Made by a program: the position numbers and the translations under genes
The notes under the pieces: model-generated
Told to the model about the DNA's origin: nothing
The model's database searches: none
What the model saw: only the letters and a program-made list of their open reading frames with translations
Virus record (IMG/VR): IMGVR_UViG_3300002835_000007
Coordinates: 141,932-205,931 of that record
Strand: one strand, 5' to 3'
DNA: 64,000 nt
Shown here: positions 1 through 64,000 of the stretch, one piece after another
Numbering within the stretch: the stretch's first letter is position 1
Layout of the letters: every line of letters begins with the position of its first letter

Positions 1-12
1 TAAGTGAAATAA

Positions 13-177
13 TTATTGTTTATCTATTTCTTCTTTAAATTCTTTAACCACTTCTGGTAAATTAAGGAAGTAACTTCTAACACGTTTACCTAAATCCATA
101 TCATTTGGATTTTCTTTAACTAAATTTTTAATGTCAGTTAACGCTGCTTCTACTAATTCTAATTTCATATTTTTCAT
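13..177 (-). CDS. small hypothetical phage protein (54 aa, not in ORF track)
   Basis: Manual translation MKNMKLELVEAALTDIKNLVKENPNDMDLGKRVRSYFLNLPEVVKEFKEEIDKQ*; PND-x-x-LG-x-x-VR motif seen in small phage proteins; host-type promoter upstream. Confidence 0.7.
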   Translation of the reverse strand: MKNMKLELVEAALTDIKNLVKENPNDMDLGKRVRSYFLNLPEVVKEFKEEIDKQ

Positions 178-194
178 AACAATATTTTTTAACT

Positions 195-223
195 AATGTA
201 CAATAAAAAAACCGAAGATGCAA
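195..223 (-). promoter_or_regulatory. host-sigma-type promoter TTGCAT-N17-TACATT, overlapping the upstream terminator
   Basis: Same 17-nt spacing as the other five host-type promoters listed; lies upstream of 13..177. Confidence 0.45.
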
Positions 224-235
224 ATCCTCGGTTTT
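205..235 (-). terminator. intrinsic terminator after 264..1133
   Basis: Minus strand ACCGAGGAT-TTGC-ATCTTCGGT (one G-U pair) followed by a T run. Confidence 0.75.
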
Positions 236-240
236 AATTT

Positions 241-252
241 ATGTGTTAACTC
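241..252. repeat. left arm of a 12-bp inverted repeat flanking 264..1133
   Basis: ATGTGTTAACTC is the exact reverse complement of GAGTTAACACAT at 1223-1234. Confidence 0.8.
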
Positions 253-263
253 GTTAATTTATT

Positions 264-1133
264 TTATGCTTTTGTGCCGCATTGACCACAAAACTTGTGT
301 CCTTTTCCTAATTTAGCACCACAGTTTGTGCAGTATACTTTTACATTGATATCTTCAACTGTGTTTATTTTTTGTGACACTGGTAACATTTTACATTCAA
401 TAGTGTGAAAAGCCCAGTATTCAAACTTTTTATCCACTGTAACAACCTTTTGGTCAGAAACTGAACCTTGCTCTACTCTACCAGTTTCTATGCTCTTAGA
501 ACGACTCTTTAGCGTTCTAGTTGGATTAGCTTCTTTTGGTGCGTCCATTGATAACATATCATTCATTGAATCAAGTGTTGGTACACTATTACTAACTGAA
601 GAAGTATATAACGCAGTAGACCCAATATGACCAGATGTGTTTGTAATATTAACGCTACCGTTAGGTATAGATGAAGCATACCCACCAATTGTTGTATTGT
701 TTATAGTTCCACCAAAACCTCTAGCAGTATTACTATTTATTGCTAGTGTGTTTAAGTAATTAGGAACTCTTTCTCTGTAGAATTCTACTTTGAAATCACC
801 ATTCTTTTCGATTGCTTTTTTAACTTCTTCAGTATTTGAAACTTCATAAGTATCAAATAAGAATTTTTTAGCAACATCTAAGTATCTGTCTAAGAATACT
901 CTTTGGCCAGGGTTCAATACCAAACCACCTTGTGAAATAGGATTACCATTAAGTATGATTTTAGCCAGAATAACATCCGTTGTTGGATTAAATAATTCGA
1001 TTTGGAACTCTTGTCCCTTTTGTAGATAATACGTTGGCATATCGCCCGTATTGTTGTAGACTTTAAGTCTTGATTTGTTCACAGCAATATTAGCTGTAGG
1101 CACAGATTGTGCCGCAGAATAATTTAAATACAT
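264..1133 (-). CDS. hypothetical protein with C-terminal zinc ribbon
   Basis: 289 aa ending CTNC-x10-CGQC; beta-rich N-terminal domain; low-complexity S/T/N/G linker. Confidence 0.75.
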   Translation of the reverse strand: MYLNYSAAQSVPTANIAVNKSRLKVYNNTGDMPTYYLQKGQEFQIELFNPTTDVILAKIILNGNPISQGGLVLNPGQRVFLDRYLDVAKKFLFDTYEVSNTEEVKKAIEKNGDFKVEFYRERVPNYLNTLAINSNTARGFGGTINNTTIGGYASSIPNGSVNITNTSGHIGSTALYTSSVSNSVPTLDSMNDMLSMDAPKEANPTRTLKSRSKSIETGRVEQGSVSDQKVVTVDKKFEYWAFHTIECKMLPVSQKINTVEDINVKVYCTNCGAKLGKGHKFCGQCGTKA

Positions 1134-1157
1134 TTTAATTAACTTTTAATTTTTGTT

Positions 1158-1234
1158 ATTATTGTACCGATACCTTTGCTGCCTTGACAGCTCTAAACCA
1201 TTTCTGGTCGGGACCAATACGTGAGTTAACACAT
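1158..1234 (-). ncRNA. candidate structured cis-regulatory 5' leader RNA
   Basis: GC-enriched island in AT-rich DNA; hairpins ACCA-GAAA-UGGU and GCUGU-CAAG-GCAGC enclosed by UAUUG/CAAUA; no known family recognised. Confidence 0.45.
1223..1234. repeat. right arm of the 12-bp inverted repeat
   Basis: GAGTTAACACAT, complementary to 241-252. Confidence 0.8.
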
Positions 1235-1235
1235 T

Positions 1236-1244
1236 TATAAATAT
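1236..1244 (-). promoter_or_regulatory. putative late promoter ATATTTATA
   Basis: Motif recurs upstream of about 16 genes in sense orientation. Confidence 0.55.
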
Positions 1245-1259
1245 AGTGAAAAAATGTTT

Positions 1260-1586
1260 TTAGTAAATACCTTTACAAAATATATTTTGTATTTGGTGCC
1301 AATATGTGTCAGCTTCATCTGGAATTGAATCACCAGACATACCTTTTTCTTTAACTTCATTAGCTATTAAATCTTGCTCATGTTTTAAATTATGTAAAGG
1401 TGTATAAATTTTTCGCATAATCTTATACCTAGTTATTCTATCAACGTTTTTTAAGGCTTCTTCAACATTATTAAAGGCTTCTTCAAAAGAATTAATAGTC
1501 ATTTTTTTACAAACATTAGAATAATTTAAATTTTTTTCATCTAAACTAATTTGTTCTCTAATTCTTTTTTTTATAAAACTTTTCAT
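1260..1586 (-). CDS. hypothetical protein, possible internal head protein
   Basis: 108 aa; N-terminus MKSFIKKRIREQISLDE carries I/L-x-E motifs. Confidence 0.65.
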   Translation of the reverse strand: MKSFIKKRIREQISLDEKNLNYSNVCKKMTINSFEEAFNNVEEALKNVDRITRYKIMRKIYTPLHNLKHEQDLIANEVKEKGMSGDSIPDEADTYWHQIQNIFCKGIY

Positions 1587-1587
1587 A

Positions 1588-2991
1588 TTATTGTCCTTTT
1601 CTTAAATCTGATTGATTAACTACGTCAAATTGAATTGCATTTTTAATAGTTGTAGTTTCTAGATTAGATGTAACTAACACGTCTAAGTAATAAGTATTTG
1701 GAATTAAACTAGCAGTATCTAATAAGAAATAGTAATGATTATTTGTTTTTTCTATTGGTTGGAAATCAATAACGGTTAATTCAGCAGCACCTTCAGAAAC
1801 AAATATTCTATATTTAATATCGTCTATTTTTTGTGATTGTTCAACTGTATAAGGTATTCTAGCTGATACTATAACCTTTCTAATGTCACCACGTTTGATT
1901 CTTTCTTTGTTTTGAATACCACTAACAGTAATAGCTGTCTTTTTAGGTAAAAAACTATTGTCGCCAATGTTATAATAATCCATTGAATCTTTTAATACAA
2001 AATCTAAAGAAATATTAGGTCTAGTAACGCCATTAATTGTTATACCAGTCCAAACATCATTAAACATAACACAATCACCATAACTTGATGGTACAATTAT
2101 ATCAATTGAATAAACACCTTTGGTTACATGTTTAACTTTGTTTGATGTGTAAGCTGAAAATAATATATCATTATCATTATAAACATTAACACTAGGTTTT
2201 GAATCTAAGTTAGTTGGGTTACCATTTACATTAACATATAAATATAATTTATTTGGTTTGTCAGTATAAAAATCTGTTCTATCATCATTTATATAATTAG
2301 TATAAACGGTTTCAATAAATGGTTCATAGAATGTTTGTGTGTTGTTTGTGAAAAAACCAACATATTGGTATTGGCTAGTATTTAATAATTCAAATGGGTA
2401 TGCAAATGCTATACCTAAACCATAGTTTGTGTTACCAGTTAAAACACCATTAACATAATCAGTAACATCCATTTCAATGTTTTCATTACCTTTATCAAAA
2501 TGTTGGTAAGTGACAGTAATAGCACTTGGTGAACCAGAATAAACACCAGCACCACCAACCCAATCGTAACCTATTTTTGGTCTTATCCAATTAGATGGAT
2601 TTGTACTGTAACCGTAATCACCAGTAAGTAATATAGGTATTTCATAATCATAACCAACACCATTATCCCAATCTTGGTTGATTTTAAAAAGAATTAAATC
2701 AAAAGATGTAGTCCTATCTTTTGAGCCCATACCAGTATTTAATAAATCTTTATCAAACGAACCAGTATTGGTCATTCTTAATGTGTGTTTTAGATTTGAT
2801 AATTCAGTAAAAGTACCACCAGTATAAAAATTTTTTAACCTTGCTTCATCAAAGTGAAATAAGAATCTAGTGTATTTTTGTTGAGTTAATGCCCCACCAT
2901 AAAATAATTCAGTTACTGGGTTCAAACCAGTATTAACATTAGAGTTACTAATTATAGTATTGCTTTTGTCAAAATATGTGCGTATTACCAT
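1588..2991 (-). CDS. putative virion structural protein (beta-sandwich/Ig-like domains)
   Basis: 467 aa, beta-rich; late motif upstream; adjacent to baseplate gene. Confidence 0.55.
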   Translation of the reverse strand: MVIRTYFDKSNTIISNSNVNTGLNPVTELFYGGALTQQKYTRFLFHFDEARLKNFYTGGTFTELSNLKHTLRMTNTGSFDKDLLNTGMGSKDRTTSFDLILFKINQDWDNGVGYDYEIPILLTGDYGYSTNPSNWIRPKIGYDWVGGAGVYSGSPSAITVTYQHFDKGNENIEMDVTDYVNGVLTGNTNYGLGIAFAYPFELLNTSQYQYVGFFTNNTQTFYEPFIETVYTNYINDDRTDFYTDKPNKLYLYVNVNGNPTNLDSKPSVNVYNDNDILFSAYTSNKVKHVTKGVYSIDIIVPSSYGDCVMFNDVWTGITINGVTRPNISLDFVLKDSMDYYNIGDNSFLPKKTAITVSGIQNKERIKRGDIRKVIVSARIPYTVEQSQKIDDIKYRIFVSEGAAELTVIDFQPIEKTNNHYYFLLDTASLIPNTYYLDVLVTSNLETTTIKNAIQFDVVNQSDLRKGQ

Positions 2992-3004
2992 TTGTTTTTT
3001 ATTA

Positions 3005-3012
3005 ATAAATAT
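3005..3012 (-). promoter_or_regulatory. putative late promoter ATATTTAT
   Basis: 13 nt upstream of ATG at 2991. Confidence 0.6.
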
Positions 3013-3021
3013 CTTAAAATA

Positions 3022-4038
3022 TTAATTAATACGAATGTTTTTAGATAACAATATTTTTTCTAGTTTACCAAATTCTTGTTCAAATGTTTCCATAACACCT
3101 ACTTGGTTACCTTCCGCTTGTATGTCTTCGGCTTTTTTACCATGAGTACTGTGTACGTGTGAAACAATACCGCTTTTTAACAGTTTTAACATGTCTAATA
3201 AAATATCACCAAATGGTATTGGGTGTGCAGCTATATTACGGTCATCACTCATTAAATTATTTATTTGGTCTTTAGACAATAAATCATCTTGATTTAAAAT
3301 GACATTTGGGCTGCCACCGTATGTTAATAAATTTATTTTATTTGACACAATATTAGTGACTGTACCTAACGTGGTCATTTTTTTATCTTTTGAAAAATTA
3401 AAATTATTTTTTATTTGTATGAACCCTTGTGTTGCCAAATTAAATTTAAAATCATAAGGATTATTGTTTTCACCTTTTTTTGAACTCACAAATTTACCAG
3501 CTCTTATTAATATTTCGTTTTCTTTTTGTATGATATCTGTGTTGTATCTACCTTGAATAGTGACATCTTCTGGGTCAGCAAAAACACCTTTTAAACTTGG
3601 TATAATGTTATTGTTTGTTTTTATACTAGTAACTGGTGGGTCTATCTTACCCGTCCCATATGAAAACATTCGTCTAGCAGATATGGACCCTTCATCTTTT
3701 CTTAATTTATCTAATGATGAAATTATTGGTCCTATATAATAAACATCTTGGGTCATTGCACCTTCAAATGTGAAAACAAGCACTGCTTCATCTACTTTAG
3801 GAATAACTGATAAATGTTTTGGTAATAATGGAATAGCTGTTGTCCATATTCTGTTACCTTTAGCGTCTAGTTTAACTCCAGTACCACCAACAGATGGTGT
3901 TGCTGGTATATCTACTTGTATTCTCCCAAAACCATATTCATCATAAATTCCTTTAACGATAGCAATTTGAGCTATCTTAAAAATATTCTTTTGAAATATG
4001 TTTTTATCTGTGACATTAAATTTACCTATAAAATACAT
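3022..4038 (-). CDS. baseplate hub/central spike protein (gp5/gpV-like)
   Basis: N-terminal OB-fold-like D-x-x-x-x-GRIQV...P-x-VDEAVLV; C-terminal HVH motif typical of spike tips. Confidence 0.65.
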   Translation of the reverse strand: MYFIGKFNVTDKNIFQKNIFKIAQIAIVKGIYDEYGFGRIQVDIPATPSVGGTGVKLDAKGNRIWTTAIPLLPKHLSVIPKVDEAVLVFTFEGAMTQDVYYIGPIISSLDKLRKDEGSISARRMFSYGTGKIDPPVTSIKTNNNIIPSLKGVFADPEDVTIQGRYNTDIIQKENEILIRAGKFVSSKKGENNNPYDFKFNLATQGFIQIKNNFNFSKDKKMTTLGTVTNIVSNKINLLTYGGSPNVILNQDDLLSKDQINNLMSDDRNIAAHPIPFGDILLDMLKLLKSGIVSHVHSTHGKKAEDIQAEGNQVGVMETFEQEFGKLEKILLSKNIRIN

Positions 4039-4039
4039 T

Positions 4040-4234
4040 CTAATCTTTTTTTAATCTTTTTAATAATAAAACATTTGCATAATTAAAACGATTTTCAATC
4101 TCAACTAATTCATCAAAATCTTTTAACATCTTTAATTTCAAAGACTCGTAATCAGCTTCCATTTGTTTAACTTCAAACAAAATTTCATTGTTTGTTTTAT
4201 CATCTAAATCTTTATTTTTATTTTCTTCACTCAT
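4040..4234 (-). CDS. hypothetical coiled-coil protein
   Basis: 64-aa ORF packed within the operon. Confidence 0.65.
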   Translation of the reverse strand: MSEENKNKDLDDKTNNEILFEVKQMEADYESLKLKMLKDFDELVEIENRFNYANVLLLKRLKKD

Positions 4235-4246
4235 ATTAAAACTTTT

Positions 4247-4705
4247 TTAAGTCATTATACCATTACCCATGGCCATACCAGTAGTAGCACCTTGTCCAAC
4301 AGTTGGAATACCTAGGTTACCAATAGCAACAGTAGTTACTGGAATACCAGGCGGCAAAGCAACTTGAACTACAGCTTCTGTTTGTAAGGCGTTTACCATT
4401 TCTTCTGCTCTTATTAATTCCATTATTTCTTCAGTGTTTGGACTGTTACTAAAAACATCACCAGTTACTCTACCAGCTTCTGATTGTCTTGCTATAATTC
4501 TAGAAGCAATTGATTTTGCTGACAAACCTGGTCGTAATGAAGCACCTAACATTATCAATGGTGGTGGTAATGGTATTGCTGGTTTTTCTGGTATTTTAAA
4601 AACACTTAGAAGAAGATTTATAATCCCACTTAAATTTCGTAATGAAAAATTAGTACTTGCGTTAGGGGCATTTGGTGTATTTGGTTTACAAGATGTTTTT
4701 GCCAT
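4247..4705 (-). CDS. hypothetical, probable baseplate-associated structural protein
   Basis: 152 aa, Pro/Gly-rich; overlaps the stop of the upstream gene. Confidence 0.55.
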   Translation of the reverse strand: MAKTSCKPNTPNAPNASTNFSLRNLSGIINLLLSVFKIPEKPAIPLPPPLIMLGASLRPGLSAKSIASRIIARQSEAGRVTGDVFSNSPNTEEIMELIRAEEMVNALQTEAVVQVALPPGIPVTTVAIGNLGIPTVGQGATTGMAMGNGIMT

Positions 4706-6126
4706 TATGATAATCCTTTAATAATTCTGATAGCGTCTTGTGGAACTCCAGTTAAGCTCAACAACTGTGCTAACTTATTTTTACTTTTTTCAACAGCTTT
4801 TTTAGCAACAACACTATTTGCTAATTTTGTCATTTCTTTCATCCCTATTGCTAATAATTTTTCTACCACAATATCTGAAACTGTTTTAATCATTTCTTTA
4901 ATTAACCTTTTATTCTTTTTAATAAATTCAACTGGGTCTTTGTATTCACCACTTAAAGTATAAATTATTTTAAAGTTAATAAGAAATATCATTAGTATTT
5001 TAGGTGATAATATAACACTAACAATTGCTTTTGTCAAGCTACTAATTAATTTTTGTATGAAATCTAATTTAACAGAAATTTTATCACTTTGATTTGGTAC
5101 GTTTTTAGCACTTTCATCACTCATTTTATCTATGTTAGCTGTTAATGTTTGTTTTTTATCAACAAACGATGCAGCGTTGTTCATTTCCTCATTAAAAGTG
5201 ATTAACGTATCTGAACCAACAGTGGAAATTGATTCTGTTGATGTTTTTACTTTAATCATACCACTTTGTCTTCTTGCTGAATCTCTTTCTATTGTCGCTA
5301 TTTGTTGATTATCAAAAGTGAAATAACTATCATCTATTTCATCATCACAACCATCATCATTTATTAGTTTATCAACAATATTATTTATTTTACCTTCTTG
5401 GTCTAATTGTTTTTTTGTTTTTGAAATGGTTACAGATATTGAACCGAAAATAACATCCATAATGTTATTAACTACTTTTTGTGCATTGAATAATGTGAGT
5501 GAATCAATAAAATCATTATTTAAATCAGTTAATGTTTTATTGTCATAACTTTGGTTAACTCTAATAGTAAATGTATTATTTGGTCTATTAACGTTACCTA
5601 AAGAATTAAAAGTAATATCTAATATACCTTTCCATGATTGTGTTATACCATCATTTTGAGTAACACCATATAAAAAAGTGTTAAAATCTGAAGAATTTGT
5701 TAATGGTGATGTGATATCATCATATAATAAGATACCAACTTTTGAATTAGCATCTACTTTAAACATATCTAAGAAATCTGCTTTTTTAACTTCAATGTTA
5801 ATACCAGCACCAGTTGATTTTAAAAAACTTGGAATGCTTGGATTAACACCACAACTAACTAGTGTTATTAATTCTCTTTTTAAAGCTGTTTTAACTTTAA
5901 GTTCTATCTCATCGAATGAGTAAGTTAGGATATCAACAACAGAGTCTCTTAACGCTTCGTAACCAATTAATGATTTTATTAAATCGGTTAAAAAGACAAT
6001 AGGGTCTTTACCATTGTTTAATGATGGTAAAGAGTTTATTAATTTCATAATTGGCATTTGCTCTGTTAAAACCCTAGCTGATGCAATATATCCGAAAACT
6101 TTCTTTTTTTGGTCAAGTAATGCCAT
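4705..6126 (-). CDS. hypothetical protein, probably structural
   Basis: 473-aa ORF in the operon with the baseplate spike gene. Confidence 0.6.
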   Translation of the reverse strand: MALLDQKKKVFGYIASARVLTEQMPIMKLINSLPSLNNGKDPIVFLTDLIKSLIGYEALRDSVVDILTYSFDEIELKVKTALKRELITLVSCGVNPSIPSFLKSTGAGINIEVKKADFLDMFKVDANSKVGILLYDDITSPLTNSSDFNTFLYGVTQNDGITQSWKGILDITFNSLGNVNRPNNTFTIRVNQSYDNKTLTDLNNDFIDSLTLFNAQKVVNNIMDVIFGSISVTISKTKKQLDQEGKINNIVDKLINDDGCDDEIDDSYFTFDNQQIATIERDSARRQSGMIKVKTSTESISTVGSDTLITFNEEMNNAASFVDKKQTLTANIDKMSDESAKNVPNQSDKISVKLDFIQKLISSLTKAIVSVILSPKILMIFLINFKIIYTLSGEYKDPVEFIKKNKRLIKEMIKTVSDIVVEKLLAIGMKEMTKLANSVVAKKAVEKSKNKLAQLLSLTGVPQDAIRIIKGLS

Positions 6127-6129
6127 ACA

Positions 6130-6522
6130 TTAAAATAATTCATTGTCGTTATTTTCGTTCAACCCACCATTTTTAATCATTTCTCTAATTGATTTATAAT
6201 CATTTAATGATGCACTGCCTTGGCTTCGTTCATTAATAGTTGATTCAACGTCACCACGATTTTTAATTATATCACTTTGTAATTTAGCGATTTCTAATTT
6301 AATTCTGATTGCTGAGTCTTTTACTTTTAGTAAACTACCTTTTTCTTTTGCTATTTTAGTTAAATCATCAACGTCTACTGGAGAAGCACTAGCTGCTAAT
6401 TCATTGATAGTTTTTTGAGCGTCATTTATTTGTAAACATGCGTCATTATAAGTTTCTTGCATTAAACCTTCTAATGATTCTGTATCGTTAACTTTTACGT
6501 CTTGTTTCTTTTTTCTAGGCAT
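6130..6522 (-). CDS. hypothetical helical protein (weakly small-terminase-like)
   Basis: 130 aa, predicted helical hairpin; late-motif variant GTATTTAT at 6559-6566. Confidence 0.5.
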   Translation of the reverse strand: MPRKKKQDVKVNDTESLEGLMQETYNDACLQINDAQKTINELAASASPVDVDDLTKIAKEKGSLLKVKDSAIRIKLEIAKLQSDIIKNRGDVESTINERSQGSASLNDYKSIREMIKNGGLNENNDNELF

Positions 6523-6596
6523 TTTATTTTAGTTTTAAAATGTTTGTTATCTATATATATAAATACCTAATATATTAAAAAAAATAATGTAAACAT

Positions 6597-7322
6597 CTAT
6601 AAACCATAGTTTTTTAAAACTTCATAAAGTAGTTTATAACGTTTCATTCCAATCCTAATATCTTTAGTTGATAAATTGGTGTAATTCCTCATAGTTTCTA
6701 AGAAAGAATTCTTATTATATTTAGACCCTCCTTCCATTGAAGAGAAGACTAATTCCCAATTTTCTAAAATATCTATTAACGCATAACCAATTTTAATTTC
6801 ATTTTCATTTAATTTTTTCTTATGGTTATTTTCGCTTTCTAATTCTGTTTTAATTTCACCGACTAATTTTTTAATGAAGTCACCCATTTCAACACTATCT
6901 CTATCGATAACGTATGTCAAATCTTCCCTTTCTTCGATGCTATCGTTTAATTCTTCGTAAGATGTTGTTTGTCTAATATATTTTTCATCTTTGATTAGTA
7001 ACCCTAAAATATAGTGTTTACTAATTGTTCCAAAATATGAATAAGCTTTTTTGCCTCTACCACTTTCAAATTTGTGTACTTTTGTCATTAGGAAAGATAA
7101 AGTGTCGCTATGCAACTCTTCAAATGTCTCACCCTTTCTATACAACTTGTACTTTCTAATTATCGACTCTATCATTTTATCGAGTGGCCCTTTAAGCCAC
7201 TCGTTAAAAATTAGATTCCTTTCTGTTTCGTCTGTTGATTCTAAAAATTTGATTACTGCTTCTTCTTCTTCTGGACCAAAGTACATTTCGTTTGTTCTTT
7301 TTCGTCCTCGTTTTGTAACCAT
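6597..7322 (-). CDS. phage RNA polymerase sigma factor (T4 gp55-like)
   Basis: Region-2-like segment DTLSFLMTKVHKFESGRGKKAYSYFGTISKHYI resembles gp55 KF..AFAYFT. Confidence 0.65.
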   Translation of the reverse strand: MVTKRGRKRTNEMYFGPEEEEAVIKFLESTDETERNLIFNEWLKGPLDKMIESIIRKYKLYRKGETFEELHSDTLSFLMTKVHKFESGRGKKAYSYFGTISKHYILGLLIKDEKYIRQTTSYEELNDSIEEREDLTYVIDRDSVEMGDFIKKLVGEIKTELESENNHKKKLNENEIKIGYALIDILENWELVFSSMEGGSKYNKNSFLETMRNYTNLSTKDIRIGMKRYKLLYEVLKNYGL

Positions 7323-7325
7323 TTT

Positions 7326-8120
7326 TTAATTTTGTGAATCATACGTTATATTTCTATCTTTAGCGAAATAATATTCTTTTTTAGCAGTTGCTAACCACCA
7401 TCTTGCCTCAACTGGGTCAATAGTTTCTCTGTAAGATGCAAATAATGAGTCTTTTCTTTGGTTAATATGTTTGTATCCAAATCTAGGGATAACCATAACT
7501 CTAGCGTCTTTAAATGTCATTCTTAATAAGAATTCAGTAATGAAGGTTAATTTAATACTTGGTTTAAATCCTCCGAACTCATCATACATTGATTTTTTCA
7601 TTACAAACCCATCAACATTAAAGTTTTGGTAAGCTAATAGAGCATTGTTATCTAGGATTCCTAATTCATCAGAAAAACTTTGAGCCCATACTGCTTCGTT
7701 TGTAAAACCAATAAACTCATTATTTTCATTAACGTCAATAACGATAGGCATAAAGATATCTACGTTAGTATGTGCTTTTTGATATTCAACAACATTTTTA
7801 AACCAAATATTAGAATATTCATCATCAAGTTCTAAGATTGAGAACCATTCTGTTTTACATACTGACACACCATAATTTATTTGAGATGCGAAATCAGTTT
7901 GTCCATCATTTTCAGCAATAACAACAGAATTGCTATAATCACCAAAATCTAGAGTTTTAATATGTTTTACTACATCACTATTTTTAGGTGCTACAATTAT
8001 TAAAGTTTCTGGTCTAACATTTTGAGTTAAGACACTTTTAATTGCGTTATCTAATAAAGGTTTAGTCACTTCATTTAAAGCGTGCACTGGTAAAATTACA
8101 CTTATATTATTTTTTTCCAT
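7326..8120 (-). CDS. glycosyltransferase family 2
   Basis: ISVILPVH N-terminus; LELDDEY DxD-type motif; NFNVDG. Confidence 0.85.
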   Translation of the reverse strand: MEKNNISVILPVHALNEVTKPLLDNAIKSVLTQNVRPETLIIVAPKNSDVVKHIKTLDFGDYSNSVVIAENDGQTDFASQINYGVSVCKTEWFSILELDDEYSNIWFKNVVEYQKAHTNVDIFMPIVIDVNENNEFIGFTNEAVWAQSFSDELGILDNNALLAYQNFNVDGFVMKKSMYDEFGGFKPSIKLTFITEFLLRMTFKDARVMVIPRFGYKHINQRKDSLFASYRETIDPVEARWWLATAKKEYYFAKDRNITYDSQN

Positions 8121-8141
8121 ATTTTTTAATTTAATATTTTA

Positions 8142-9293
8142 TTATGCGTTAGTTGGTTCAACCTCGCTTAAAGATTCAGTTAATTTTTCTAAAACAATAC
8201 CTAATTCTGCTTTTCTACTTTCAAAAAGTTTAGTATAAACTTCAGATGCAGCAGCGATTTGTTTTTCACTAGTGTATTGACCTTTAGATTCAGCCATACC
8301 ATTTAATAATTCTTGTGGTAATGAATCTTCAAACCAAACTTTTAAATAGTTAGCGATTAGTTCTGGAATGTTTAAAGTTGTGTTAGTCCAAACACCATTA
8401 TTTTTAATTACTTTAACACCACTCTCATTTGTTGTTTCCATCCATTCTGGAACCATGTTAGGTATTTTACCAATTACTGGTGTGTTTGACTCAATTGCTT
8501 CCAATGGGAAAGTACCAAATCCAGATTGGTCATCAATCCAAACAGCTAAACAAGATTTAGATAATTCAGCAGCAAATTGTTTTTTAGGTAACCCTCTTAA
8601 TTCTTTAAATGTAATCCATTTGTAAAGTGGGTATTGTAAGTAGAATGATTTAGCTATTTTAGCAGCTTCACCATGGTTTCTAGTTAAAATAGAAACAACT
8701 GGGATTTTAGGTTTATCACTATCTGTAAAATAATCAGAAATAGATACTGGTACAACATGTGTTTGAATTGAAGGGAATAATGATTTAACATAATCCGCTT
8801 GTTTTTCAGATGTAGTAATTACATCGTTAAATCCGTAATCAACGTTCCATCTTTTACCAATTTGTAACAATTCTAATAAATAATCATAACTTTGTGATAT
8901 AACTATTTTTTTACATGGAAACCCTTTAAGTTGGTCCATAATGTTAGAAAAAATTTCTGGTATAACCACAAAATCAGAAGGTGATATGTTTAACTCTTGC
9001 CCTTCAATTGAAGCGTGAGGTAAAGCAGCATATTCTTCACCTAACCAATCAGCGACACCATTACCTTCTTGGTCACCTCTTAATTTATAATCATTTTTTT
9101 CATGTAACACACATGCACTGTATCCTAAATCATTTAAAATTTTAACGTGTTCGTAAATGTTAGCGATACCAGCGGTTGGGTTACCTTTTGTGTCTAGCAC
9201 AAAGAAATAAACTCTAAAGTTTTTAGTTTCAAAGTTATTTAAAGCCAAAGCTATTTGGCTTATTTGTTCTTCAATTTGTTTTTTTTGTTCCAT
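8142..9293 (-). CDS. glycosyltransferase, GT-B fold (GT4-like)
   Basis: DFVVIPE; C-terminal GFGTFPLEAIESNTPVIG (E-x7-E-like). Confidence 0.8.
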   Translation of the reverse strand: MEQKKQIEEQISQIALALNNFETKNFRVYFFVLDTKGNPTAGIANIYEHVKILNDLGYSACVLHEKNDYKLRGDQEGNGVADWLGEEYAALPHASIEGQELNISPSDFVVIPEIFSNIMDQLKGFPCKKIVISQSYDYLLELLQIGKRWNVDYGFNDVITTSEKQADYVKSLFPSIQTHVVPVSISDYFTDSDKPKIPVVSILTRNHGEAAKIAKSFYLQYPLYKWITFKELRGLPKKQFAAELSKSCLAVWIDDQSGFGTFPLEAIESNTPVIGKIPNMVPEWMETTNESGVKVIKNNGVWTNTTLNIPELIANYLKVWFEDSLPQELLNGMAESKGQYTSEKQIAAASEVYTKLFESRKAELGIVLEKLTESLSEVEPTNA

Positions 9294-9314
9294 ATTTTTA
9301 GTGTTATTATTTGG

Positions 9315-9683
9315 TTATTCTTTTTCTTTTAAAATACCGTAATTATATAATGTATTAAAAGCTATTTTATATCCTAATGAAGTTTTATCTAGAGCTCTTT
9401 CAGCACCTAATGAATCATCGTCAGTATCTTCGGTTGCGTCCATTAATATTTCAATCATAACTCTTAAAATATCGTATTTAGTTGCGTCAATTTCTCTTGG
9501 TCTTTCTCTTTCAACTTCTGTTATTTCAGAACTTAAAACTTTACCATTTTCATCAAGATAAGTTTTAGTTTCTTTTTCAATAATTTTTTTACCAGATTTA
9601 GTTCCGATAGATTTAATTGTGCTTTCTAAAGCATCAACATCGATGTAGTATATGTTACCGCCAAATTCAATCATGTTAATCAA
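9315..9683 (-). CDS. hypothetical protein
   Basis: 122-aa ORF coupled to the upstream gene. Confidence 0.7.
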   Translation of the reverse strand: MINMIEFGGNIYYIDVDALESTIKSIGTKSGKKIIEKETKTYLDENGKVLSSEITEVERERPREIDATKYDILRVMIEILMDATEDTDDDSLGAERALDKTSLGYKIAFNTLYNYGILKEKE

Positions 9684-10281
9684 TTTCTTCGTAATTTGTT
9701 ATTTTAGTATTTAAGATTCTATTTCTTAATTCTTCATTATTAATAAAGTCCAATATTGAATCAATCTCATAATCAGACACAACGTCTTTGTTATAAGAAG
9801 ATTTAACTTTGATACTTATTTTACCGCTTGGTTTTAATTCTAATGTTTTAGGATTAGCTGTGATTAAAACATCTACATCGTCCCATTTTTCATCGTAGTT
9901 TAGAACAAATTTTATGTTTTTAATTCGGCAGCCAGTTTTTGATAAAAAGAAGAAAGTTGAAGGAATGCTTTTTTCCACTTCTCTGCTTATTAAGATAATT
10001 TCATGTTCTCCTTCATCTTCAATATCTGTTAAGAAATTATTGAAATGATTCATTAAACCATCTGACATCTGGTCAGCATGACCAAAAATTTCTAGAGGTG
10101 CTTCTAAATATAGAAACCTATTAAGTTTATTGATGTCATCAAACTTAAAATGTTCAATTAAATTGAAACTGGTAACATCATCATTTGTGATGTCAATTTC
10201 TTCAATATACTTATTATATGTATAAGCAAATTGACCGATAAAATCTCGCAATACCTCGTTTATAGTAATACCTATCTTCAT
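9676..10281 (-). CDS. 5'(3')-deoxyribonucleotidase-like HAD protein with degenerate motif I
   Basis: MKIGITINEVLRD aligns to KxIxIDxDGVLxD; DVLI..NP C-terminus. Confidence 0.6.
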   Translation of the reverse strand: MKIGITINEVLRDFIGQFAYTYNKYIEEIDITNDDVTSFNLIEHFKFDDINKLNRFLYLEAPLEIFGHADQMSDGLMNHFNNFLTDIEDEGEHEIILISREVEKSIPSTFFFLSKTGCRIKNIKFVLNYDEKWDDVDVLITANPKTLELKPSGKISIKVKSSYNKDVVSDYEIDSILDFINNEELRNRILNTKITNYEEID

Positions 10282-10287
10282 GCTACC

Positions 10288-10316
10288 AATTTAATTGATA
10301 GGTGGTGATAAGTAAA
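10288..10316 (-). promoter_or_regulatory. host-type promoter TTTACT-N17-TAAATT, probably giving a leaderless mRNA
   Basis: -10 element ends 6 nt before ATG 10281. Confidence 0.45.
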
Positions 10317-10325
10317 GTTAAAAAT

Positions 10326-11219
10326 TTATTTTTTTGTAAAAAATGATAAAACTTTACCAAAAATACTTTTTTCTTTAATAATCTGAGATTTTGGTGACTC
10401 TGGTTTTACTATTTGTGTTTGTCTGGATTTTTCATCTAACAGTCTTTTTTTTCTATTGTCATATAACTTGATGAAATAAGAAGTCAACCTATGTCTAACA
10501 ACTTCATCAGCATTAAATTCAACGACACCAACACCTTCTTCTGGATTGTTTTTAACGTCTTCAATTAACGCTTCTAACGCACTATCGCTTTCATCTTTTA
10601 AATCTATTTGTCCAGTATCACCCAAAGCAACTACTTTAGTATTTTCAGAAAAACGTGTTAAGAATGTTTTAGAGTTTTTATGTCTAACGTTTTGGTATTC
10701 ATCAATGATAATAATACAGTTAGAAAAAGACCTACCACGAATAGAACCAAACACTTCCATTTTGATGTACCCAGCTTCCATTAATTTGTTAGTAAGTTCT
10801 TCACCAATCAATTTATAAAAAGCATCAAAGTAAGACATCATAATGAATTTAAGTTTGTCTTTTTCATCACCAGGCAGCGTACCCAAATCTTCACCTTTTA
10901 ATTGTTCAACAGACTTAACTAATTTAATTTCACGATAAATTTCTGGATTGTTTTTAAGTAACAATAATGCTTCGGCAACACTTAAAAGTGTTTTACCAGT
11001 GCCAGCTGGACCAGTACAAAAAGTCACGTCATTGGTCTTAATTGAATTGGTTAACTTCTTTTGCGTCTCATTTTTGTGTTTTATATCAATTTTAATTTGA
11101 GATAATAAAACCGTTGGTCCTTTGGTAAAACTTTCGTCTTCTGTTGTAATTTTTTTAGCTCTAGTGCTAGTAGTTCTAGTAGTTCTAGTAGTTTTTGTTG
11201 CAATAGGTTTTTTGTTCAT
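10326..11219 (-). CDS. phoH: PhoH-family ATPase
   Basis: GPAGTGKT, IRGRSF, IIIDEYQN, GDTGQID. Confidence 0.93.
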   Translation of the reverse strand: MNKKPIATKTTRTTRTTSTRAKKITTEDESFTKGPTVLLSQIKIDIKHKNETQKKLTNSIKTNDVTFCTGPAGTGKTLLSVAEALLLLKNNPEIYREIKLVKSVEQLKGEDLGTLPGDEKDKLKFIMMSYFDAFYKLIGEELTNKLMEAGYIKMEVFGSIRGRSFSNCIIIIDEYQNVRHKNSKTFLTRFSENTKVVALGDTGQIDLKDESDSALEALIEDVKNNPEEGVGVVEFNADEVVRHRLTSYFIKLYDNRKKRLLDEKSRQTQIVKPESPKSQIIKEKSIFGKVLSFFTKK

Positions 11220-11232
11220 ATATAACTTTATT

Positions 11233-11280
11233 ATAAATATCTTCTAATTTAATATTAGTTAAAAATTTTAACTTTGTCAA
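11233..11280 (-). promoter_or_regulatory. tandem host-type (TTGACA-N17-TAATAT, 11252-11280) and late-type (ATATTTAT, 11233-11240) promoters for phoH
   Basis: Both motifs read directly in the intergenic region. Confidence 0.6.
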
Positions 11281-11282
11281 TC

Positions 11283-11726
11283 TTATTTATAATTTTCAAC
11301 AACATCACTACAAACACCAATAGCTGAAGAAACATCTTCATTATGTAGCTCTGGCATAACAGCAATGCTATTTCTTATTGGTTGTTTATTTGGAAAAGCC
11401 CATATGTAATTAAGGCTTGTTAATGTAACGGTATCATTTTCATGCCAAAAATAATTAAAAGGAAAGAATTCAAAATTAGCATTGAAATAGGTCATCGCTT
11501 CTATGTTTTTACAGTGAATCCATAATTTTGAAATCCTATCTCGAAACCATCTAAAATCAACACCATATTGTGGTTCATCATGACCTAACCAGAAAATATT
11601 GTCTTTGTACCAAACATCAACTTCAACATCATAACCTTTGGATATTGCTAAGTCAATGTAAGTTGGTTCGTTCTCCCAACTCTCCATTTTTCCATTTATG
11701 TTACCTCTATGTGATATTAACTTCAT
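11283..11726 (-). CDS. glycerophosphodiester phosphodiesterase (GDPD/PLC-like) protein
   Basis: True start probably MKLISHRGN at 11726 (ATGA overlap); HRG, EN, GYDVEVDVW, LGHD. Confidence 0.8.
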   Translation of the reverse strand: MKLISHRGNINGKMESWENEPTYIDLAISKGYDVEVDVWYKDNIFWLGHDEPQYGVDFRWFRDRISKLWIHCKNIEAMTYFNANFEFFPFNYFWHENDTVTLTSLNYIWAFPNKQPIRNSIAVMPELHNEDVSSAIGVCSDVVENYK

Positions 11727-12367
11727 ATTAAATTCTTTTCTGAAAATGATTCTAAAATAAGCGGCATTGATGTTTGGCTCAAATGCATATGTGAACCTTC
11801 CCAATTATCCAAATATTCTGGTTTAGTTATTTTATTTTCACCTATCATTTTATAAAATATTGTTACAAATTCAATACCATTTTGGTTACACAATTCTTCT
11901 AAGTATCTGTTAAATTCTTCAGTAACTAAGTTTCTTTCTAAACAAGTACCAAATGAAGGTCCGCCAGTATATTGTTTTGACTCATGCCATGACGCAATTG
12001 GACCCCATGCGATAACTTTAAGACCAGCTTCTTTATATCTTAATAAAACACTAAAATATCTATCAACGCATTCTTTAACTATTTCATTAACAGTTTTAGT
12101 TTGCGATTCCATTTGTTTAATTAAATGAGCTCTAATATCAACTTCACCAAAACAAAATAAAACATAATCATTATCAATATTAACATTATAATTAATTATT
12201 TCATCAATTACTGGCATTTTATTTTCAAGTTGGTAAGCGGTTGCTGGCCCAATTCTGTAACTTTTAAAAAATGGAGTTATGTCATCAGACCTTTGTGGCC
12301 ATATTGGTTGCATTTCTTCTTTACCACTGAAAACAGCAGAGTGACTATCACCTATACAATGTATCAT
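11723..12367 (-). CDS. SGNH/GDSL hydrolase or O-acyltransferase family protein
   Basis: IGDSHS block I; GEVD; D-x-x-x-x-H-L-S C-terminal block. Confidence 0.75.
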   Translation of the reverse strand: MIHCIGDSHSAVFSGKEEMQPIWPQRSDDITPFFKSYRIGPATAYQLENKMPVIDEIINYNVNIDNDYVLFCFGEVDIRAHLIKQMESQTKTVNEIVKECVDRYFSVLLRYKEAGLKVIAWGPIASWHESKQYTGGPSFGTCLERNLVTEEFNRYLEELCNQNGIEFVTIFYKMIGENKITKPEYLDNWEGSHMHLSQTSMPLILESFSEKNLI

Positions 12368-13331
12368 AATTCATAATGTTTTTACTTAAATTGTTATAAA
12401 AATTAATTTCATCTTGTTCACCATTTTCACCACCAATAGCCCATGGGTTTTGATTAGCATAAACAGTATTAAACATAGGGTGAATACCAAATCCATTTTT
12501 AACAAATAAAAACTTTTTATTGTTATCCCTTTTGTATTTATTTAACGCTATTTCATCGTATGCGTCCACTGTTGGTTGTGATAATATATTAACCCATTCA
12601 GATGTTTTTATAAAAAACATACTATTAGTGAAATATGGTGAATGGATTTCAAATAATTCATAATTATTATCGGAAGTGAATTTATCAATATTTTTTAAAA
12701 TATAGTTATTAATTTCCATCTGAGCTTCATATGAAATCCTAAGTGGGTGAATACCTTTTGTAATAGTGTTTAATGAATTTAAACCTTCGTAAAACTTATT
12801 ATAATCCCATTCAGTAGCGTTTATTGTAAACTGATTCAAAGGTGTGTAGTCTACATTCCATAAACCATTTGGCATTGGTCTGTTTAAAAAATGTTTATAA
12901 ACAATATCTCTAACTGATAAATCATCAATAAAATCATTAATAAAAAAATCACATGATGGAATATTATTAGACATAGTTGGTGATAAAGTTAATACTTCAT
13001 CATTGTTTAACATATCAACATTTTCAATTAGGTAATCCCAAACATAATTGTTAATAAAACAATCTTCATCTAATTTAACTGAATATTCAGTATCAGTTGA
13101 AATAGCAATTCTTATTTTATTTAAGTAATTATGATGTCCGTTAATTACATGTATTGTATATTCAATACCTAAACTATCACATTTATTAACCCAATCATTG
13201 TCATGGGTTGCTAAAACATTTAATTTTAATTTTAGTTTATTTTCTGGTTTTATTTTAGATAAAAAATAGAACATTAAATTTGAGTAATCTAATCTATTGT
13301 GTGATAAATAATTTATAGTTATTGTTTTCAT
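12348..13331 (-). CDS. putative glycosyltransferase (GT-A-like)
   Basis: YSVKLDEDCFI DxD motif; glycan-island context. Confidence 0.6.
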   Translation of the reverse strand: MKTITINYLSHNRLDYSNLMFYFLSKIKPENKLKLKLNVLATHDNDWVNKCDSLGIEYTIHVINGHHNYLNKIRIAISTDTEYSVKLDEDCFINNYVWDYLIENVDMLNNDEVLTLSPTMSNNIPSCDFFINDFIDDLSVRDIVYKHFLNRPMPNGLWNVDYTPLNQFTINATEWDYNKFYEGLNSLNTITKGIHPLRISYEAQMEINNYILKNIDKFTSDNNYELFEIHSPYFTNSMFFIKTSEWVNILSQPTVDAYDEIALNKYKRDNNKKFLFVKNGFGIHPMFNTVYANQNPWAIGGENGEQDEINFYNNLSKNIMNYDTLYR

Positions 13332-14119
13332 TTCATATAATTTTGTCTAATGAATTGTTTTAATTCACAATTTTTATGGTAATTAACTCTTTTAACAGAG
13401 AAATAACCTTGATTGAATTTTTCAACAATTTGATTTATTGTAATTACCCAATTATAATTAGGTTTATTTGATGGGTCGTAAGTACCAAAGTAAGGTGGAA
13501 ACTCCCATTGTTGTCCGCTAAGTAAAATCATATAAGGTAGAAAAATATTTATCATATCATCATTAGGGTAATATTCTAAACATTTGTCTAAATGCTGCTT
13601 AGCCAATAACATAACTTCTTTTGTTACTGTCATACATTCCCAATTAGCACTCATAGGTAATTCTATATTATATTCAAGATATAAATTTTTAGGGTCCCAA
13701 CGACCATATGGTTGCTGTAATGGAAACCCTACAATAGTTTTGTCTGAGTCTTTTCCGTTATATGATGAAACCCAATCTTCAGTATTTAAAAATTGTGCAT
13801 AATTAACACCTTTTTCAAAGTTAATTCCATTTATAAAGTATTGGTTAGCTGAAACTAAACAGAAGTGTTCAAAACTATTTATTTCATCTTCACTTATATT
13901 TCTAATTAAATCAATCAACGCACCAAAAATAAAGTTAGAATGATTTAAAGGACCAAGCATATGACGCATTCTAATTTTAGGGTGGTCTAATGTTGGGTGA
14001 TTAATCATGAAATCACAATTATCATGGAAATAAGATATGTTATCTATCATATCATCAACATCTTCAATCGTGTGTGTTGTTGAGTGAGCAAATATTATAA
14101 ACGCTGTTTTAGATTTCAT
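13328..14119 (-). CDS. putative glycosyltransferase (core-2/GT14-like)
   Basis: AFIIFAH N-terminus; FEHFCLVSANQYFI; WEC. Confidence 0.5.
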   Translation of the reverse strand: MKSKTAFIIFAHSTTHTIEDVDDMIDNISYFHDNCDFMINHPTLDHPKIRMRHMLGPLNHSNFIFGALIDLIRNISEDEINSFEHFCLVSANQYFINGINFEKGVNYAQFLNTEDWVSSYNGKDSDKTIVGFPLQQPYGRWDPKNLYLEYNIELPMSANWECMTVTKEVMLLAKQHLDKCLEYYPNDDMINIFLPYMILLSGQQWEFPPYFGTYDPSNKPNYNWVITINQIVEKFNQGYFSVKRVNYHKNCELKQFIRQNYMK

Positions 14120-15107
14120 TTATAGTTTTAATTAATTCATCAATTCTGTTGTATATTGCTTGTTGCACTTCAGAATCTAAATTGTTATAATTCAATTTAT
14201 TTTTAAGTTCAATAAATCTAGGTTCAGAGAAAACATAATGACCACTTATGTTTATGATTTCTTCTTTGTTATCTTCTGGTATAAAATCAGAGTCAACCCA
14301 TTTTACCCATCTTTTTGATTCATAACAAATCTCATAAAATTCATCTAGTAATTCTATATGATTAGTTTTAATTATGTTTAAAATAATTTTTGTTTCTATT
14401 TGTCCAAATTCTGGGGCAATATTGATACAGTTTAACCCATTATTAAATTTCGATTTAACTAATTCATTTGTTAGGTAATCACCATTATGTTCTTTTGAAA
14501 TCATGCCATGATTTTTGGCAACTTTAACCATTTCAATTAATCTATCTTGATTGAAACTACCAATATTTGTGTTACCTTTTAATGCTGTTCCAGATTGGAT
14601 TACAGCGTATTTAATTTGACCATATATGTCTAATGGTAGTAATTCTTTTAAGTCTTCTAAAAGATTGTTTAATTCTACTTCATTTGTTGGTCTGATTGCT
14701 TCTTCAGTTCCAACCTCAAATAACATGTTTGGATTTAATCTATAACCTTTTAAAATAAATTCAACTGTGGCTAATAACCCATCACGGTATTCTTTATGTT
14801 TTTTCCAAACATCAACATGTATAATGTCGAAATATTTGCAATCTTCAATAAAAGAATCCATACCGTCATCTTCACTATATCCTTGTGATGGACCAGAATG
14901 GTCTCTTACTAATAAGATTTTATTAGATTTGCTTCTTACGTATTCGCAGAAGTCTTTAGTTGTCCAATTGTTAACATAACCACCATTAAACTCTACTTGT
15001 CTTCTAGATGGTATTAATCCAATTTCAACGTTATTTTCATTTGAGTAATTAATAATTGCGTCAACAATATTTTTACTCATCGGTCCTATAAATATTTTTG
15101 GTTTCAT
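14109..15107 (-). CDS. GatZ/KbaZ-like TIM-barrel (tagatose-6-P epimerase/aldolase-like)
   Basis: SRRQV, RDHSGP (cf. GGDHLGP), IHVD, FEVGTEE, KEHNGDY, INIAPEFG. Confidence 0.7.
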   Translation of the reverse strand: MKPKIFIGPMSKNIVDAIINYSNENNVEIGLIPSRRQVEFNGGYVNNWTTKDFCEYVRSKSNKILLVRDHSGPSQGYSEDDGMDSFIEDCKYFDIIHVDVWKKHKEYRDGLLATVEFILKGYRLNPNMLFEVGTEEAIRPTNEVELNNLLEDLKELLPLDIYGQIKYAVIQSGTALKGNTNIGSFNQDRLIEMVKVAKNHGMISKEHNGDYLTNELVKSKFNNGLNCINIAPEFGQIETKIILNIIKTNHIELLDEFYEICYESKRWVKWVDSDFIPEDNKEEIINISGHYVFSEPRFIELKNKLNYNNLDSEVQQAIYNRIDELIKTINEI

Positions 15108-15119
15108 ACACCAAATATA

Positions 15120-16670
15120 TTATTTATAAAACACTTTGTAAAGATTAAAGCGACCAAAATAATATAAAAACTCACCCATCTTGTAATCATGTAATGGCGA
15201 CATGTTTAACCATATGATTGCTGTCAGTGTTTGAACCTTTTTTAAATCTAACCCATTGTCAAAAATCCACTTATGTAACTTTTCTCTACAATTAGTTAAA
15301 ATATCACTTCTTAAAATATCGCATTTAATACCGTTTGATGATTTTTTAACTGAGAATAATTCTTGATGGACAATATCGTGATTGAATAATAAATTGTGAT
15401 TTAATTTAGCTAAATCATAATAGATGTCACCATTTTTTAAATCACCTCCAAAGTCTTGTCTCCAATCTAATAACACAAATTCACGATTACCTTTATAAAT
15501 AATATTATCTAAAATGTAATCACCATGAAATTGATAATAAGTGTCTGAACATAACCAGTTTTCATTTATTTCTTTTATCATATCAATAACTGGTGGTACT
15601 ACCATACCATTGATGGTAATCTCTTCATCACTTATTTTATTATCATTAAATAATTTTTGTAATCGTTCATAAGTTTTATCAAAATAAAACTTTTTAGTTA
15701 TTTCTTTAAAGTCTTCAGACTGACCATGTTTAACCCATAGGTTGTTTTTACTCCAATCTAAAAAATCTTCAAAAATAATTTCATTTACTGACGTTGCTAA
15801 TAAATCACCAGCAGCATATTCGTATTTGTAAAAATTATCTTTACTGTCAATCAATTTAGGTGTTAACCCAGATAGTTGTTTACATCGTTCAACTCTGTTA
15901 GCACAAACTGTTTTATTATAGAAAAATTTAATAACGAAATCATTAAATAAAAAGATTGATTCATCTACTTTATCTAACAATTCAAATTTGTCGTATATAA
16001 CTTCTCTAGCGTGTTTTAATTCAAATACATTACCTATGTCTAACCAATTGAAATATTCTTTTGTTTCCCATTTAATATTCATTCGATTGATTGCGTGACA
16101 ATCGCTTAATGTTGTATCGCTAGTATCTGCTTCATATTCCTCTTGTAATGAATCCCAAAACAATTTATAATCTTTTATACCAGCAAGTCCAATATAAGCA
16201 AATTTAGAGGTTAAATCTCCTTTGTCATTTATCATTCTATTAGGAATAAAAGATAAAGTTCTATATTGTGAATTGTTTTCTTTGAATTGACAAGCCAACC
16301 AGTTTTCTGTTGGTTCTTTAATTTCTTCAGTTATTATAGTATCTGCTGCATGAAATATAAATGGACATTGTAATTCATTTTTAGCTTTTAACATTGAGTA
16401 ACCAAGAGATGAACCTTCACCTTCATATTTATCAACTTCGATAAATGTAATTTTTCTTTCTGGATAAGCTAGTGTTAAAAAATCTTTAACTTGTTCTCCA
16501 AAATAACCAACAGTTACAACTAATTCAACTTCTTTAGGGTATGCTTCTACGATATATGATATCGCTGGTTTTTTACCAACTCTAACTAAACATTTATTAG
16601 TGTATTTAGTTAAATCACCTAATCTAGAACCAACACCACTAGTGGTTATTAAAACTTTATACTCGACCAT
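15120..16670 (-). CDS. nucleotidyltransferase fused to kinase-like (APH/choline-kinase) domain
   Basis: SGVGSRLG..TNKCL, HAADT, WLDIG; C-terminal HGDYILDNI, DWR, YDLAKL. Confidence 0.85.
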   Translation of the reverse strand: MVEYKVLITTSGVGSRLGDLTKYTNKCLVRVGKKPAISYIVEAYPKEVELVVTVGYFGEQVKDFLTLAYPERKITFIEVDKYEGEGSSLGYSMLKAKNELQCPFIFHAADTIITEEIKEPTENWLACQFKENNSQYRTLSFIPNRMINDKGDLTSKFAYIGLAGIKDYKLFWDSLQEEYEADTSDTTLSDCHAINRMNIKWETKEYFNWLDIGNVFELKHAREVIYDKFELLDKVDESIFLFNDFVIKFFYNKTVCANRVERCKQLSGLTPKLIDSKDNFYKYEYAAGDLLATSVNEIIFEDFLDWSKNNLWVKHGQSEDFKEITKKFYFDKTYERLQKLFNDNKISDEEITINGMVVPPVIDMIKEINENWLCSDTYYQFHGDYILDNIIYKGNREFVLLDWRQDFGGDLKNGDIYYDLAKLNHNLLFNHDIVHQELFSVKKSSNGIKCDILRSDILTNCREKLHKWIFDNGLDLKKVQTLTAIIWLNMSPLHDYKMGEFLYYFGRFNLYKVFYK

Positions 16671-17010
16671 ATTTATCTTCTATTCTAATAACGTCATCTA
16701 GAAAATTTGTAGAACTTTCTAAATACAAACTGTCAACGATTGCCGACATTCTATGAACTACAAATGGTTCAATTGTGTAATACTCACCTTCATTTAAAAT
16801 CATTTCAGTTAAGGTGTCTTTGTCTGGGCCAATTTCAAATTTAATTTGACCTTTTAAAACATAAAAAGATTCATGTTTTTTTTCATGGTACTGTAAGCTG
16901 CAACTATTTCCAGCTGTCATGAATAATTCTTTAACTACGTAATTTTCATTAACTTCAATCCATTTTTCCCATCCCCATGGTTTATCAACTTTTGTAACTT
17001 CTTTTTTCAT
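16657..17010 (-). CDS. cupin (mannose-6-P-isomerase C-terminal-like)
   Basis: KPWG, SLQYHEKKHESFYVLKG, HRM. Confidence 0.85.
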   Translation of the reverse strand: MKKEVTKVDKPWGWEKWIEVNENYVVKELFMTAGNSCSLQYHEKKHESFYVLKGQIKFEIGPDKDTLTEMILNEGEYYTIEPFVVHRMSAIVDSLYLESSTNFLDDVIRIEDKYGRV

Positions 17011-17011
17011 A

Positions 17012-17371
17012 TTATAAATCTTTTATTGAATTAATACCTTCATTTCTTTTAAGGTTTATGGCTATTGCTGTGTCATATTCTTTGTCTTTTTTTCTATCAT
17101 TGACAACGACTCTAATTCCACCTCCTAGACCCATTATCAATTGGTCATAAAAGATACCTAACTCAGCTAATTGTTTAACGGTTATATCTCTAACACCTTC
17201 ACGTCTTCCAGTTGTTAAAATAATGTTATAACCTTTTCTATCCCATTCGGATAACTTTTCTAAAGTACCATCTAAAAGTCTAGGTGTTTTAGTAAATTGC
17301 TCTGCAATGTTTTCGGAATGCTCAATGAGTGTTCCGTCAATGTCTAAAAAAATTGTTTTTGGTCTATTCAT
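17012..17371 (-). CDS. HAD phosphatase (capsule-biosynthesis phosphatase-like)
   Basis: IFLDIDGTL, TTGR, YDQLIMG, ND. Confidence 0.85.
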   Translation of the reverse strand: MNRPKTIFLDIDGTLIEHSENIAEQFTKTPRLLDGTLEKLSEWDRKGYNIILTTGRREGVRDITVKQLAELGIFYDQLIMGLGGGIRVVVNDRKKDKEYDTAIAINLKRNEGINSIKDL

Positions 17372-17387
17372 AATTTTATTTTTTTAA

Positions 17388-18080
17388 TTATAATCTGTTT
17401 TTGTCAACATGTGAAGCATAAAATTTTTCTACTGGAAATTGCCAATCTGTTTTGTGTGGTGGTAACCCAGATTTTCCACTAGGGCTTTCGTTAAAAAGTA
17501 CATCACCAAATAAAGAGCATTGTGTTAAATCATAGCCTTGTTCTTCAAAAAAGAAACCATAACAACCTTCACAATAACCAGTTTCTGCTTTATTATTTGG
17601 TAAAAATTTATTAGCCCCCATTTCTAGCATTCTTTTCATTACTTTATTTTTACAGAAAAAAATAGGACCATAACAACCGCTACCTTCATTAAGATAATTA
17701 TACTCAGATTCTAATGTTATTCTTTCACCCCATGTATTAAAATTACCTAACACTCTGTCAAAATTCATTAAAGTTACTAAATCACGTTCTTTAAGATAAT
17801 CTAAATTAGCTTTAACTCTCATTGAATCATGCAAGAAGAAATAAAATTCTTCATTAGGGTATTTGTTGTAAGCATGCCAATAAGCACCTACCATCCAATT
17901 ATTATTATTTACGTCTTCAATTATAACATCATATTCTTTTAATATTTCAAAATATGATTTATCGTTTGAATCACTATCAACAACAACTATCTTTTCAGTT
18001 GGATGATAGGTTCTAATATCTTTAACTAATTGAATAATAAAAGGAAAATTTGGATTATATTTGCATGGTATAACAAACAT
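17388..18080 (-). CDS. putative glycosyltransferase (GT-A-like)
   Basis: FVIPC, VVVDSDS, FFLHDSM, ER-like ETG..EG. Confidence 0.6.
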   Translation of the reverse strand: MFVIPCKYNPNFPFIIQLVKDIRTYHPTEKIVVVDSDSNDKSYFEILKEYDVIIEDVNNNNWMVGAYWHAYNKYPNEEFYFFLHDSMRVKANLDYLKERDLVTLMNFDRVLGNFNTWGERITLESEYNYLNEGSGCYGPIFFCKNKVMKRMLEMGANKFLPNNKAETGYCEGCYGFFFEEQGYDLTQCSLFGDVLFNESPSGKSGLPPHKTDWQFPVEKFYASHVDKNRL

Positions 18081-18736
18081 TATAAATAATTTTTTTCTTC
18101 ATATCTATGTAAATGTCTTTCATAGACGTTTATGTTTGAGTTGTGTGCTGATTTGTTCTCACCGTCAACCATCATTAACCAAAATTCAGCATTATGTCTA
18201 ATTGTTAAAATTGCTTTAGCATCTGCTTTTGAAATTTCATCAATTAATGGTAGTTTTTTAATATGGTTTGAGTTAGCCCACCAGAAATTACCAGAATAAT
18301 GTTTTGTTGGTTCTGTAACTAAATCAACACCATATGTGTCATAATTTTCTAATTCTTTTACCGCTTGTTCATGCTGCTCAACATTAAAGTATAACATGTA
18401 CTTACGCCAATCAATTATACATTCATTATTAGGCCATGTAACACCTTTTGTATGAACATATAAAATTTTATCATTAGTTATTGTGTTTTTACAATGTGTT
18501 TCTATTTGTTTCAACGTATAGAACTCACCAATATTAATATCCGATATTTGGTTAATTTTTAGATTCCAATTTGTTGGGATGTTTAATTCACCATTACCTA
18601 CAACACATACATTTATAGAATCTGCTGTGTTAATTAAATTTGTTTTTGTTAATGACTCAAATATTTCATTGACAACTTCTTGGTAGTTACCAATAGTTGC
18701 AACATGAACAAATACTATTATCTTATCCTTTAACAT
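18080..18736 (-). CDS. putative glycosyltransferase-like protein
   Basis: Probable start MLKDK at 18736; LYVHTKG, WRKYM, HYSGNFWW motifs of a virus-associated family. Confidence 0.55.
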   Translation of the reverse strand: MLKDKIIVFVHVATIGNYQEVVNEIFESLTKTNLINTADSINVCVVGNGELNIPTNWNLKINQISDINIGEFYTLKQIETHCKNTITNDKILYVHTKGVTWPNNECIIDWRKYMLYFNVEQHEQAVKELENYDTYGVDLVTEPTKHYSGNFWWANSNHIKKLPLIDEISKADAKAILTIRHNAEFWLMMVDGENKSAHNSNINVYERHLHRYEEKNYL

Positions 18737-19367
18737 AACGATATACAGAAATTCCTTTTTTATAAATTGTTTCGCTAATAAAGTCTTTTTCATGTTTTAA
18801 TTCAGTAATTAACCCATTTTTTAATTTTCTATCAAATTCATCTGAACCAACATTAACAACTGTGTCATGGTAAATTACATAAGCGTTATCATCTAAAAAA
18901 GGTAATACTAATTCAGTATCTAATTTAATCCCATGTTCTGTATGGTCACCATCAATAAAAACCATTTGGAATTTAATATTTAAGCTTTCTAACCACTTTC
19001 TTGCTTCTTCTGAATGACTATCACCAAAAAAACTTTTTAATTCACCAGAGTTCTTTAAATGATTAAAATTATTATCTCTAGCGTTAGGGTTGCCATCATA
19101 ACTAATCGATGGATGTACATTTAAATCCATTACATAAACATCTTTAATTTTTAAAAAGTCAGTAAAGATTCTAGTGTTCCCACCAGCAGCAACACCTATT
19201 TCTAGGAAATTATTAATTTCAGAGTTTTGATAAGTGTTTAAAAACTCTGTTATTTCTTCTGGACATTGTTGTAATTCATAACCTCCTTTGAAGTTCCCTC
19301 CAAATACTTCTACGCTGTCTGAACCAGCGTTTAATACGAAATCTAATATTTCTTCTTTTGTTCTCAT
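18723..19367 (-). CDS. class I SAM methyltransferase (Methyltransf_24-like)
   Basis: FLEIGVAAGG, GDS, VFIDGDH, YHD. Confidence 0.85.
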   Translation of the reverse strand: MRTKEEILDFVLNAGSDSVEVFGGNFKGGYELQQCPEEITEFLNTYQNSEINNFLEIGVAAGGNTRIFTDFLKIKDVYVMDLNVHPSISYDGNPNARDNNFNHLKNSGELKSFFGDSHSEEARKWLESLNIKFQMVFIDGDHTEHGIKLDTELVLPFLDDNAYVIYHDTVVNVGSDEFDRKLKNGLITELKHEKDFISETIYKKGISVYRYVKG

Positions 19368-19370
19368 ATT

Positions 19371-19691
19371 TTAATTTATATATTTATCATTATTTGCTGA
19401 TGGAGTTTTAACAACAACTGTAACAACATCAGTTATACATTTGAAATCGGTGGATTCATTTGGTTGAATGGTTATAATATCATCTTTTACATATTTTACT
19501 CCATTCATTTCAACTTCACCTTCAACAATTACAGTGATTTCAGTTGCTATTTTATGGTGGTGTTTTTCTTCATAATCACCAGTTTTGTATCTTTTAACAG
19601 CAACTTCAAAATCTTCAGTTGTGTTTAATGTTGGTTCAAAATTACCAACAAACCAACCTTTAAAAAATTCGTTTAAATTTGTTATTGTCAT
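19371..19691 (-). CDS. cupin
   Basis: KGWFVGNF, HHHKIATEITVIVEG. Confidence 0.85.
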   Translation of the reverse strand: MTITNLNEFFKGWFVGNFEPTLNTTEDFEVAVKRYKTGDYEEKHHHKIATEITVIVEGEVEMNGVKYVKDDIITIQPNESTDFKCITDVVTVVVKTPSANNDKYIN

Positions 19692-19692
19692 T

Positions 19693-20400
19693 TTAATAAG
19701 TTAATAAAACACCAGTATCTTGAACCATGGTTCTGTTAGCATCGTTCCATTCTTCAAAATCCCATTTGTTTGTTGTCATATCATCATAAAAACGTCTAAC
19801 TTCTTTTAATCTAATATCCCAAATATTATCAATAACAATTAACGTTTCTTTATGTGAAAACTTTAATGCATGTTCCCAGTCTTTTTTAGCACCTTCATAT
19901 GAATGGTCGCCATCAATAAAGATTAAATCGTAACCACCTTCTGGTGCTATACTTTCTAAGATATTATGGTTCATTTCAAACAATTCTTCGTTGGTGTGGT
20001 TTAAAAAATCTTTAAAAACAATACCTTCATCTGTCAATTTCCATTCGTCATAATCAGTCTTATATGGATACCAGTACATTGGTTTGATTCGGCTAGGTAA
20101 ATGTGTAGTTACACCCATACCATCATATCCACCTTTTTTGATATCAAAAGTATGTATTATACCTTCATTTGGGGTTAAATACGTATCCATACCGTTAGAC
20201 ATCGATATAGTACTATCGTAATGGTATGAACCAATTTCTAATATGCTATTAGGTTTTACCATTCTTACTAATGTGTTTAAACATGCTCTACAATGTGTTG
20301 CACATCCAGCATATTTTGTACCTTGAAGGATACCATTTTCTGGTCCTTTATCAATGTAGTAATCTTTAAAATTTTCTTTAATAAATTCTATTTTATTCAT
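19693..20400 (-). CDS. class I SAM methyltransferase (Methyltransf_24-like)
   Basis: Probable start MNKIEF at 20400; ILEIGS, LIFIDGDHSYEG, IDN. Confidence 0.85.
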   Translation of the reverse strand: MNKIEFIKENFKDYYIDKGPENGILQGTKYAGCATHCRACLNTLVRMVKPNSILEIGSYHYDSTISMSNGMDTYLTPNEGIIHTFDIKKGGYDGMGVTTHLPSRIKPMYWYPYKTDYDEWKLTDEGIVFKDFLNHTNEELFEMNHNILESIAPEGGYDLIFIDGDHSYEGAKKDWEHALKFSHKETLIVIDNIWDIRLKEVRRFYDDMTTNKWDFEEWNDANRTMVQDTGVLLTY

Positions 20401-20414
20401 GTTTTTATTTTTAT

Positions 20415-21302
20415 TTAGTCCCAATGAAATGTACCGATACAAACATTTGAGTTAGTTATTATATTATTTTTAATTTCTTCACTTGTCCAATGTAATCTAA
20501 TTATTTTTTCATTTAATTCATGTAAAATATTAATATAGTTTAAAACATTGTCAGAATTTATGGTTGTTATTATGTATTCATAATTGTGGTTTTCTTTATC
20601 AAGTAACTCGCTAAATTTAATTTCTTTATCAATCAAAGTATCAATATTTACAAATTCTTTTAAATTATTAATTAACAAAAAAGTACAATATAATTGATAC
20701 TCAAAAAATATTTTATTATTTAGAAATAATGTTATATTTTTTGAATACTTTTGTTTTAAAAAAGTTATTAAACTTTCAACATGATTACGTTCAAAAAACC
20801 AATAACTTTTTAAAAAGAACCATTTATTGTTTTCAGTTAAATCAAAAATATCGTTGCATGTTGATGTAACATTTCGTTGTAAATCATAATGTATTTTATC
20901 AGAATATATTATTGGTTTATTTTTTAAATCATTAAAAATGTCTTCAAAATAAAATTCTTTTAAACATAAGTTTTCGCTATCAAACACTATATAGTCAGTG
21001 TCAACACATGTGTATGCAAATAATTTTTTAATTGACTGTAATGGGTATTTTGTATTGAAGAAACTTTGGTCGTCATTGTAGTACTCACCATCAACATTAA
21101 ACATTAATTCTTTTAGAGTTACTATTCTAACATTTAAATGTCTGTATTGATTAACCAACCCACTAAATAAATCTAGTTCATTAGAAGCAACAATAAAATT
21201 AATGGTAACTTTATTTTTATCTAAACAAAATTCATTAAACGAATTTAAAAAATTAACATTGTAATTATAATGTTTATTATATGTTGGAATTACTATATTC
21301 AT
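20415..21302 (-). CDS. putative glycosyltransferase (GT-A-like)
   Basis: IVIPTY, QSIKKL, YIVFDSE, FFEY. Confidence 0.6.
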   Translation of the reverse strand: MNIVIPTYNKHYNYNVNFLNSFNEFCLDKNKVTINFIVASNELDLFSGLVNQYRHLNVRIVTLKELMFNVDGEYYNDDQSFFNTKYPLQSIKKLFAYTCVDTDYIVFDSENLCLKEFYFEDIFNDLKNKPIIYSDKIHYDLQRNVTSTCNDIFDLTENNKWFFLKSYWFFERNHVESLITFLKQKYSKNITLFLNNKIFFEYQLYCTFLLINNLKEFVNIDTLIDKEIKFSELLDKENHNYEYIITTINSDNVLNYINILHELNEKIIRLHWTSEEIKNNIITNSNVCIGTFHWD

Positions 21303-21303
21303 G

Positions 21304-22677
21304 TTAAGATGTAAAGTTTTCTAAATAAGTTTTTAAATCTTCTGGAGTTCCTAAACCCCACATTTTATTAATATTATATGGTTTAAATTTAAACCCATCT
21401 AAAATTGCTTCATTGTAAACTGGTGCAACATAAAATTCATTATTAACTCTAACATTTTTTTCAATCATTTGTTCAGCGTATTTAACATAATCTGAACCTT
21501 TATTCCAATAATAAATCCCAACCGTTGCAATGTCGCTTATAGGTTTCTTTTCGGCAATCTCAGTGATGAAACCATTTTCATCTAATTTAGCAAAAGACCA
21601 TTTAGGGTGTGTCGCTTTAAACGTTAACATACCACCATCTAAGTTGTCATTTGTCATTGAATAATAAAAGCTATTGCTATCCCATTCAACAAATTGGTCA
21701 GAATTAGCGATTAATAAATGTTTATCGTTATTAATAAATTCTTTAGCTAATAACGTTGTGCATGCAGCACCTTCAGTTACACCATCAACTTGTACTATTT
21801 CACAATTAGGTGTAATCAAATTTAACAAATATTTTAAGTTGTATTTTTCGTAATGTTCTTTTTGAACAATATAAATAAAATTAGCTTTAATATTAAGGTT
21901 TTCCACAACTACTTGAATCATTGGTTTGTGGTCAACTTCAATCAATGGTTTAGGGAATGTATAACCAGCAGAACTAAATCTAGAACCAGCACCAGCCATA
22001 GGTATTAAGATGTTGAAATCATCAGACTCCCATTTATTATTGATTTTAGAGACTTCTGTAACGTTTTTAACCAAATTTGATATCTTACTATATGTGACAT
22101 CATTTGGTGTTTCTACAGCACATAAAAAGGCCCCAGAATCAATTGCTGCTTGTCTTCCATGGAAACTATCTTCAACAACTATTGTTTCATTTGGTTTAAC
22201 ACCAGCGTGAACCATAGCTTTTAAATAAATCTCTGGGTGTGGTTTTGAAGTTTTAACATCTTCATTACCAAAATAATGGTCTACATATTCAATAAGACCA
22301 GTTTTATATAACATCAATTTAATTGATTCTCGTATTGAATTTGAAGCAACGTATACTTTGTACCCATCTGTTTTAAGTTTTCTTAAAACATTTTTTAATT
22401 CCATTGATTCAGTCAACGTTTCTTTAATCACGTCAGATGTCATTTTTTGTTTCATTTCCCAAACATACTTATGTTGAGATTCTGGTAGACCTTTTTCCTT
22501 TGTTAATAAATCTAACTTAACGTTAGTTGGTAGTCCATCGTATTTATTCAAATGTTCATCTCTAGTGATGATAAATTTTTTGTCAACTAATTCAATAGCT
22601 TTATTTAAAGATTCATAGTGTATTTCTTTTGCGTCAACTAAAACACCATCTAAATCAAATATAATTAATTTAACCAT
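21304..22677 (-). CDS. HAD phosphatase fused to nucleotidyltransferase (BcbE/GT2_BcE-like C-terminal domain)
   Basis: FDLDGVL, KPHPEIY, EDS; ILIPMAGAGSRF..PKPLI, GAACT, NSDQ, EFYVAP, GLGTPEDL. Confidence 0.88.
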   Translation of the reverse strand: MVKLIIFDLDGVLVDAKEIHYESLNKAIELVDKKFIITRDEHLNKYDGLPTNVKLDLLTKEKGLPESQHKYVWEMKQKMTSDVIKETLTESMELKNVLRKLKTDGYKVYVASNSIRESIKLMLYKTGLIEYVDHYFGNEDVKTSKPHPEIYLKAMVHAGVKPNETIVVEDSFHGRQAAIDSGAFLCAVETPNDVTYSKISNLVKNVTEVSKINNKWESDDFNILIPMAGAGSRFSSAGYTFPKPLIEVDHKPMIQVVVENLNIKANFIYIVQKEHYEKYNLKYLLNLITPNCEIVQVDGVTEGAACTTLLAKEFINNDKHLLIANSDQFVEWDSNSFYYSMTNDNLDGGMLTFKATHPKWSFAKLDENGFITEIAEKKPISDIATVGIYYWNKGSDYVKYAEQMIEKNVRVNNEFYVAPVYNEAILDGFKFKPYNINKMWGLGTPEDLKTYLENFTS

Positions 22678-23360
22678 AATTTTTTATCATTTAATATTTC
22701 TATTTTATCATTGCTAGTTTCGTCAAAAACTTTGTCCTTGCTTGGTTTGATTATTTGAACGCTAGAATTTGGATTCATGTTAAAGTCATATTTAAGTCTT
22801 ACTTGTTTTGACCATAAAACATCTTCACCTTGTCCCCATATTAAATTTTCATCTAATGGGTATTCTAACATAACTTCTTTTTTAGCAATCCAATAAGCAC
22901 CAGAAATATACATATATTTTGATAAATGTGTAATATCATAAGGTATTAAACATTCTCGTTGAATAAAATTATCCATTTTATTATCATTATGTGGCCAAAT
23001 ACACCAATCTCTGAACCTTTCACCATTTAAGTTAATGATTCTATCCATTCTAATTTTGAAGTCATTGCCAGCGATTAATTGACCTTCATACCAACCTTCA
23101 TTTAATCTAATGTAATCGTGAAAATATACAACATTTTCATATTTAGCCTCACGTGTGATTAGATTTTTTTTTGCTGTTATCCACATTGGTTTTATGTTTT
23201 CATTAAAAACAATAACCCTTGTATTTTTTCTATTGATTGTTGAGTGACCTATGATGATTATTTCATAGTTAGGTATGTTTTCTTTTTCTATTGAATTGAT
23301 AATGTCATTTAACATACCATCATTATCTCCGCCAGTTACTATACCAAAAGTAAAATCCAT
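22665..23360 (-). CDS. glycosyltransferase family 2-like
   Basis: FTFGIVT, KKN, YFHDYI, GEDVLWS. Confidence 0.75.
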   Translation of the reverse strand: MDFTFGIVTGGDNDGMLNDIINSIEKENIPNYEIIIIGHSTINRKNTRVIVFNENIKPMWITAKKNLITREAKYENVVYFHDYIRLNEGWYEGQLIAGNDFKIRMDRIINLNGERFRDWCIWPHNDNKMDNFIQRECLIPYDITHLSKYMYISGAYWIAKKEVMLEYPLDENLIWGQGEDVLWSKQVRLKYDFNMNPNSSVQIIKPSKDKVFDETSNDKIEILNDKKLWLN

Positions 23361-24211
23361 TATTTAAAAATTTTAGTGTTCTTATATATCCAATCTTCTG
23401 CAATTAAAAATTCTTTTGCTTTTTCAAAGTTTTCTGTAATTGCTGGAAGCATATTGTTGTATTGTTCTAAAGATAATAAATTTAATTTTGAAAGTAAATC
23501 TTCTACATCATTAAAAATAATCATCCCATCTAAATTAAAAAAATCACCTATAGATGGACAACCCCAATAAATTGGGACGGTGCCAGTAACAAAACTATCC
23601 ATTAATTTTTCGGTAAAATAGTAATCTGAACGACTATTTTCAATTATCAAAGAAAACGCATAATCTTTTAATGATTCTAACTTATAATCAATTGGGTTAT
23701 AACCTCTACCATACGCATCTAATCCAATATTATTTGCTCTTAAAACATCTATCGATGCATGTCTTAATCTATGACCTTCAGTTTGTCGTTTGTCTGATGC
23801 AATTATTGATAGTAATTTTGTTTTATCATAAATGCTTTGGTCTTCTTCTTTTATCCAGCAGCCACAATGTGGGTAAAACAATGCGTTTGAACAGCTATCT
23901 AATAAGTTTTTGTCATAGGTCAACACATTTTTAAAGTGACCATGATTAGAACTAACCCATTCATAAATCGCTGGGTTTATCGCTCTAGGTTCCATTAACA
24001 TACCTATTTTGTTATTGTTAACTATATTGACACTATTGTTTAAAGAGTTATCTGTAATAAACAAAATTTCTTCTTGACTGATGTTTCTACTTCTATCCCA
24101 ATTAATAAATTTAGAAATTTGATAATCGGTTGTGTATTTTGCGTGTGCAAAATTTATATCTATTATTTTTACGTTATTTAAACACATATTTAAGTTCTTT
24201 ATGTGGGCCAT
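23360..24211 (-). CDS. glycosyltransferase family 10 (fucosyltransferase-like)
   Basis: YAFSLIIENS..DYYFTEKLMD..GTVPIYWG GT10 signature. Confidence 0.85.
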   Translation of the reverse strand: MAHIKNLNMCLNNVKIIDINFAHAKYTTDYQISKFINWDRSRNISQEEILFITDNSLNNSVNIVNNNKIGMLMEPRAINPAIYEWVSSNHGHFKNVLTYDKNLLDSCSNALFYPHCGCWIKEEDQSIYDKTKLLSIIASDKRQTEGHRLRHASIDVLRANNIGLDAYGRGYNPIDYKLESLKDYAFSLIIENSRSDYYFTEKLMDSFVTGTVPIYWGCPSIGDFFNLDGMIIFNDVEDLLSKLNLLSLEQYNNMLPAITENFEKAKEFLIAEDWIYKNTKIFK

Positions 24212-24995
24212 TTATATCTGAAAACTCCATAGATATTAAATCAATTTCATCACCAGATAAAAATTTATCGTTTAATTCTTTTTCGCTTATACCAAATTGC
24301 AACCCGTGTCTATTATTGAATGTATCATTAACTAGATTAGCTGGTATACTAACTAACTTAGATTCAGTAAATGATTTAACAGTTTTTGGGATGGAATCAG
24401 TCACAACAAATCTTTGTAAAAAAGCTTCTAATGTGTTTGGGTTTCTAAAATCAATCTCAATCAACAAATCTTTTATAAAAGTTGTGTTAAAAATATGACC
24501 ATCTGTTGATAATGGATATTTAAAATCACCATTTTGCTGCTTAGTGTAATCAAATGTCATGTATTCACCATCAACTTCGTGTTCACCTAATTCATAATGC
24601 AAATCAGCTGGGTGTGAATAATTACAATTTTTACCTAATCGTAATGAAAAAATAACAAAATCTTCAACAACTGGTTTTATTATATCTATTTTTCTAGCTA
24701 AAATTTGGTTATAAACAACTGCGTCATCAACCATGAAAGTTGTTGCTTCGATTTCATCATCAATAAGTTTAAATAAATCTTTTCTAAAATTATTTTCATT
24801 AAAGAAATATATACTAGGATATTTTTCAAATAATTTTTGATACCCATATAAGTAATCTTCATTATCTGTTTTATACAAAACACTAATTTTGTCAAATAAA
24901 AGTGGAGCATTTGTTTTTAATGAATCTAACAAAAGATTCAATTGACATGCTCTATTTTTAGAAAAAATTATTAATTGATTTTTATAGTTTTTCAT
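24174..24995 (-). CDS. putative glycosyltransferase (GT-A-like)
   Basis: IIFSKNRACQL, FMVDD, SLRLG, YPLSTDG, NPN.LE. Confidence 0.7.
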   Translation of the reverse strand: MKNYKNQLIIFSKNRACQLNLLLDSLKTNAPLLFDKISVLYKTDNEDYLYGYQKLFEKYPSIYFFNENNFRKDLFKLIDDEIEATTFMVDDAVVYNQILARKIDIIKPVVEDFVIFSLRLGKNCNYSHPADLHYELGEHEVDGEYMTFDYTKQQNGDFKYPLSTDGHIFNTTFIKDLLIEIDFRNPNTLEAFLQRFVVTDSIPKTVKSFTESKLVSIPANLVNDTFNNRHGLQFGISEKELNDKFLSGDEIDLISMEFSDINGPHKELKYVFK

Positions 24996-25615
24996 TCGTT
25001 AAAAAAATTTGAATAATCTACGTTACGATTTTGTATATCACTAAACCCAGCTGTTTGTTTAGCCATGTTAGGATAAAAACCGTATGCGTTAAATCTGTTA
25101 TGTAATTCAGCATAATATGCGTCAACTTGTTTTTTTCTTTTAGTTAACACAGACTCTATAATTTCAAACATGCTGCTGTTAATTGCAACACATTGTAATG
25201 CAACAGTAAAGTTTAACTTGATAACTTTATCATTAATTAGATGTGGTGGTTGGCCATAGACATGGTTGCCTCCAAAATAAATGAAATCCCAATCAGATGG
25301 CACATTATTAATATATTCATCTAATTTTAAAATTTCATCCGTAAAATAAACATCATCTTCTAAAATAAGCACATTTTTAACGTTCTCTTCTTTACATTTT
25401 TTTATTATCTGAAGATGTGATTCTAATACACCTAATTCACCAGCTAATAAAGGTATTTCATTAGACATGATAGTTGTTCCATCAATAGCTGAAAAGCGTT
25501 CAACCTCTTCAATACCATATTTTTCTAATTCTTTTTTAAAAGAATCAAATCTATCTGGTCTTCTATCTAAATTAATCACATATACCTTATCAAAATATTT
25601 CTTAAAATCTATCAT
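24992..25615 (-). CDS. glycosyltransferase family 25
   Basis: YVINLDRRPDR, FSAIDG, GVLESH, LILEDD. Confidence 0.9.
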   Translation of the reverse strand: MIDFKKYFDKVYVINLDRRPDRFDSFKKELEKYGIEEVERFSAIDGTTIMSNEIPLLAGELGVLESHLQIIKKCKEENVKNVLILEDDVYFTDEILKLDEYINNVPSDWDFIYFGGNHVYGQPPHLINDKVIKLNFTVALQCVAINSSMFEIIESVLTKRKKQVDAYYAELHNRFNAYGFYPNMAKQTAGFSDIQNRNVDYSNFFNE

Positions 25616-26568
25616 TTTTTGGCTTTTTGTTCATATTTTTTATCAAGTTCTTTTACTCTATATGCGTCAAGAATATCGTTACCGTCTGTTTTAATTTTAG
25701 CGTTGAACTTGATTACGTAATAACCATTGTATTCAACTATTTTGTCATAAGAAATATTGTCATATTCATATTCTAAATAATCATCTGTACCTAATGTTTT
25801 ATATGTGATAAAATTAATTTCATTAAAGTCTAACATTGTTGAATTGATGCCATCATTCATGATTTTTTTAACTTCACTAATAAACAAACGACTAGTTCTA
25901 TTGTATTCATCTGGATATTTACTTACATAAAATTCTAATAATTTATTAGTTTTATCTATTGTTCTAACATTCATTTTTAACGTAAAGTTTTCTAAATAAA
26001 AGTTAGGTAAATTTTCTCTGATGATTATTATAGGACGTTCAGATTTATTTGTAGCAAAATAATTAATAGACTCAATAATACCATGTGTTGCAACTAAGTC
26101 ACCATTTTCATTTGTTGATTGAATAACTTCATCGAATAAAGATATATTATCGTTATTCATTGCTTGGTTACTACCTATTACAATTTCTGAGTTATCAACA
26201 ACCATTTCTAATTTATAATCATCAGATGGGTCTAATTTAACTTTTTTAAGTCCTAGTTTTTTATTAACTTTTTTAGTTTTAACAATAGGCATCCCATCTT
26301 CGTCATACCCTACAATTTCAGCAGTAACACCTTCACTTTCTTTTAGTATTTTATATGTTCTCCATCTAAGGTTCATAACTTCTTGAGTTATCTCACCTTG
26401 TTTTAATGAGTCAGCCAATTGACCTTGGGTATTTCGTTGGGTTTGATTTACATCTGAACCCAACGTTTCGCCTTGCTGCCCTAAAGCATTTTTTTCAACA
26501 TTACTCATAGCTAATGTTAACATAGCCATTCGTCTGTTAAACCATTGTTTTAATTTATTAAAAACCAT
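25612..26568 (-). CDS. hypothetical protein
   Basis: 318-aa ORF with no recognised motif. Confidence 0.7.
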   Translation of the reverse strand: MVFNKLKQWFNRRMAMLTLAMSNVEKNALGQQGETLGSDVNQTQRNTQGQLADSLKQGEITQEVMNLRWRTYKILKESEGVTAEIVGYDEDGMPIVKTKKVNKKLGLKKVKLDPSDDYKLEMVVDNSEIVIGSNQAMNNDNISLFDEVIQSTNENGDLVATHGIIESINYFATNKSERPIIIIRENLPNFYLENFTLKMNVRTIDKTNKLLEFYVSKYPDEYNRTSRLFISEVKKIMNDGINSTMLDFNEINFITYKTLGTDDYLEYEYDNISYDKIVEYNGYYVIKFNAKIKTDGNDILDAYRVKELDKKYEQKAKK

Positions 26569-26569
26569 A

Positions 26570-28219
26570 TTAATCTAAAATTAATTCGTATTGTTGTTTA
26601 ATTTCTTTAACAACATTATCACTTTTAAATTTATCGATATCTTCTGGAATGTCATGTAAATTTTTACTTAAAATATTACCAGATGAATCAACATCATATA
26701 TCCAACCTTTTTTACCACACATCCATCCTTCGATAGTTGTTCTACCTAATAAGATACCAGCTGTTTCATCACATTTATGAATATATTGCTCAACATTTGA
26801 TGTTGGACCATGATATTTAACATGTGGTTCGTTTTCAATCATACTAGGTAAGTAATTATCGTTTTCTTTACCAACAAGCCATAATTCTTGATTGTTTTCT
26901 TTGGTAGTGTTAATAAGGTCTTGAATAGTTTGTTTTCTAAGATAATCAATAGTACCAACAAATAAAATTCTTTTCTTATCTCTCTTTTCAGTTGATTTAA
27001 TTGGTTTAAACTTTTCTTCGTTTATAGGATTATAAATAACTTCAACTTTATCAGTTTCGATATTAAAATTCTTAACAATATGTTCTTTAATTTCTGGTCT
27101 TATCGCAATGTATTTTTTAATTTGTGGAGATAACACTGGTTCCTCTAAATTAATCACTTCAGAGTGAATAGAACAAATAACTGGAGTCTCTGGATATAAT
27201 CTAAGTAAATGCTCAGTAACTGGTTTATGGTTTAAATGGATTACATCAAATTCAATATTTGAAACTTTATACAAAGTATTTGGTTGAGAGGTAACATCAC
27301 CTTCTGGAGTTTTTAATAGCCATTTACCATCACCTAATTTAAAACCTGGCGGTTCTTGTAATGAATATAATTTGATACCTAATTGTTTTGCTGCTTTAGC
27401 CAAAGGTTCGCCAATACTTGAACACACACTTACGTTACAACCATCTTTAACCAACTTTTTAGCCAATTCAAAAACATATAATTCAGAACCAGTATAATTA
27501 GCAAAACTTAAACATCCAATAAGAACATCTAATTTCTCATTTTTTCTTAATTGTTTTTTAATATTAACTGGTAGTTTATCTTTAAATGCTTCAGCGAATT
27601 GTTGTCTATTAGACTCCCATTGTTCGTTTGTCATACCTATAGACAAGTGATTAACTCTAATAGATGTAATTACACCTACCTTAACACCTTTTAGATGATT
27701 CTCAAAACAAAATGTTACATCATAAAAGTGGAAACCTTCTACTGATTCATTAAACTTAATTTTCATTTTAGTTTTATCAACAGCAAAAAACAAACCGTCA
27801 ACAATAACAACTTCTTCAACTGATTGACCTAAATCTTCAGAGTAAGAAGATAACCATGATTTACCTTCATGTGTATGCTGTACTCTACCATACATTTTTT
27901 TAGATTTAACCCACCATTGGCCAGTCTCTGACATGTATTTAGTTCCAGCAACACCAATGATACCATATTCTGGATTCTTTTCAAACGTTTTTAATAATTT
28001 GTTACCCCATTGTTTAGTTTCAATAGTTAAATCATCATGACAAAAAACAACAATATCGTTTGTAGCCATTTTTAAGCCACGATTGTAAGCTTTTGTTAAC
28101 GATTCACCATTATTGATTATTTCTATCACCTCAATGTGTTTATGAAGCCCAGATGACTTTATAAGATGTTCTTTATGTTCTGGATTTGATTGTCTGGTAC
28201 AATATACTACTGTAATCAT
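26570..28219 (-). CDS. bifunctional glycosyltransferase (GT2-like N-terminus, GT4-like C-terminus)
   Basis: AYN.G, FCHDD, DGLF, FHFYD; TGSELY, ILFVG, GRTTIEG. Confidence 0.85.
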   Translation of the reverse strand: MITVVYCTRQSNPEHKEHLIKSSGLHKHIEVIEIINNGESLTKAYNRGLKMATNDIVVFCHDDLTIETKQWGNKLLKTFEKNPEYGIIGVAGTKYMSETGQWWVKSKKMYGRVQHTHEGKSWLSSYSEDLGQSVEEVVIVDGLFFAVDKTKMKIKFNESVEGFHFYDVTFCFENHLKGVKVGVITSIRVNHLSIGMTNEQWESNRQQFAEAFKDKLPVNIKKQLRKNEKLDVLIGCLSFANYTGSELYVFELAKKLVKDGCNVSVCSSIGEPLAKAAKQLGIKLYSLQEPPGFKLGDGKWLLKTPEGDVTSQPNTLYKVSNIEFDVIHLNHKPVTEHLLRLYPETPVICSIHSEVINLEEPVLSPQIKKYIAIRPEIKEHIVKNFNIETDKVEVIYNPINEEKFKPIKSTEKRDKKRILFVGTIDYLRKQTIQDLINTTKENNQELWLVGKENDNYLPSMIENEPHVKYHGPTSNVEQYIHKCDETAGILLGRTTIEGWMCGKKGWIYDVDSSGNILSKNLHDIPEDIDKFKSDNVVKEIKQQYELILD

Positions 28220-28476
28220 TTTCTAGTTAAATTATATTTTGTTATGAAATCTTCATAACTTATTTTTTCGATAGTATTATCACTAAACCCTACGTTTGGT
28301 GAAAATAGAACAAAACCCTCAGTAGATAAATCTATTGAAGGTTCTAATGCGTCTACTGCTGGTCTTTCATATTTCCAATGATTTTCATCATCAGAAATAT
28401 TTATAAATCTTCCATTGAAGATACCAGCTGTTTTAGCATGTTCTTTTAATGTTTCTATAAATTCTGCTCTAATCAT
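28216..28476 (-). CDS. hypothetical protein
   Basis: 86 aa with ATGA overlaps on both sides. Confidence 0.6.
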   Translation of the reverse strand: MIRAEFIETLKEHAKTAGIFNGRFINISDDENHWKYERPAVDALEPSIDLSTEGFVLFSPNVGFSDNTIEKISYEDFITKYNLTRK

Positions 28477-29063
28477 TTTACACCAGTTGAACCGAAACCA
28501 CCAGAACCACGTTCTGTGTTTTCGTCTATGTTATCTACTTTATTTAAATTAATAAAGTTTTTGCCGATTACAGAAGCAATAACTGCTTGTGCAATTCTAT
28601 CACCATGACTAATAGTAAAAGCTTCATCGCCATGGTTGATTAAAATAACTTTAACTTCGCCACGATAGTCAGCATCCACAGTTCCAGGTGAGTTCAAAAC
28701 AGTTACACCATTTTTAGCAGCCAAACCACTTCTAGGTCTAACTTGAATTTCAAAATTCTCTGGAATTTCAAAATATAAACCAGTAGGGATAATTCTAACA
28801 CCATGTGAAGGTATAGTAATCGGTGAATCTAAATTAGCTCTTAAATCAAAACCAGATGAACCAGAAGTTGCATATTCTGGGTCTTGGTTATTTGATTCGT
28901 TTTTAAAATTAAATTTAATTTTATGAGCATCATAATTAATACTAAATTTATCAGCGTTAAATTCGTTATCAAAATCTTCTTGCGTGTAACCACTATCTGG
29001 GTCAGCAATTAACAAGATTTTGTTTCTCATGTCTGCTATTAAGTCTTCGTTATCTAAACTCAT
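28473..29063 (-). CDS. dut: trimeric dUTPase with N-terminal extension
   Basis: SGFDL, RPRSGLA, GTVDADYRGE, RIAQ, RGSGGFGSTG; probable start MSLDN at 29063. Confidence 0.95.
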   Translation of the reverse strand: MSLDNEDLIADMRNKILLIADPDSGYTQEDFDNEFNADKFSINYDAHKIKFNFKNESNNQDPEYATSGSSGFDLRANLDSPITIPSHGVRIIPTGLYFEIPENFEIQVRPRSGLAAKNGVTVLNSPGTVDADYRGEVKVILINHGDEAFTISHGDRIAQAVIASVIGKNFINLNKVDNIDENTERGSGGFGSTGVK

Positions 29064-29064
29064 A

Positions 29065-29628
29065 TTACTTTTTAGTTTTTTCATTTTTAACAGCAAACAA
29101 TACAGCTGTTTTTAATAAATCACCTAACATTGAGTTATGATACTCAACCATTTTATCATCACTTTTATCTAAATTAATGATTGCGGTGTATTCTTGTTCA
29201 GTTAACTGGATACCGTGTGACATAGTATAATAAACACTTCTTTCACCCACTCTCATAGATGTTAAGTCTTCATTAAATTCGTACATTTTTCCTTGGTTTT
29301 TTCTGTGCCATTCTGAATCACATGGCTTGTAAAGATTTGCTTTACCAATTTGGTGAAGAAGACAAACTTTCAATAATGAGTTTTGGTCAACTTTTTCTTC
29401 TTCTGGTAATGCGTTATTGAATTTTACAGCGTAAGACCCTACTCTAAGAAGGTGGTCGATTAAACCACCTTCAAAAGCATTGTGTAGGTCTGCCATTGTT
29501 GACGCTGGAGCTTTAATAAAAGACTCCCCTAAGAATTTCATGAATTCATCATTCATGAAACCTAATTTTGTTGCAGTGTCAAAATATTTTTTTGTGTTAG
29601 CAACAATTTTTTCTTGTGTTAATGACAT
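29065..29628 (-). CDS. HD-domain-like protein (HD replaced by HQ)
   Basis: PAS..HNAFEGGLIDH, LLHQIGK, AI..H-equivalent region. Confidence 0.75.
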   Translation of the reverse strand: MSLTQEKIVANTKKYFDTATKLGFMNDEFMKFLGESFIKAPASTMADLHNAFEGGLIDHLLRVGSYAVKFNNALPEEEKVDQNSLLKVCLLHQIGKANLYKPCDSEWHRKNQGKMYEFNEDLTSMRVGERSVYYTMSHGIQLTEQEYTAIINLDKSDDKMVEYHNSMLGDLLKTAVLFAVKNEKTKK

Positions 29629-29659
29629 ATTATTTTATTTTATTAGTTTTATATTTACT

Positions 29660-29688
29660 AATATACTAACAAAATACGAATAAATCAA
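29660..29688 (-). promoter_or_regulatory. host-type promoter TTGATT-N17-TATATT
   Basis: Same hexamers and spacing as the helicase promoter. Confidence 0.65.
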
Positions 29689-29691
29689 TAT

Positions 29692-30150
29692 TTATTTTTG
29701 AAGTTTTTCAAAAACTTCAGATTTATTTATAGGTGCATATAAATGGTTTTCTTGTTCATTTAAAACACTTGGTGGTACACTAGGTGTTATTGGTTTTTTA
29801 GTTTCCAAATCATCCATAAAATCTTTAGCGTTACTTAAAATTTCTTTAATGTTTTTAGTTCCTTTTTCTTTTTTATGCGTTTCTATTCTTTCATTATCAA
29901 CAATAGCTATTTCATCTTCATCTCTTTCACCATGCGGAACCAAAGTAGGTCTACCCATTGTTGTTCGTCTCATTCTGTCCATAAGTTCAGTACGTTTCAT
30001 AACGTCCAAGATATGTTTAGCTGATTCATCTTCTTTAGGTGTTTCAGTTAATACTTGTTTAGATTCAACTTTAAGTTCTTCTTTTTCATCTTCTCTTAAT
30101 AACTCAATCATAAAGTTAAATAAAAGTTTAATATCGTCTTTTCTACTCAT
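29692..30150 (-). CDS. hypothetical charged protein
   Basis: 152 aa, coupled to the upstream gene. Confidence 0.65.
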   Translation of the reverse strand: MSRKDDIKLLFNFMIELLREDEKEELKVESKQVLTETPKEDESAKHILDVMKRTELMDRMRRTTMGRPTLVPHGERDEDEIAIVDNERIETHKKEKGTKNIKEILSNAKDFMDDLETKKPITPSVPPSVLNEQENHLYAPINKSEVFEKLQK

Positions 30151-31421
30151 TATGCTATTTCTTTTTCTTCTTTTGTTATTGTTTTTTGTTTAGCAGCAAT
30201 AAGGTTTAAATACAATTCACGTCTTTGTTCGGTTACTTTATTCAATGAATAAGTATCTTTAACTGTGTTGTGTAAATTATCTTGTAATTGTTTAACAATA
30301 TCTTGATTTTGAATTAATTTTTTAATTGACGCATACCAATCTTTATGGTTTTTAACTTCATCAATCAAGATGCCATTACCATCTTCTTCAAACCCACCAC
30401 CAAATTTAACAGCGTTTTTAATATCTATTGTATAAGGTCCAAAATTTTGAGCGATAATTGCTTTATGGTGGAAACCAGCTTCAATTACTTTTAATTGACT
30501 TTTAACCTTATTAAAGATATTTTCTTCTAGCGGTGCTAACGATACGTCAAATAAATTATAGTTAGTAGCGTAAGTAGAAATAGGTTTAGTCCAAACACGT
30601 CTATACGCTTCGTTATTAATCCCTTCAAATTCAGAATTAGGTATAAATTTCATTAAGAAATCTTTATATTCTGGACTAACTGATTTATAGTCATCAGTAA
30701 AGATTCTTTCATATGAATACCAAACACTTTCCATTGGGCTAATGTTTCTAGTTCTTTGTTCACCAGTTGTTGGGTCAATTTCAGTGTGGGTTCCTCTAAT
30801 ATCAAATCCACATAACACAAATTGAACTTTATCAATTAATTTATCTGTTGTAAGTTTAGCGACAATACCTTTTAAAATTTCTAAATCTTTTAAATGCGAT
30901 GAACCACCTAACCACCCAATTCTAAGTCTTCCATTTGATGGTTCTAAGTTAGGGGTGAATTGTTTTTCTGTTGGTTCGATTGCGTTAGCTAAAACGTGAA
31001 CATTTTTATTAAATTTAGCAATTTCATTAGCGAATAAAGTTGTTGTAGTTGTTACATTTTCAGCTAATTTAATGTTATTTAAAATCATCTCATCGATTTT
31101 ATGTGCTTTGATTAAATGATACGCTGGGTGATGTTCACCTGGAGACCAATAATCATCTAAATCCATAATGGTAACAATACCTAAAGATTTTAATTTTTCT
31201 AATAACGGACCCATTTGTTCATAATTACCTAATGTTCTATGGTAATGGATAATATCATATTGTTTTAACCATTCGTCATTGTTTAATTGTGGCTCATAAT
31301 CAACGTCAACGTGAAATTCAGTTGGGTAGTTATTTTCTAATGCGATATGAGGGTTTGTGCTTCTGTAATATGAAACACCAGTTCTGTCACTTGGTACTAC
31401 TAGTACTTTTAATTTTTTCAT
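30150..31421 (-). CDS. glycosyltransferase, GT-B (GT4-like)
   Basis: GVSYYRS..PH, DLDDYW, IGWLGGSSH, DVSLAPL..FN.VKS.LKVIEAG. Confidence 0.85.
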   Translation of the reverse strand: MKKLKVLVVPSDRTGVSYYRSTNPHIALENNYPTEFHVDVDYEPQLNNDEWLKQYDIIHYHRTLGNYEQMGPLLEKLKSLGIVTIMDLDDYWSPGEHHPAYHLIKAHKIDEMILNNIKLAENVTTTTTLFANEIAKFNKNVHVLANAIEPTEKQFTPNLEPSNGRLRIGWLGGSSHLKDLEILKGIVAKLTTDKLIDKVQFVLCGFDIRGTHTEIDPTTGEQRTRNISPMESVWYSYERIFTDDYKSVSPEYKDFLMKFIPNSEFEGINNEAYRRVWTKPISTYATNYNLFDVSLAPLEENIFNKVKSQLKVIEAGFHHKAIIAQNFGPYTIDIKNAVKFGGGFEEDGNGILIDEVKNHKDWYASIKKLIQNQDIVKQLQDNLHNTVKDTYSLNKVTEQRRELYLNLIAAKQKTITKEEKEIA

Positions 31422-31455
31422 AAAATTTATTTAAAAACTTTTTATTAATATTTTA

Positions 31456-31483
31456 ATTATAAGAATAAAATTTTATATGTAAA
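31456..31483 (-). promoter_or_regulatory. possible host-type promoter TTTACA-N16-TATAAT
   Basis: Just downstream of a terminator, at the head of the GT4 operon. Confidence 0.45.
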
Positions 31484-31484
31484 T

Positions 31485-31513
31485 AAAAAAGGGGTCTTTA
31501 AACCCCTTTTTTT
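31485..31513. terminator. intrinsic terminator (symmetrical)
   Basis: A6-GGGGT-CTTTAA-ACCCC-T7. Confidence 0.85.
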
Positions 31514-32102
31514 ATATTTTTTTCTTTGTTTGTAATTTACCTTCTTTTATCAGTAAATTTATTGTCTTTGCAATTGTGGTTTCTGTTATTCTTTTTTCGT
31601 AAGATTCTTTAAAGTATTCAGCAACCGCTTCCTTAACCATAGACTTTAACATGTTAGGGTCTATAGTCATTTGTTGTTGGTAACTACCAGAAGATTCACG
31701 TAATGGAACACTTGGTGATTTAAATTTAGATTGTGGTTTTTCAACCAATTCACCTAAGTCTTCCAATGAAAAACTAGATGGTGGTCCTTGTAATTGTGGT
31801 ATTGGATTTTTAATCATAGCCTCTTTTATCGCTTGAGGCAAATTTGAAGCCATTACTTGTTCAGCTGTATACATTTGTGGTTGCATACTAGATGATGATT
31901 GTGGAGAAAATTGTTCATAAATTGGTTCTCTTTCATCTCTTTCATCATAAGCTGGTTGTTGATAACTATCGTAGTCTTCTCTAACAGATTTATTACTAGA
32001 TTTTATTGGAGTAGTGTTTTCTTCTACTTTGTTCATAACAGTTTTAGCCTTTGCTAAAATACTTTTAAGTGCTGCTAAATTAACTGGTGCTGGTGTATCC
32101 AT
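31512..32102 (-). CDS. hypothetical protein, possible internal head/core protein
   Basis: 196 aa, disordered S/Q/P-rich; VRE, LRE, IKE motifs. Confidence 0.65.
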   Translation of the reverse strand: MDTPAPVNLAALKSILAKAKTVMNKVEENTTPIKSSNKSVREDYDSYQQPAYDERDEREPIYEQFSPQSSSSMQPQMYTAEQVMASNLPQAIKEAMIKNPIPQLQGPPSSFSLEDLGELVEKPQSKFKSPSVPLRESSGSYQQQMTIDPNMLKSMVKEAVAEYFKESYEKRITETTIAKTINLLIKEGKLQTKKKI

Positions 32103-32103
32103 A

Positions 32104-32895
32104 TTATACGTTATTTAGTTCATCTTTATTTTCTATATCATTATTTTCTATCTCACCATCTTGTGGTTCTTGAGTTTGTTTTTGTTGCAACTGTTTTTGT
32201 TGCAACTGTTTTTGTTGTTGTCTTTCTTTAAATTTATCAAACTCTACTTTTTGTAATTCTTTTTTCTCTACGTCTTGTTGTTGTTGTGCTGCTTGTTGTC
32301 TATTACCAAAGTTTTGTTTTTGTTGTTGTAATCTTGCTTGTGTATCTTTTTCGGCTTTTTGTTTTTGTTTTTCTTTATTAGCTACAGTACTATCAGCGTA
32401 TTGATATGAACCAAGAGCAGCAATTTTTTCTGTACTTTTCACAGATGGTGAATTATTACCAGTCTTATTAAATCTTGCAATTATCGGTGTACCATCTGCT
32501 CTATAACCAGAAGTATAAGGTTTTGGTTCTTGATAAAAAGGCACTTTTGAAACTTTAATATCACTCATTCTGTTCAAATCAAATTTTTTCCAACCAGTAG
32601 CACTACGTGCTTCATTTGATGGACTTGAAGATTTACCGTTTTTAGAAACTTGGTACGCATCAATTAATCCGTTATCAGCTGTTGAGACATTTCTTTGAGT
32701 TACTTGAACCCATCTATTAGAAACTTCACCATCTTTTCCTTGATAATTAAACGACACGTAATAAAATTTACCTTGTTTGTTTGGGTCACCATTCAAAATA
32801 TTATCAACATCACTAGTTGACACCGCTTCGTTTAGTTGTGTCAACCTAATGATTTCTTCTAATATAACTGATTGATATAGATTGTAAAGTTTCAT
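32104..32895 (-). CDS. WYL-like domain protein with Gln/Lys-rich tail
   Basis: VSFNY..G..S.RWV...LIDAYQ...GWKKFDLNRMSDIKV resembles the WYL Sm-like fold. Confidence 0.55.
   Translation of the reverse strand: MKLYNLYQSVILEEIIRLTQLNEAVSTSDVDNILNGDPNKQGKFYYVSFNYQGKDGEVSNRWVQVTQRNVSTADNGLIDAYQVSKNGKSSSPSNEARSATGWKKFDLNRMSDIKVSKVPFYQEPKPYTSGYRADGTPIIARFNKTGNNSPSVKSTEKIAALGSYQYADSTVANKEKQKQKAEKDTQARLQQQKQNFGNRQQAAQQQQDVEKKELQKVEFDKFKERQQQKQLQQKQLQQKQTQEPQDGEIENNDIENKDELNNV
32180..32225. repeat. 15-nt coding tandem repeat (QQKQL)
   Basis: tgttgcaactgtttt repeated. Confidence 0.7.
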
Positions 32896-32907
32896 TAATT
32901 ATTTTTT

Positions 32908-33366
32908 TTAAAATATAATTTTTCCAGTGTTAAACGCTGTTAAGGAAGGTTTAGCATATTGAAAACCAATACTAGGACCTGGAGTTGGACCAGGACCATA
33001 ACCAAATGTGGTACTATTAAGTTGTAATTGTGCGTTACGTCCAGAATCCGTAATTCCTAAAACACCGTCTCTATCTTCTTTACTACCACCATCATAATTT
33101 AATCTAGCAACAACACCTTTATATGTGTTTGTAACGTCTATTTGTTGATTTGTACCTTTACCGTAACTAGGTGTTATTGTATCAGCTTTAGCGTTTGTAT
33201 GTGTTAGACTATATATACCACCAAACATACCAGTAATGGCTGGATTTTTGTAAGGGCCAACATATACTTTACCAGTACCAACTTTAGATTGTTGAATTAA
33301 CCATAAACGTTGAGCTATTGCTGCTTTTTCTAACGGAGTTTGACCGTAAATATAAGGAGTTGGCAT
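32908..33366 (-). CDS. hypothetical G/T/Y/P-rich protein, paralogue A
   Basis: Begins MPTPYIYGQTPLEK, identical to the neighbour. Confidence 0.75.
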   Translation of the reverse strand: MPTPYIYGQTPLEKAAIAQRLWLIQQSKVGTGKVYVGPYKNPAITGMFGGIYSLTHTNAKADTITPSYGKGTNQQIDVTNTYKGVVARLNYDGGSKEDRDGVLGITDSGRNAQLQLNSTTFGYGPGPTPGPSIGFQYAKPSLTAFNTGKIIF

Positions 33367-33372
33367 ATATTA

Positions 33373-33849
33373 TTAAATAATATTTACTTGTCCTTTATTA
33401 GCTGTCATATCTGGTTGTTTATCGTACTCTTTGTAATTTAATACTTTAGTACCATATCCCCATGTAGTAGAGTTTAAAAGTTGTTGTTTTTCTCTACCAA
33501 GTCCACCATTAGTTACATTTCCTTTTATATCTTCTAAACTACCACCAGCATAATTAATTCTAGCAGTAACACCTTTATATGTGTCTACAACATCAATTTG
33601 GTTACCAGTACCTTTACCTAAATAAGGTGATACTGTGTCAGCTTTAGCGTTTGTATGTGTTACACTATATTTATCACCTTGATTACCAGTAATATCTGGG
33701 TTTTTATATGGTCCAGCATATGGGTATTTACCAGTACCAACTTTAGATTGTTGAATTAACCAAAGTCTACCAGAGTTACCATATGATGGATTACCATTTA
33801 TTGCGAATTTTTCTAACGGAGTTTGACCGTAAATGTAAGGAGTTGGCAT
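33373..33849 (-). CDS. hypothetical G/T/Y/P-rich protein, paralogue B
   Basis: Shares RLWLIQQSKVGTGK, THTNAKADT and TYKGV.AR.NY.GGS.ED with A. Confidence 0.75.
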   Translation of the reverse strand: MPTPYIYGQTPLEKFAINGNPSYGNSGRLWLIQQSKVGTGKYPYAGPYKNPDITGNQGDKYSVTHTNAKADTVSPYLGKGTGNQIDVVDTYKGVTARINYAGGSLEDIKGNVTNGGLGREKQQLLNSTTWGYGTKVLNYKEYDKQPDMTANKGQVNII

Positions 33850-33853
33850 AATT

Positions 33854-34276
33854 TTATAAATTTATTTTTTTGTTATTGTTATTCATGTACTCTATTAAAT
33901 ATTTCATTGTTGAAATTTCTTCCTTTAAAGCGTCAGAAATAGATAAAATAGTACCGTTTTTATCATGACTTTTTTTAGCAACATTAGGTGTTGGTACTTC
34001 TGTAGGGTTTTTTTCCTTTTGATGAACGTTTTTTGGACTAGTAACGTCTTGAACATTTCTTTTTAATTCGTCTTTTTTTTGTTCTTGGTGAACTAAGTTT
34101 TCGACTTCTCTTAATCTATTTTCACCACCTAATCTATTATATTCAGAACAATTTTTCTGTACTTCACATAACTCTTTAGCTTGTTTTAAACGTGTTTCTT
34201 CAGTAGCATAAGCTTTATACTTCTTTGTTTCGTTGTCTATAGTTAAATTATTATCTTTTATTGCTCTGTTAGCCAT
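33854..34276 (-). CDS. hypothetical protein, possible internal head protein
   Basis: 140 aa; C-terminal LKEEISTMKYLIE. Confidence 0.65.
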   Translation of the reverse strand: MANRAIKDNNLTIDNETKKYKAYATEETRLKQAKELCEVQKNCSEYNRLGGENRLREVENLVHQEQKKDELKRNVQDVTSPKNVHQKEKNPTEVPTPNVAKKSHDKNGTILSISDALKEEISTMKYLIEYMNNNNKKINL

Positions 34277-34277
34277 G

Positions 34278-34769
34278 TTAAATGTTTTTTGTTTTTGAAG
34301 GGTTATTCTTTTTGTCTTCTAAAGCTTTTAACAATTGTTCTATTTGTTCTTCAGATAATTCTAAATCAGAAATTTTATCCATAACTTTTTCAACATCTGG
34401 GTTATAGTTTTTAGGTTTTACATCTGAATCTTTACCTTTTTTTACTAAGTCTTCAATTAATTCTTCAATATTTTCTTTTGTTAAAATGTTTTTTTTATTT
34501 TCAGATAAACCATAATTAAGTGTAATACCACCAGTTCTAATACCACCAAAGCTGTAAACAGCAAACCATGGAATATTTTGTCTATATCTACCAAAAACTA
34601 CATCAGTAAATGTTGAAATACCCTTTTCGTAAGTAGAATCGTCATTATAAGGTTTTTCAATAGGTCCAGTTTGTATTTCTCTATTGCCTATGATGTTTAT
34701 ATCACTTCCGCTGCTAGTGAAATCACCACCTACTAATTCATCTAATTGTTTTTTAGTTATTCTTTTCAT
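34278..34769 (-). CDS. hypothetical protein, possible internal head protein
   Basis: 163 aa; first gene after a late motif; LDE, LSE motifs. Confidence 0.65.
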   Translation of the reverse strand: MKRITKKQLDELVGGDFTSSGSDINIIGNREIQTGPIEKPYNDDSTYEKGISTFTDVVFGRYRQNIPWFAVYSFGGIRTGGITLNYGLSENKKNILTKENIEELIEDLVKKGKDSDVKPKNYNPDVEKVMDKISDLELSEEQIEQLLKALEDKKNNPSKTKNI

Positions 34770-34784
34770 AAAAAATCTTTATTT

Positions 34785-34815
34785 ATAAATATATTCATTT
34801 CTTTTAATATTTATA
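34785..34815. promoter_or_regulatory. back-to-back late promoters
   Basis: ATATTTAT on minus (34785-34792) and ATATTTATA on plus (34807-34815) between divergent genes. Confidence 0.65.
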
Positions 34816-34829
34816 ATAAAAAGAATAAA

Positions 34830-37800
34830 ATGAGTGGATTTAGAACAAAATTAGATTTTTCAGACAATAGACAAGCAAAACAAAGACCTATAACTAGAAC
34901 AGTTTTATCTGGTGGTACGTCATTTGGTTTACCTTTTAATTTGTTACCTAGTGGACCAAATTTAACAACTAGTGCTATTACTGGAAATTATACTTATATA
35001 GCAAGTACGTTTTCTGGTAATAATACAACAACAGTTTATAATTGGTCAGACCCAAGAATGCAATTAGGTGTTTCAGCTTTATCTGCGTTAACTTCATCAA
35101 CATCTGGTTTAACACAAAATACTGGTGCTGTTTGGACACCTAATACAACAACAGTAATCGATGGGAACACAGTTGCTTTGACTTATTCTGGTGTTAATTT
35201 TGACATTTCAGTAGTAACAATAGCACAATTAACTCCATCAACATATAGTGGTACTATAACAACAAATAACTTTGATGTTTATACTGCTTCAACGTTAGAT
35301 TATACTGGTAGAACAATATGGGTTGATGTTTCTGGTATAACTAGAACTGAAAAATTAATAATTTCAGATAATCCACAAGTTGGATATGTTTGGACTTGTT
35401 TGGATTCAGAAGGTATGGGTGGTTGGGTTTTTAATTCAAGTGCCACAACAGCAACAATATGGACTGCTGGTACTGGTGCTAATTCAGCTGTATTAGGTGG
35501 TTCTAATGGTATTGCCAGTGGTTCTACTTCTGTATCTGAAGGTGTTAATACAAGAGCTGGTGGTATAGCTTCACACGCTGAAGGTGGTGGTACACAAGCG
35601 TTAGGTGATTTGTCTCATGCTGAAGGTGAAGATACAATAGCTAGTAATACAGCAGCACATGCTGAAGGTGTTAATACAATTGCAAGTGGTGTTTATTCAC
35701 ATGCTGAAGGTAGTAATACAATAGCTAGTAATGCTAGAAGTCATGCTGAAGGTTATTTATCAATAGCAAGTGGTGTTGTTTCTCACGCTGAAGGTGAGAG
35801 TACAACCGCAAGTGGTGGTAATTCGCATGCTGAAGGTCATAGTACAATAGCGAGTGGAAATACATCACATGCTGAAGGTGGTAATACGGTAGCTGGTGGT
35901 GGTTATTCACATGCTGAAGGAAAAGATACAATAGCTAGTGGTTATAGAAGTCATGCTGAAGGTAATATTACTATTGCAAGTGGTGATACATCACATGCTG
36001 AGGGTTCTGGTTCGATAGCTGGTGGTGATAGTTCGCATGCCGAAGGTTCTAATACAATAGCTTCTGCGTCTCAATCACATGCTGAAGGTTCTAGTACAAT
36101 CGCAAGTGGTTCTACATCACACGCTGAGGGTCAAAATACAATAGCTGGTGGTAGTGTATCTCACGCTGAAGGTAGTGGTACAATAGCTAGTGGGTTTGCA
36201 TCCCATGCTGAGGGTAGTGACACAATAGCGTATGGTACAAATTCACACGCTGGTGGTTATAGTTCACGTACTGACAGTAATTATAGTTTTATTCATTCGA
36301 ATCAATCAGTTATATCTAGTGGGGGTGAAAACAGTTATATTTTAGGTGGTAAAGAGAATTATATAGAATTATCCGATTATTCTGGTATTTTAGGTGGTAG
36401 ATATAATATTTTAGGTATAGCTCAACCAGGTTTTAACGCAAATGCTGAAAATTCTTTTATTGGTGGTGGTTATTCCAATATTATTTATGAGGCAACAAAT
36501 AACTCAACAATATTGGGTGGTAGAGAGAATGAAATACATAAATATAGTAATGACTCAGCTATAGTTGGTGGTCGTAATAATGAGATATCTGGTGGTTCGA
36601 TTAGTTCTGGTATTTTTGTTGGTACTGGTAATACAATATCTAATATTTCTAAATACGCTGCAATCATTGCTGGTCGAAACAATACAATTTCTGGTCACTC
36701 AAATTCAGTAATAGTTGGAGGTTTTAATAACTTTATTGATTTCTGTTTAAATAACTATGGTGATTCATCTAATGAATCTATAATTGGTGGTGCTAATAAT
36801 TCAATTTATGTTGCTGATAATTCATTTATTGCTGGTGGTAATAATAACTTAATTGATGGTAGAACAGCTGGTATAGGTAGTGTTAGTAGTTTTATACTAG
36901 GTGGTGTGAATTGTTCTGCTTTTACTAGTGTTCGTTCTGGTATAATTGGTGGTCTTAATAATAGTATAAAACCTTCTTATTGTAGTTATGTTTCAAGTTC
37001 AATTATTATTGGTGGTGAGGAAAATGAATATAATCCTAGTACCAGTCTTATTAGTGGTAGTGGTGCTAGAGTTACAATTATTGGTGGGTATCAAAATAAA
37101 GTAACTGGTGAAGGTGTTTCTGATGTTTCAATATTTGGTGGATATAAGAATCTTTATACTAGTCATGTTGGTAATGGTGGCAATGCTAATACTATTGTAG
37201 GTGGGTCTGGGAATACTATGAATAGTAGGTCCACTTATTTTGGTCAAGACATATCTTATGCTAGTATTTTAGGTGGTGCTGGAAATAATATATCTTCTGA
37301 TGTTAGTGTTGCTTCAGTATTACAATTATCTAGTTATTCTAATATAACTGGTGGTTTTGAAAACACTATAACTGGTAGTTCTAATTCGTTTATTGGTGGT
37401 GGTACTGGAAATGTTATTAAAGACGCTGCAAATGATTCAGTAATATTAGGTGGTAAACTAAACAGTATCGAAAGAGGATTTGCTAATTATGCTACTACTA
37501 TTAGTTCAGCAATAATTGCTGGGTCTGGTAATACAATTAATGGTCATTTTTATTCAGCTATATTGGCTGGTATGGGTAATACTATACATTTTGATTTAGC
37601 TGGAACTGAAGGAAAGAGTAATGAAACTATTTTAGGTGGTGCTTTTAATACTATATCTGCATCAACATCTTCTAGTATCGTTGGAGGGACATATAATGAA
37701 ATACAAAATTACACTTCGTCAATTATTTTAGGTGGATTACGTAATAGATTGCTTGATTTTAGTACTGACACCATTTATAATTCTGGTACTGGTGGTGACA

Positions 37801-39665
37801 ATGTTGATGGTAATGATGTGACAAACTTTAGCACAATAATTGGTGGTGTTGATAACACAATTACTGGTAAAACTGCTCATTGTACAATTTTAGGAGGGTC
37901 TGGTAATACAATAAATGGTCATGCTACTTCTAATACAAATTATAATTCAGCTATAATTGGTGGTAGAAGAAATGTTATTAACCAATATGTTAGTAGAAGC
38001 GTTATTTTAGGTGGTAGTGATATTACAGCGACAACAAGTGATTATGTTTATGTACCTAATTTAATTGTTAATAGTGGCGGTACAGCATCTAAATTAGGTA
38101 TAAATACAAAAACACCAGAATATGTTATTGATGCTAGAGCTAATAATGCTAGACTTGTTTTGGCTGATATTTACACTGGTGATGATTTACCTTTTAAGAG
38201 TTTTGTTTTTTCAGCTAATAGTACCAACGTACCACAAATAGCGGCTGCTACTAATAGTTATTTAGGTGGTTTTGGGTTATCTTTACAAATGGGTGTTTTG
38301 GGTGATGATTCAATATCAACAGCCACTTCAGAATTGGTTGGACTTTCTGGTGATACATATTTAAGTTCATCACAAAAAACAAACAACTTAAACATCATTA
38401 ATAGAAGTGGTGGTAGTGGTACTAACAATATAAGAATGTATGCTGGTATAAATAGTGTTAGTGCAGCAGCAGTACCAGATTTTCAGATTCAAGGTGATGG
38501 TACAAATAGAGGTTATATTGGTATTCAAACTGGTAATCCACAATATTTGATTGATGCTAGAGGAACTGGAAATAGATTATTTTATAGTAGTACTGGTGTA
38601 GGTAATATAACTCTTTCAGCAACAACTGGTCTACCAAGTGTTGGAGTGGTTGCTGGTACAGCTAATACCGCAAATAAATTAGCTTCGATAAGTATGGGTG
38701 CTAGAGCTTGGGATGATGCTATATATACAGTATATGGTTATCAAGGTGATGCATTCATATATGCTGGTATTTTTACAAATGGGTTAAATATTATTTCAAA
38801 TGATGGTTCAACATCTGGTACTGGTGCTGATTATATTAGATTCTATGCTGGTCAAACTTCTGGTGCTGGTGCTTCTAATAACCCAGATTTACATATACAA
38901 GGTTCTGGTTCATCTAGAGGTTATGTTGCTATTAATGTACCTCACAATCAAGACCCTACACAAAGATTAGATGTTAATGGTAACGCTAGATTTAGAGGTG
39001 TTGGTTCGTCAGCTTCAGCTGGTGCATTACATTATACTTCTGATGGTACATTAACTACAAATACATCAGACGAAAGATTAAAAACAAACATTGAAACACT
39101 TACTAATGCGTTGGATAAAGTAAATCAATTAAGAGGTGTAAAATATAATTGGACTGAAGAACCGAATGGTGATGTTAGGATAGGTTTAATAGCACAAGAA
39201 GTTAATAGTATAGTTCCAGAGTTAACTTTTGTGAATAAAAACACAGAAGAAGAATATATGGGTGTGCATTATGATAATGTAGTTGCTTTATTAATCGAGG
39301 CAGTAAAAGAATTATCGTCTGGTGTTACAACATCAAATAATACTCATTTAGAAACACAAACAATATTAGCTGAAGATAATAACATTGAATTAAATTTCAA
39401 TGGAACGCAAGAAACATCATTAGGTGGTGGTTTAAGTGTATTACATGCAAAAGGTCAAGACCAATCAGCTGATTTGATAACTGATGCTAACGGTAATTTC
39501 ATCACAAACAACGATTTTAAACCTAATGCATTAACAATACCTTTATACACACCAACATCATCTAACGATACTGCTGGTAGTGAAGGTAACATAACGAGAG
39601 ATGATAACTATATGTACGTTAAAACTAGTACTGGTTGGAAAAGAACTAATTTAGAAAACTTCTAA
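34830..39665 (+). CDS. giant tail fibre/adhesin with beta-roll repeats and peptidase S74 chaperone domain
   Basis: True start MSGFRTK at 34830; 14-aa SHAEG repeats; I-x-GG-x-x-N repeats; SDERLK..LRGV..W..GLIAQEV..LIEAVKEL. Confidence 0.85.
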   Translation: MSGFRTKLDFSDNRQAKQRPITRTVLSGGTSFGLPFNLLPSGPNLTTSAITGNYTYIASTFSGNNTTTVYNWSDPRMQLGVSALSALTSSTSGLTQNTGAVWTPNTTTVIDGNTVALTYSGVNFDISVVTIAQLTPSTYSGTITTNNFDVYTASTLDYTGRTIWVDVSGITRTEKLIISDNPQVGYVWTCLDSEGMGGWVFNSSATTATIWTAGTGANSAVLGGSNGIASGSTSVSEGVNTRAGGIASHAEGGGTQALGDLSHAEGEDTIASNTAAHAEGVNTIASGVYSHAEGSNTIASNARSHAEGYLSIASGVVSHAEGESTTASGGNSHAEGHSTIASGNTSHAEGGNTVAGGGYSHAEGKDTIASGYRSHAEGNITIASGDTSHAEGSGSIAGGDSSHAEGSNTIASASQSHAEGSSTIASGSTSHAEGQNTIAGGSVSHAEGSGTIASGFASHAEGSDTIAYGTNSHAGGYSSRTDSNYSFIHSNQSVISSGGENSYILGGKENYIELSDYSGILGGRYNILGIAQPGFNANAENSFIGGGYSNIIYEATNNSTILGGRENEIHKYSNDSAIVGGRNNEISGGSISSGIFVGTGNTISNISKYAAIIAGRNNTISGHSNSVIVGGFNNFIDFCLNNYGDSSNESIIGGANNSIYVADNSFIAGGNNNLIDGRTAGIGSVSSFILGGVNCSAFTSVRSGIIGGLNNSIKPSYCSYVSSSIIIGGEENEYNPSTSLISGSGARVTIIGGYQNKVTGEGVSDVSIFGGYKNLYTSHVGNGGNANTIVGGSGNTMNSRSTYFGQDISYASILGGAGNNISSDVSVASVLQLSSYSNITGGFENTITGSSNSFIGGGTGNVIKDAANDSVILGGKLNSIERGFANYATTISSAIIAGSGNTINGHFYSAILAGMGNTIHFDLAGTEGKSNETILGGAFNTISASTSSSIVGGTYNEIQNYTSSIILGGLRNRLLDFSTDTIYNSGTGGDNVDGNDVTNFSTIIGGVDNTITGKTAHCTILGGSGNTINGHATSNTNYNSAIIGGRRNVINQYVSRSVILGGSDITATTSDYVYVPNLIVNSGGTASKLGINTKTPEYVIDARANNARLVLADIYTGDDLPFKSFVFSANSTNVPQIAAATNSYLGGFGLSLQMGVLGDDSISTATSELVGLSGDTYLSSSQKTNNLNIINRSGGSGTNNIRMYAGINSVSAAAVPDFQIQGDGTNRGYIGIQTGNPQYLIDARGTGNRLFYSSTGVGNITLSATTGLPSVGVVAGTANTANKLASISMGARAWDDAIYTVYGYQGDAFIYAGIFTNGLNIISNDGSTSGTGADYIRFYAGQTSGAGASNNPDLHIQGSGSSRGYVAINVPHNQDPTQRLDVNGNARFRGVGSSASAGALHYTSDGTLTTNTSDERLKTNIETLTNALDKVNQLRGVKYNWTEEPNGDVRIGLIAQEVNSIVPELTFVNKNTEEEYMGVHYDNVVALLIEAVKELSSGVTTSNNTHLETQTILAEDNNIELNFNGTQETSLGGGLSVLHAKGQDQSADLITDANGNFITNNDFKPNALTIPLYTPTSSNDTAGSEGNITRDDNYMYVKTSTGWKRTNLENF
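35535..36257 (+). repeat. 42-nt-period coding repeat (SHAEGxxTIASGxx, 16 HAEG copies plus 2 variants)
   Basis: Counted in the translation; in frame, with synonymous variation. Confidence 0.9.
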
Positions 39666-41560
39666 TGGGAAATATTAAAAACTTCAATTTTAACAAATTA
39701 GATTTAAAATTATCAAATTCTGATTACTGGGATTTTATAATAACATCTGATGATTATAACGCTTGTGGTGCTGGTGGTGGAGGTGGTGCTGGTTGTGGAG
39801 CAGCAGTTAACTTTAATTTTGGTAAAATAGAAACATTTAAAAATAGTGCACATACTTCAACAACAATAATTAGTTTATCTACTTGGTCTGGTGCTATAAA
39901 TACTGGTTATACATTTGATACTTTTGGTTTAACTGGTATTGATAATGGGTATGTGACTTTTGAAAGGAACACTGGTGATACTACAAATCAAACACTAGTT
40001 GAAGCTTTGACTGGAAGTACTTTAATTTTGGAAAAAGACAACAAAAAAATGTTTATGAATAAAGTTACTGGTACTACTGAAGAATACGATTATACAACAT
40101 ATGCTGTTACTGGTGTTACTAACCCTTTTGTTCAATTTTGTGGTGGGTTTTATCAAGGTTTTTATAAAATAGATGGATATGATTACGAAGTTTTACCAGT
40201 AAGAATGAATATAGGATGGTCATCTGAATTCGTATTGAATCCAAATTTTCAAGAATATCCAGGTGAGTGTCATAATTCTAATTCCAAAATATTAAATCAA
40301 GATTTCCCAAATAATAAAGGATTTTTCTTCTATATGGGTACTAGAGCTGAAAATAAATTTTGGAATGTATGGGAAGGTGCTGATACTGGATGTACTAGCA
40401 CATGTGTAGTACCTACTGGTTGTACTGATACATTAAGTCCATGGTGTACACCTATAAAAGAAACTGATGTTAGAATTATAGGAGATTACGGTATTGCAAT
40501 ACCATTGTCGCCACCGCCAGTACAGATAGATTTAATCACAAATCAATTTTTAATTTATGGTAGGTCAACGTGTAAACCACATGAAAGATTATCTGGTGAT
40601 TCAGCATCTTTTTTAATTGATGAGTTTGGAGAATATATTGTTACTGAAAAAGATGAAAAAATTATTGTTTCGGAATCAACTAGATTTTTAATATTAAATA
40701 ATGATTCAACTGAAATAAGTTCGTCTTGTGGTAGATGTGGTTGTAACCCATGTTCTAGTGGTTGCGATGGGTTAGGAACTCAAACCGCATGTTCGTATGA
40801 CGGAAAAGGTATTGTTGTTGTTAAAAACACAAAAAGAGTAACCAATACTCAAAACCCATTTTTAATTTATGGTAGAGCTGCTAGTAATAAATGTAATTGT
40901 TATTCGTGCAGCGGTGAAAGTGATGGGTTAGGAAGAGACACTGTTTGTACTTTTAGCGGTTTTACATCTGATATTACGGAATTAAATAATCAAATAGACG
41001 TTATTGATAATGCTATAGGTTTTAGAGTAAAAGATGATGGTAGTATTGGTTATAGATTATTAACTTATACTGGTCAATGTGTTACCGCTAGTACTGGTGT
41101 CGTATCTTATGTTACTGGTGCCACAATTGAAGAGGGTTATTCAGCACCAAATACTGTCCCAGAAGACATGTGGACACATGTGGTAATTAAATATGAATCA
41201 CAAGATTATTTAGATGATTGTGACTTAAAAATAGCAAAACCAAGAAAGGGTAGATTATCTTTTTATATTAACAGTAAATTAATTTATTGGGTAGATGAAT
41301 TTGATGAATTTATCGCTAAAAGACTAAACGAATATAAAGATAAACAAGTAGGTGTTCCGTTTAATTTTAGTTTAGGTGGTGGGTCTCAAGGGTTATTAGA
41401 GAGTCAAACTTTTGATGGGTTAGATTTTAACGATAGAGGGTTATTAATTGAAGAAAATTTTGCTGGAACATTCATTGGTAAAATATCTAAATTTAAATTC
41501 TATGTTTGTCCATTAAGCTATGAAGGTATAGTTGAAAAATATGGTGACATGTGGAATTAA
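39665..41560 (+). CDS. Cys-rich putative virion protein with LamG-like C-terminal part
   Basis: 631 aa, about 22 Cys; WTHVVIKY..LSFYIN; TAATG overlap with the fibre gene. Confidence 0.55.
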   Translation: MGNIKNFNFNKLDLKLSNSDYWDFIITSDDYNACGAGGGGGAGCGAAVNFNFGKIETFKNSAHTSTTIISLSTWSGAINTGYTFDTFGLTGIDNGYVTFERNTGDTTNQTLVEALTGSTLILEKDNKKMFMNKVTGTTEEYDYTTYAVTGVTNPFVQFCGGFYQGFYKIDGYDYEVLPVRMNIGWSSEFVLNPNFQEYPGECHNSNSKILNQDFPNNKGFFFYMGTRAENKFWNVWEGADTGCTSTCVVPTGCTDTLSPWCTPIKETDVRIIGDYGIAIPLSPPPVQIDLITNQFLIYGRSTCKPHERLSGDSASFLIDEFGEYIVTEKDEKIIVSESTRFLILNNDSTEISSSCGRCGCNPCSSGCDGLGTQTACSYDGKGIVVVKNTKRVTNTQNPFLIYGRAASNKCNCYSCSGESDGLGRDTVCTFSGFTSDITELNNQIDVIDNAIGFRVKDDGSIGYRLLTYTGQCVTASTGVVSYVTGATIEEGYSAPNTVPEDMWTHVVIKYESQDYLDDCDLKIAKPRKGRLSFYINSKLIYWVDEFDEFIAKRLNEYKDKQVGVPFNFSLGGGSQGLLESQTFDGLDFNDRGLLIEENFAGTFIGKISKFKFYVCPLSYEGIVEKYGDMWN

Positions 41561-41624
41561 TTAATTAATAATTGAATATGCTATACAAAGTAAAATTTTA
41601 TCATATTTATTAAAAAACGTAAAA

Positions 41625-42941
41625 ATGTTAAATAAAAAAATAAATCAATTTTCTGCGGATACAGCTATTCAAGGTACTGAATTAATCCTAATAATGGATT
41701 CTGGGACAACCAAAAATATGGTTGTTGATGACTTAAAAGAGTATGTGTTAAGTGGTGCGACAGATGTGTTCGTAACTGGTGGTACTTATTCTAATAGTAC
41801 CATTACATTTAGTAACAATACTGGTGGAACATTTAGTGTTTCTGGTATTAGCAGTAGTTCAAATATTTCTGATTCAATTTATACTGTTAATGATAATTTA
41901 AATGCCAATAATACAACAACCGCAACTACATCTGTTATGGTTTATGGTGTTAATGTGTTTACTGGTGTAACATCAACTAATTATGCAACTAAATTGCCGC
42001 AACCAGTTACTGGAAAAAGTGTAAAAGTAATTAATAATGGTTCTACATTATTACATATATTTCCTTCTAATATTGGTGGTCAAGTAAATAATTTACCAAT
42101 AAACACACCAGCGGTTATACCACCAGATGGTAATTTATATGAATTCATTTGTATTAAGAATCCATTACCAGGTGCGTGGACGTTTTCAACACCAGCAACT
42201 GGTCAATATGATAGTGGTGAAATAACAATTTCAATTAGTGCATTAACTAAAAGTGGGTCCAATCCAGTGATAACTGCATATAATTCTAATTATGTTGGGG
42301 CTGGTCCTAATTTTAATAGTACTAATTGGGGTTACGATGGTAAAAATAAATCAGCTATTTTAAGTAGTTATTATAATGGTGATTATTATTTAGCATTCAG
42401 ACCAGAAACACCATGGAAAGGTATTAGTAAGATTAAAATTTATACTAATTTAATTGATAGTAATAGAACAAGAAGTACTTTAGCTAGGGTAGCGGCTGGT
42501 GGTGAATCTGATTATTATTCACCATATGATGGTTCTATATTAAATACTAGACTTGGTGCGGCTAATGGTGAATTACTTAGAGTGTATACGAATAAAGTTA
42601 TATCTGGTGTTGCCGTATCTGCCAGTACAATATACACATCAGCAAATATCGGGGACGCTGGGACATTATGGGGTGAAAAAGTAGCTAATACTGATTCATA
42701 TTCAAATGTTAGTTTAGGTACTGAAGGTGGTACATTTATAGGGAATAAACCATTAAACTCTACAGCTTATCCTTATTATCAAACTTGGGATATTTCTGAT
42801 AATGAAATAAACACTGGTGATATTGTTGATGTATTTTATTCGTCTTATATTTCATTTCAAATACAACCATTTGCTTACGACTTTAATTATGGTACAATAC
42901 CAGATTTTAAATTCAGATTTATAATCGAATACTACCAATAA
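41625..42941 (+). CDS. putative virion fibre/decoration protein
   Basis: KKINQF..D N-terminus; VTGGTY shaft module; late motif at 41603. Confidence 0.6.
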   Translation: MLNKKINQFSADTAIQGTELILIMDSGTTKNMVVDDLKEYVLSGATDVFVTGGTYSNSTITFSNNTGGTFSVSGISSSSNISDSIYTVNDNLNANNTTTATTSVMVYGVNVFTGVTSTNYATKLPQPVTGKSVKVINNGSTLLHIFPSNIGGQVNNLPINTPAVIPPDGNLYEFICIKNPLPGAWTFSTPATGQYDSGEITISISALTKSGSNPVITAYNSNYVGAGPNFNSTNWGYDGKNKSAILSSYYNGDYYLAFRPETPWKGISKIKIYTNLIDSNRTRSTLARVAAGGESDYYSPYDGSILNTRLGAANGELLRVYTNKVISGVAVSASTIYTSANIGDAGTLWGEKVANTDSYSNVSLGTEGGTFIGNKPLNSTAYPYYQTWDISDNEINTGDIVDVFYSSYISFQIQPFAYDFNYGTIPDFKFRFIIEYYQ

Positions 42942-42977
42942 ACAATAAGTTTAAATATTTATATAAAAACTAATAAA

Positions 42978-45900
42978 ATGATAATTCTAAGAATATTAAA
43001 TAGCCCTTATGCTAACGATTTAACCAGAAATGCTACATTGTCACATCAAGATGTTGATAGTAACTTTATATACCTAAAAGGTCATATAATTTATGAAGCT
43101 GAAAATAGTGGAGGATTAGTTACATTAAAAAAATATAACGGAGAAACTATTACTTTTAGTGCTTCAACTGGTGGTTCTGGTGGCTCTGGTGGTTCTGATT
43201 CATATTGGACATCTGGTTCAACTGGTGTTGGTTCAATAAAAGCTATTAACACTACTGGGTTAGACGCAACTGGAACTAATGCTGTAGCAATAAATCATGC
43301 AACATTGGCTAGTGGACAATTTTCTTTAGCTACTGGTGTTGACACTATTGCTAGTGGTGCCTCTTCTTCTACATTTGGTGTTGAGACTATTGCTGGAGGT
43401 GTTGCTTCACATGCAGAGGGTTTTCAAACAAGAGCATTTGGTTATGCGTCACATTCAGAAGGAAACGATACAATAGCAAGAGGTGATTATTCACATGCTG
43501 AAGGTTGGTCGTCTATGGCAACTGGTGCTACATCACATGCAGAAGGTGAATTAACTAAAGCATATGGTTCAGCGTCACATGCTGAAGGTGGTAGTACTAT
43601 TGCGAGTGGTATCGCTTCACATGCTGAAGGTAACGGAACAATTGCAAGTGGTGATATGTCACATGCTGAAGGTACTGGTACATTAGCAAGTGGTGATAGT
43701 TCACATGCTGGTGGTGAAGGTGTGGGTTCTAATTATGTTGTAGCTGATGGTATTTCTTCATTCGCCCATCAATTTGTAAGTGGTAATGGACAATTTGGAA
43801 CTGGCAATTATGGTACATATGCTAATTATTCAGCTATTTTAGGTGGTAAAGACCATTATATGTATTCTGGTTCTACTAGTGGTGTTATAATGGGTGGTAA
43901 TGGTCATATATTATTTGGTATAAGTATTAACTCTGGTATTTTTGGTGGTGATGCTAATTTATTGATTGATACGTTTAACGGTGTTGCTTTGGGTGGTACT
44001 GAAAATGGTACAATACAAGCGGACAGTTCAGCTGTTATTGGTGGTTATAATAACCTTATCGATGCATTTGCATATTATGGTCCAGCATATGGATTTATTG
44101 CTGGTGGTTCAAATAACAAAATACAAACTGGTGGTGGTGTTTCTGATGAATCAAGTGCTATTATTGGAGGTAATGGAAACACTATCATAGGTGATAATCA
44201 ATATAACGGTATATATAACTCTTTTGACTCTACACTTACAAATCAAGATACATCAACAATTATTGGTTCATATGAATCTTATATAAATGATAATACTGGT
44301 GGTTTAGAATCAAATAACAATGCTATTATAAACGCTTCAAATTCATATATTAATGGTTATGGTATATCACATGCAAACATTTTAGGTGGTGCAAATAATA
44401 GTATTTATCAAGCTGTTGATGGAGTAAATCAACCTAATTATACATCAATACTTAATGGTTACGGTAACCAAATTTTAGATAGTGATACAGCTGTTATTTT
44501 TAATGGATTTACAAACTCTATTAGTGGTAATAGTAAACAATCAACAATATTAAATGGACAATTTCACTCAATAACTTCATCTAAATTTGCAGCTATTATT
44601 GGTGGTAATTCAAACGAAATGGCTGATAGTGATGGTTCTGCTCTTATTGGTGGTTCTGATAACAGTATTTTATCTGATAGCAATCCAGCATTTACGAGAT
44701 ATTACAACGCTATTATTGGTGGTACTGGTAACACTATTAATAATTCTGAATTATCATTTATCTTAGGTGGTTATAAAAATGTTATCCCATACGGTAAAAT
44801 AGGCGTTGTTATTTTAGGTGGTGAAAATATAACTGGTTCAACAAACAATACAGTTTATGTTCAAAGATTAAATATTAAAAATGCTGCTAATGACAATACT
44901 ACAACTAGATTTTTAACATTAGATGCTAATAATAACATTGCTTATAGGAATTTAAGTAGTATTAGTGGTTCTAGTAGTGGTTCAACTGGTGGTGATACAT
45001 TATGGGCTTCTGGTACGACTGGTATTGGTTCAATAAAGGCTATTAATAGTACTGGGTTAGATGCAAATGGTGATTATGCTGTTGCGATAAACAATTCAAC
45101 AATGGCTGATGGTGATAATTCATTTGCTGCTGGTTATTCAACGTGGGCTAGAGGTATTTCTTCAATGTCGGTTGGACAAAATACTGAATCGTTTGGTGAT
45201 TATTCATTTGCTGGTGGTCATAACACAATTGCTACTGGTAATTTATCTTTTATATGGTCTACAGAATCTACCGTTACTGGTATTAGAAGTGCGGTTATTG
45301 GTGGTTCTTATATAAATGGGTTAAGTGCTGATACGGTTTATGTACCATATTTAAATGTCCAGTCTGCAACAACTGATAATTCAATAACTACAATGTTAGT
45401 TAGAAATGGTGATGGTTTTGTTAGAACTAGACAGATACCTCTAGATGTTTTTGTGACTGGTGGTACTTATAATGCTGGTGCAGCTACGTTTAGAAATAAC
45501 ACTGGTGGTACATTTAGTGTAACTGGTTTTAAAACAAGTGATACGTTTGTAACTGGAGGTACATATAGTAATTTTACTGGAACAGCTATATTTACTAATA
45601 ATAGTGGTAGTACATTTAATGTAACTGGATTCAGTACTGGTTCAACATCTGTGACTGGGTTTACATATTTAAATAATAATTTAACTGTTAAACAATCTAG
45701 TGGTGATTTATCTGTTAATATCAATACAATGACTGGTTTAACAATAAATGGTAATTTAACTTATACTGGTCAAGCAAATAACCCAGTTTATACTGCTGGT
45801 ACTGTAACTGCTACACATACACCAAACTGGAATAATAGCAACATACAACATGTTATATTATCAGCTGCAACGACAACAATTGCAAATGGTACTAACGTTA

Positions 45901-46094
45901 AGAATGGTGCGGTTTATACTATGATTGTTAAACAAAATGCGACTGGTTCTAGAGTGGTAACTTGGGGTTCTCAGTACAAATGGCAATCTGGTATTGCACC
46001 AATATTAACATCAATATCAAATGCTGTTGATATATTTACATTTATAAGTGACGGTACAGACTTGTATGGTCTAATAGCAAAAGATTTTAGATAA
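42978..46094 (+). CDS. second tail fibre/adhesin with SHAEG and GGxxN repeats
   Basis: L(S/T)H..VDSNF N-terminus; 7 HAEG/HSEG repeats; C-terminal phage-fibre domain IVKQ..TGSR.VTW..YKW..P..T..AVDIF. Confidence 0.8.
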   Translation: MIILRILNSPYANDLTRNATLSHQDVDSNFIYLKGHIIYEAENSGGLVTLKKYNGETITFSASTGGSGGSGGSDSYWTSGSTGVGSIKAINTTGLDATGTNAVAINHATLASGQFSLATGVDTIASGASSSTFGVETIAGGVASHAEGFQTRAFGYASHSEGNDTIARGDYSHAEGWSSMATGATSHAEGELTKAYGSASHAEGGSTIASGIASHAEGNGTIASGDMSHAEGTGTLASGDSSHAGGEGVGSNYVVADGISSFAHQFVSGNGQFGTGNYGTYANYSAILGGKDHYMYSGSTSGVIMGGNGHILFGISINSGIFGGDANLLIDTFNGVALGGTENGTIQADSSAVIGGYNNLIDAFAYYGPAYGFIAGGSNNKIQTGGGVSDESSAIIGGNGNTIIGDNQYNGIYNSFDSTLTNQDTSTIIGSYESYINDNTGGLESNNNAIINASNSYINGYGISHANILGGANNSIYQAVDGVNQPNYTSILNGYGNQILDSDTAVIFNGFTNSISGNSKQSTILNGQFHSITSSKFAAIIGGNSNEMADSDGSALIGGSDNSILSDSNPAFTRYYNAIIGGTGNTINNSELSFILGGYKNVIPYGKIGVVILGGENITGSTNNTVYVQRLNIKNAANDNTTTRFLTLDANNNIAYRNLSSISGSSSGSTGGDTLWASGTTGIGSIKAINSTGLDANGDYAVAINNSTMADGDNSFAAGYSTWARGISSMSVGQNTESFGDYSFAGGHNTIATGNLSFIWSTESTVTGIRSAVIGGSYINGLSADTVYVPYLNVQSATTDNSITTMLVRNGDGFVRTRQIPLDVFVTGGTYNAGAATFRNNTGGTFSVTGFKTSDTFVTGGTYSNFTGTAIFTNNSGSTFNVTGFSTGSTSVTGFTYLNNNLTVKQSSGDLSVNINTMTGLTINGNLTYTGQANNPVYTAGTVTATHTPNWNNSNIQHVILSAATTTIANGTNVKNGAVYTMIVKQNATGSRVVTWGSQYKWQSGIAPILTSISNAVDIFTFISDGTDLYGLIAKDFR
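43407..43715 (+). repeat. 42-nt-period coding repeat (SHAEG, 7 copies plus SHAGG)
   Basis: Same unit as 35535-36257. Confidence 0.85.
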
Positions 46095-46939
46095 TGTTTA
46101 ACATACCATTTAATTATAGAGAAGGATATAGTTCTGGTGACCCGATACCAGTTTTTGGGTCAGCCAAGGCTATTCTATGGGTTGATTCTTTAAAAGGTGT
46201 TTTTAATGGTTTTCCATATAGTGCAGCAACTTTAAATAATACTAATATTAGATTATGGCAAGACCAAACAATATATGGTAATAATTTAACTGCTAACACT
46301 TCGACTTCACCTACTTATTCAGCAACTACATTCTCACCTAGTGGTACGTCATCTTCATTCCCATTCATGAGATTTTCCGATATTAATTCAGAACGTTTAG
46401 AAATACCTAGAACAGCTAGTTTGCAAGCAATTAGTACTGGGTTTACATTGTTTTTTGTTATGAGAAAAAACCCATTAAGAACGTGGAGTGCTGGTAACCC
46501 TATAATTGAATACAACGCTGCTTGGTCTAGTGAAAGCGAGGGATTTGGTGTTGATGCTGATGCTGGTCCAAATTTTATGCAGTTATGGTATTATAATAAT
46601 TCATTTAATGTTACAACCGCTGAAATACCATGGGGTAGTGGTGGTGTTAATGAAGACCATTTTTATTATTATACGTTTAGAATGAGTGCTGGTACTATTA
46701 CTGCTTATGCTGGGTCAACACTTAGAGATACAATAGTTGCTGTAGGTTCTAATAAAACAATGAAGACTGTTTCAAGTAACGGTAAGTTTTCTATTGCTGG
46801 TGGTTATAATGGTACTACATTTGCTCAAGCAACTGCTTTAGATGTTGCAGAGGTTTTACTCTACGATGGTGCTGTACCTAATGCTGGTTTAACAACTGTG
46901 TGGAATTATTTTAAATCTAAATATGGATTTATCGGTTAA
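46094..46939 (+). CDS. LamG/concanavalin-A-like virion protein
   Basis: LW.D, W.DQ..GNN, FTLFFV, VAEVLLYD..L..YF..KYG. Confidence 0.75.
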   Translation: MFNIPFNYREGYSSGDPIPVFGSAKAILWVDSLKGVFNGFPYSAATLNNTNIRLWQDQTIYGNNLTANTSTSPTYSATTFSPSGTSSSFPFMRFSDINSERLEIPRTASLQAISTGFTLFFVMRKNPLRTWSAGNPIIEYNAAWSSESEGFGVDADAGPNFMQLWYYNNSFNVTTAEIPWGSGGVNEDHFYYYTFRMSAGTITAYAGSTLRDTIVAVGSNKTMKTVSSNGKFSIAGGYNGTTFAQATALDVAEVLLYDGAVPNAGLTTVWNYFKSKYGFIG

Positions 46940-46956
46940 AAAAGATATTTATAATT

Positions 46957-47331
46957 ATGGAATTCTATATTAATAAAAACGCAACATTACCAAAATTAAA
47001 ACTTGAACTAATCAAGGATGGTAGAAATGATTTTAACAAATTTCACGATAAAATCCAAAATGCTAATATAACATTTACTATGTCTGATGTTGTTACTGGT
47101 GTTAAACGTGTTGCATGTAGTAATGCGTCTATTGAACAAGTTTTACCTAAAGGTGACTGTAATTGTGATGAGTTTTATTTAGTTTATCAATTTACATCAA
47201 AACAAACGTCTATTGGTGGTAGATACATTGGTCAATTTGAAATTGAATTTTTAGATGGTAGTGGAACGCTTATTGTTCCTATCAGAGAAGAACTATTTAT
47301 AAATGTTTTAGAGGGGTCAATTAAAAAATAA
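46957..47331 (+). CDS. BppU-like Ig-fold baseplate/structural protein
   Basis: FYINKNATLP.L..EL, ITFTM, YQF..T...G.Y.GQFEI.F.DG. Confidence 0.6.
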   Translation: MEFYINKNATLPKLKLELIKDGRNDFNKFHDKIQNANITFTMSDVVTGVKRVACSNASIEQVLPKGDCNCDEFYLVYQFTSKQTSIGGRYIGQFEIEFLDGSGTLIVPIREELFINVLEGSIKK

Positions 47332-47332
47332 C

Positions 47333-47428
47333 TTGACAATCTGAAATTAATTTCGTAACTTTGTAATGTACAAAGTTAAAAAAAATGTTGTATTATTTCT
47401 TGAATTGTATTACTTTTGTTTGTATATT
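47333..47428 (+). promoter_or_regulatory. tandem host-type promoters for DNA polymerase
   Basis: TTGACA-N17-TAACTTTG (47333-47363); TTG-N20-TACTTTTG (47388-47418); TTGAAT-N17-TATATT (47400-47428). Confidence 0.7.
47356..47378. repeat. perfect 10-bp inverted repeat over the -10 element
   Basis: TAACTTTGTA-ATG-TACAAAGTTA. Confidence 0.8.
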
Positions 47429-47444
47429 AATGAAAAAATAATTT

Positions 47445-50400
47445 ATGAGTAGTACAAAAACAAAAGTAAGTAATGAGGAAATAGAAACCTTTTTGCAAGG
47501 TTCAAACCCAGAAAAATACATTGTAGCTATAGAATCTAACTACAGTGAACCAACAGTTACGTTGGTTGTCAATGACCCAGAAAGCGGTAAATACTTATAC
47601 AATGATACCTATAAACCGTTCTTATGGTTTAAAGAAGAAGTAACTTCTATGATTTATGGCGGTAAACGCCTTAAAATCATGCAAGCTTGTCGTGACTATG
47701 GTATTAAAATCACAAAACTTAATACTAGCAGCGAAGATGGTTATACACCAGAACGCATGGAAGATGGATATAAGTACATGGCTACTTGTAAACATTCTTA
47801 CAACAACCTTTTAAAGTTTTTTAAAGAGGGTGGTATAGATGTATTTAGTGATAAACACATTGACCCAAATGATGATAAGTCACCAATGTTTAGAAGTTTC
47901 TTTGTTATGTTTAGCCCTACTGAACAATACCTTATCCAAAGTGGTAAAAGATTGTTCAATGGAATGGATGACTATGATGATGTCCATAGATTTCAATTTG
48001 ACTTAGAGACTGAAGGATTGTTTGCAAGTAAAAATGCAATCTTTCAGATAGGTGTACGTGATAACAAAGGACTAGAAGGTGTTTTAGAAACTATTGGTTC
48101 TACTTCTGTTGATAAACGTAATAGTGAGAGAGAAAACATTGAGAAGTTCTTTAAAATTATCGATGCAGTTCAACCAGACATTATTACTGGTTATAACTCT
48201 GAGAACTTTGACTGGCCTTTCTTATTTGAACGTGCTGAACGTTTATCTATTCCAATTACAGAGTTAGCTATTACACTTAATAGGTTATCTAAGATTAAAA
48301 GAAAAGATTCGTCACTTAAATTAGGTGGTGAAACTGAAAGATATAAACAAACACATATGTTTGGTTATAACATCATGGATATTTCACATGCTGTACGTAG
48401 AGCAATGGCTATTAACTCTGAGATTAAATCTTGGGGTTTGAAGTATATTACTCAATATTCTGAAATTGCAAAACCTAATCGTGTTTATGTTCCAGGTGAT
48501 AAAATAAACACAACATGGGCTGATAAGGTAAACCAATACGCATTTAACAATACTGATGGTGATTGGTATATAATTACTGATAAAAAACCATTAAAAGATG
48601 GTTACAGAATAGTTAAAGGTGATTATATTGTTCAGAGATATCTTTGTGATGACTTATGGGAAACTGAACAGATTGATAATATTTTCAATCAAGCATCTTT
48701 CCTTATTGCTAAAATGTTACCTACAACTTTTATGCGTAGTTCTACGATGGGTACTGCTGGTCAATGGAAACTTATCATGGCTGCATGGTCTTATGAAAGA
48801 GGATTAGCTATCCCAGCTGGGTTACCTAAAAGAGATTTTACTGGTGGTTTATCTCGTCTATTGGAAGTTGGTTATGCTAGAGGTGTTGTTAAGTTAGACT
48901 TTGCTGCACTATACCCTAAGATTCAGTTAACTCACTTAATCTTCCCAGACTTAGATATTTCTGGTGTGATGGAAGGAATGTTAACATACGTTGTTGATAC
49001 ACGTGATAAGTTTAAATTCTTGACTGGTACTGAAAAGAAAAAAGCTAAGAAACTTGAAATGCTGATTAAACCAGACCCTAAAACAATGACCCCAGAAGAA
49101 ATAGCTGAAATACAAGCTAGAGTTGCAGCTATGAGTAAAGAAGAGTTAAATGAAATAAAACAAAAAATTGCTGAGCATAAAGCATTGGCTAACATTTATG
49201 ATAAGAAACAGTTACCTCTTAAAATATTGGCTAACTCATGGTTTGGTTCATATGGTGCACCATATATCTTTAACTGGGGTGATACTGACTCTGCGGAAGA
49301 AACAACTTGTCGTGGTCGTCAATACTTACGTCTTATGGTGCGTCACTTCACTGAAAAACATGGTTTTAGAGCTCTTGTAGGTGATACTGATGGTTTCAAC
49401 TTTGCTTTTCCAGATAACATTGATGAAATAAAATATGTTGCTAAGGGTTCACACTGGAAAACTGTTGATGATGGAGGGAAAGAATTAATTGGGTTGGATG
49501 CTGTATTGGCAGAATTCAATGAGAATTACATGGAAGGTCGTATGGGTCTAGATATCGATGATATTTGTAACTCAACAATCAACTTTGCTCGTAAGAACTA
49601 TGCGAATGATATAGGTGGTAAGATTAAGTTGGTTGGTAACTCGGTTAAATCTAAAAAGATGTCAGTTTACATTGAAGAATTTTTAGGGAAAGGAATTAGA
49701 ATGTTATTGGATGGTGATGGTTATAGTTTTATTAACTTATACCATGAATATGTTGATAAGATTTATAATTATCAAATTCCGCTTGTTAAGATGGCTTCAA
49801 AAGCAAAAGTGAAGTCAAGCATCAACGAATACAAAAAGAAGTCTTTAACGAAGAATAAAGCTGGTAATCCGATGCCTAAACAAGCACACATGGAGTTAAT
49901 AATGCAAAGCAATTTGGATGTTAATTTAGGTGATGTAATGTATTATATTAACACTGGTTCAGCAAAGTCTCATGGTGATTTAAAAACTGTTGATAAAAAC
50001 AAAATGACCAAAAAAGAAAAACAAGCATTTTTTGAAGCTAATGGTCATTACCCACCAGTTGATAAAGTTGTTGAGTTAAATTGTAAACTTATCGACCAAG
50101 ATACAGTTGAACGTGATTTTGAGAACATTAAAGAAATGGAAATGCTTAAAAAAGCTTTGGTTGCGATGGAAGAGAATGAAGAAAAAGACACTGAAGAGTA
50201 TAAAAACATTCAAAAAAGAATACAAGAAATAGATAACAACCTATATACTGATGAGTATAACGTTGCTCGTTATTTAGATGCATTTAATAAGAAAGTTAAA
50301 CCTCTTTTAGTTTGTTTTAATCCAGATGTTCGTTCAAAAATATTATTAGATATTGTTAAAGTAAAAGACAAGACTACTAAAAAAGCTGTTGAGCGATTAA

Positions 50401-51311
50401 AAGAAAGAGTTATATTCACAAAAGGTGAATGTGAACTAGTTTCTGGAATGCCATTTAAAGATAGCGACCAAGATTCATATGAAGACCTTATGAGAATGGA
50501 AGATAAAGAAATCAAATTCTGGGATAAGGTTAATAAAGTTCCAAATAACATGGAAGTGGAAGAATGGGAAGAAATAAGAGCTGATTACCATGAAAGAATG
50601 AGAATAGCAAAAGAAGAAGGTATTCAGCATGAAAAAGAACTTTTAGATAAAATGTTCAAACATTTAGAATTAAGTGCTTTAATTGGTATCAGAAAAAATG
50701 GTGATTTAGGACTTGAAATTCTAAACATTGTTGGTATTGATGATGAAGGTTCTGGTATGTTAATTTCTAGAAAATGGGGTGAACCACTTTATCATATTAC
50801 AGATGTGTTTAAATATCAAAAAGAAGCTACTGAAAGAGATAAATATTATAATATAACTGGTAATGAGAATGATGATAATAGATATGAACAATGGTTAGAT
50901 TATATTGCAGAATGTGAAGTTATGACTGGTAAAACACATACTTATTCTGATTATGAAGAAGCACCATGTGATTTTGACCCAGTAATACATGAAGAAGAAA
51001 TTAAGTCTATTATTCAAACTGTTAGTAAAAAATTAGAGTCTATTGTTGCTGCAAATACAGAAGTTATCAAACCTAAAAGAAAATATTCGGAAAACGAAGA
51101 AGATGAAGATGATGACTTAGAAGAGGATGAAAATGGTAACATCATCAGAAATGACGAAGATTTACAATTAGATGATGAGTATGATGACACTTTCGGTGAA
51201 ATGCCAGAAGAATATCTAGATATGTTAGCTAGTGTGAATGGTGTGGATAAAGAACCAGAACTACAAGTAGAAACTAAACAAGAAGAACCAGAAGATGAAT
51301 GGGGATTCTAA
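47445..51311 (+). CDS. polB: family B DNA polymerase with 3'-5' exonuclease
   Basis: FDLETEG, YNSENFD, YLCDD; DFAALYP, KILANSWFG, GDTDG, KNY. Confidence 0.95.
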   Translation: MSSTKTKVSNEEIETFLQGSNPEKYIVAIESNYSEPTVTLVVNDPESGKYLYNDTYKPFLWFKEEVTSMIYGGKRLKIMQACRDYGIKITKLNTSSEDGYTPERMEDGYKYMATCKHSYNNLLKFFKEGGIDVFSDKHIDPNDDKSPMFRSFFVMFSPTEQYLIQSGKRLFNGMDDYDDVHRFQFDLETEGLFASKNAIFQIGVRDNKGLEGVLETIGSTSVDKRNSERENIEKFFKIIDAVQPDIITGYNSENFDWPFLFERAERLSIPITELAITLNRLSKIKRKDSSLKLGGETERYKQTHMFGYNIMDISHAVRRAMAINSEIKSWGLKYITQYSEIAKPNRVYVPGDKINTTWADKVNQYAFNNTDGDWYIITDKKPLKDGYRIVKGDYIVQRYLCDDLWETEQIDNIFNQASFLIAKMLPTTFMRSSTMGTAGQWKLIMAAWSYERGLAIPAGLPKRDFTGGLSRLLEVGYARGVVKLDFAALYPKIQLTHLIFPDLDISGVMEGMLTYVVDTRDKFKFLTGTEKKKAKKLEMLIKPDPKTMTPEEIAEIQARVAAMSKEELNEIKQKIAEHKALANIYDKKQLPLKILANSWFGSYGAPYIFNWGDTDSAEETTCRGRQYLRLMVRHFTEKHGFRALVGDTDGFNFAFPDNIDEIKYVAKGSHWKTVDDGGKELIGLDAVLAEFNENYMEGRMGLDIDDICNSTINFARKNYANDIGGKIKLVGNSVKSKKMSVYIEEFLGKGIRMLLDGDGYSFINLYHEYVDKIYNYQIPLVKMASKAKVKSSINEYKKKSLTKNKAGNPMPKQAHMELIMQSNLDVNLGDVMYYINTGSAKSHGDLKTVDKNKMTKKEKQAFFEANGHYPPVDKVVELNCKLIDQDTVERDFENIKEMEMLKKALVAMEENEEKDTEEYKNIQKRIQEIDNNLYTDEYNVARYLDAFNKKVKPLLVCFNPDVRSKILLDIVKVKDKTTKKAVERLKERVIFTKGECELVSGMPFKDSDQDSYEDLMRMEDKEIKFWDKVNKVPNNMEVEEWEEIRADYHERMRIAKEEGIQHEKELLDKMFKHLELSALIGIRKNGDLGLEILNIVGIDDEGSGMLISRKWGEPLYHITDVFKYQKEATERDKYYNITGNENDDNRYEQWLDYIAECEVMTGKTHTYSDYEEAPCDFDPVIHEEEIKSIIQTVSKKLESIVAANTEVIKPKRKYSENEEDEDDDLEEDENGNIIRNDEDLQLDDEYDDTFGEMPEEYLDMLASVNGVDKEPELQVETKQEEPEDEWGF

Positions 51312-51316
51312 TAAAT

Positions 51317-51348
51317 AAAAAAGGGGCGATTAAGCCCCTTTTCTTTTT
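51317..51348. terminator. bidirectional intrinsic terminator between convergent genes
   Basis: A6-GGGGC-GATTAA-GCCCC-TTTTCTTTTT. Confidence 0.9.
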
Positions 51349-52493
51349 TAATATACCCAGAACCCCATAGGTCTGAATTTCATTGCTTTATTTAAGTTCT
51401 CAGCTTCATTAGCACCTCTTTCTAATTGTTTAGTAGATGATAGTCTTTCTAATCTAGCGTCTAATCTTTCTAACACAGCTTTTTTCTCATCATTTCCTTC
51501 AGATAGTAATGAATCATAATCCATAGTTCTTTCAGCTCCTTCAACACCTACAATACCCCCAAATTTACCTCTAACTCTACCTAAAGTTCTTTTACCTTCA
51601 GCTATAAATAATTGACGAACAAGTGTTTTAGTTGGTTCGTTAAAGTCAGCATAATCTAATTTAGATAATGGGACTTGATTAGGCATTTTGATAATATCTG
51701 GATTGTCTTGTCTACATTGGTCAACATTATCTGGGTTAGTGTCGTAATAAAAATACCATACTTGACATCCAGTCATATTAATAGAACTACCAACACCACC
51801 GATACCTTGTCCAAATGATAATTTAGAACCTGGGGTGCTCATTAAATGTAATAATTTTGTTCCGTCTGGTCCAGCAGTTATTTTATGAACCAATTCACTT
51901 CTAACAATACGATTTTTTAAATTCATATCGGCAGCTGTTAATAAAATATCAAATGCTGGTGCTATGTAATAACCAGAACGAGCAGCACCACCAGCACCAC
52001 CAGTACCTAAACCACCACCCATTTGTGCGAATCCACCACCAAATCCGTAGTCAATACCACCATAGTTAGCTAGTAACGCTTGGCTTGTTGCTGGTGGTGT
52101 AATCCATAATACTTCATTTATTTCACGACCAGCTGGAATTTGGTAAACTTGTCTACCAGATTCTAACGTAACAAAATCTTTTTTAAGTTCCCATGGACCT
52201 CTTGTCTGTAAACCTACTTGTTTAGAGTAAGCATACGTATATTGTGTCATGAAATCAAAATTTCTAACACTCAACGCAAATGCCATATCCAATGTGTCTA
52301 TACTTTGACCAATCAATGATTGCCATTGATGTTCAATTAACCATTCTTGAACATATTGTGCGTAATCTTCAATACAAATCTCTAATAACGTACATAATTG
52401 GTCATCCGTTAATTCAATTTGACGTGTAGGGGCACCCAATGAGTGTCTTAACTGTCTGAATAGTTTTTCTTTTTCTTCTAAACTAACTCCCAT
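51348..52493 (-). CDS. neck/head-tail adaptor protein (T4 gp13-like)
   Basis: LG.P...IEL.DDQL; Gly-rich loop; KRTLGRVRGKF.G; late motif at 52511-52518. Confidence 0.7.
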   Translation of the reverse strand: MGVSLEEKEKLFRQLRHSLGAPTRQIELTDDQLCTLLEICIEDYAQYVQEWLIEHQWQSLIGQSIDTLDMAFALSVRNFDFMTQYTYAYSKQVGLQTRGPWELKKDFVTLESGRQVYQIPAGREINEVLWITPPATSQALLANYGGIDYGFGGGFAQMGGGLGTGGAGGAARSGYYIAPAFDILLTAADMNLKNRIVRSELVHKITAGPDGTKLLHLMSTPGSKLSFGQGIGGVGSSINMTGCQVWYFYYDTNPDNVDQCRQDNPDIIKMPNQVPLSKLDYADFNEPTKTLVRQLFIAEGKRTLGRVRGKFGGIVGVEGAERTMDYDSLLSEGNDEKKAVLERLDARLERLSSTKQLERGANEAENLNKAMKFRPMGFWVY

Positions 52494-52532
52494 AATTTAT
52501 TTATTTACTTATAAATATGAGAATAAACACAA

Positions 52533-52787
52533 TTATGCTAAAAATTTCTTTGTTAATTCAGCAGCTTCTGTAATACTTTTAAACGAAACGTTTGGAATCA
52601 ATAATTGATTACCAACTTTAACGATAGGAACTTCATCAGCATTAGAAATTTTTCTTACTTTTTCAAATTCTTCAACATTTTCATCTAATTGAATATCGAC
52701 ATCTCTAAATTCAATACCTTCATTAGTTAAAATTTCTTTTAATTCTGCACAATAAGGACAGCCATTAAATCCATAAATAGTTACCAT
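52533..52787 (-). CDS. glutaredoxin (NrdH-like)
   Basis: CPYC, VP cis-Pro motif. Confidence 0.92.
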   Translation of the reverse strand: MVTIYGFNGCPYCAELKEILTNEGIEFRDVDIQLDENVEEFEKVRKISNADEVPIVKVGNQLLIPNVSFKSITEAAELTKKFLA

Positions 52788-52792
52788 ATTTT

Positions 52793-54631
52793 TTAATCTA
52801 TTAATTGTTCTGCTAATAAAGCAGTTATTTCATCTTCTGTTCTTGTTTTTTCACCCATAATAGTTGAAATCACATCTTTTTTATTTCTAAGCATTTCCCA
52901 CATTCTTGTTGAGATAGTATCCTCAAACAATTGGTAGTAAACGTTTACATCATTATTTTGACCAATACGATATGCTCTATCTTCAGCTTGTTCATTGTTA
53001 CCTGGCACCCAATCAAACGAATTAAATATAACAACGGTTGCTTCAGTCAATGTAATACCAACACCAGCACTTTTGATGTTTCCAACAAAAACTTTTATTT
53101 TGTCATTGTTTTGGAATTGGTCAACTGAATGTTGTTTTTTGGTAGATGACATAAGACCATTGTGTCTTACAGCAATTTTACCAAAATGATTTGCAATTGT
53201 TTCTAACTCATCTGAGAATGATGTAAATATAATAACTTTTCTACCCATTTCAATAGCGTTTTCAACCATTTCAATAGTGTATTGAATTGCTTCATTGGCG
53301 ATAAACTGTCTTAACAAAATAAGTTCAACCAAATCTTTTTGAGATTCGTTAGTTCTTTTACCTTGTTTCTTTTTAAGCTCAACATATTCATCCCATAATT
53401 GTTCATACATTCTCCAACCTTTAGCATCTAATTGATGATACATTGGAGTAACGATTTTGTCTGGCATGTCGATAGCGTCTGTTTTCAAACGTCTTAATAA
53501 GATGTTTTTGGTTTTGTTTGACAATTCTTCTAGATTTGACGCACCATCTGTTAACCAGATTTGCTTTCTTTGGCCATTTTTAAGCGTTCTAAAGAACTGT
53601 CTACCTTCACAGTATCTTACAGCATAGTGTTTCCAATTATCTGCGATAGGAGACTTAATTATCTTTAAAAGATTAAAAAAGTCCATAGGTCTATTTGCGA
53701 CTGGAGTACCAGTAAGAAGCCATACTTTTGGTATATTATACTTGACGCATACATCAACCATGATTTTACCTCTAATACTTTCATTGTTTTTCAAGTTATG
53801 TGCTTCATCGACAATACATAAATCAAATTTTTCATTAACCATATCTCTAATTAAGATAGGTTCTTTTTCACCCTCTTTTTTCTTTTTAGGTGTTTCTAAA
53901 GTATGAAAATTCTTTAATATGTCGAAGTTTATTATTGTGAATTTACTAGAATCCCATTTTTTACCATCAATGATTGTGGTTTCATTACAGAACACTTTTA
54001 TTTCACGTTCCCAGTTTATTTTTGTTGATGATGTAGTTACGATAAGAATTTTATCAGCACCACTTTCTATTGCAGCGATGATTGATTGCATCGATTTACC
54101 TAAACCCATGTCATCGGCTAATATACAACCATTTCTAGATAATAGAAATTTAATTCCGTCTTCTTGGTGTTTGTATAAACTTTTCCCGTATTGGCTTAGA
54201 ATATCATTGTATTTAGTAAAATCAACATCAACATGTATCTGTTCAAAATATGGGTCATCAGTTACTTGTGTTTTTGGTAACCAATACATTTTTGATTCCT
54301 TTTGATTTTGTTTTATTTTACCGTATATGTGAAAACTTTTATCTGTGTCAGCTAATATAAATTCAATAAGAACTTTTTCTGGTATAAATGATAACTCATC
54401 TAACTTTTTAAGTTCTTCCCCTAAATAAGGTGTAATACCTATAACTCTATTAATATATTGTGGTTCTTTATCGTGATTCTCTACGATATATCTAGATTGA
54501 TTCTCTGTTAATTGAATCTTTTTATTCTTAATGAATTCGTTTTTAAGTTTTTTAATATACGGATTTATACCCTCATATCCTTCTAGTAAAGATAAGGCTG
54601 AATGGCTTTTTAAATCATTAATATCAATCAC
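52793..54631 (-). CDS. SNF2-family (SMARCAL1/HARP-like) helicase
   Basis: LADDMGLGKS, DEAH, LTGTP..NRP, GVGITL, QAEDRAYRIGQ. Confidence 0.93.
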   Translation of the reverse strand: MIDINDLKSHSALSLLEGYEGINPYIKKLKNEFIKNKKIQLTENQSRYIVENHDKEPQYINRVIGITPYLGEELKKLDELSFIPEKVLIEFILADTDKSFHIYGKIKQNQKESKMYWLPKTQVTDDPYFEQIHVDVDFTKYNDILSQYGKSLYKHQEDGIKFLLSRNGCILADDMGLGKSMQSIIAAIESGADKILIVTTSSTKINWEREIKVFCNETTIIDGKKWDSSKFTIINFDILKNFHTLETPKKKKEGEKEPILIRDMVNEKFDLCIVDEAHNLKNNESIRGKIMVDVCVKYNIPKVWLLTGTPVANRPMDFFNLLKIIKSPIADNWKHYAVRYCEGRQFFRTLKNGQRKQIWLTDGASNLEELSNKTKNILLRRLKTDAIDMPDKIVTPMYHQLDAKGWRMYEQLWDEYVELKKKQGKRTNESQKDLVELILLRQFIANEAIQYTIEMVENAIEMGRKVIIFTSFSDELETIANHFGKIAVRHNGLMSSTKKQHSVDQFQNNDKIKVFVGNIKSAGVGITLTEATVVIFNSFDWVPGNNEQAEDRAYRIGQNNDVNVYYQLFEDTISTRMWEMLRNKKDVISTIMGEKTRTEDEITALLAEQLID

Positions 54632-54667
54632 TTTTATTTGTTTATTTAAACAATGTTATAATATTTA

Positions 54668-54696
54668 AATATAATAAATTTTTAAATAAAAATCAA
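54668..54696 (-). promoter_or_regulatory. host-type promoter TTGATT-N17-TATATT
   Basis: Upstream of the helicase; back-to-back with late motif 54724-54732 on plus. Confidence 0.65.
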
Positions 54697-54741
54697 TAGT
54701 TGTGATTATTATTTATTAGATTAATATTTATAAATAAAGAT

Positions 54742-55260
54742 ATGGGAAATAACAAAATAACACCGATTACTAGGATAAATAAATTCTTCTCAAATGAGGA
54801 TTTTAATCTAGAAATTTCTATGGGTAGAGAGGCCGTAGAAGGTGATGGTAATTTTACTATAATTTTATATAGTGTTGATAGAGAAATGTCAGCATCTGAT
54901 AATGTATATGGTGAAGCACCTATTGATGGTATTAAGTTTTTACCGCCAGTTGAACTTAAAGTGGCTCCGATGATGGCCGCAGCAGAAAATAAAGCATACA
55001 ATGAAGGTATGTTAAGATATTTACAAGATGGTCAATTTACATTTGGTATTTATGATAGTCAATTAAGTGAATTAGATACAAATATTTATTATGGTGATTA
55101 TATAGGTTACCCAGTAAGCGAAACGGAAATAAGATACTTTAGTGTTGTTAATGACGGTATTAAAAATTATGATAATCAACACACAATAATGGGATACAAA
55201 GCAGCATATAGAACGATTGTTTGTGCAGCAGTTGATTCTAGCGAATTTAATGGAATGTAA
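54742..55260 (+). CDS. head completion/neck protein (gp14-like)
   Basis: G..IILY.V......NVYGE..KF..P motif; late motif upstream. Confidence 0.6.
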   Translation: MGNNKITPITRINKFFSNEDFNLEISMGREAVEGDGNFTIILYSVDREMSASDNVYGEAPIDGIKFLPPVELKVAPMMAAAENKAYNEGMLRYLQDGQFTFGIYDSQLSELDTNIYYGDYIGYPVSETEIRYFSVVNDGIKNYDNQHTIMGYKAAYRTIVCAAVDSSEFNGM

Positions 55261-55266
55261 TAAACA

Positions 55267-56325
55267 ATGAGTGTACCTAAAGGATTTAAAACGGGAATAA
55301 AAATTACAAATCAGAAAGTAGGTCCAGAAAGACGACAAGAAATTTTGGATGGGATTGCTGATAATGGTACCTTTTTACCTAGAGGTGTCCTAGAGGAAGA
55401 TATGGACCAAACTTTCTTAGAGTTTATAAACAGCGATAAAAGGATATCTTTAAATATCGATGGTAAGAAAGTTCCAGTTATATTTTTAACTATTCAAAGA
55501 TGGACAGAGTTTAGCAAAACATGGCAATTTTCCGATAAATTTAAAAACATTGAATTACCATTTATTACAATTGTTAGAAAACCAGATATTCAACAAGGTC
55601 AAAACCAAGCTGGGTTATGGAATATTCCAGTAAATAGAACTTATACATATATGAAGGTTCCTACTTGGGACGGTGTTAGACGTGGTGTTGATGTTTATAA
55701 AGTACCGCAACCTACTTCAGTTGATATGTCATATGAAGTGAGATTGTTTACTAACAGAATGAAAGATTTGAATGAGTTTAATAGATTAATTCAAAGAGCT
55801 TTTCAATCTAGACAGTGTTACATAAACGTAAATGGCCACCCTATGCCGCTGCATTTAGAGTCAATCGGTGATGAAAGTAATATTGATGATTTTGAAAATA
55901 GAAGATTTTATGTTCAATTGTTTGAAATGAAGTTGTTAGGTTATATTTTAGATGAAAATGATTATGAAATAGTGCCAACAATAAACAGACAAATGGTTAC
56001 TTTAGAAATAGCTACTGACAAAATATACAATGACGTTATATTTGAACCAGTTAAAAGAGGTAATTCCCTTACTTTTAACTTTTTATTCAAATCAAAATCT
56101 GAACCTAGATTTTCATTTGTATCACAATATGGTGCTTATATAACGCAATTAAAAGATGTTGTGGACATAAATAGGATAGTCATTTCAATTAATGGTTCTG
56201 TTGTTTTTGATGGCACAGTTTTAACCACACCAATTACTATAAATGGTAGTGATACTGTTGTAATAAGAATTTATAAAAACTTCTATTCAAATGGAAGTTT
56301 TAGATTAATAGGAAGTACATTGTAA
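55267..56325 (+). CDS. tail completion/terminator protein (gp15-like)
   Basis: VPVIF..RW, LPFITI.R, P..VD..YEV.LFT. Confidence 0.6.
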   Translation: MSVPKGFKTGIKITNQKVGPERRQEILDGIADNGTFLPRGVLEEDMDQTFLEFINSDKRISLNIDGKKVPVIFLTIQRWTEFSKTWQFSDKFKNIELPFITIVRKPDIQQGQNQAGLWNIPVNRTYTYMKVPTWDGVRRGVDVYKVPQPTSVDMSYEVRLFTNRMKDLNEFNRLIQRAFQSRQCYINVNGHPMPLHLESIGDESNIDDFENRRFYVQLFEMKLLGYILDENDYEIVPTINRQMVTLEIATDKIYNDVIFEPVKRGNSLTFNFLFKSKSEPRFSFVSQYGAYITQLKDVVDINRIVISINGSVVFDGTVLTTPITINGSDTVVIRIYKNFYSNGSFRLIGSTL

Positions 56326-57131
56326 TGGGATATCTGTATAATTATGACGTAAATGAAACTTTTATTATTGAAGCTTTATCATTAAGTGGTGATATACCTA
56401 CAGTTTCAGCATGTACCGCAATTTTTAGTAATTCATTCGCTTCATGTAGCGGTGATACCCAAATTATTATGGGTACTGGAACTATAATATTTGATGGTAA
56501 TGTTAGTGGTGAAAATATTAGTGGAAATACTTTTAACGCTGCAACATATTATAGTGGTAGTACAAATCTTTTTGACATAATAATATCGACTACTTCAAAT
56601 CAATCAATAACTGGGGGTACATTTAATAATAATACAGATACTTTAACTTTATTTAAGGGTAATGGTAGTTCTTTAAATATAACTGGCGTTACTGATTATT
56701 ATATTACTGGTGGTACATTTAATAAAACAACAAAAATTTTAAGTTACACTAGAAATGATAACCAAAAAATAGATGTTGAACTACCAGTTAGAACTTTTTT
56801 AAGTAATACTGGTCAAACGATATCTAACCAAACATTAATTATTGATACAGTAACTGCAATTAAAGATAATTCTAACACATTTTTTGTTTCATATGTTAAC
56901 GCATACAATAGTTCTACTAACTATGGGTTCTGGAAAAGAACATTGGCATTAAATAAAACATCTGGTGTGTTAACAATAATAGGTGAAAATTCTGATTTTG
57001 ATAGAATTTCTAGTGGAATGACACCAAACTCAATTGTTTACTCTGCAAATAGTGGTAATTTATCAATTATTATTAGTGGTGAAACAGCAAAAAATTATAC
57101 ATGGTCTTCAAATTGGGAGATTATAAGCTAA
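56325..57131 (+). CDS. putative fibre/decoration protein
   Basis: S/T/G/N-rich; ITGGTF modules; SAC-x10-CSGDTQI. Confidence 0.6.
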   Translation: MGYLYNYDVNETFIIEALSLSGDIPTVSACTAIFSNSFASCSGDTQIIMGTGTIIFDGNVSGENISGNTFNAATYYSGSTNLFDIIISTTSNQSITGGTFNNNTDTLTLFKGNGSSLNITGVTDYYITGGTFNKTTKILSYTRNDNQKIDVELPVRTFLSNTGQTISNQTLIIDTVTAIKDNSNTFFVSYVNAYNSSTNYGFWKRTLALNKTSGVLTIIGENSDFDRISSGMTPNSIVYSANSGNLSIIISGETAKNYTWSSNWEIIS

Positions 57132-57159
57132 GGTTTAATATTTATAAATAAATAAGTAG

Positions 57160-57807
57160 ATGGCAACTAACATTAGGTCGATATCAATTGGTGTAATTCT
57201 TATACAAAATGGGAATGGTGTTCCAACACACATTTCCTCTAAGGGTACATTGTTCGTAAATTTAGATACAGCAATATTATACATCAATAAAGATGGTATT
57301 GCTACATGGGAAACAAATAACAGTGGGGGTTTTACTTTAACTCAAAACCAATTTAATGCTATTACTGGTGCTACATCACCTAGTAGTACTAATGTCTTTG
57401 CTACTATATCTGATATAGTAAGTTCTGCTTTTACTGGTGGTACTGTAAATGGTTTAACAACCTTTACTGCTGGTTTATCAGCAACTACAATAAGTGCTTG
57501 TACATCAGTACAGACAAATAAATTAATTAGTTGTAGTGGTGACACTCAAATTAGTTTATCTAGTGGTCAAACAATTTTTAACACTAATCTAACACCAAAC
57601 TTAGACGCTACTATTGATGTTGGTACTTCATCTAAAAGATTTAGAGATATAAATACTGTTAGTGGAACATCTACTGTTTGGACTTCAACTATTAAAGTGA
57701 CAACACCTACATTAGATTTAGGTAATGATTCTCTAGGTAATTTAAGACAAATCACAGCAAATAATTCAATAATACAAGATGACGCTCTTTTGGGTGGAAC
57801 TTATTAA
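57160..57807 (+). CDS. putative short fibre protein
   Basis: GVP..KG.L..N.....LY..W motif; SAC-x10-CSGDTQI; ends LGGTY; late motif 57138. Confidence 0.6.
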   Translation: MATNIRSISIGVILIQNGNGVPTHISSKGTLFVNLDTAILYINKDGIATWETNNSGGFTLTQNQFNAITGATSPSSTNVFATISDIVSSAFTGGTVNGLTTFTAGLSATTISACTSVQTNKLISCSGDTQISLSSGQTIFNTNLTPNLDATIDVGTSSKRFRDINTVSGTSTVWTSTIKVTTPTLDLGNDSLGNLRQITANNSIIQDDALLGGTY

Positions 57808-57840
57808 AAAAATAATATATTTATATAAAAACAATTAAAA

Positions 57841-59250
57841 ATGGCAAATAGAAATACTAGGTTTATACTAAAAAATAATGCAAATTCGTCAGCTCCTTTT
57901 TCTGGTGCTACGCTATATGCTGGTGAACCAATTGTTAATACCGCTGCTGGTATTATGATGTTATCTGGTGTAACTACTGGTACAAATGACTGGGTTCCAG
58001 CTGGTACTGGTGGTAACGCAAACTTTTTTGAAGTAGGTTCTAATCTTTATAATTTAAAAATTAGAAATCAGATTACATCATATGGTGGTCTTACTAACTT
58101 AACTGGTAAATTTTTATCTGGTACTACAAATGGTTTTGTTGTTGCTGATATTAGTACAATTTCTGGTGTTGATACTTACGTAACTGGATTAACTTACTCA
58201 AATAACATTTTAACCGTTAAACAAAACCAAGGTCAATCTGATTTATCGGTTCTTGTTAATACAATGACTGGGTTGACGGTTAATGGTACTCTATCTGCCA
58301 CTACATTAAATTTAACAAATGGTACTGTAAGTAGTGCTGCTAGTAGTGCTAATGATATCGTTAATTATAGTAGTTTAACTTCTTATACACAAAATAACGA
58401 CATTTATGTTACAGCTGGTACTATTTCTTATACTGGTCCTAGTGGTTCGTTACTATTGAATAGAAGAAATACAACAGACGTAACGATTACTGGGTTAAGC
58501 GACATTTATGTAACTGGTGGTACATTTAATGCTGGTACAATTACATTAACTAATAATAATAATAGTTCTTTTAGTGTTACTGGTTTAGCTACAACTGATA
58601 CATTTGTTACTGGATTTACTTATTCACCTACAACAAATACGTTTACAATTAAACAAAATCAAGGTCAAGCTGATTTACCAATTCAATTTACTACAGTTTC
58701 TGGTTTAACATTATCTAATTTAACAGCTGGTAGAGTTGTTTATGTTGGTACTAATGGTTTGTTAACAGACGAAGCTGGGTTTACTTACAACGCTTCTACA
58801 AATGCATTTAGTGTACCTTCTGATGGTTCAGTTAGTGTTGGTACTGGTGGGTTAAGTGTTGCTGGTGATGCAGTTGTTCAAGGTTCATTAACAGTATTTG
58901 GTCCTTCCATTTCAGCATTTACTAGTCAATTATATGTAGAAGATGATAACATCACACTTAACTATAACCCTACTGGAAATACTACGTCTACTTCGTTAGG
59001 TGCTGGTTGGACAATTCAAGATGGTTCTGGTATTGCAAACACAGCAACAACTTTAAATATTGGTTTATCATACACAAACGCTAATTTAAGCCCTAACACT
59101 GAATATACTTCTTCAACTGGTAATGCGAATAGAAACATATTCACACAAGTTGGTGATATTATAATTAGAAATACTAACTATGACAAAAACTCACCAAATG
59201 GTGTGAGAGTATTGGCTGAAAACGATGTTTTAGATGGCGGTACTTATTAA
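57841..59250 (+). CDS. fibre protein with Mtd-N/hyaluronidase-N-like N-terminus
   Basis: FILK..P..L.AGE..NTA.G; four VTG shaft modules; ends DGGTY; late motif 57817. Confidence 0.7.
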   Translation: MANRNTRFILKNNANSSAPFSGATLYAGEPIVNTAAGIMMLSGVTTGTNDWVPAGTGGNANFFEVGSNLYNLKIRNQITSYGGLTNLTGKFLSGTTNGFVVADISTISGVDTYVTGLTYSNNILTVKQNQGQSDLSVLVNTMTGLTVNGTLSATTLNLTNGTVSSAASSANDIVNYSSLTSYTQNNDIYVTAGTISYTGPSGSLLLNRRNTTDVTITGLSDIYVTGGTFNAGTITLTNNNNSSFSVTGLATTDTFVTGFTYSPTTNTFTIKQNQGQADLPIQFTTVSGLTLSNLTAGRVVYVGTNGLLTDEAGFTYNASTNAFSVPSDGSVSVGTGGLSVAGDAVVQGSLTVFGPSISAFTSQLYVEDDNITLNYNPTGNTTSTSLGAGWTIQDGSGIANTATTLNIGLSYTNANLSPNTEYTSSTGNANRNIFTQVGDIIIRNTNYDKNSPNGVRVLAENDVLDGGTY

Positions 59251-59279
59251 AAGATTTACTTTAAAAATATCATAATTAT

Positions 59280-59316
59280 AATATGCACAATTTAACGATT
59301 GTGCATATTTATTTTA
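59280..59316 (+). terminator. 12-bp hairpin terminator overlapping a late motif
   Basis: AATATGCACAAT-TTAACG-ATTGTGCATATT then TATTTT; ATATTTAT at 59305-59312. Confidence 0.6.
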
Positions 59317-59380
59317 TAGAGGTTACATAACCCATACACATAACTCTTTATAGAGATTTTTAAGACATACCATTATATAC

Positions 59381-61276
59381 ATGGCAAATAGAAATAATAC
59401 GTTTTTACTTAAACGTTCAAATGTTGCTGGAAAAGTACCAGCAGCTGGTGATTTAAGACTTGGTGAGTTAGCTATAAATACAGCTGACGGAATATTATAC
59501 GCTTCTGGAACGACAGCAAATTCAATCCTTCCAATAGGTTGGGATAGAGTTGCTAGGACTGGTGACACAATGACTGGTAGTTTATACGCACCTTCTATTT
59601 CTGCCACAACAATATCTGCTACTACATATCTTAACTTACCTTCATCAACGTTTACTGGTGGTACAGTAACTGGACCAACTAATTTTACAAACGGATTAAC
59701 AGCCAATACTATGAGTGCTACAACTTATTATGGTGATGGTTCTAATCTAACTGGTATATCGGCAGTAGCGACTGAATTCGTGGTTAATTGTCGTAACCAA
59801 AGTGGTTCAGATATGTATAGAGGTCAAGTAGTGTATATGAATGGGTCAACGGGGAATAAACCTACAATACTATTAGCACAAGCGAACTCTGAGATGACAT
59901 CAGCCAGAACATTTGGTGTGTTAAAAAATGATATTGCAAACAATGGTTTTGGTGATGTAGTAACAATTGGTTCAATAACTAATTTAGATACAAGAACTTC
60001 TGCAACACATCCATTCACAATAGATACTTTATCTGATGGACAAACAATTTATTTATCCCCAACTAATGCTGGTTATATTACAAATGTTAAACCATACGCA
60101 CCAAATCATTTAGTTTATATTGGTAAGGTAGTTAGAACTTCTCCAACTAATGGATATATAGAATATCAAATTCAAAATGGGTATGAATTAGATGAATTAC
60201 ACGATGTTAAAATAACTGGGGTAACATATGGTGATTTGTTAACATATTCAGCATATAATGGTAGTAATGTTTGGGTTAATAGTAAAACTCTTAATGGTTC
60301 TTATACTGTAACTGGTGATACAAGTGTTGGTGGTCAGATGAAAGCTACAACAGTTTCAGCTACAACATATTTTAATTTACCAATTGACATAAGAGTAACT
60401 GGGGGTACTTATAGTTCTGGAACTGCTACATTTACCAATAACACTGGTGGTACATTTACTGTAACTGGTTTCAGTACTGGTGGTGGTAGTACATTTAGTG
60501 GTGGGACTGTTACTGGTCCAACAACATTTACGAATGGTTTAACTGCAACAACTATTTCTGCTACTACATATTTTAATTTACCAATTGACATAAGAGTCAC
60601 TGGTGGTACTTATACTAGTGGTACCGCTACATTTACTAACAATACTGGTGGTACATTTACAGTAACTGGTTTCAGTACTGGTGGTGGTACTTTTACTGGT
60701 GGTACTGTAGCTGGAGCAACTTACTTCACTGGTGGTGTAAGTGCAAATACTTTAACAGCATCTGGAACTGGTCAAAATATTTTAACTGTTATTGGTTCTG
60801 GGAATAGTACGACATCACCTATATTTAGCGTTGTTGGTTCTCAAGGTGAGTTATTTAGTGTTACCGATTCATTAACTGGTTCATTATTTAGTGTCAACGA
60901 TATTTCTGGTTTACCAATTGTCGAGGTGTTCTCTGATAATACTATTTTAATGGGTAGTTATCAAGCACCTTCATTAAATACAACTGTAAAAGTAACACTT
61001 ACAGCTGGTACGAATACAGTTTATTCAATTCCAACAAGTGGTTATACTGGAGCATTCTTTGATTACACAGTGATAAGTTCAACTGGTGCTAGAGCTGGAA
61101 CAATTATGTCTATATGGAGTGGTACAACAGCACAATCTACTGATGTATCAACAAACGATATAGGAACAACAGCTGGTATTTCATTCTCAGTTGCAGTAGT
61201 TGGTAGTAATGCAGTGTTAAGTAGTTCAGCAACAACTGCTGGATGGACATTAAAAACAATTGTAAGAAGTATATAA
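59381..61276 (+). CDS. fibre protein with Mtd-N-like N-terminus and internal duplication
   Basis: LKRS...GKVP...L..GELAINTADG; central domain RGQVVY..A.A...FGV..G.V..G; VTGGTY modules. Confidence 0.75.
   Translation: MANRNNTFLLKRSNVAGKVPAAGDLRLGELAINTADGILYASGTTANSILPIGWDRVARTGDTMTGSLYAPSISATTISATTYLNLPSSTFTGGTVTGPTNFTNGLTANTMSATTYYGDGSNLTGISAVATEFVVNCRNQSGSDMYRGQVVYMNGSTGNKPTILLAQANSEMTSARTFGVLKNDIANNGFGDVVTIGSITNLDTRTSATHPFTIDTLSDGQTIYLSPTNAGYITNVKPYAPNHLVYIGKVVRTSPTNGYIEYQIQNGYELDELHDVKITGVTYGDLLTYSAYNGSNVWVNSKTLNGSYTVTGDTSVGGQMKATTVSATTYFNLPIDIRVTGGTYSSGTATFTNNTGGTFTVTGFSTGGGSTFSGGTVTGPTTFTNGLTATTISATTYFNLPIDIRVTGGTYTSGTATFTNNTGGTFTVTGFSTGGGTFTGGTVAGATYFTGGVSANTLTASGTGQNILTVIGSGNSTTSPIFSVVGSQGELFSVTDSLTGSLFSVNDISGLPIVEVFSDNTILMGSYQAPSLNTTVKVTLTAGTNTVYSIPTSGYTGAFFDYTVISSTGARAGTIMSIWSGTTAQSTDVSTNDIGTTAGISFSVAVVGSNAVLSSSATTAGWTLKTIVRSI
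60359..60715 (+). repeat. 201-nt-period direct duplication
   Basis: Units start at 60359 and 60560; long identical stretches (acatattttaatttaccaattgacataagagt). Confidence 0.85.
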
Positions 61277-61277
61277 C

Positions 61278-61973
61278 ATGGCATTTAGATATTCACCCAA
61301 AATAGTAACCGATGGTCTTATATTTAATGTAGACGCAGCTAATCCAAAATCATTTGTTAGTGGTGGTACAGTATGGAATGATTTAAGTAAATCTAGTGCT
61401 AAAGGTAGTTTAACAAACGGACCGACTTATAATTCAGCTAATGGTGGTAGTATAGTGTTTGATAATACTGATGATTTTATTGATTATGGTACAACTAATA
61501 TTATTTTACCAGTAAATATAACACTATCAGCTTGGATTTATCAAACAACTACAGCTGGTTATAAAAATATAATAACAAAGGAAGGTGCTACAAACGATTT
61601 AGATTATGGATTAACGACTTCTCCTAATGGTAATTTATATTTTTGGTTTCATAATGGTAGTTTTAGAATACATGAAACCACTACAAATATAATAAATTCA
61701 ATTAATACTTGGTATAATGTAGTTTCAGTATTTGATGATACTAATAATACTGTAAAAATGTATGTTAATGGTGTGTTAATATATAATCAACCAGAAAATA
61801 CTTCATTATTAGCACATTCTAATAGTAAATTATTTGTTGGTTGGAGAAATCAATTTATATCTGGTCAAGCGTTTAGTGGAAGAATTAGTCAAGTACAACT
61901 TTACAATAAAGCATTATCAGATTCTGAAGTTTTACAAAATTATAACACATTAAAATCAAGATTTGGGAAATAA
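61278..61973 (+). CDS. LamG/concanavalin-A-like protein 1
   Basis: GL...DA.N..S, W.DLS, NGG.IVFD, W.N.V, YNKALS..EVLQNYN. Confidence 0.85.
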   Translation: MAFRYSPKIVTDGLIFNVDAANPKSFVSGGTVWNDLSKSSAKGSLTNGPTYNSANGGSIVFDNTDDFIDYGTTNIILPVNITLSAWIYQTTTAGYKNIITKEGATNDLDYGLTTSPNGNLYFWFHNGSFRIHETTTNIINSINTWYNVVSVFDDTNNTVKMYVNGVLIYNQPENTSLLAHSNSKLFVGWRNQFISGQAFSGRISQVQLYNKALSDSEVLQNYNTLKSRFGK

Positions 61974-62638
61974 TGGCTGGAAGAATATCATATTACGGTG
62001 GAATAGTTAAAGATAGGTTAGTATTAGATTTAGATGCTGGTAAAAAAGCGTCTTATGTTAGTGGAAGTACAGCATGGAACGATATTAGCTACACAAATAA
62101 TAATTCTACATTGGTAAATAGTCCAGTGTTTAGTTCAAATAATGGTGGTACTATATTATTTGATGGTTTTGATGATTACGCAACAATTAATTCAGCAACA
62201 ACAATTAATTCAGCAACTGAGTTTACATTTAGTATTTGGGTTAAATCTAGTGTAATTGCTACTGAACAAATGTTATTTCAATGTGCTAATGCCTCTTTAA
62301 GTGGTTGGAATTTTGAAATTTATCAAAGTAAATTTTTACTTCAATGCTATCCTGGAGGTGGGTTTACACAAGCGACAACTGTAATGTCATCAAATGTTTG
62401 GTATAATCTAGTTGCTACATATAGTAATGGTAGTCAAGTATTTTATAATAATGGGTCTCAGAATGGTACCGCTAGTAGAACATTCACACCTTCATCAGCT
62501 CAAATAGTTATTGGTAAATGGATAAATCAACCATTACCATTAACTGGTAATATAGGTCAAATATTATTTTATAATAAAGCGTTATCAGCTACAGAAGTCT
62601 TACAAAACTATAATGCAACAAAAGGTAGATATTTATAA
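61973..62638 (+). CDS. LamG/concanavalin-A-like protein 2
   Basis: Paralogous to 61278; same terminal motifs. Confidence 0.85.
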   Translation: MAGRISYYGGIVKDRLVLDLDAGKKASYVSGSTAWNDISYTNNNSTLVNSPVFSSNNGGTILFDGFDDYATINSATTINSATEFTFSIWVKSSVIATEQMLFQCANASLSGWNFEIYQSKFLLQCYPGGGFTQATTVMSSNVWYNLVATYSNGSQVFYNNGSQNGTASRTFTPSSAQIVIGKWINQPLPLTGNIGQILFYNKALSATEVLQNYNATKGRYL

Positions 62639-62641
62639 ATT

Positions 62642-62914
62642 ATGGAAACAAATTTAAATGATTACGAAAACAGAAAATTCATGATATTTAATGTATCTGA
62701 ATTAGTACTTATTGATTTTACTCAAGTACAAGAAACATCAATTGATACAGTTAGAAAATCAATCGATGGTACCAAAACATTTGTTAAATGGGATTCAGTT
62801 GAAATACCTTCATCGGTATTAGATTTAACAACAAGTGAAGGACCATATACTTATGATGAAATATCAATAATATTAAATGGCCCAGAATGGACTGATGATA
62901 GACCAATGCCATGA
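62642..62914 (+). CDS. small acidic hypothetical protein
   Basis: 90 aa; own late motif at 62629-62637; ATGA overlap with the next gene. Confidence 0.7.
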   Translation: METNLNDYENRKFMIFNVSELVLIDFTQVQETSIDTVRKSIDGTKTFVKWDSVEIPSSVLDLTTSEGPYTYDEISIILNGPEWTDDRPMP

Positions 62915-63606
62915 GTACAGCTAAAAATTATAGAGGACCTAACATTATTAAAGATGGATTGGTGTTGTATTTAGATGTTGCTACTAATAATTCATATAAT
63001 AGATATATTTCAACTGCAACTTGGAGAGATATTTCTGGCAATGGAAATAATGGAACATTAGTAAATGGTCCTACATTTAGTAGTTCTAATGGTGGTAATA
63101 TAGTATTTGATGGTACAGATGACTACTTTAATATCGCTAATCAAATATCAGATGTTATGAACACAATCGATATTTGGCTTAATATGAAATCAACATCACC
63201 TTGCCCTATTTTATATTATGGTTTAGACTCATTTGATTCAAATGTTTGGACATGGGGTATTGCAGTGTTCCCTTCATCAACACATGGTTTTAATGAAGGA
63301 CCATTAAGTTACCCAACAACAAGTTTATATACTGATACAGTAGATTTAAACGTATGGAAAAATTTCACATTAGTCAGAAATGATAATGGTAATGTTAAAT
63401 TATATAAAAACGGTGTTTTAGTTGGTACTAAAGTTGGTGGTGGAACTACTAGTGTTAGAAATGTTAGCGATAGATTATATATCGGTAAAGCTGGGTCAAC
63501 ATATGGTAATTATAGTATAGGTTCTATTAAGATTTATAATAAAGCTTTAACAGCAACAGAAGTCTTGCAAAACTATAATGCAACAAAATCTAGATTTGGA
63601 TTATAG
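62911..63606 (+). CDS. LamG/concanavalin-A-like protein 3
   Basis: Paralogous to 61278 and 61973. Confidence 0.85.
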   Translation: MSTAKNYRGPNIIKDGLVLYLDVATNNSYNRYISTATWRDISGNGNNGTLVNGPTFSSSNGGNIVFDGTDDYFNIANQISDVMNTIDIWLNMKSTSPCPILYYGLDSFDSNVWTWGIAVFPSSTHGFNEGPLSYPTTSLYTDTVDLNVWKNFTLVRNDNGNVKLYKNGVLVGTKVGGGTTSVRNVSDRLYIGKAGSTYGNYSIGSIKIYNKALTATEVLQNYNATKSRFGL

Positions 63607-63671
63607 TTTATTTTAACAACTCAATATATTTATTATAAAATAACATTACTGGATAGGGAAAGTAAAAAATT

Positions 63672-64000
63672 ATGCCGAACGAATTTAACATTAAGAATGG
63701 ATTTATATCCAATTCAGACTCTAGAATTATTGGTGGGTTAACCGCAACTACAATATCAGCAACAACATTATTTGGTAATGGTAGTAACCTTACTGGAATA
63801 CCTTCATTTACTGGTGGAACTATTGCTGGTGCAACTAGATTCACTGGCGGTTTAACCGCAAACACAATATCAGCAACAACATATTTTAATTTACCAACAG
63901 ACGTAAGTGTAACTGGTGCTACTTATTCTAATAACACATTTACATATACCAATAACACTGGTGGTACATTCAGCACATTGTTTAATACAATGACTGGATT
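63672..64000 (+). CDS. partial fibre protein running off the window (not in ORF track)
   Basis: Manual translation MPNEFNIKNGF...TISATTYFNLPTDVSVTGATYSNNTFTYTNNTGGTF..., open to the end; late motif 63626. Confidence 0.8.
   Translation, partial: MPNEFNIKNGFISNSDSRIIGGLTATTISATTLFGNGSNLTGIPSFTGGTIAGATRFTGGLTANTISATTYFNLPTDVSVTGATYSNNTFTYTNNTGGTFSTLFNTMTG

Follow-up and report, generated by a model that had tools for sequence, protein, structure and literature searches.

A conserved gene with unknown function was found at positions 264-1133 (minus strand) of the analysed window, a 64,000-nucleotide stretch that forms the last 64 kb of a single 205,931-bp contig (30% G+C) from freshwater lake metagenomes. 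Reading along the minus strand, the locus consists of a promoter-like motif, ATATTTATAA (1244 to 1235), a 12-nt sequence termed here the 5' arm, AUGUGUUAACUC (1234 to 1223), two nucleotides, a 59-nt structured element (1220 to 1162), an A-rich linker (1161 to 1134), the AUG (1133), a 289-codon ORF with its stop codon at 266 to 264, 11 nt, the 3' arm, GAGUUAACACAU (252 to 241), 5 nt, and a terminator-like hairpin with 12 pairs (235 to 208) followed by a U-run (the whole spanning 201-235 and having the GC-rich hairpin and U-run of an intrinsic, factor-independent terminator). The A-rich linker contains a pre-AUG element, AGUUAAU (1138-1144; -11 to -5). On the plus strand ATGTGTTAACTC lies at 241-252 and its exact reverse complement, GAGTTAACACAT, at 1223-1234, so the perfect 12-bp inverted repeat named in the original prediction was confirmed. 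The pair is unique in the genome and extends to 19 nt at 84% complementarity (234-252 with 1223-1241).

The promoter vocabulary of the genome and its relation to the 5' arm

To investigate where the transcript may begin, we tested for motifs enriched upstream of the genes of this genome, and two kinds were found (for example at 1235, 114614, 121291 and 188876 of the whole genome, G000:C1, and at window 34807-34830). One comprises TAnnTTTG-type boxes (TATCTTTG, TACATTTG), which are of the Bacteroidota -7 promoter type. The other is a phage-specific motif, ATATTTAT(A), present in 32 upstream regions against 2.45 expected and lying 12-28 nt before most start codons, including that of the tail-fibre gene at window 34830-39665 (Peptidase_S74 domain). 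The original prediction had placed the 5' arm where a late-motif transcript would start; the T4-type motif TATAAATA is not the one enriched here and was replaced by ATATTTAT(A). Four genes have their ATG only 12 nt after the first base of the motif and are nearly leaderless (two of them, G000:C1 1235 and 121291, encoding paralogues with the same N-terminus), so transcription must begin about 10-12 nt after the motif start, placing the 5' arm at the predicted first nucleotides of the mRNA. The leader of the bracketed gene is 111 nt from the motif start, which is unusually long for this genome. A mini-ORF (AUG-UGU-UAA) formed by the 5' arm was considered but was not conserved in relatives.

The encoded protein is predicted to have an N-terminal beta-sandwich, a disordered Gly/Ser/Thr/Asn-rich middle (residues 131-211) and a C-terminal zinc ribbon (PF13240, residues 267-288). 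Megablast of the region against GenBank phages gave no match, and sequence searches of PHROGs, Pfam, NCBIfam and the PDB gave no function beyond the zinc ribbon. Fold searches of the PDB, BFVD, AFDB clusters and the ESM Atlas matched only uncharacterised beta-sandwich proteins of phages, giant viruses and nudiviruses, and DUF7918-like proteins. The conserved upstream neighbour (467 aa) models as a chain of Ig-like domains and could not be named; the block may be virion-related, although the function of the 289-aa protein is unknown.

Both arms are conserved and covary in related phages

The chance expectation of the repeat, which had been proposed as a check, was computed by shuffling. Shuffling the two spacers gave a perfect inverted repeat of 12 or more in 0.275% of 20,000 trials (P about 0.003), and across the 781 pairs of intergenic spacers lying within 4 kb of each other shuffles gave about 6.2 such repeats per genome. 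The 12-mer alone is therefore not significant after multiple testing, and its significance comes only from conservation with covariation in relatives. When other genes of this genome were scanned for promoter-anchored 5'-3' complementarity, only A/T-only, chance-like matches were found, so the feature is specific to this gene.

Relatives of the encoded protein were found in 80 IMG/VR contigs (40-100% identity), in the Lak Prevotella megaphages and in other phages of 460-640 kb (33-39% identity), with more than 2,500 homologues in metagenomes, all unnamed. The gene follows the same four upstream genes (encoding 473, 152, 338 and 467 aa) in 76 of 81 loci, while the DNA downstream varies, indicating a vertically inherited core gene and not a cassette. 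All 81 loci have the gene in the same orientation relative to promoter and terminator.

The original prediction would have failed if the arms were not conserved, or did not both lie inside the transcript, in related phages. Reading the flanks of the relatives showed instead that both arms are kept at the same positions and change together, from ATGTGTTAACTC / GAGTTAACACAT in this phage to TTACGTTAACTC / GAGTTAACGTAA, TATATACGTTAACTC / GAGTTAACGTATATA, TGCGTTAACTC / GAGTTAACGCA, ATATAGTTAACTA / TAGTTAACTATAT, ATGATTAACCC / GGGTTAATCAT, ATCGTGATTGA / TCAATCACGAT and ACGTGATTAAACTA / TAGTTTAATCACGT in others; that they lie inside the transcript is inferred from motif spacing and terminator position. 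At least 55 of 62 non-redundant relatives keep a helix of 9-16 bp. In 51 of these it was found at the canonical places by an automatic scan, and five further loci keep it at a displaced site: after a frameshifted gene end (locus L072), 0.9-1.2 kb further down behind an insertion (loci L010, L022 and L055, where the 3' arm had at first appeared to be lost), and at the outer ends of an expanded unit (locus L027). There were 35 distinct helix sequences, with compensatory changes at every non-core position. Cognate arms paired over 11.0 bp on average, against 7.96 bp (sd 0.215) for permuted partners, with none of 10,000 permutations reaching the observed value.

In the 38 distinct loci with a GTTAAC-type core, the helix runs from -3 to +7 around the core (about 11-12 bp) and pairing drops sharply outside these positions. 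The flanking positions showed all the expected compensatory types. Position -1 was CG in 26, TA in 6, AT in 4 and GC in 1; position -2 was GC in 16, AT in 16 and TA in 2; and position +7 was CG in 21 and AT in 8. The five variable helix positions were 90.5% paired in register, against 21-45% when the partner was slid by 1-3 nt, although the register was chosen by best helix, which favours pairing and flatters the figure somewhat. The palindromic core GUUAAC is more conserved than a mere helix needs, so something besides pairing constrains it. The anatomy was fixed, with the motif kept in nearly all related loci, the helix starting 10-11 nt after the motif start in 28 of 38 loci, the 3' arm lying 5-20 nt after the stop codon, and a terminator-type hairpin (GC-rich, followed by a U-run, and differing in sequence between relatives) following 0-7 nt after the 3' arm in 45 of 49 loci.

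Insertions at the two ends of the gene gave further information on what the arms follow. In two relatives (L027:3172-3870 and L027:3880-3945; L070:2203-3033) a GIY-YIG-type homing-endonuclease gene is inserted just after the leader and the first ~20 codons of the 289-aa gene. In L027 this stretches the unit to 1.87 kb, and a second, diverged copy of the structured leader is carried in front of the intact gene, so that each of the two ORFs has its own leader structure whereas the arms still sit only at the outer ends of the unit. The leader structure thus goes with the start of an ORF and the arms with the transcript ends. In L010, L022 and L055 the insertion (about 0.9-1.2 kb) sits directly after the stop codon, with the old gene end (zinc-ribbon codons), the 3' arm and the terminator still present downstream, about 870-1200 nt after the stop of the homologous gene. 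Both ends of this gene therefore look like insertion hot spots.

A covarying three-way junction in the leader

The original prediction had also described the leader as structured, and this was found to be so. RNAalifold on 60 leaders predicted a three-way junction (1162-1220, minus strand) with a closing stem of 10 pairs (P1) and two hairpins (P2 and P3), in which 16 of 20 pairs showed compensatory changes. A hand-set structure counted on 55 distinct sequences was 99.3% paired, with 15 of 19 pairs changed on both sides, against 36-50% paired in slid controls. Three G-U pairs and the junction strands UUUAGAG and CAAAG were nearly invariant, which points to a specific ligand or protein contact. 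The fold z-score was -2.2.

A covariance model of the leader found a single copy in this genome (E 8.6e-17) and copies before the homologues in the 462-kb and 636-kb phages LR756500 and LR756504 (E about 1e-10). The model did not detect the Lak phages at E<=1, their versions being too diverged, although a similar three-stem layout can be drawn by eye. Rfam 15 had no match to the leader: at E<=5 the only matches in window 1-1700 were four chance-level hits (E 0.76-4.5, far below gathering scores), three on the terminator region and one inside the ORF.

Evidence for pairing at the RNA level

Departures from Watson-Crick pairing inside the helix were mostly G-U on the sense strand (six) rather than A-C (two to three), which is suggestive of RNA but too small an excess to be significant. 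The arms track the ends of the transcription unit rather than the gene (L027), and the flanks of the core change quickly between close relatives yet stay complementary, which a protein-binding site would not require. Partition-function folding of full-length mRNAs from 17 loci placed at least 93% of the helix pairs in the 5'-3' helix, so nothing in the 1-kb message competes with it; for a perfect 12-bp helix this prediction is not independent evidence. Only four weak metatranscriptome runs held fragments of relatives, and their contigs gave no transcript ends. One of these (run X21, record 2), an RNA-library contig from a relative, covers window 976-1245, including the leader, and continues 71 nt upstream past the promoter motif, so either read-through from the upstream gene or DNA carry-over exists. 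A DNA contig spanned the region without an inversion joint, although contigs only were examined and rare variants could be missed.

The core of the 5' arm (GUUAACU) is also complementary to the conserved pre-AUG element AGUUAAU. In clades whose core became GUGAUU-like, the sequence at the start codon mostly became AAUUAUG, which is again complementary. Complementarity of the 5' arm to the pre-AUG region was 6.19 for cognate against 5.86 (sd 0.085) for swapped partners (0 of 5000), whereas that of the 3' arm was not above control (5.72 against 5.68). This helix is short and A/U-rich, so chance complementarity is high, and the covariation rests on three or four clades and is confounded with phylogeny, with some GUGAUU-type loci (L063, L074 and L076) lacking the matching pre-AUG sequence. 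In leader-only folds, 4-6.7 bp of this pairing were expected in some loci, but only 0.23 bp in this phage.

Interpretation

Our analysis demonstrates a 5'-3' complementarity that is maintained by compensatory evolution, at fixed positions relative to promoter motif, stop codon and terminator, across a large phage family, and a separate three-way junction maintained in the same way; that both arms lie in one transcript, that the message closes into a panhandle and that the pairing acts in cis after transcription are inferences, as transcript ends were not measured and the transcription start rests on motif spacing alone. The reading that we favour, with moderate confidence, is that the unit from promoter motif to terminator is one monocistronic, late-type transcription unit of a huge phage of a Bacteroidota-like host. 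In this view the first ~12 nucleotides of the mRNA pair with a stretch of the short 3' UTR just before the terminator hairpin, closing the ~1-kb message into a loop with both ends buried in two adjacent helices. Most likely, by analogy only, the pairing shields the 5' end and the leader from 5'-end-dependent or endonucleolytic decay, as the 14-bp 5'/3'-UTR helix of B. subtilis hbs mRNA does (PMC5737220), which would mark complete transcripts as stable and translatable, and it may also gate translation. The three-way junction is probably a binding site for a protein or small ligand that sets translation of this gene. The panhandle proposed in the original prediction is thus supported by comparison with related phages.

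Other readings were weighed against this one. An unlikely but possible extension is an RNA switch in which the 5' arm, pairing alternatively with the pre-AUG region (in some clades covering the start codon) or with the longer 3' arm, masks the initiation region in incomplete or 3'-truncated RNA until the 3' arm displaces it, so that only complete messages are translated; the reverse polarity, as in hok, is also possible. This would explain why the core is conserved, since three partners must change together, while the flanks, for which only two must change, vary freely, and the 5' arm stays intact where an insertion has moved the 3' arm about 1 kb away, but the pre-AUG pairing has the weaknesses given above. 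In its fullest form, also tentative, the 5' arm would toggle between a local 5' hairpin, the pre-AUG element and the 3' arm and, together with the three-way junction as a new riboregulator binding a protein or a ligand, would form a built-in mRNA integrity sensor conserved across a large family of huge phages. It is more doubtful that the helix is a substrate of a double-strand-specific RNase (RNase III type), like the stems that flank rRNAs, trimming read-through transcripts to a defined mature mRNA or triggering decay as in icaR, where 5'/3' pairing creates an RNase III substrate (PMC3868564). The absence of a terminator between the upstream gene and the promoter, together with the RNA contig that crosses the promoter in a relative, means that longer precursors may exist, and the pairing often extends imperfectly beyond the core, but the conserved helix is short for RNase III and starts where transcription is predicted to start, so it is not flanked by precursor sequence.

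Action of the arms as DNA was judged very unlikely and less parsimonious, although not excluded. The original prediction had offered operator sites as an alternative, and two inverted binding sites for one protein (looping or insulating the gene), or crossover sites of an invertible segment that switches the gene off, would fit the palindromic core GTTAAC and the layout of some invertible switches, in which inverted repeats bracket a gene but exclude its promoter. Against this are the single orientation in 81 of 81 loci from many metagenomes, the absence of an inversion joint in the DNA contigs, the rapidly changing yet complementary flanks and the G-U departures with few A-C. No recombinase was recognisable next to the gene, but as the neighbouring ORFs have no family matches at all this leaves undecided whether one is encoded nearby. 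Least likely is a chance repeat without function or the ends of a self-contained mobile cassette, the other alternative of the original prediction. Although the 12-mer is within genome-wide chance and the downstream DNA varies between relatives, these readings are contradicted by the conserved upstream gene order and by compensatory changes in the arms, which chance cannot give.

Relation to known systems

The closest system is the hbs mRNA of B. subtilis (Braun, Durand and Condon 2017, PMC5737220), where a helix of similar length (14 bp there; 12 bp here and 9-16 bp in relatives) joins the 5' UTR and 3' UTR of one short monocistronic, highly expressed mRNA with a structured leader, and limits endonuclease cleavage in the leader. 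Here the 5' partner is the predicted extreme 5' end, the 3' partner abuts the terminator, the transcript is viral with a Bacteroidota-like host, and the evidence is comparative (dozens of covarying variants) and not experimental; the RNases involved are unknown, and modulation of an RNase Y cut in the leader was not assayed. In S. aureus icaR (Ruiz de los Mozos et al. 2013, PMC3868564) intramolecular 3' UTR-5' UTR pairing also controls one mRNA, but there a long 3' UTR pairs with the Shine-Dalgarno region and creates an RNase III site, whereas here a 3' UTR of about 60 nt pairs with nt 1-12 of the predicted mRNA, about 100 nt upstream of the AUG.

The comparison with hok made in the original prediction holds only as an analogy of architecture. 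In hok/sok fold-back inhibition (fbi) the 5' end of the full-length mRNA pairs with its 3' end, and here too a further partner for the 5' element may exist, which would allow refolding. However, no small (~50 aa) membrane toxin ORF and no overlapping mok frame are present, the only conserved ORF being that of the 289-aa protein, a conserved core gene of the phage family. An antisense RNA was not found either, but there were no usable RNA reads of this phage, and neither a Sok-like RNA nor activation by 3' trimming was measured. The panhandles and cyclisation sequences of RNA viruses (bunyavirus, influenza, flavivirus) likewise show terminal complementarity that covaries between relatives, but those are genome ends used by RNA polymerases, and this is an mRNA of a DNA phage.

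Intramolecular 5'-3' UTR pairing in bacterial-type mRNAs is known from only a handful of cases, each studied in one species (hok, icaR, hbs). Here this architecture, joined to a new structured leader motif absent from Rfam, is supported by dozens of independent compensatory variants across a large, environmentally widespread family of huge phages, with relatives reaching the Lak megaphages of gut Prevotella. This provides an unusually clean natural data set with which to ask what end-to-end pairing does for an mRNA in hosts that lack Shine-Dalgarno-led initiation, and flags a conserved but wholly uncharacterised phage protein as tightly regulated after transcription.

Additional features of the locus and its relatives

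A distant relative (L084, LR756500.1 122954-124557; 33% protein identity) has 8-nt and 12-nt blocks of 5'/3' complementarity (TGTTAAGG / CCTTAACA and TCTCACTTTGTT / AACAAAGTGAGA), in non-nested order and with no obvious terminator following. The Lak homologues (L081, Lak-B5, and L083, Lak-A1) contain in-frame TAG codons, consistent with stop-codon recoding in those phages. Within the bracketed gene of this phage, an exact 10-nt direct repeat, TTGTGCCGCA, lies inside the last and the first codons (window 272-281 and 1107-1116), and on the mRNA the copy near the 5' end of the ORF is part of a predicted local hairpin. A tandem 21-nt direct repeat (86% identical) at window 1441-1482 lies inside the upstream 108-aa ORF and encodes a duplicated heptapeptide.

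What the first reader, a model, noticed from the sequence alone, without database searches (positions are those of the whole stretch)
1158..1234. Unrecognised structured RNA leader in front of a zinc-ribbon gene
Seen: the ~100-nt gap between a late motif (1236-1244) and ATG 1133 is much more GC-rich than other intergenic DNA here. On the sense (minus) strand it folds into a junction: closing stem UAUUG/CAAUA (1215-1219 with 1160-1164), CCG/CGG, a GNRA hairpin ACCA-GAAA-UGGU (1197-1208) and GCUGU-CAAG-GCAGC (1178-1191). The GNRA loop and the G-U pair exist only in the sense orientation. Nearly all other late genes have unstructured leaders of under 25 nt. I cannot match it to a riboswitch or ribozyme I know. 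Inference: a cis-regulatory RNA, possibly an autoregulatory operator bound by the encoded Zn-ribbon protein.
Basis: partly seen in the sequence, partly recalled or inferred. Interest (0 to 1): 0.75.

Follow-up and report, generated by a model that had tools for sequence, protein, structure and literature searches.

The report
Conserved end-pairing RNA leader, jumbo phage
The messenger RNA of one conserved zinc-ribbon gene in a family of ~360-kb freshwater phages carries a previously undescribed folded three-way junction in its leader, and its first bases pair with its own 3' untranslated region; both features are kept by compensating mutations, so they are real regulatory RNA structure whose exact job is still unproven.

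Summary

- **Three-way junction (1164-1220).** It sits upstream of every complete upstream region of this gene examined: 61 distinct leaders plus 12 held-out loci, with proteins down to 36-47% identity. 95.7% of cells are paired and 18 of 22 pairs show double changes. Slid controls reach at most 47%. Two P1 wobble pairs are invariant.
The two hairpins are right. The closing-stem register has no covariation support. The GNRA loop is not conserved.
- **No known family.** Rfam 15 gives no match. There is one copy per genome.
- **New: end pairing (H0).** The first about 12 nt of the predicted transcript (1223-1234) pair with the 3' UTR (241-252), just before the intrinsic terminator. This helix covaries in 51 of 61 leaders. 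In distant relatives it is kept with wholly different sequences.
- **Weaker signal.** The same 5' strand has 6-8 bp of complementarity to the gene's own start region.
- **Most likely function.** A post-transcriptional stability and translation module built on 5'-3' fold-back, like hok or hbs mRNA. The junction probably serves as a recognition platform.
- **Untested.** Autoregulation by the zinc-ribbon protein remains possible. The transcription start is inferred from the promoter, not measured.

The parts
1262..1267 (-). -33-like promoter element (TTTACT here; TTGAC in most relatives). It overlaps the stop codon of the upstream 108-aa ORF.
   Evidence: TTTACT, 16-nt spacer, TATATT; cTTGACa conserved in relatives.
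1238..1245 (-). -7 promoter box TATATTTA of the Bacteroidota sigma-A type (TAnnTTTG). The predicted start is the 4th-6th nt downstream, about 1232-1234.
   Evidence: PMC9723704 places the box at -12..-5. The start itself is inferred.
1223..1234 (-). H0 5' strand, AUGUGUUAACUC: the first ~12 nt of the predicted transcript. It pairs with 241-252. It also has 6-7 bp of complementarity to 1139-1145 near the start codon.
1164..1220 (-). Three-way junction. P1 is 1210-1220 with 1164-1174 (11 bp, one C.U mismatch, invariant U.G and G.U). P2 is 1205-1209 with 1196-1200 (loop 1201-1204). J2/3 is UAGA, 1192-1195. P3 is 1187-1191 with 1178-1182 (loop 1183-1186). J3/1 is AAA, 1175-1177.
1134..1163 (-). 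A-rich, Shine-Dalgarno-less linker and translation initiation region. Its conserved blocks are AAUAAUAACA (1154-1163) and AAAAGUUAA (1139-1147).
   Evidence: near-invariant columns; complementarity of 1139-1145 to the H0 5' strand.
264..1133 (-). Gene for the 289-aa protein. It has an Ig-like beta-sandwich (residues 12-125 plus 214-251), a disordered S/T/N-rich insert (133-209) and a C-terminal CxxC-N10-CxxC zinc ribbon.
241..252 (-). H0 3' strand, GAGUUAACACAU, 11 nt after the stop codon. It pairs with 1223-1234.
204..235 (-). Intrinsic terminator (stem-loop 208-235 and U tract) that ends the monocistronic transcript.
   Evidence: A terminator at the same place in 48 of 57 distinct relatives.

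Best explanation
This is a cis-acting, post-transcriptional control architecture of a monocistronic phage mRNA.

Shown:
(i) A three-way-junction RNA is kept by compensatory mutation directly upstream of this gene in every complete upstream region examined. Its junction nucleotides are conserved (UUUAGAG in the main family, reduced to UUGAG in the distant relatives; AAA) and two wobble pairs in P1 are invariant.
(ii) The stretch from the predicted transcription start to the junction is complementary to the 3' UTR just upstream of the terminator. That complementarity is kept while the sequence turns over completely.
(iii) Both features are sense-strand specific.

Inferred:
- In the finished transcript the extreme 5' end is locked into a 10-15 bp helix with the 3' UTR. 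This helix is stacked next to P1.
- The lock closes the mRNA into a panhandle and hides the 5' end from 5'-end-dependent decay.
- In the nascent transcript the same 5' strand can instead pair weakly (6-8 bp) with the gene's own initiation region.
- Completion of the 3' UTR would then free the start site. This would be a hok-like fold-back switch working in the activating direction.
- The junction, with its invariant G.U pairs, is most likely the platform recognised by a protein or by the ribosome.
For: Three-way junction:
- 61 distinct leaders: 95.7% of cells paired, 18 of 22 pairs with double changes, slid controls at most 47%, and 0 of 500 shuffles reach the observed value.
- 43 sequences including distant ones: 96.1% paired, 19 of 21 pairs with double changes, U.G and G.U invariant.
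- The model finds one copy per genome in 6 genomes.
- It finds the motif in 12 of 12 held-out loci.

Helix H0:
- A 9-20 bp duplex is present in 51 of 61 leaders.
- It starts 2-5 nt after the -7 box in 47 of the 51.
- Pair counts are 627 Watson-Crick and 10 G.U (plus 3 non-pairing mismatches) inside the 51 duplexes, against a single C.A, in the weaker duplex of L034.
- Duplex energy is -15.1 kcal/mol for a locus's own 3' UTR and -9.4 for non-cognate ones.
- Pair probability is about 1.0 in the fold of the full 1035-nt mRNA.
- Unrelated sequences keep the pairing in L102, L103 and L104.
- A terminator lies immediately downstream in 48 of 57 loci.
- In two loci with a homing-endonuclease insertion, the H0 strand stays at the transcript's 5' end. 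A second, divergent junction stays in front of the Zn-ribbon ORF.

Complementarity to the start region:
- Energy is -4.90 kcal/mol for a locus's own start region and -3.75 for non-cognate ones.
- The real strand beats 91-99% of shuffled strands in 17 of 22 representatives, spread over about 8 sequence classes.
- The pairing forms in the leader-only minimum-energy folds of L102, L103 and L104.
Against: - No 5'-end or 3'-end mapping exists. The start is inferred from a promoter consensus.
- One metatranscriptome contig of a relative runs 71 nt upstream of the predicted start. That means read-through, DNA carry-over or a different start.
- The pairing with the start region is weak (-4 to -6 kcal/mol).
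- It is not formed in the window's own leader fold.
- It showed no own-versus-other signal when all loci, mostly of one class, were pooled.
- Five relatives with swapped 3' ends keep the leader but have no 3' partner, and three of the held-out loci (L094, L100, L101) also lack a strong one. H0 is therefore dispensable at least transiently.
- A purely structural role does not explain why the junction nucleotides and two G.U pairs are invariant.
Confidence: 0.5

Rival explanations
1. Autogenous (or other protein-mediated) translational operator. The Zn-ribbon protein, or another phage or host protein, binds the three-way junction. It represses or activates translation, perhaps by spreading along the A-rich linker as T4 gp32 does. 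This is compatible with the end-pairing architecture.
For: - Junction nucleotides and two G.U pairs are invariant while the helices covary, which is typical of protein recognition sites.
- The element is strictly linked to this one gene.
- A divergent second junction is retained directly before the ORF after the endonuclease insertion.
- Nearly all of the 150 closest cluster representatives keep the Zn ribbon.
Against: - The protein has no similarity to any known RNA- or DNA-binding protein. It is an Ig-like sandwich with Z of 7 or less.
- The junction lies 30 nt from the start codon and does not overlap it.
- No binding data exist.
Confidence: 0.25
2. Metabolite- or ion-sensing riboswitch whose aptamer is the three-way junction.
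For: The size (57 nt), the conserved junction with variable helices, and the 5' UTR location resemble small junction aptamers.
Against: - No Rfam family matches, even at E up to 10.
- There is no terminator or anti-terminator, and no strong start-site sequestering helix that depends on P1.
- It occurs once per genome, before a gene with no metabolic link.
- The loops are not conserved, so no loop-loop tertiary contact is indicated.
Confidence: 0.07
3. RNA-processing element. Either it is a new self-cleaving ribozyme, or the stacked H0+P1 helix (about 23 bp) is a double-strand-specific RNase cleavage site that trims the transcript ends, as in rRNA and tRNA precursor stalks.
For: - The junction has a hammerhead-like topology, with strand lengths 7, 3-4 and 0-2.
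- H0 abuts P1 with a 0-3 nt linker.
- A tRNA cluster in the same genome is also flanked by a 15-nt terminal inverted pair.
Against: - The hammerhead core residues C3, G5, A6 and G12 are absent. No ribozyme family matches.
- No cleavage data exist.
Confidence: 0.08
4. DNA-level feature: the two arms are inverted repeats acting as recombination or protein-binding sites that flank an invertible or mobile gene cassette.
For: - Inverted repeats of 10-15 bp with a palindromic GTTAAC core flank the gene.
- Covariation of the arms could also arise by gene conversion.
Against: - In all 74 loci that include the conserved upstream 467-aa gene, the cassette has the same orientation.
- The antisense strand has no ORF.
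- Wobble asymmetry is 10 G.U to 1 C.A in sense terms.
- The arms track the predicted start and the terminator.
- GTTAAC is not enriched in the genome, with 80 found against 69 expected.
- The gene diverges in step with its syntenic neighbours.
Confidence: 0.03

Closest known systems
hok mRNA tac/fbi fold-back (hok/Sok type I toxin-antitoxin systems)
   Same: - The extreme 5' end of a monocistronic mRNA pairs with its 3' UTR.
- The pairing is kept by covariation.
- The 5' element has an alternative partner near the translation start, so the 5'-3' helix decides whether the start site is open (PMC9841398).
   Different: - In hok the closed form is the inactive one, and activation needs 3' trimming. 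Here the 3' UTR would act as a decoy that frees the start site.
- There is no toxin, no antisense RNA and no Shine-Dalgarno sequence.
- A conserved three-way junction lies between the elements.
- The alternative pairing is weak and unproven.
Bacillus subtilis hbs mRNA 5'/3'-UTR interaction
   Same: [quoted passage not shown]
   Different: - The organism is different, and so is the RNase set.
- hbs depends on a strong Shine-Dalgarno sequence.
- Here the helix starts at the predicted first nucleotide and is joined to a junction motif.
- Any effect on decay is untested.
Phage T4 gene 32 translational operator (from my own knowledge, not checked here)
   Same: A structured element at the 5' end of the leader is followed by a long unstructured A/U-rich stretch that reaches the start codon, in front of a phage gene for a zinc-containing protein.
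   Different: - The T4 element is a pseudoknot, not a three-way junction.
- gp32 is a known single-strand-binding protein. This protein has no such similarity.
- T4 has no 5'-3' pairing.
Ribosomal protein S15 binding sites: a three-way junction plus a G.U/G-C motif (from my own knowledge)
   Same: A three-way junction combined with invariant G.U wobble pairs in the closing helix serves as the recognition surface.
   Different: There is no sequence or Rfam similarity, and the gene is unrelated to S15. This is only a structural analogy.

Membership tests
Any Rfam 15 family (riboswitches, ribozymes, leaders, sRNAs) | Covariance-model score at or above the family's gathering threshold | tested here: not met
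   There were 0 matches in the whole window. At E up to 10 over 1000-1400 only chance hits of 15-21 bits appeared. Nothing overlapped the leader in 6 divergent relatives.
tRNA / tmRNA | Cloverleaf detected by ARAGORN | tested here: not met
   0 genes in the window.
Hammerhead ribozyme | Three-way junction with the core CUGANGA ... GAAA ... UH | tested here: not met
   The topology and strand lengths are similar. However, J2/3 is UUUAGAG and so lacks C3, G5 and A6. J3/1 is AAA(G), with no conserved G12. No Rfam hit.
Purine-type three-way-junction riboswitch | Conserved kissing loops and a conserved junction pocket | tested here: not met
   The P2 loop varies in length and sequence, and the P3 loop is only loosely YWAG. 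No Rfam hit.
hok-type fold-back mRNA | The 5' end pairs with the 3' end of the same mRNA, with covariation | tested here: met
hok-type fold-back mRNA | Alternative pairing of the 5' element that controls access to the start site | tested here: inconclusive
   There are 6-8 bp of complementarity in about 8 sequence classes. Own energy is -4.90 kcal/mol against -3.75 for non-cognate pairs. The pooled test showed no signal.
hok-type fold-back mRNA | Small toxin ORF and a cis-encoded antisense RNA | tested here: not met
   The gene encodes a 289-aa beta-sandwich/Zn-ribbon protein. No hok or Sok Rfam hit.
hbs-type 5'/3'-UTR stabilising interaction | At least 10 bp of complementarity between the 5' UTR and the 3' UTR | tested here: met
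   12 bp in the window, and 9-20 bp in 51 of 61 relatives.
hbs-type 5'/3'-UTR stabilising interaction | The interaction changes RNase cleavage or mRNA half-life | not testable with these tools
   This needs in-vivo decay measurements.
Autogenous translational operator (T4 gene 32 type) | The gene product binds its own leader | not testable with these tools
   No binding assay was possible. The protein has no similarity to nucleic-acid-binding proteins.
Invertible DNA segment (Gin/Hin type) | Both orientations are present in the population | tested here: not met
   74 of 74 loci that include the upstream 467-aa gene have the same orientation. No strand-switch joints were seen in the laid contigs.

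The most novel reading that the evidence does not exclude
This would be a transcript-completion checkpoint in a DNA phage.
- The first ~12 nt of the mRNA mask the gene's own start site while the RNA is nascent.
- A start-site mimic in the 3' UTR then captures that strand once the terminator-proximal end has been transcribed. Only full-length, end-locked mRNAs would be translated and stabilised.
- The conserved three-way junction, stacked on the end-to-end helix, would be a new RNA class that recruits a protein or the Shine-Dalgarno-independent Bacteroidota ribosome.
Probability: 0.3. Interest if true: 0.85.

Novelty: new variant of a known kind. Interest (0 to 1): 0.7.

Why it matters
- **A new RNA family.** It is strongly supported (no Rfam match, dozens of independent compensatory changes) and comes from uncultured ~360-kb phages that probably infect freshwater Bacteroidota.
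- **A poorly understood host type.** These hosts initiate translation without Shine-Dalgarno pairing, and their post-transcriptional control is poorly known.
- **A rare kind of evidence.** Evolutionarily proven 5'-3' UTR pairing is known for only a few bacterial mRNAs, such as hok and hbs. Here the helix survives complete sequence turnover across a protein family with 1,660 clusters at 50% identity.
- **A tractable model.** This offers a natural system for how mRNA end-to-end closure controls stability and translation.
- **A possible engineering part.** The module could serve as a portable expression-control element for Bacteroidota.
- **A flag on the gene.** The unknown beta-sandwich/Zn-ribbon protein is evidently under unusually tight control.

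Tried and rejected
- **Rfam and ARAGORN.** Rfam at gathering and permissive thresholds, on the window and on six relatives, gave nothing. ARAGORN gave nothing.
It has no covariation support.
- **Local 5' hairpin.** A hairpin GUG/CAC around UUAACU appears in the single-sequence fold. It has no consistent register in relatives and competes with well-supported P1 pairs, so I rejected it by inspection.
- **Hammerhead.** Mapping onto the hammerhead core fails at the catalytic residues.
- **Repeated element.** The leader is unique in the genome and GTTAAC is not enriched.
- **Transcript ends from public RNA.** Only assembled contigs were available. One contig of a relative crosses the predicted start, which is inconclusive.
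- **Protein function.**
  - Pfam finds only the Zn ribbon, and PHROGs adds only a weak match to a family of unknown function over the same Zn-ribbon residues.
  - PDB sequence and fold searches give only generic Ig-like matches.
  - AlphaFold DB, BFVD and the ESM Atlas give uncharacterised viral proteins.
- **SHOCT-domain variants.** I tried to reach them to test whether the RNA depends on the Zn ribbon. The listed hits all keep the Zn ribbon, so this was not achieved.
- **Pooled start-region test.** Pooling all loci gave no signal. The class-representative test gave a modest one.
- **bS21 link.** Only one of five relatives encodes bS21, and the held part of this genome has none.

Full report
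**Context**

The window is the last 64 kb of a 205,931-bp IMG/VR virus record that is 58% complete.
- Complete relatives are 360-369 kb, some with direct terminal repeats. The genome is about 30% G+C.
- Public runs that hold it are freshwater and lake metagenomes.
- Genes here are preceded by TTG, about 19 nt, then TAnnTTT(G/A), followed by 13-33 nt A-rich leaders with no Shine-Dalgarno sequence.
- That is the sigma-A promoter type of Flavobacteria and Bacteroidota, whose -7 box lies at -12..-5 (PMC9723704). I therefore infer a Bacteroidota host.

**The observation**

- The gene 264-1133(-) encodes 289 aa. Its only Pfam hit is a C-terminal zinc ribbon.
- The 107-nt sense leader folds to -20.9 kcal/mol (z = -2.2). 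The antisense strand gives z = -0.5.
- The core 1164-1220 is 49% G+C, against 27-30% for intergenic DNA.
- Rfam 15 has no match at the gathering threshold in the whole window, and nothing meaningful at E up to 10. ARAGORN finds no tRNA.

**Conservation and covariation of the junction**

- The search for related loci returned 80 loci with homologues of 40-100% identity. The 150 nt upstream of each start codon are visibly conserved.
- I made a structure-blind MAFFT alignment of 61 distinct leaders.
  - RNAalifold recovers a three-way junction, and 16 of 20 pairs have double changes.
  - With my 22-pair structure, 95.7% of cells are paired and 18 pairs show changes on both sides.
  - None of 500 shuffles reaches these values. 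Slid registers give 32-47%.
- The helices are:
  - P1: 1210-1220 with 1164-1174.
  - P2: 1205-1209 with 1196-1200.
  - P3: 1187-1191 with 1178-1182.
- The joining strands UAGA (1192-1195) and AAA (1175-1177) are nearly invariant.
- A covariance model behaves as follows.
  - It finds exactly one copy in this genome and one in each of five relatives, four of them complete.
  - It finds one copy in every locus with a complete upstream region.
  - It finds the motif in 12 of 12 loci not used to build it. These include six mis-binned metagenome-assembled-genome (MAG) contigs whose proteins are only 36-47% identical.
- In a model-fitted alignment of 43 diverse sequences, 19 of 21 pairs covary. The fourth (U.G) and seventh (G.U) pairs of P1 never change.
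- These wobble pairs would be A.C mismatches on the other strand, so the functional molecule is the sense RNA.

- Printing the 3' UTRs showed a motif that is the reverse complement of the conserved stretch at the very 5' end of the leader.
  - In the window it is GAGUUAACACAU (241-252), 11 nt after the stop codon. It pairs with AUGUGUUAACUC (1223-1234).
- The two arms change together between relatives. Examples are UACGUUAACUC with GAGUUAACGUA, AUCGUGAUU with AAUCACGAU, and ACGUGAUUAAACUA with UAGUUUAAUCACGU.
- Of 61 distinct leaders, 51 have a 9-20 bp duplex.
  - It begins 2-5 nt after the -7 box in 47 of the 51, which is at the predicted +1.
  - It ends 0-5 nt before P1.
  - The 3' arm lies mostly 8-16 nt after the stop codon.
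- Duplex energy averages -15.1 kcal/mol for cognate pairs and -9.4 for non-cognate pairs.
- In the distant loci L102, L103 and L104 the arms have entirely different sequences and still pair over 10-12 bp at the same positions. The GUUAAC core is therefore not essential.
- A fold of the full 1035-nt transcript gives this helix pair probabilities of 0.75-1.0.
- An intrinsic terminator follows at 204-235. One is found at the same place in 48 of 57 distinct relatives, with unrelated hairpin sequences.
- The unit is therefore promoter, leader, one ORF, 3' arm, terminator.

**RNA or DNA?**

Inverted repeats flanking a gene could instead be recombination sites. The evidence against that reading is:
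- Wobbles inside the 51 duplexes are 10 G.U in sense terms, against a single C.A, in the weaker duplex of L034.
- The arms track the predicted transcript ends.
- All 74 loci that include the conserved upstream 467-aa gene have the same orientation.
- The antisense strand has no ORF.
- GTTAAC is not enriched, with 80 found against 69 expected.
- The gene is syntenic and diverges with its neighbours.

I rate the DNA-level reading at about 3%.

**Natural experiments**

- In L029 and L039 a GIY-YIG homing-endonuclease gene sits right after the first leader copy.
  - The promoter, the H0 5' strand and junction copy 1 now precede the endonuclease ORF.
  - In L029 that ORF is fused to the first ~19 codons of the Zn-ribbon gene.
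  - A second, divergent junction (47-50 bits, with further compensatory changes) but no H0 strand sits directly in front of the Zn-ribbon ORF.
  - The 3' arm after that ORF still matches copy 1.
  - So H0 belongs to the transcript ends, and the junction belongs to the ORF's start region.
- Five relatives (L012, L024, L035, L043, L057) have recombined 3' ends and no 3' arm, yet keep the leader. Three of the held-out loci (L094, L100, L101) also lack a strong 3' partner. H0 can therefore be lost, at least for a time.

**A three-way relationship**

- The H0 5' strand is also partly complementary to the gene's own initiation region, with different sequence solutions in different clades.
  - GUUAACU with AGUUAA(U), at -12..-5 (main family; 1224-1230 with 1139-1145 in the window).
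  - CGUGAUU with AAUUAUG, covering the start codon (L037, L064, L075, L079).
  - CCUUGU with AUAAGG (L102, L104).
- Over 22 class representatives, energy is -4.90 kcal/mol for a locus's own region and -3.75 for non-cognate ones. The real strand beats 91-99% of its own shuffles in 17 cases.
- Leader-only folds of L102, L103 and L104 form this helix around the junction.
- L039 copy 2 has a 14-bp version.
- The energies are small. The window's own leader fold does not form the helix. A pooled test dominated by one class showed nothing. I treat this as suggestive only.

**Mechanism**

- Shown: a gene-specific, sense-strand three-way junction and a transcript-terminal 5'-3' helix, both under purifying selection for pairing.
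- Inferred: the finished mRNA is closed into a panhandle with a fully paired 5' terminus. This is a known route to protection from 5'-end-dependent decay.
  - Compare the 14-bp 5'/3' UTR helix of B. subtilis hbs mRNA (PMC5737220).
- Inferred: the same strand may mask the start site until the 3' UTR decoy is transcribed.
  - This is formally like the tac/fbi fold-back of hok mRNA (PMC9841398), but acting in the activating direction.
- The invariant junction residues and G.U pairs imply a specific partner, which could be a protein, the ribosome or a ligand.

**The protein**

- The AlphaFold2 model has mean pLDDT 73. It shows a split Ig-like beta-sandwich, a disordered S/T/N-rich insert and the Zn ribbon.
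- There is no informative match in the PDB.
- The nearest folds are uncharacterised proteins of phages, giant viruses, nudiviruses and baculoviruses.
- The family is large: 2,536 clusters at 90% identity and 1,660 at 50%.

**Limits**

- All sequences are metagenomic, and no host is cultured.
- The transcription start is inferred.
- The one RNA-library contig that covers the leader comes from a relative and extends 71 nt upstream of the predicted start. This could be read-through or DNA carry-over.

**Verdict**

This is a real, new structured RNA family joined to a covarying 5'-3' UTR helix. Its function is most likely control of mRNA stability and translation by fold-back. The partner that recognises the junction is unknown.

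Noticed in passing
L029:2172-2870 and L039:2047-2862: Two different GIY-YIG homing-endonuclease genes (232 and 271 aa) are inserted at the start of the Zn-ribbon gene. Each is followed by the same divergent second copy of the leader junction. The conserved leader/start region is evidently a homing target, and the endonuclease borrows the gene's promoter and leader.
   Followed up: partly
Outside the window: G000:C1:15575-15589 and 16839-16853: A 15-nt perfect inverted pair flanks a ~1.26-kb tRNA cluster, with the right arm just after a tRNA. Terminal 5'-3' pairing of transcription units may be a recurring theme in this phage, as in rRNA and tRNA precursor stalks.
   Followed up: no
Outside the window: G000:C1:93000-105000: A cluster of unusually G+C-rich intergenic segments, with a repeated 12-13-nt motif (GGAGTCTACTCT) in both orientations. 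These may be further non-coding RNAs or regulatory repeats.
   Followed up: no
Window-wide and G000, e.g. window 1238-1245: The promoters are of the Bacteroidota type (TTG, about 19 nt, TAnnTTTG) and the leaders lack a Shine-Dalgarno sequence. This suggests a Bacteroidota host and host sigma-A-dependent transcription for this ~360-kb phage family. One relative (G002) encodes ribosomal protein bS21.
   Followed up: partly
L012, L024, L035, L043, L057 (3' ends of the Zn-ribbon gene): The last residues of the Zn ribbon and the whole 3' UTR are replaced by unrelated sequence with its own terminator. L024 and L043 share the same replacement although their proteins differ. These loci have lost the 3' arm of the end-pairing helix.
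   Followed up: partly
window 264-1133 (protein): The beta-sandwich fold of this phage protein matches uncharacterised proteins of giant viruses, iridoviruses, nudiviruses and baculoviruses. It also matches the N-terminal domains of eukaryotic multidomain proteins. Foldseek gives probability 1.0 with TM 0.4-0.6. This is a widespread viral domain of unknown function.
   Followed up: no
L099, L100, L103 (genome contigs): Contigs carrying this phage gene and its RNA are filed in MAGs labelled Methanobacterium, Pacearchaeota (a 425-kb contig) and Bacteroidetes (254 kb). These are probably jumbo-phage contigs mis-binned into cellular genomes.
   Followed up: no
window 1223-1232 and 1196-1204: Two mini-ORFs (AUG-UGU-UAA at the predicted 5' end and AUG-GUU-UAG in P2) exist only in this phage's version of the leader. 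They are not conserved in relatives and are probably meaningless.
   Followed up: yes

What the first reader, a model, noticed from the sequence alone, without database searches (positions are those of the whole stretch)
7326..31421. A ~24 kb capsule-locus-like glycan biosynthesis island in a phage: candidate virion glycosylation system
Seen: about 13 GT-like genes (GT2-like, GT4-like, GT10, GT25, a GT2-GT4 fusion and several unclassified DxD proteins). With them are two nucleotidyltransferase fusions, two cupins, HADs, a GatZ-like enzyme, two methyltransferases, an SGNH and a GDPD-like protein, mostly translationally coupled. No flippase, polymerase, ABC exporter or membrane priming transferase is visible, so the product is unlikely to be exported by phage genes in this window. 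The same window encodes at least 8 extremely Ser/Thr-rich fibres. Established: giant viruses and some mycobacteriophages glycosylate virion proteins, and cyanophage P-SSM2 has an LPS-like gene cluster. Inference: a soluble cytoplasmic pathway builds a methylated/acylated oligosaccharide on virion fibres or capsid. Host-surface or DNA modification are alternatives.
Basis: partly seen in the sequence, partly recalled or inferred. Interest (0 to 1): 0.82.

Follow-up and report, generated by a model that had tools for sequence, protein, structure and literature searches.

The report
Swappable glycan cassette in jumbo phage
A large freshwater phage carries about 24 kb of sugar-chain-building genes: four conserved glycosyltransferase genes frame a 15-kb cassette that related phages swap among themselves, and no export machinery is present, so the glycan is probably attached inside the infected cell, but whether to the virus particle is unproven.

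Summary
Window 7326-31421 lies in a T4-type jumbo phage contig (206 kb, about 58% complete, lake metagenomes). It holds 7 well-supported glycosyltransferase (GT) genes, 4 supported by weaker leads and 2 judged by eye. With them are two nucleotidyltransferase fusions, two methyltransferases, cupin, HAD, GatZ-like, SGNH and GDPD-like genes.

New here: 78 IMG/VR relatives share a conserved frame. It runs GT-B 30150, HD, dUTPase and the GT2+GT4 fusion 26570 on one side, and PhoH, two unknowns, GT-B 8142 and GT2 7326 on the other. Between them sits a hypervariable cassette, 15.3 kb here, whose content does not follow frame relatedness. In relatives the cassette is filled with O-antigen-type genes.

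None of 710 cassette ORFs is a multi-pass membrane protein. Four complete relatives lack a priming transferase and a flippase.

DNA glycosylation is disfavoured. Thymidylate synthase homologues are canonical and no TET/JBP or C5-methylase was found.

The virion target remains inference. The main glycan unit sits behind a host-type (Bacteroidota) promoter, not the late promoter used by terminase, protease and fibre genes. The fibres' Ser/Thr richness looks like ordinary fibre repeats.

Similar GT-rich islands are known in cyanomyophages, pelagimyophages and "moraphages". This is a new member of a known kind with an unresolved target.

The parts
31485..31512 (-). Intrinsic terminator (GC hairpin plus T-run) that ends the late-promoter unit of six small genes (34769->31512) upstream of the glycan genes
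   Evidence: A hairpin plus T-run sits at the same place in 21 of 47 relatives by a strict test.
31456..31483 (-). Promoter-like site TTTACA-N16-TATAAT directly upstream of GT 30150
   Evidence: 11/12 match. Consensus ATTTAC..N16-17..TATA(A/T)TT in 17 relatives. This class is rare in the genome, so its timing is unknown.
30150..31421 (-). Frame GT-B (GT4-like) glycosyltransferase, 423 aa, conserved in 67 of 79 relatives' loci
   Evidence: AF2 pLDDT 88.8. Foldseek GlgM/MshA/PglA/BshA at E 5e-14. phrog_7162 at E 7.7e-40. Homologue of phi92 gp164. Conservation.
29692..30150 (-). Unknown 152-aa protein, found in only a few relatives
   Evidence: No Pfam or PHROG hit. Present in 4 loci.
29658..29688 (-). 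Host (Bacteroidota)-type promoter, TTG-N20-TATATTAG (one mismatch to TAnnTTTG). It heads HD -> dUTPase -> 28216 -> fusion GT -> cassette.
   Evidence: Strict TTG-N17-21-TAnnTTTG at the same place in 24 of 32 distinct relatives.
29065..29628 (-). HD-domain protein (weak match). Part of the conserved frame, probably nucleotide metabolism rather than glycan synthesis.
   Evidence: Pfam HD at E 0.0022. Conserved in 38 loci at a median 73% identity.
28473..29096 (-). Genuine dUTP diphosphatase with a 65-aa N-terminal extension. Frame gene, not a glycan gene.
   Evidence: NF001862 at 181 bits against a cut-off of 103. Pfam dUTPase. Present in 74 of 79 loci.
28216..28476 (-). Unknown 86-aa protein
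   Evidence: No hits.
26570..28219 (-). Frame GT: two-domain fusion, Glyco_tranf_2_5 (GT-A) plus Glyco_transf_4 (GT-B), 549 aa. Last conserved gene before the variable cassette.
   Evidence: Pfam 2.4e-36 and 9.9e-13. 79 IMG/VR loci at 39-100% identity.
25612..26568 (-). Cassette-edge protein of unknown fold (helical N-terminus, beta-rich body). Not a GT. Present in about 30 relatives.
   Evidence: AF2 pLDDT 75. No PDB fold match. In BFVD it matches only an uncharacterised Myoviridae protein.
24992..25615 (-). GT25-family glycosyltransferase
   Evidence: Pfam 2e-15. phrog_2835 glucosyltransferase.
24174..24995 (-). GT-A/GT-D-like protein (lead)
   Evidence: Atlas: nearest clusters are viral GT-like, with TM 0.6-0.9 to GT2 and GT-D models. 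No Pfam hit.
23360..24211 (-). GT10 (fucosyltransferase family) glycosyltransferase
   Evidence: Pfam 1.8e-9, 37.9 bits against 23.9.
22665..23360 (-). Possible GT-A (N-terminal motif only)
   Evidence: Sequence read by eye. No Pfam, PHROG or PDB support.
21304..22677 (-). Fusion of a beta-phosphoglucomutase-type HAD and a sugar-1-phosphate nucleotidyltransferase (NDP-sugar supply)
   Evidence: Pfam HAD_2 6.5e-32 plus NTP_transferase 1e-11. NCBIfam. Homologues at 53-60% identity in diverse aquatic bacteria.
20415..21302 (-). DUF6492 protein with a GT-A-like N-terminus
   Evidence: Pfam 31 bits against 22.9. Motif by eye.
19693..20442 (-). Methyltransf_24 / O-methyltransferase-like
   Evidence: Pfam 2.2e-10.
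19371..19691 (-). Small cupin-like protein (motif only)
   Evidence: phrog_24762. His-cluster motif by eye.
18723..19367 (-). Methyltransf_24 methyltransferase
   Evidence: Pfam 1e-11.
18080..18793 (-). Unknown 237-aa protein. Its single hydrophobic stretch reads as a Rossmann-like strand, not a membrane helix.
17388..18080 (-). GT2-like (below threshold)
   Evidence: Pfam 16.7 bits against 23.3. DSD motif by eye.
17012..17371 (-). Small HAD IIIB/PNKP-type phosphatase
   Evidence: Pfam 5.7e-8.
16657..17010 (-). Cupin (mannose-6-phosphate isomerase C-terminal type)
   Evidence: Pfam 1.8e-8 and 7.2e-8.
15120..16670 (-). Fusion of a sugar-1-phosphate nucleotidyltransferase and an APH-type kinase. 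This would give a one-protein salvage route to an activated donor.
   Evidence: NCBIfam GlmU-, AglF-, RmlA- and MurU-like hits over residues 5-230. Pfam APH over 381-423. phrog_4098.
14109..15107 (-). GatZ/KbaZ-like (class II aldolase or epimerase family) protein
   Evidence: Pfam E 0.013. 4431 homologues, some named GatZ/KbaZ or aldolase.
13328..14119 (-). GT-A-like protein (lead)
   Evidence: Atlas.
12348..13331 (-). GT-A/GT2-like protein (lead)
   Evidence: Atlas.
11723..12367 (-). SGNH/GDSL-type esterase or acyltransferase (weak)
   Evidence: Pfam E 0.0021, below the cut-off. GDSHS block by eye.
11283..11804 (-). GDPD-like protein (motif only). The real start is probably the internal Met at about 11726.
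   Evidence: phrog_34507. HRG motif by eye.
10326..11219 (-). PhoH-like ATPase. First conserved gene after the cassette, not a glycan gene.
   Evidence: Pfam 1.3e-52. Synteny.
9315..10281 (-). Two conserved frame genes of unknown function (9676-10281 and 9315-9683)
   Evidence: Synteny. No family or PDB hit.
8142..9293 (-). Frame GT-B glycosyltransferase
   Evidence: Profile A2 against PDB 8xsg (Actinobacillus minor glucoside-glucosyltransferase), E 1.5e-13 (PMC12159676 listed).
7326..8120 (-). Frame GT2 glycosyltransferase, followed by the phage sigma-factor gene at 6597-7322
   Evidence: Pfam. Sigma70_r2, weak. Synteny.

Best explanation
SHOWN. The region is a clade-wide glycan-synthesis system of an uncultured freshwater T4-type jumbo phage, probably related to the 'moraphages' and infecting Bacteroidota.

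It has two layers. The first is a conserved frame with four glycosyltransferase genes (30150 GT-B, 26570 GT-A+GT-B fusion, 8142 GT-B, 7326 GT2), interleaved with HD, dUTPase and PhoH genes. The second is a hypervariable cassette between the fusion GT and PhoH (window 11283-26568, 15.3 kb).

The cassette supplies activated sugars through two nucleotidyltransferase fusions. It also carries sugar-tailoring enzymes (cupins, a GatZ-like protein, a HAD phosphatase), two methyltransferases, possible acyl or phosphodiester modifiers, and about nine further GT-like genes. Diverged phages exchange it horizontally.

Everything is soluble. No priming phosphoglycosyl transferase, flippase, polymerase or exporter occurs in any relative.

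INFERRED. The frame GTs lay down a conserved inner part on a conserved acceptor, and the cassette GTs add a strain-specific, partly methylated outer oligosaccharide, all in the cytoplasm. The most likely acceptor is a phage-made protein that ends up in the virion (capsid, fibre or decoration protein). That would give related phages different surface 'glycotypes', as in giant viruses and mycobacteriophages. The acceptor is the weakest step.
For: Phage identity:
- gp23-type capsid protein just left of the window.
- Terminase and prohead protease, tail fibres and DNA polymerase.

GT and pathway assignments.

Frame and cassette:
- Synteny across 78 relatives.
- The cassette closes in 5.8-9.5 kb in 14 loci and is longer than 10 kb in most.
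- A Pfam census of 150 random cassette ORFs from relatives gave GT2 in 18, epimerase 8, FkbM methyltransferase 8, GDP-mannose dehydratase 7, RmlD 7, GT10 7, DegT 6, GT11 4 and GT61 3.

Exchange:
- The closest relative (frame 89-93% identity) shares only 4 of 20 cassette genes.
- A relative with 72% frame identity shares 13 cassette genes at a mean 84%.
- A relative with 59% frame identity shares 5 at 86%.

No export machinery:
- 0 of 710 cassette ORFs have two or more hydrophobic segments, and none has a Bac_transf-like motif.
- With the same method, cellular loci carrying the homologous nucleotidyltransferase fusion have multi-TM ORFs in 9 of 10 cases.
- No Bac_transf or Wzx family match in 4 complete relatives, with controls positive.
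- The only multi-TM proteins of the contig are a NitT/TauT importer permease and a UVR-domain protein.

Against DNA as the target.

Other points:
- The block lies between the head and fibre modules.
- The nearest Atlas clusters for three cassette proteins are mostly viral, including giant viruses.
- Precedents: mycobacteriophage virion glycosylation (Freeman et al. 2023, as cited in PMC12619734) and clade-specific glycogene clusters of Mimivirus (PMC9614988).
Against: No sequence feature identifies the acceptor.

The main glycan unit (HD -> dUTPase -> fusion GT -> cassette) sits behind a host-type promoter. The window has a one-mismatch version and 24 of 32 relatives have a strict match. GT 30150 sits behind a third promoter type. 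Neither uses the ATATTTATA class that precedes terminase, protease and fibre genes. A conserved terminator separates the glycan genes from the late unit upstream. Co-regulation with virion genes is therefore not seen. Giant-virus glycogenes are also early (my recollection), so this is not decisive.

The fibres' Ser/Thr richness is ordinary fibre-repeat composition.

Cytoplasmic O-antigen GTs are also soluble, so lack of membrane proteins does not exclude action on host lipid-linked intermediates.

Six of the 13 GT calls are leads or judged by eye.

The contig is about 58% complete.
Confidence: 0.4

Rival explanations
1. Host-envelope remodelling. The soluble phage GTs act at the cytoplasmic face on the host's own undecaprenyl-linked O-antigen, capsule or O-glycan intermediates. 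The host's priming transferase, flippase and ligase then export the altered glycan. This changes the infected cell's surface, for example to exclude superinfecting phages or to stop progeny adsorbing to debris. Cassette variability would track host-strain glycan diversity.
For: - Gene content is O-antigen-like in the window and in relatives.
- A host-type, early-class promoter stands in front of the main unit.
- This is the published reading of similar islands in pelagimyophages and cyanomyophages (PMC7029224; PMC12801897).
- GT25, GT10 and GT11 are typical LPS or O-antigen families.
- From my own knowledge, fucose and O-methyl sugars are common in Bacteroidota glycans.
Against: - No phage in 78 loci carries any priming, flipping, polymerising or ligating component, although bacterial loci with homologous genes do.
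- About 13 GTs plus their own sugar activation look like de novo synthesis of a whole glycan rather than a side-branch modification.
- Serotype-converting phages normally use membrane Gtr proteins.
- The nearest families of three cassette proteins are viral rather than host-like.
- Homologues of the 21304 fusion are not in Bacteroidota.
Confidence: 0.3
2. DNA hypermodification. The GTs glycosylate hydroxylated bases of phage DNA to block host nucleases, as in T-even phages, RB69/DLP3 and other glycan-modified phage DNAs.
For: - Phage GTs often do this (PMC13326640; bioRxiv 10.1101/2023.12.21.572611, listed).
- The frame is interleaved with nucleotide-pool genes (dUTPase, HD) and driven by an early-type promoter.
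- Homologues of GT 30150 sit in uncharacterised GT clusters of phi92-like phages.
Against: - The only thymidylate-synthase homologue is canonical ThyA (TIGR03284, 307 bits). It keeps the equivalents of Leu143, Cys146, Asp169 and Asn177, so it is neither a hydroxymethylase nor a 5-hydroxy-dCMP synthase by the diagnostic of PMC13326640.
- The same holds in four relatives. One complete relative has no homologue at all.
- No Tet_JBP was found, but that model rang in no control genome.
- No C5-methylase was found.
- A genuine dUTPase plus ThyA imply normal thymine.
- Methyltransferases, fucosyltransferase families and 10 or more GTs exceed any known DNA glycan.
- Standard short-read metagenomes assemble the locus cleanly in many runs, which is weak evidence.
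Confidence: 0.07
3. Another soluble acceptor. The pathway makes a free or small-molecule-linked oligosaccharide, or glycosylates host cytoplasmic proteins, as a takeover or metabolic function unrelated to the virion.
For: - The pathway is fully cytoplasmic.
- The promoter is of the early type.
- The best solved relative of GT 8142 is a glucoside-glucosyltransferase acting on small glucosides.
Against: Hypervariability with horizontal cassette exchange is the signature of a surface-exposed, selected structure, not of an internal metabolite. There is no precedent of this size.
Confidence: 0.13
4. Not one system. The block is a mosaic of unrelated auxiliary genes that accumulated in a plastic region.
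For: PhoH, dUTPase, HD and several unknown genes are interspersed. At least three promoter types occur in the block.
Against: - The frame order is conserved in relatives down to about 45% identity.
- Cassette ORFs in relatives are overwhelmingly glycan genes.
- Genes overlap or abut.
- Sugar activation, tailoring and transfer functions are complementary.
Confidence: 0.05

Closest known systems
Hypervariable 'host recognition cluster' and LPS-like gene clusters of pelagimyophages and large cyanomyophages (P-SSM2, S-SCSM1, S-SCSM2R)
   Same: - T4-type aquatic myophages.
- A plastic island inside the structural region next to tail-fibre genes.
- Many GTs (13 in S-SCSM2R, including GT10, GT11, GT25 and GT2) plus nucleotide-sugar enzymes.
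- Target unknown (PMC7029224; PMC12801897).
   Different: - No detectable DNA or protein similarity to GenBank phages at the thresholds used.
- Different lineage and inferred host (Bacteroidota-type promoters).
- Here the island resolves into a four-GT conserved frame plus an exchanged cassette, with a clade-wide absence of membrane parts.
- S-SCSM2R is reported to carry an export protein gene (pgaA); none was found here.
'Moraphages' (Perez-Hernandez et al. 2025, PMC12619734)
   Same: - Aquatic jumbo phages of up to about 307 kb with predicted Bacteroidota hosts.
- Core set includes four putative GT orthogroups, PhoH, dUTPase, a sigma factor, ClpA and T4-type structural genes.
- The paper notes variable islands but does not analyse them.
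- This contig has PhoH, dUTPase, sigma, a ClpA-like gene and a gp23-type capsid gene.
   Different: - Membership was not tested with their sequences.
- No lysyl-tRNA synthetase in this incomplete contig.
- Some relatives found here are larger, 340-362 kb.
- The paper does not describe the frame-and-cassette structure, the promoters or the lack of export genes.
Mycobacteriophage virion glycosylation (Freeman et al. 2023, as cited in PMC12619734)
   Same: Phage-encoded soluble GTs near structural genes. The glycan sits on virion proteins and shields them.
   Different: - Those systems have about two GTs in the late structural operon, and the glycosylation was shown experimentally.
- Here there are about 13 GT-like genes with their own sugar activation and a host-type promoter.
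- No experimental evidence exists here.
Autonomous glycosylation of giant viruses (PBCV-1 capsid glycans; clade-specific glycogene clusters of Mimivirus), PMC9614988
   Same: - Virus-encoded nucleotide-sugar pathways plus soluble GTs.
- Clusters whose content differs between clades.
- Bacterial-type and methylated sugars.
- Several cassette proteins have their nearest Atlas clusters in giant viruses.
   Different: - Those are eukaryotic viruses with a proven virion target.
- No sequence-level orthology was shown here.
Bacterial O-antigen and capsule loci
   Same: - Nucleotide-sugar genes plus many GTs and modifying enzymes.
- Hypervariable content between conserved flanks.
- Slightly lower GC.
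   Different: No initiating transferase, flippase, polymerase, chain-length regulator or ABC exporter.
GT cluster gp163-gp166 of Escherichia phage phi92 and related Stephanstirmvirinae
   Same: gp164 is a homologue of GT 30150 (26% identity over 82% of the protein). It sits in a four-GT cluster of a large myophage.
   Different: - Function also unknown.
- No variable cassette or sugar-activation genes in the 12.8 kb viewed.

Membership tests
Bacterial Wzx/Wzy- or ABC-dependent O-antigen/capsule locus | Nucleotide-sugar synthesis genes plus several GTs in one locus, hypervariable between conserved flanks | tested here: met
Bacterial Wzx/Wzy- or ABC-dependent O-antigen/capsule locus | Initiating phosphoglycosyl transferase (Bac_transf or WecA type) | tested here: not met
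   No Pfam hit in the window. 0 of 710 cassette ORFs have the PG(I/L)TG-type motif. No Bac_transf in 4 complete relatives, with the control ringing in 9 of 14 genomes. WecA type was covered only by the hydropathy census.
Bacterial Wzx/Wzy- or ABC-dependent O-antigen/capsule locus | Flippase and polymerase, or an ABC exporter (multi-pass membrane proteins) | tested here: not met
   0 of 710 cassette ORFs have two or more hydrophobic segments. Cellular controls were positive in 9 of 10 loci. No Polysacc_synt in 5 relatives. The contig's only permease is a NitT/TauT importer.
Phage DNA glycosylation systems (T-even, RB69/DLP3, methylase+TET type) | Enzyme that makes a hydroxylated or hydroxymethylated base (variant thymidylate-synthase homologue, or C5-methylase plus TET/JBP) | tested here: not met
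   Thymidylate-synthase homologues are canonical in this genome and in 4 relatives. No DNA_methylase. No Tet_JBP, but that model rang in no control genome, so the Tet_JBP result is weak. The contig is 58% complete, but 3 of the relatives with a canonical homologue are complete.
Phage DNA glycosylation systems (T-even, RB69/DLP3, methylase+TET type) | Modified nucleosides in virion DNA | not testable with these tools
   Needs LC-MS or long-read signal data.
Serotype-converting Gtr-type phage systems | GtrA flippase, GtrB bactoprenol GT and a membrane GtrC; temperate phage | tested here: not met
   No membrane proteins in the block. Lysogeny genes were not searched for.
Phage virion glycosylation (mycobacteriophage type) | GT genes embedded in or next to the virion structural module | tested here: met
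   The block lies between the capsid gene (G000 139.4-141.2 kb) and the tail-fibre genes (window 34746 onward).
Phage virion glycosylation (mycobacteriophage type) | Co-expression with late structural genes | tested here: not met
   By promoter motifs only. The late-class ATATTTATA motif precedes terminase, protease and fibre genes. The glycan units use a host-type promoter and a third type, and lie after a terminator. No expression data: the RNA run was too sparse.
Phage virion glycosylation (mycobacteriophage type) | Glycan detected on capsid or tail proteins | not testable with these tools
   Needs glycoproteomics of virions.
Giant-virus-type autonomous glycosylation clusters | Virus-encoded sugar activation, soluble GTs and sugar methyltransferases in lineage-specific clusters | tested here: met
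   The methyltransferase substrates are untested.
Giant-virus-type autonomous glycosylation clusters | Glycosylated virion surface | not testable with these tools
   No isolate or proteome available.
Cyanomyophage/pelagimyophage hypervariable GT-rich island | T4-type phage; plastic island in the structural region beside the fibres; rich in GT and LPS-type genes | tested here: met
   Descriptions in PMC7029224 and PMC12801897. Homology to those islands was not detected with GenBank phages.
Moraphage lineage | Shared core genes (PolB, PhoH, dUTPase, sigma, ClpA, four GT orthogroups, LysRS, T4-type structural genes) and phylogenetic placement | tested here: inconclusive
   Most listed functions are present. 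LysRS is absent from the partial contig. No moraphage sequences were available for a tree.

The most novel reading that the evidence does not exclude
Large aquatic phages of Bacteroidota coat their virions with complex, methylated, strain-specific oligosaccharides built entirely in the cytoplasm. A conserved four-GT frame starts the glycan on a conserved virion protein. A horizontally exchanged cassette sets the outer structure. The result would be a phage 'serotype' system analogous to bacterial O-antigens and to giant-virus fibril glycans, and under diversifying selection.
Probability: 0.35. Interest if true: 0.8.

Novelty: new member of a known kind. Interest (0 to 1): 0.55.

Why it matters
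GT-rich, LPS-like islands in big aquatic phages have been noted since P-SSM2 was sequenced, but their target has never been established.

This locus gives a clean comparative framing of the problem:
- a conserved set of four GTs that must recognise a conserved acceptor;
- a cassette exchanged between diverged phages;
- no export machinery in 78 relatives;
- no route to a hydroxylated DNA base.

That narrows the question to two testable options: phage protein, or host lipid-linked intermediates. It also names the enzymes to test first.

If the virion is the target, complex phage 'glycotypes' would be widespread in lakes. This would bear on host recognition, on grazing and decay of virus particles, and on how phage surfaces evolve.

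Tried and rejected
1. Near-identity and protein searches against GenBank phages gave no close relative. PhoH and PolB gave only distant hits.

2. I first read the whole minus-strand block as one operon from the late-type ATATTTATA promoter at 34792-34784, which would have supported a virion role. I rejected this after finding:
- a conserved terminator at 31512-31485;
- a separate promoter before GT 30150;
- a host-type promoter before the HD gene that heads the main glycan unit.

3. Generic sigma-70 and terminator scans are at background over 6000-25900.

4. 25612-26568 was suspected to be a DxD-type GT. Its AF2 model matches no GT and no solved fold.

5. Single-sequence PDB searches for 22665, 18080 and 20415, and profile searches for 9676 and 25612, gave nothing.

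6. PHROGs found nothing for the six small late genes or the genes left of the island.

7. The one metatranscriptome holding the locus has only a few short contigs on 22001-22772. That is too little to show transcription or operon structure.

8. A host link through cassette gene origin failed. Homologues of the 21304 fusion occur in Methylophilaceae, Prochlorococcus single-cell assemblies and Patescibacteria, not Bacteroidota.

9. The fibres' Ser/Thr richness as a glycosylation signal: rejected as ordinary fibre-repeat composition.

Full report
CONTEXT. The window is the last 64 kb of a single 205,931-bp viral contig. CheckV rates it about 58% complete. GC is about 29%.

It is a T4-type myophage:
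- a gp23-family capsid gene lies at contig 139.4-141.2 kb, just left of the window;
- terminase large subunit and prohead protease lie at 131.7-137.9 kb;
- tail-fibre genes start at window 34746, and a family-B DNA polymerase lies at 47445-51311.

It has no close relative among GenBank phages. IMG/VR holds many relatives, including complete genomes of 294-362 kb with terminal repeats. The same genotype, at 99-100% identity, is present in 19 lake or freshwater DNA runs from 2016 to 2024.

Upstream of about 60 genes, and of the DNA polymerase, the genome uses TTG-N17-21-TAnnTTTG. From my own knowledge this is the Bacteroidota promoter type, so a Bacteroidota host is inferred. The gene set and the inferred host fit the recently described 'moraphages' (PMC12619734). 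That paper lists four core GT orthogroups, PhoH, dUTPase, a sigma factor and ClpA, and mentions unanalysed variable islands. Membership could not be tested directly.

THE OBSERVATION. Genes from 264 to 34769 are all on the minus strand and mostly overlap or abut.

Seven GT genes are well supported:
- 7326 (GT2), 23360 (GT10), 24992 (GT25) and 26570 (Glyco_tranf_2_5 plus Glyco_transf_4 fusion), by Pfam above the curated cut-offs;
- 20415 (DUF6492, with a GT-A-like N-terminus);
- 8142, whose family profile matches the solved GT-B enzyme 8xsg at E 1.5e-13;
- 30150, whose AF2 model (pLDDT 88.8) matches GT-B enzymes GlgM, MshA, PglA and BshA at E 5e-14, and which hits phrog_7162.

Four more are leads: 12348, 13328 and 24174 from the Atlas, and 17388 as a sub-threshold GT2. 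Two rest on motifs read by eye: 22665 and 18080.

The two nucleotidyltransferase fusions are confirmed (15120: nucleotidyltransferase plus APH-type kinase; 21304: beta-PGM-type HAD plus nucleotidyltransferase). So are two Methyltransf_24 genes, one cupin and a small HAD phosphatase. The GatZ-like, SGNH, GDPD-like and second-cupin assignments are weak.

PhoH, a genuine dUTPase and an HD protein are interspersed and are not glycan genes. 25612-26568 is not a GT. Simple hydropathy finds no membrane protein in the block.

ANATOMY FROM COMPARISON. In 78 related loci the gene order is conserved:
- fibre genes (opposite strand);
- six small unknown genes (34278 to 31512);
- GT-B 30150, HD 29065, dUTPase 28473, fusion GT 26570;
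- a variable stretch;
- PhoH 10326, 9676, 9315, GT-B 8142, GT2 7326, sigma factor 6597.

The variable stretch is 15.3 kb here. It is 5.8-9.5 kb in the 14 relatives where it closes within the fetched flank, and longer than 10 kb in most others. 62 of 78 loci share at most one of the window's 20 cassette genes.

A Pfam census of 150 randomly drawn, non-redundant cassette ORFs from relatives is dominated by glycan genes. These include GT2, epimerases/dehydratases, FkbM methyltransferases, GDP-mannose dehydratase, RmlD, GT10, GT11, GT61, DegT aminotransferases, hexapeptide acyltransferases and nucleotidyltransferases.

Cassette content is decoupled from frame relatedness:
- the nearest relative (frame 89-93% identity) shares 4 cassette genes;
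- a relative with 72% frame identity shares 13 at a mean 84%;
- a relative with 59% frame identity shares 5 at 86%.

This is the pattern expected from horizontal cassette exchange, as at bacterial O-antigen loci.

NO EXPORT ROUTE. None of 710 cassette ORFs from the relatives has two or more hydrophobic segments. The 14 with one segment are Rossmann-type strands, and none carries the conserved motif of Bac_transf priming enzymes.

The same method finds multi-pass proteins within 8 kb in 9 of 10 cellular loci that carry a homologue of the 21304 fusion. In 6 of those 10 loci there are proteins of 8-12 segments.

Four complete relatives and one 86%-complete relative have no Bac_transf and no Wzx-family gene, while the control genomes ring. 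The contig's only multi-pass proteins are a NitT/TauT importer permease and a UVR-domain protein in the early region.

DNA AS TARGET. The contig's single thymidylate-synthase homologue scores as thymidylate synthase (307 bits against a cut-off of 108). It keeps the LPPCH and RSVDTFLGLPFN motifs, that is, the equivalents of Leu143, Cys146, Asp169 and Asn177. PMC13326640 gives Asp169-to-Asn as the mark of 5-hydroxy-dCMP synthases and Asn177 as the specificity residue. The same motifs hold in four relatives, and one complete relative has no homologue at all.

No ThyX, C5-methylase or Tet_JBP was found. The Tet_JBP model rang in no control genome, so that negative is weak. With a genuine dUTPase, normal thymine is expected. 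DNA glycosylation is unlikely.

TIMING. Two abundant upstream motif classes exist. The first is the host-type class above, concentrated at 2-124 kb of the contig and before the DNA polymerase. The second is ATATTTAT(A), about 20-25 nt before the start codons of 35 genes, including terminase, prohead protease and four fibre genes. I take the second to be the late class.

The late motif stands at window 34792-34784, before the first gene of the minus block, and is kept in 22 of 22 distinct relatives. However, a hairpin and T-run terminator at 31512-31485 closes that unit after six small genes.

GT 30150 then has its own TTTACA-N16-TATAAT site, conserved in 17 relatives and rare elsewhere in the genome. 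The HD gene heads the contiguous run dUTPase, 28216, fusion GT and cassette. It is preceded by a host-type promoter: a one-mismatch version in the window and a strict match in 24 of 32 relatives.

By motif evidence, then, the main glycan unit is transcribed like early genes. This removes the co-regulation argument for a virion role. It does not exclude that role, since giant-virus glycosylation genes are also early (my recollection).

FIBRES. Nine of the ten proteins richest in Ser+Thr in the contig are fibre-module proteins of the window (0.20-0.29 against a median of 0.11). Their sequence consists of short fibre-type repeats. The maximum in any 30-residue window is 0.53, and there are no mucin-like tracts. 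This is not specific evidence for glycosylation.

MECHANISM AND RANKING.

Shown:
- a conserved four-GT frame;
- an exchanged cassette with sugar activation, tailoring, methylation and many GTs;
- no membrane steps;
- no route to a hydroxylated base.

Inferred: the frame enzymes act on a conserved acceptor and the cassette enzymes build a strain-specific outer oligosaccharide in the cytoplasm.

Ranking of the acceptor:
- A phage virion protein, about 0.4. In favour are the precedents in mycobacteriophages and giant viruses, the position between head and fibre modules, the mostly viral affinities of cassette proteins and the de novo character of the pathway.
- Host lipid-linked envelope intermediates exported by host machinery, about 0.3. 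This is the published reading for similar islands in pelagimyophages and cyanomyophages and fits the early-type promoter.
- Another soluble acceptor, about 0.13.
- DNA, about 0.07.
- Not one functional system, about 0.05.

NOVELTY. GT-rich plastic islands beside tail-fibre genes are already described in cyanomyophages and pelagimyophages. Four core GTs are noted for moraphages, and phi92-like phages carry an uncharacterised four-GT cluster that includes a homologue of 30150. The locus is therefore a new member of a known kind.

This analysis adds:
- the frame-and-cassette resolution;
- evidence of cassette exchange;
- the clade-wide absence of export and priming genes, with a positive control;
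- the exclusion of the known DNA-hydroxylation routes;
- the promoter map.

The target remains open.

Noticed in passing
Whole contig G000; examples at window 34784-34792 (-), 47445 upstream, 29658-29688 (-): There are two conserved upstream motif classes. A Bacteroidota-type TTG-N17-21-TAnnTTTG precedes about 60 mostly small genes at 2-124 kb and the DNA polymerase. ATATTTAT(A)AATAAA lies about 20-25 nt before the start codons of 35 genes, including terminase, prohead protease and fibre genes. Both are kept in relatives. This gives a host-phylum inference and a putative late-promoter consensus for this phage clade.
   Followed up: yes
window 31456-31483 (-): A third promoter-like type, TTTAC(A/T)-N16-17-TATA(A/T)T, lies immediately after a terminator and before GT 30150. 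It is conserved in 17 relatives but rare elsewhere in the genome. Which sigma factor reads it is unknown. The phage's own sigma-like gene is at 6597-7322.
   Followed up: partly
window 25612-26568 (-): A 318-aa protein with a helical N-terminus and a beta-rich body lies directly after the fusion GT in about 30 relatives. It has no fold match in the PDB, and in BFVD it matches only an uncharacterised Myoviridae protein. It could be an acceptor or accessory protein of the system.
   Followed up: partly
window 31512-34769 (-): Six small conserved genes of unknown function form a late-promoter unit between the fibre genes and the glycan frame. 32908-33366 and 33373-33849 are paralogues (E 1e-47). 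No Pfam or PHROG hits.
   Followed up: partly
G000:C1:124683-125933 (L160:1480-2757): The thymidylate synthase is 425 aa, with insertions of roughly 25-50 residues between conserved blocks, yet it keeps all canonical active-site residues. Homologues in relatives are 345-442 aa.
   Followed up: partly
G000:C1:12191-12961 and 118315-119004: The phage carries a NitT/TauT-family ABC importer permease (6 hydrophobic segments; homologues on viral-size contigs) and an ABC ATPase-like gene. These may be a nutrient-uptake auxiliary system.
   Followed up: partly
window 61278-63606 (+): Three tandem paralogues of about 221-231 aa (E about 1e-28) lie at the end of the fibre module. Fibre proteins 34746-39665 and 42978-46094 share repeats with each other and with 57841 and 59381.
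   Followed up: no
window 34746-34830: The listed TTG start of the 1639-aa fibre ORF overlaps the divergent gene 34278-34769. The in-frame ATG at 34830 is the more likely start, which leaves a 60-bp divergent promoter region.
   Followed up: partly
G000:C1:110590-110922: A further GT2-family gene (74.6 bits) lies outside the island, in the middle of the contig.
   Followed up: no
L185 (Methylophilaceae LSUCC0401 chromosome 489880-507247), L186-L188 (Prochlorococcus single-cell assemblies): The HAD-nucleotidyltransferase fusion has homologues at 53-60% identity in streamlined aquatic bacteria of unrelated phyla. In Methylophilaceae it lies next to three 8-11-segment membrane proteins. This suggests a shared aquatic pool of glycan-island genes.
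   Followed up: partly
window 22001-28000 in runs X1-X19: The same cassette genotype (0-0.7% divergence) recurs in lake and freshwater metagenomes from 2016 to 2024, so it is a persistent population rather than a one-off assembly.
   Followed up: partly
L174 (Escherichia phage phi92, record 102200-105376): phi92 gp163-gp166 form a cluster of four predicted GTs of unknown function. gp164 is homologous to the frame GT 30150. Homologues also occur in Klebsiella and Campylobacter phages and in a 735-kb uncultured phage.
   Followed up: partly
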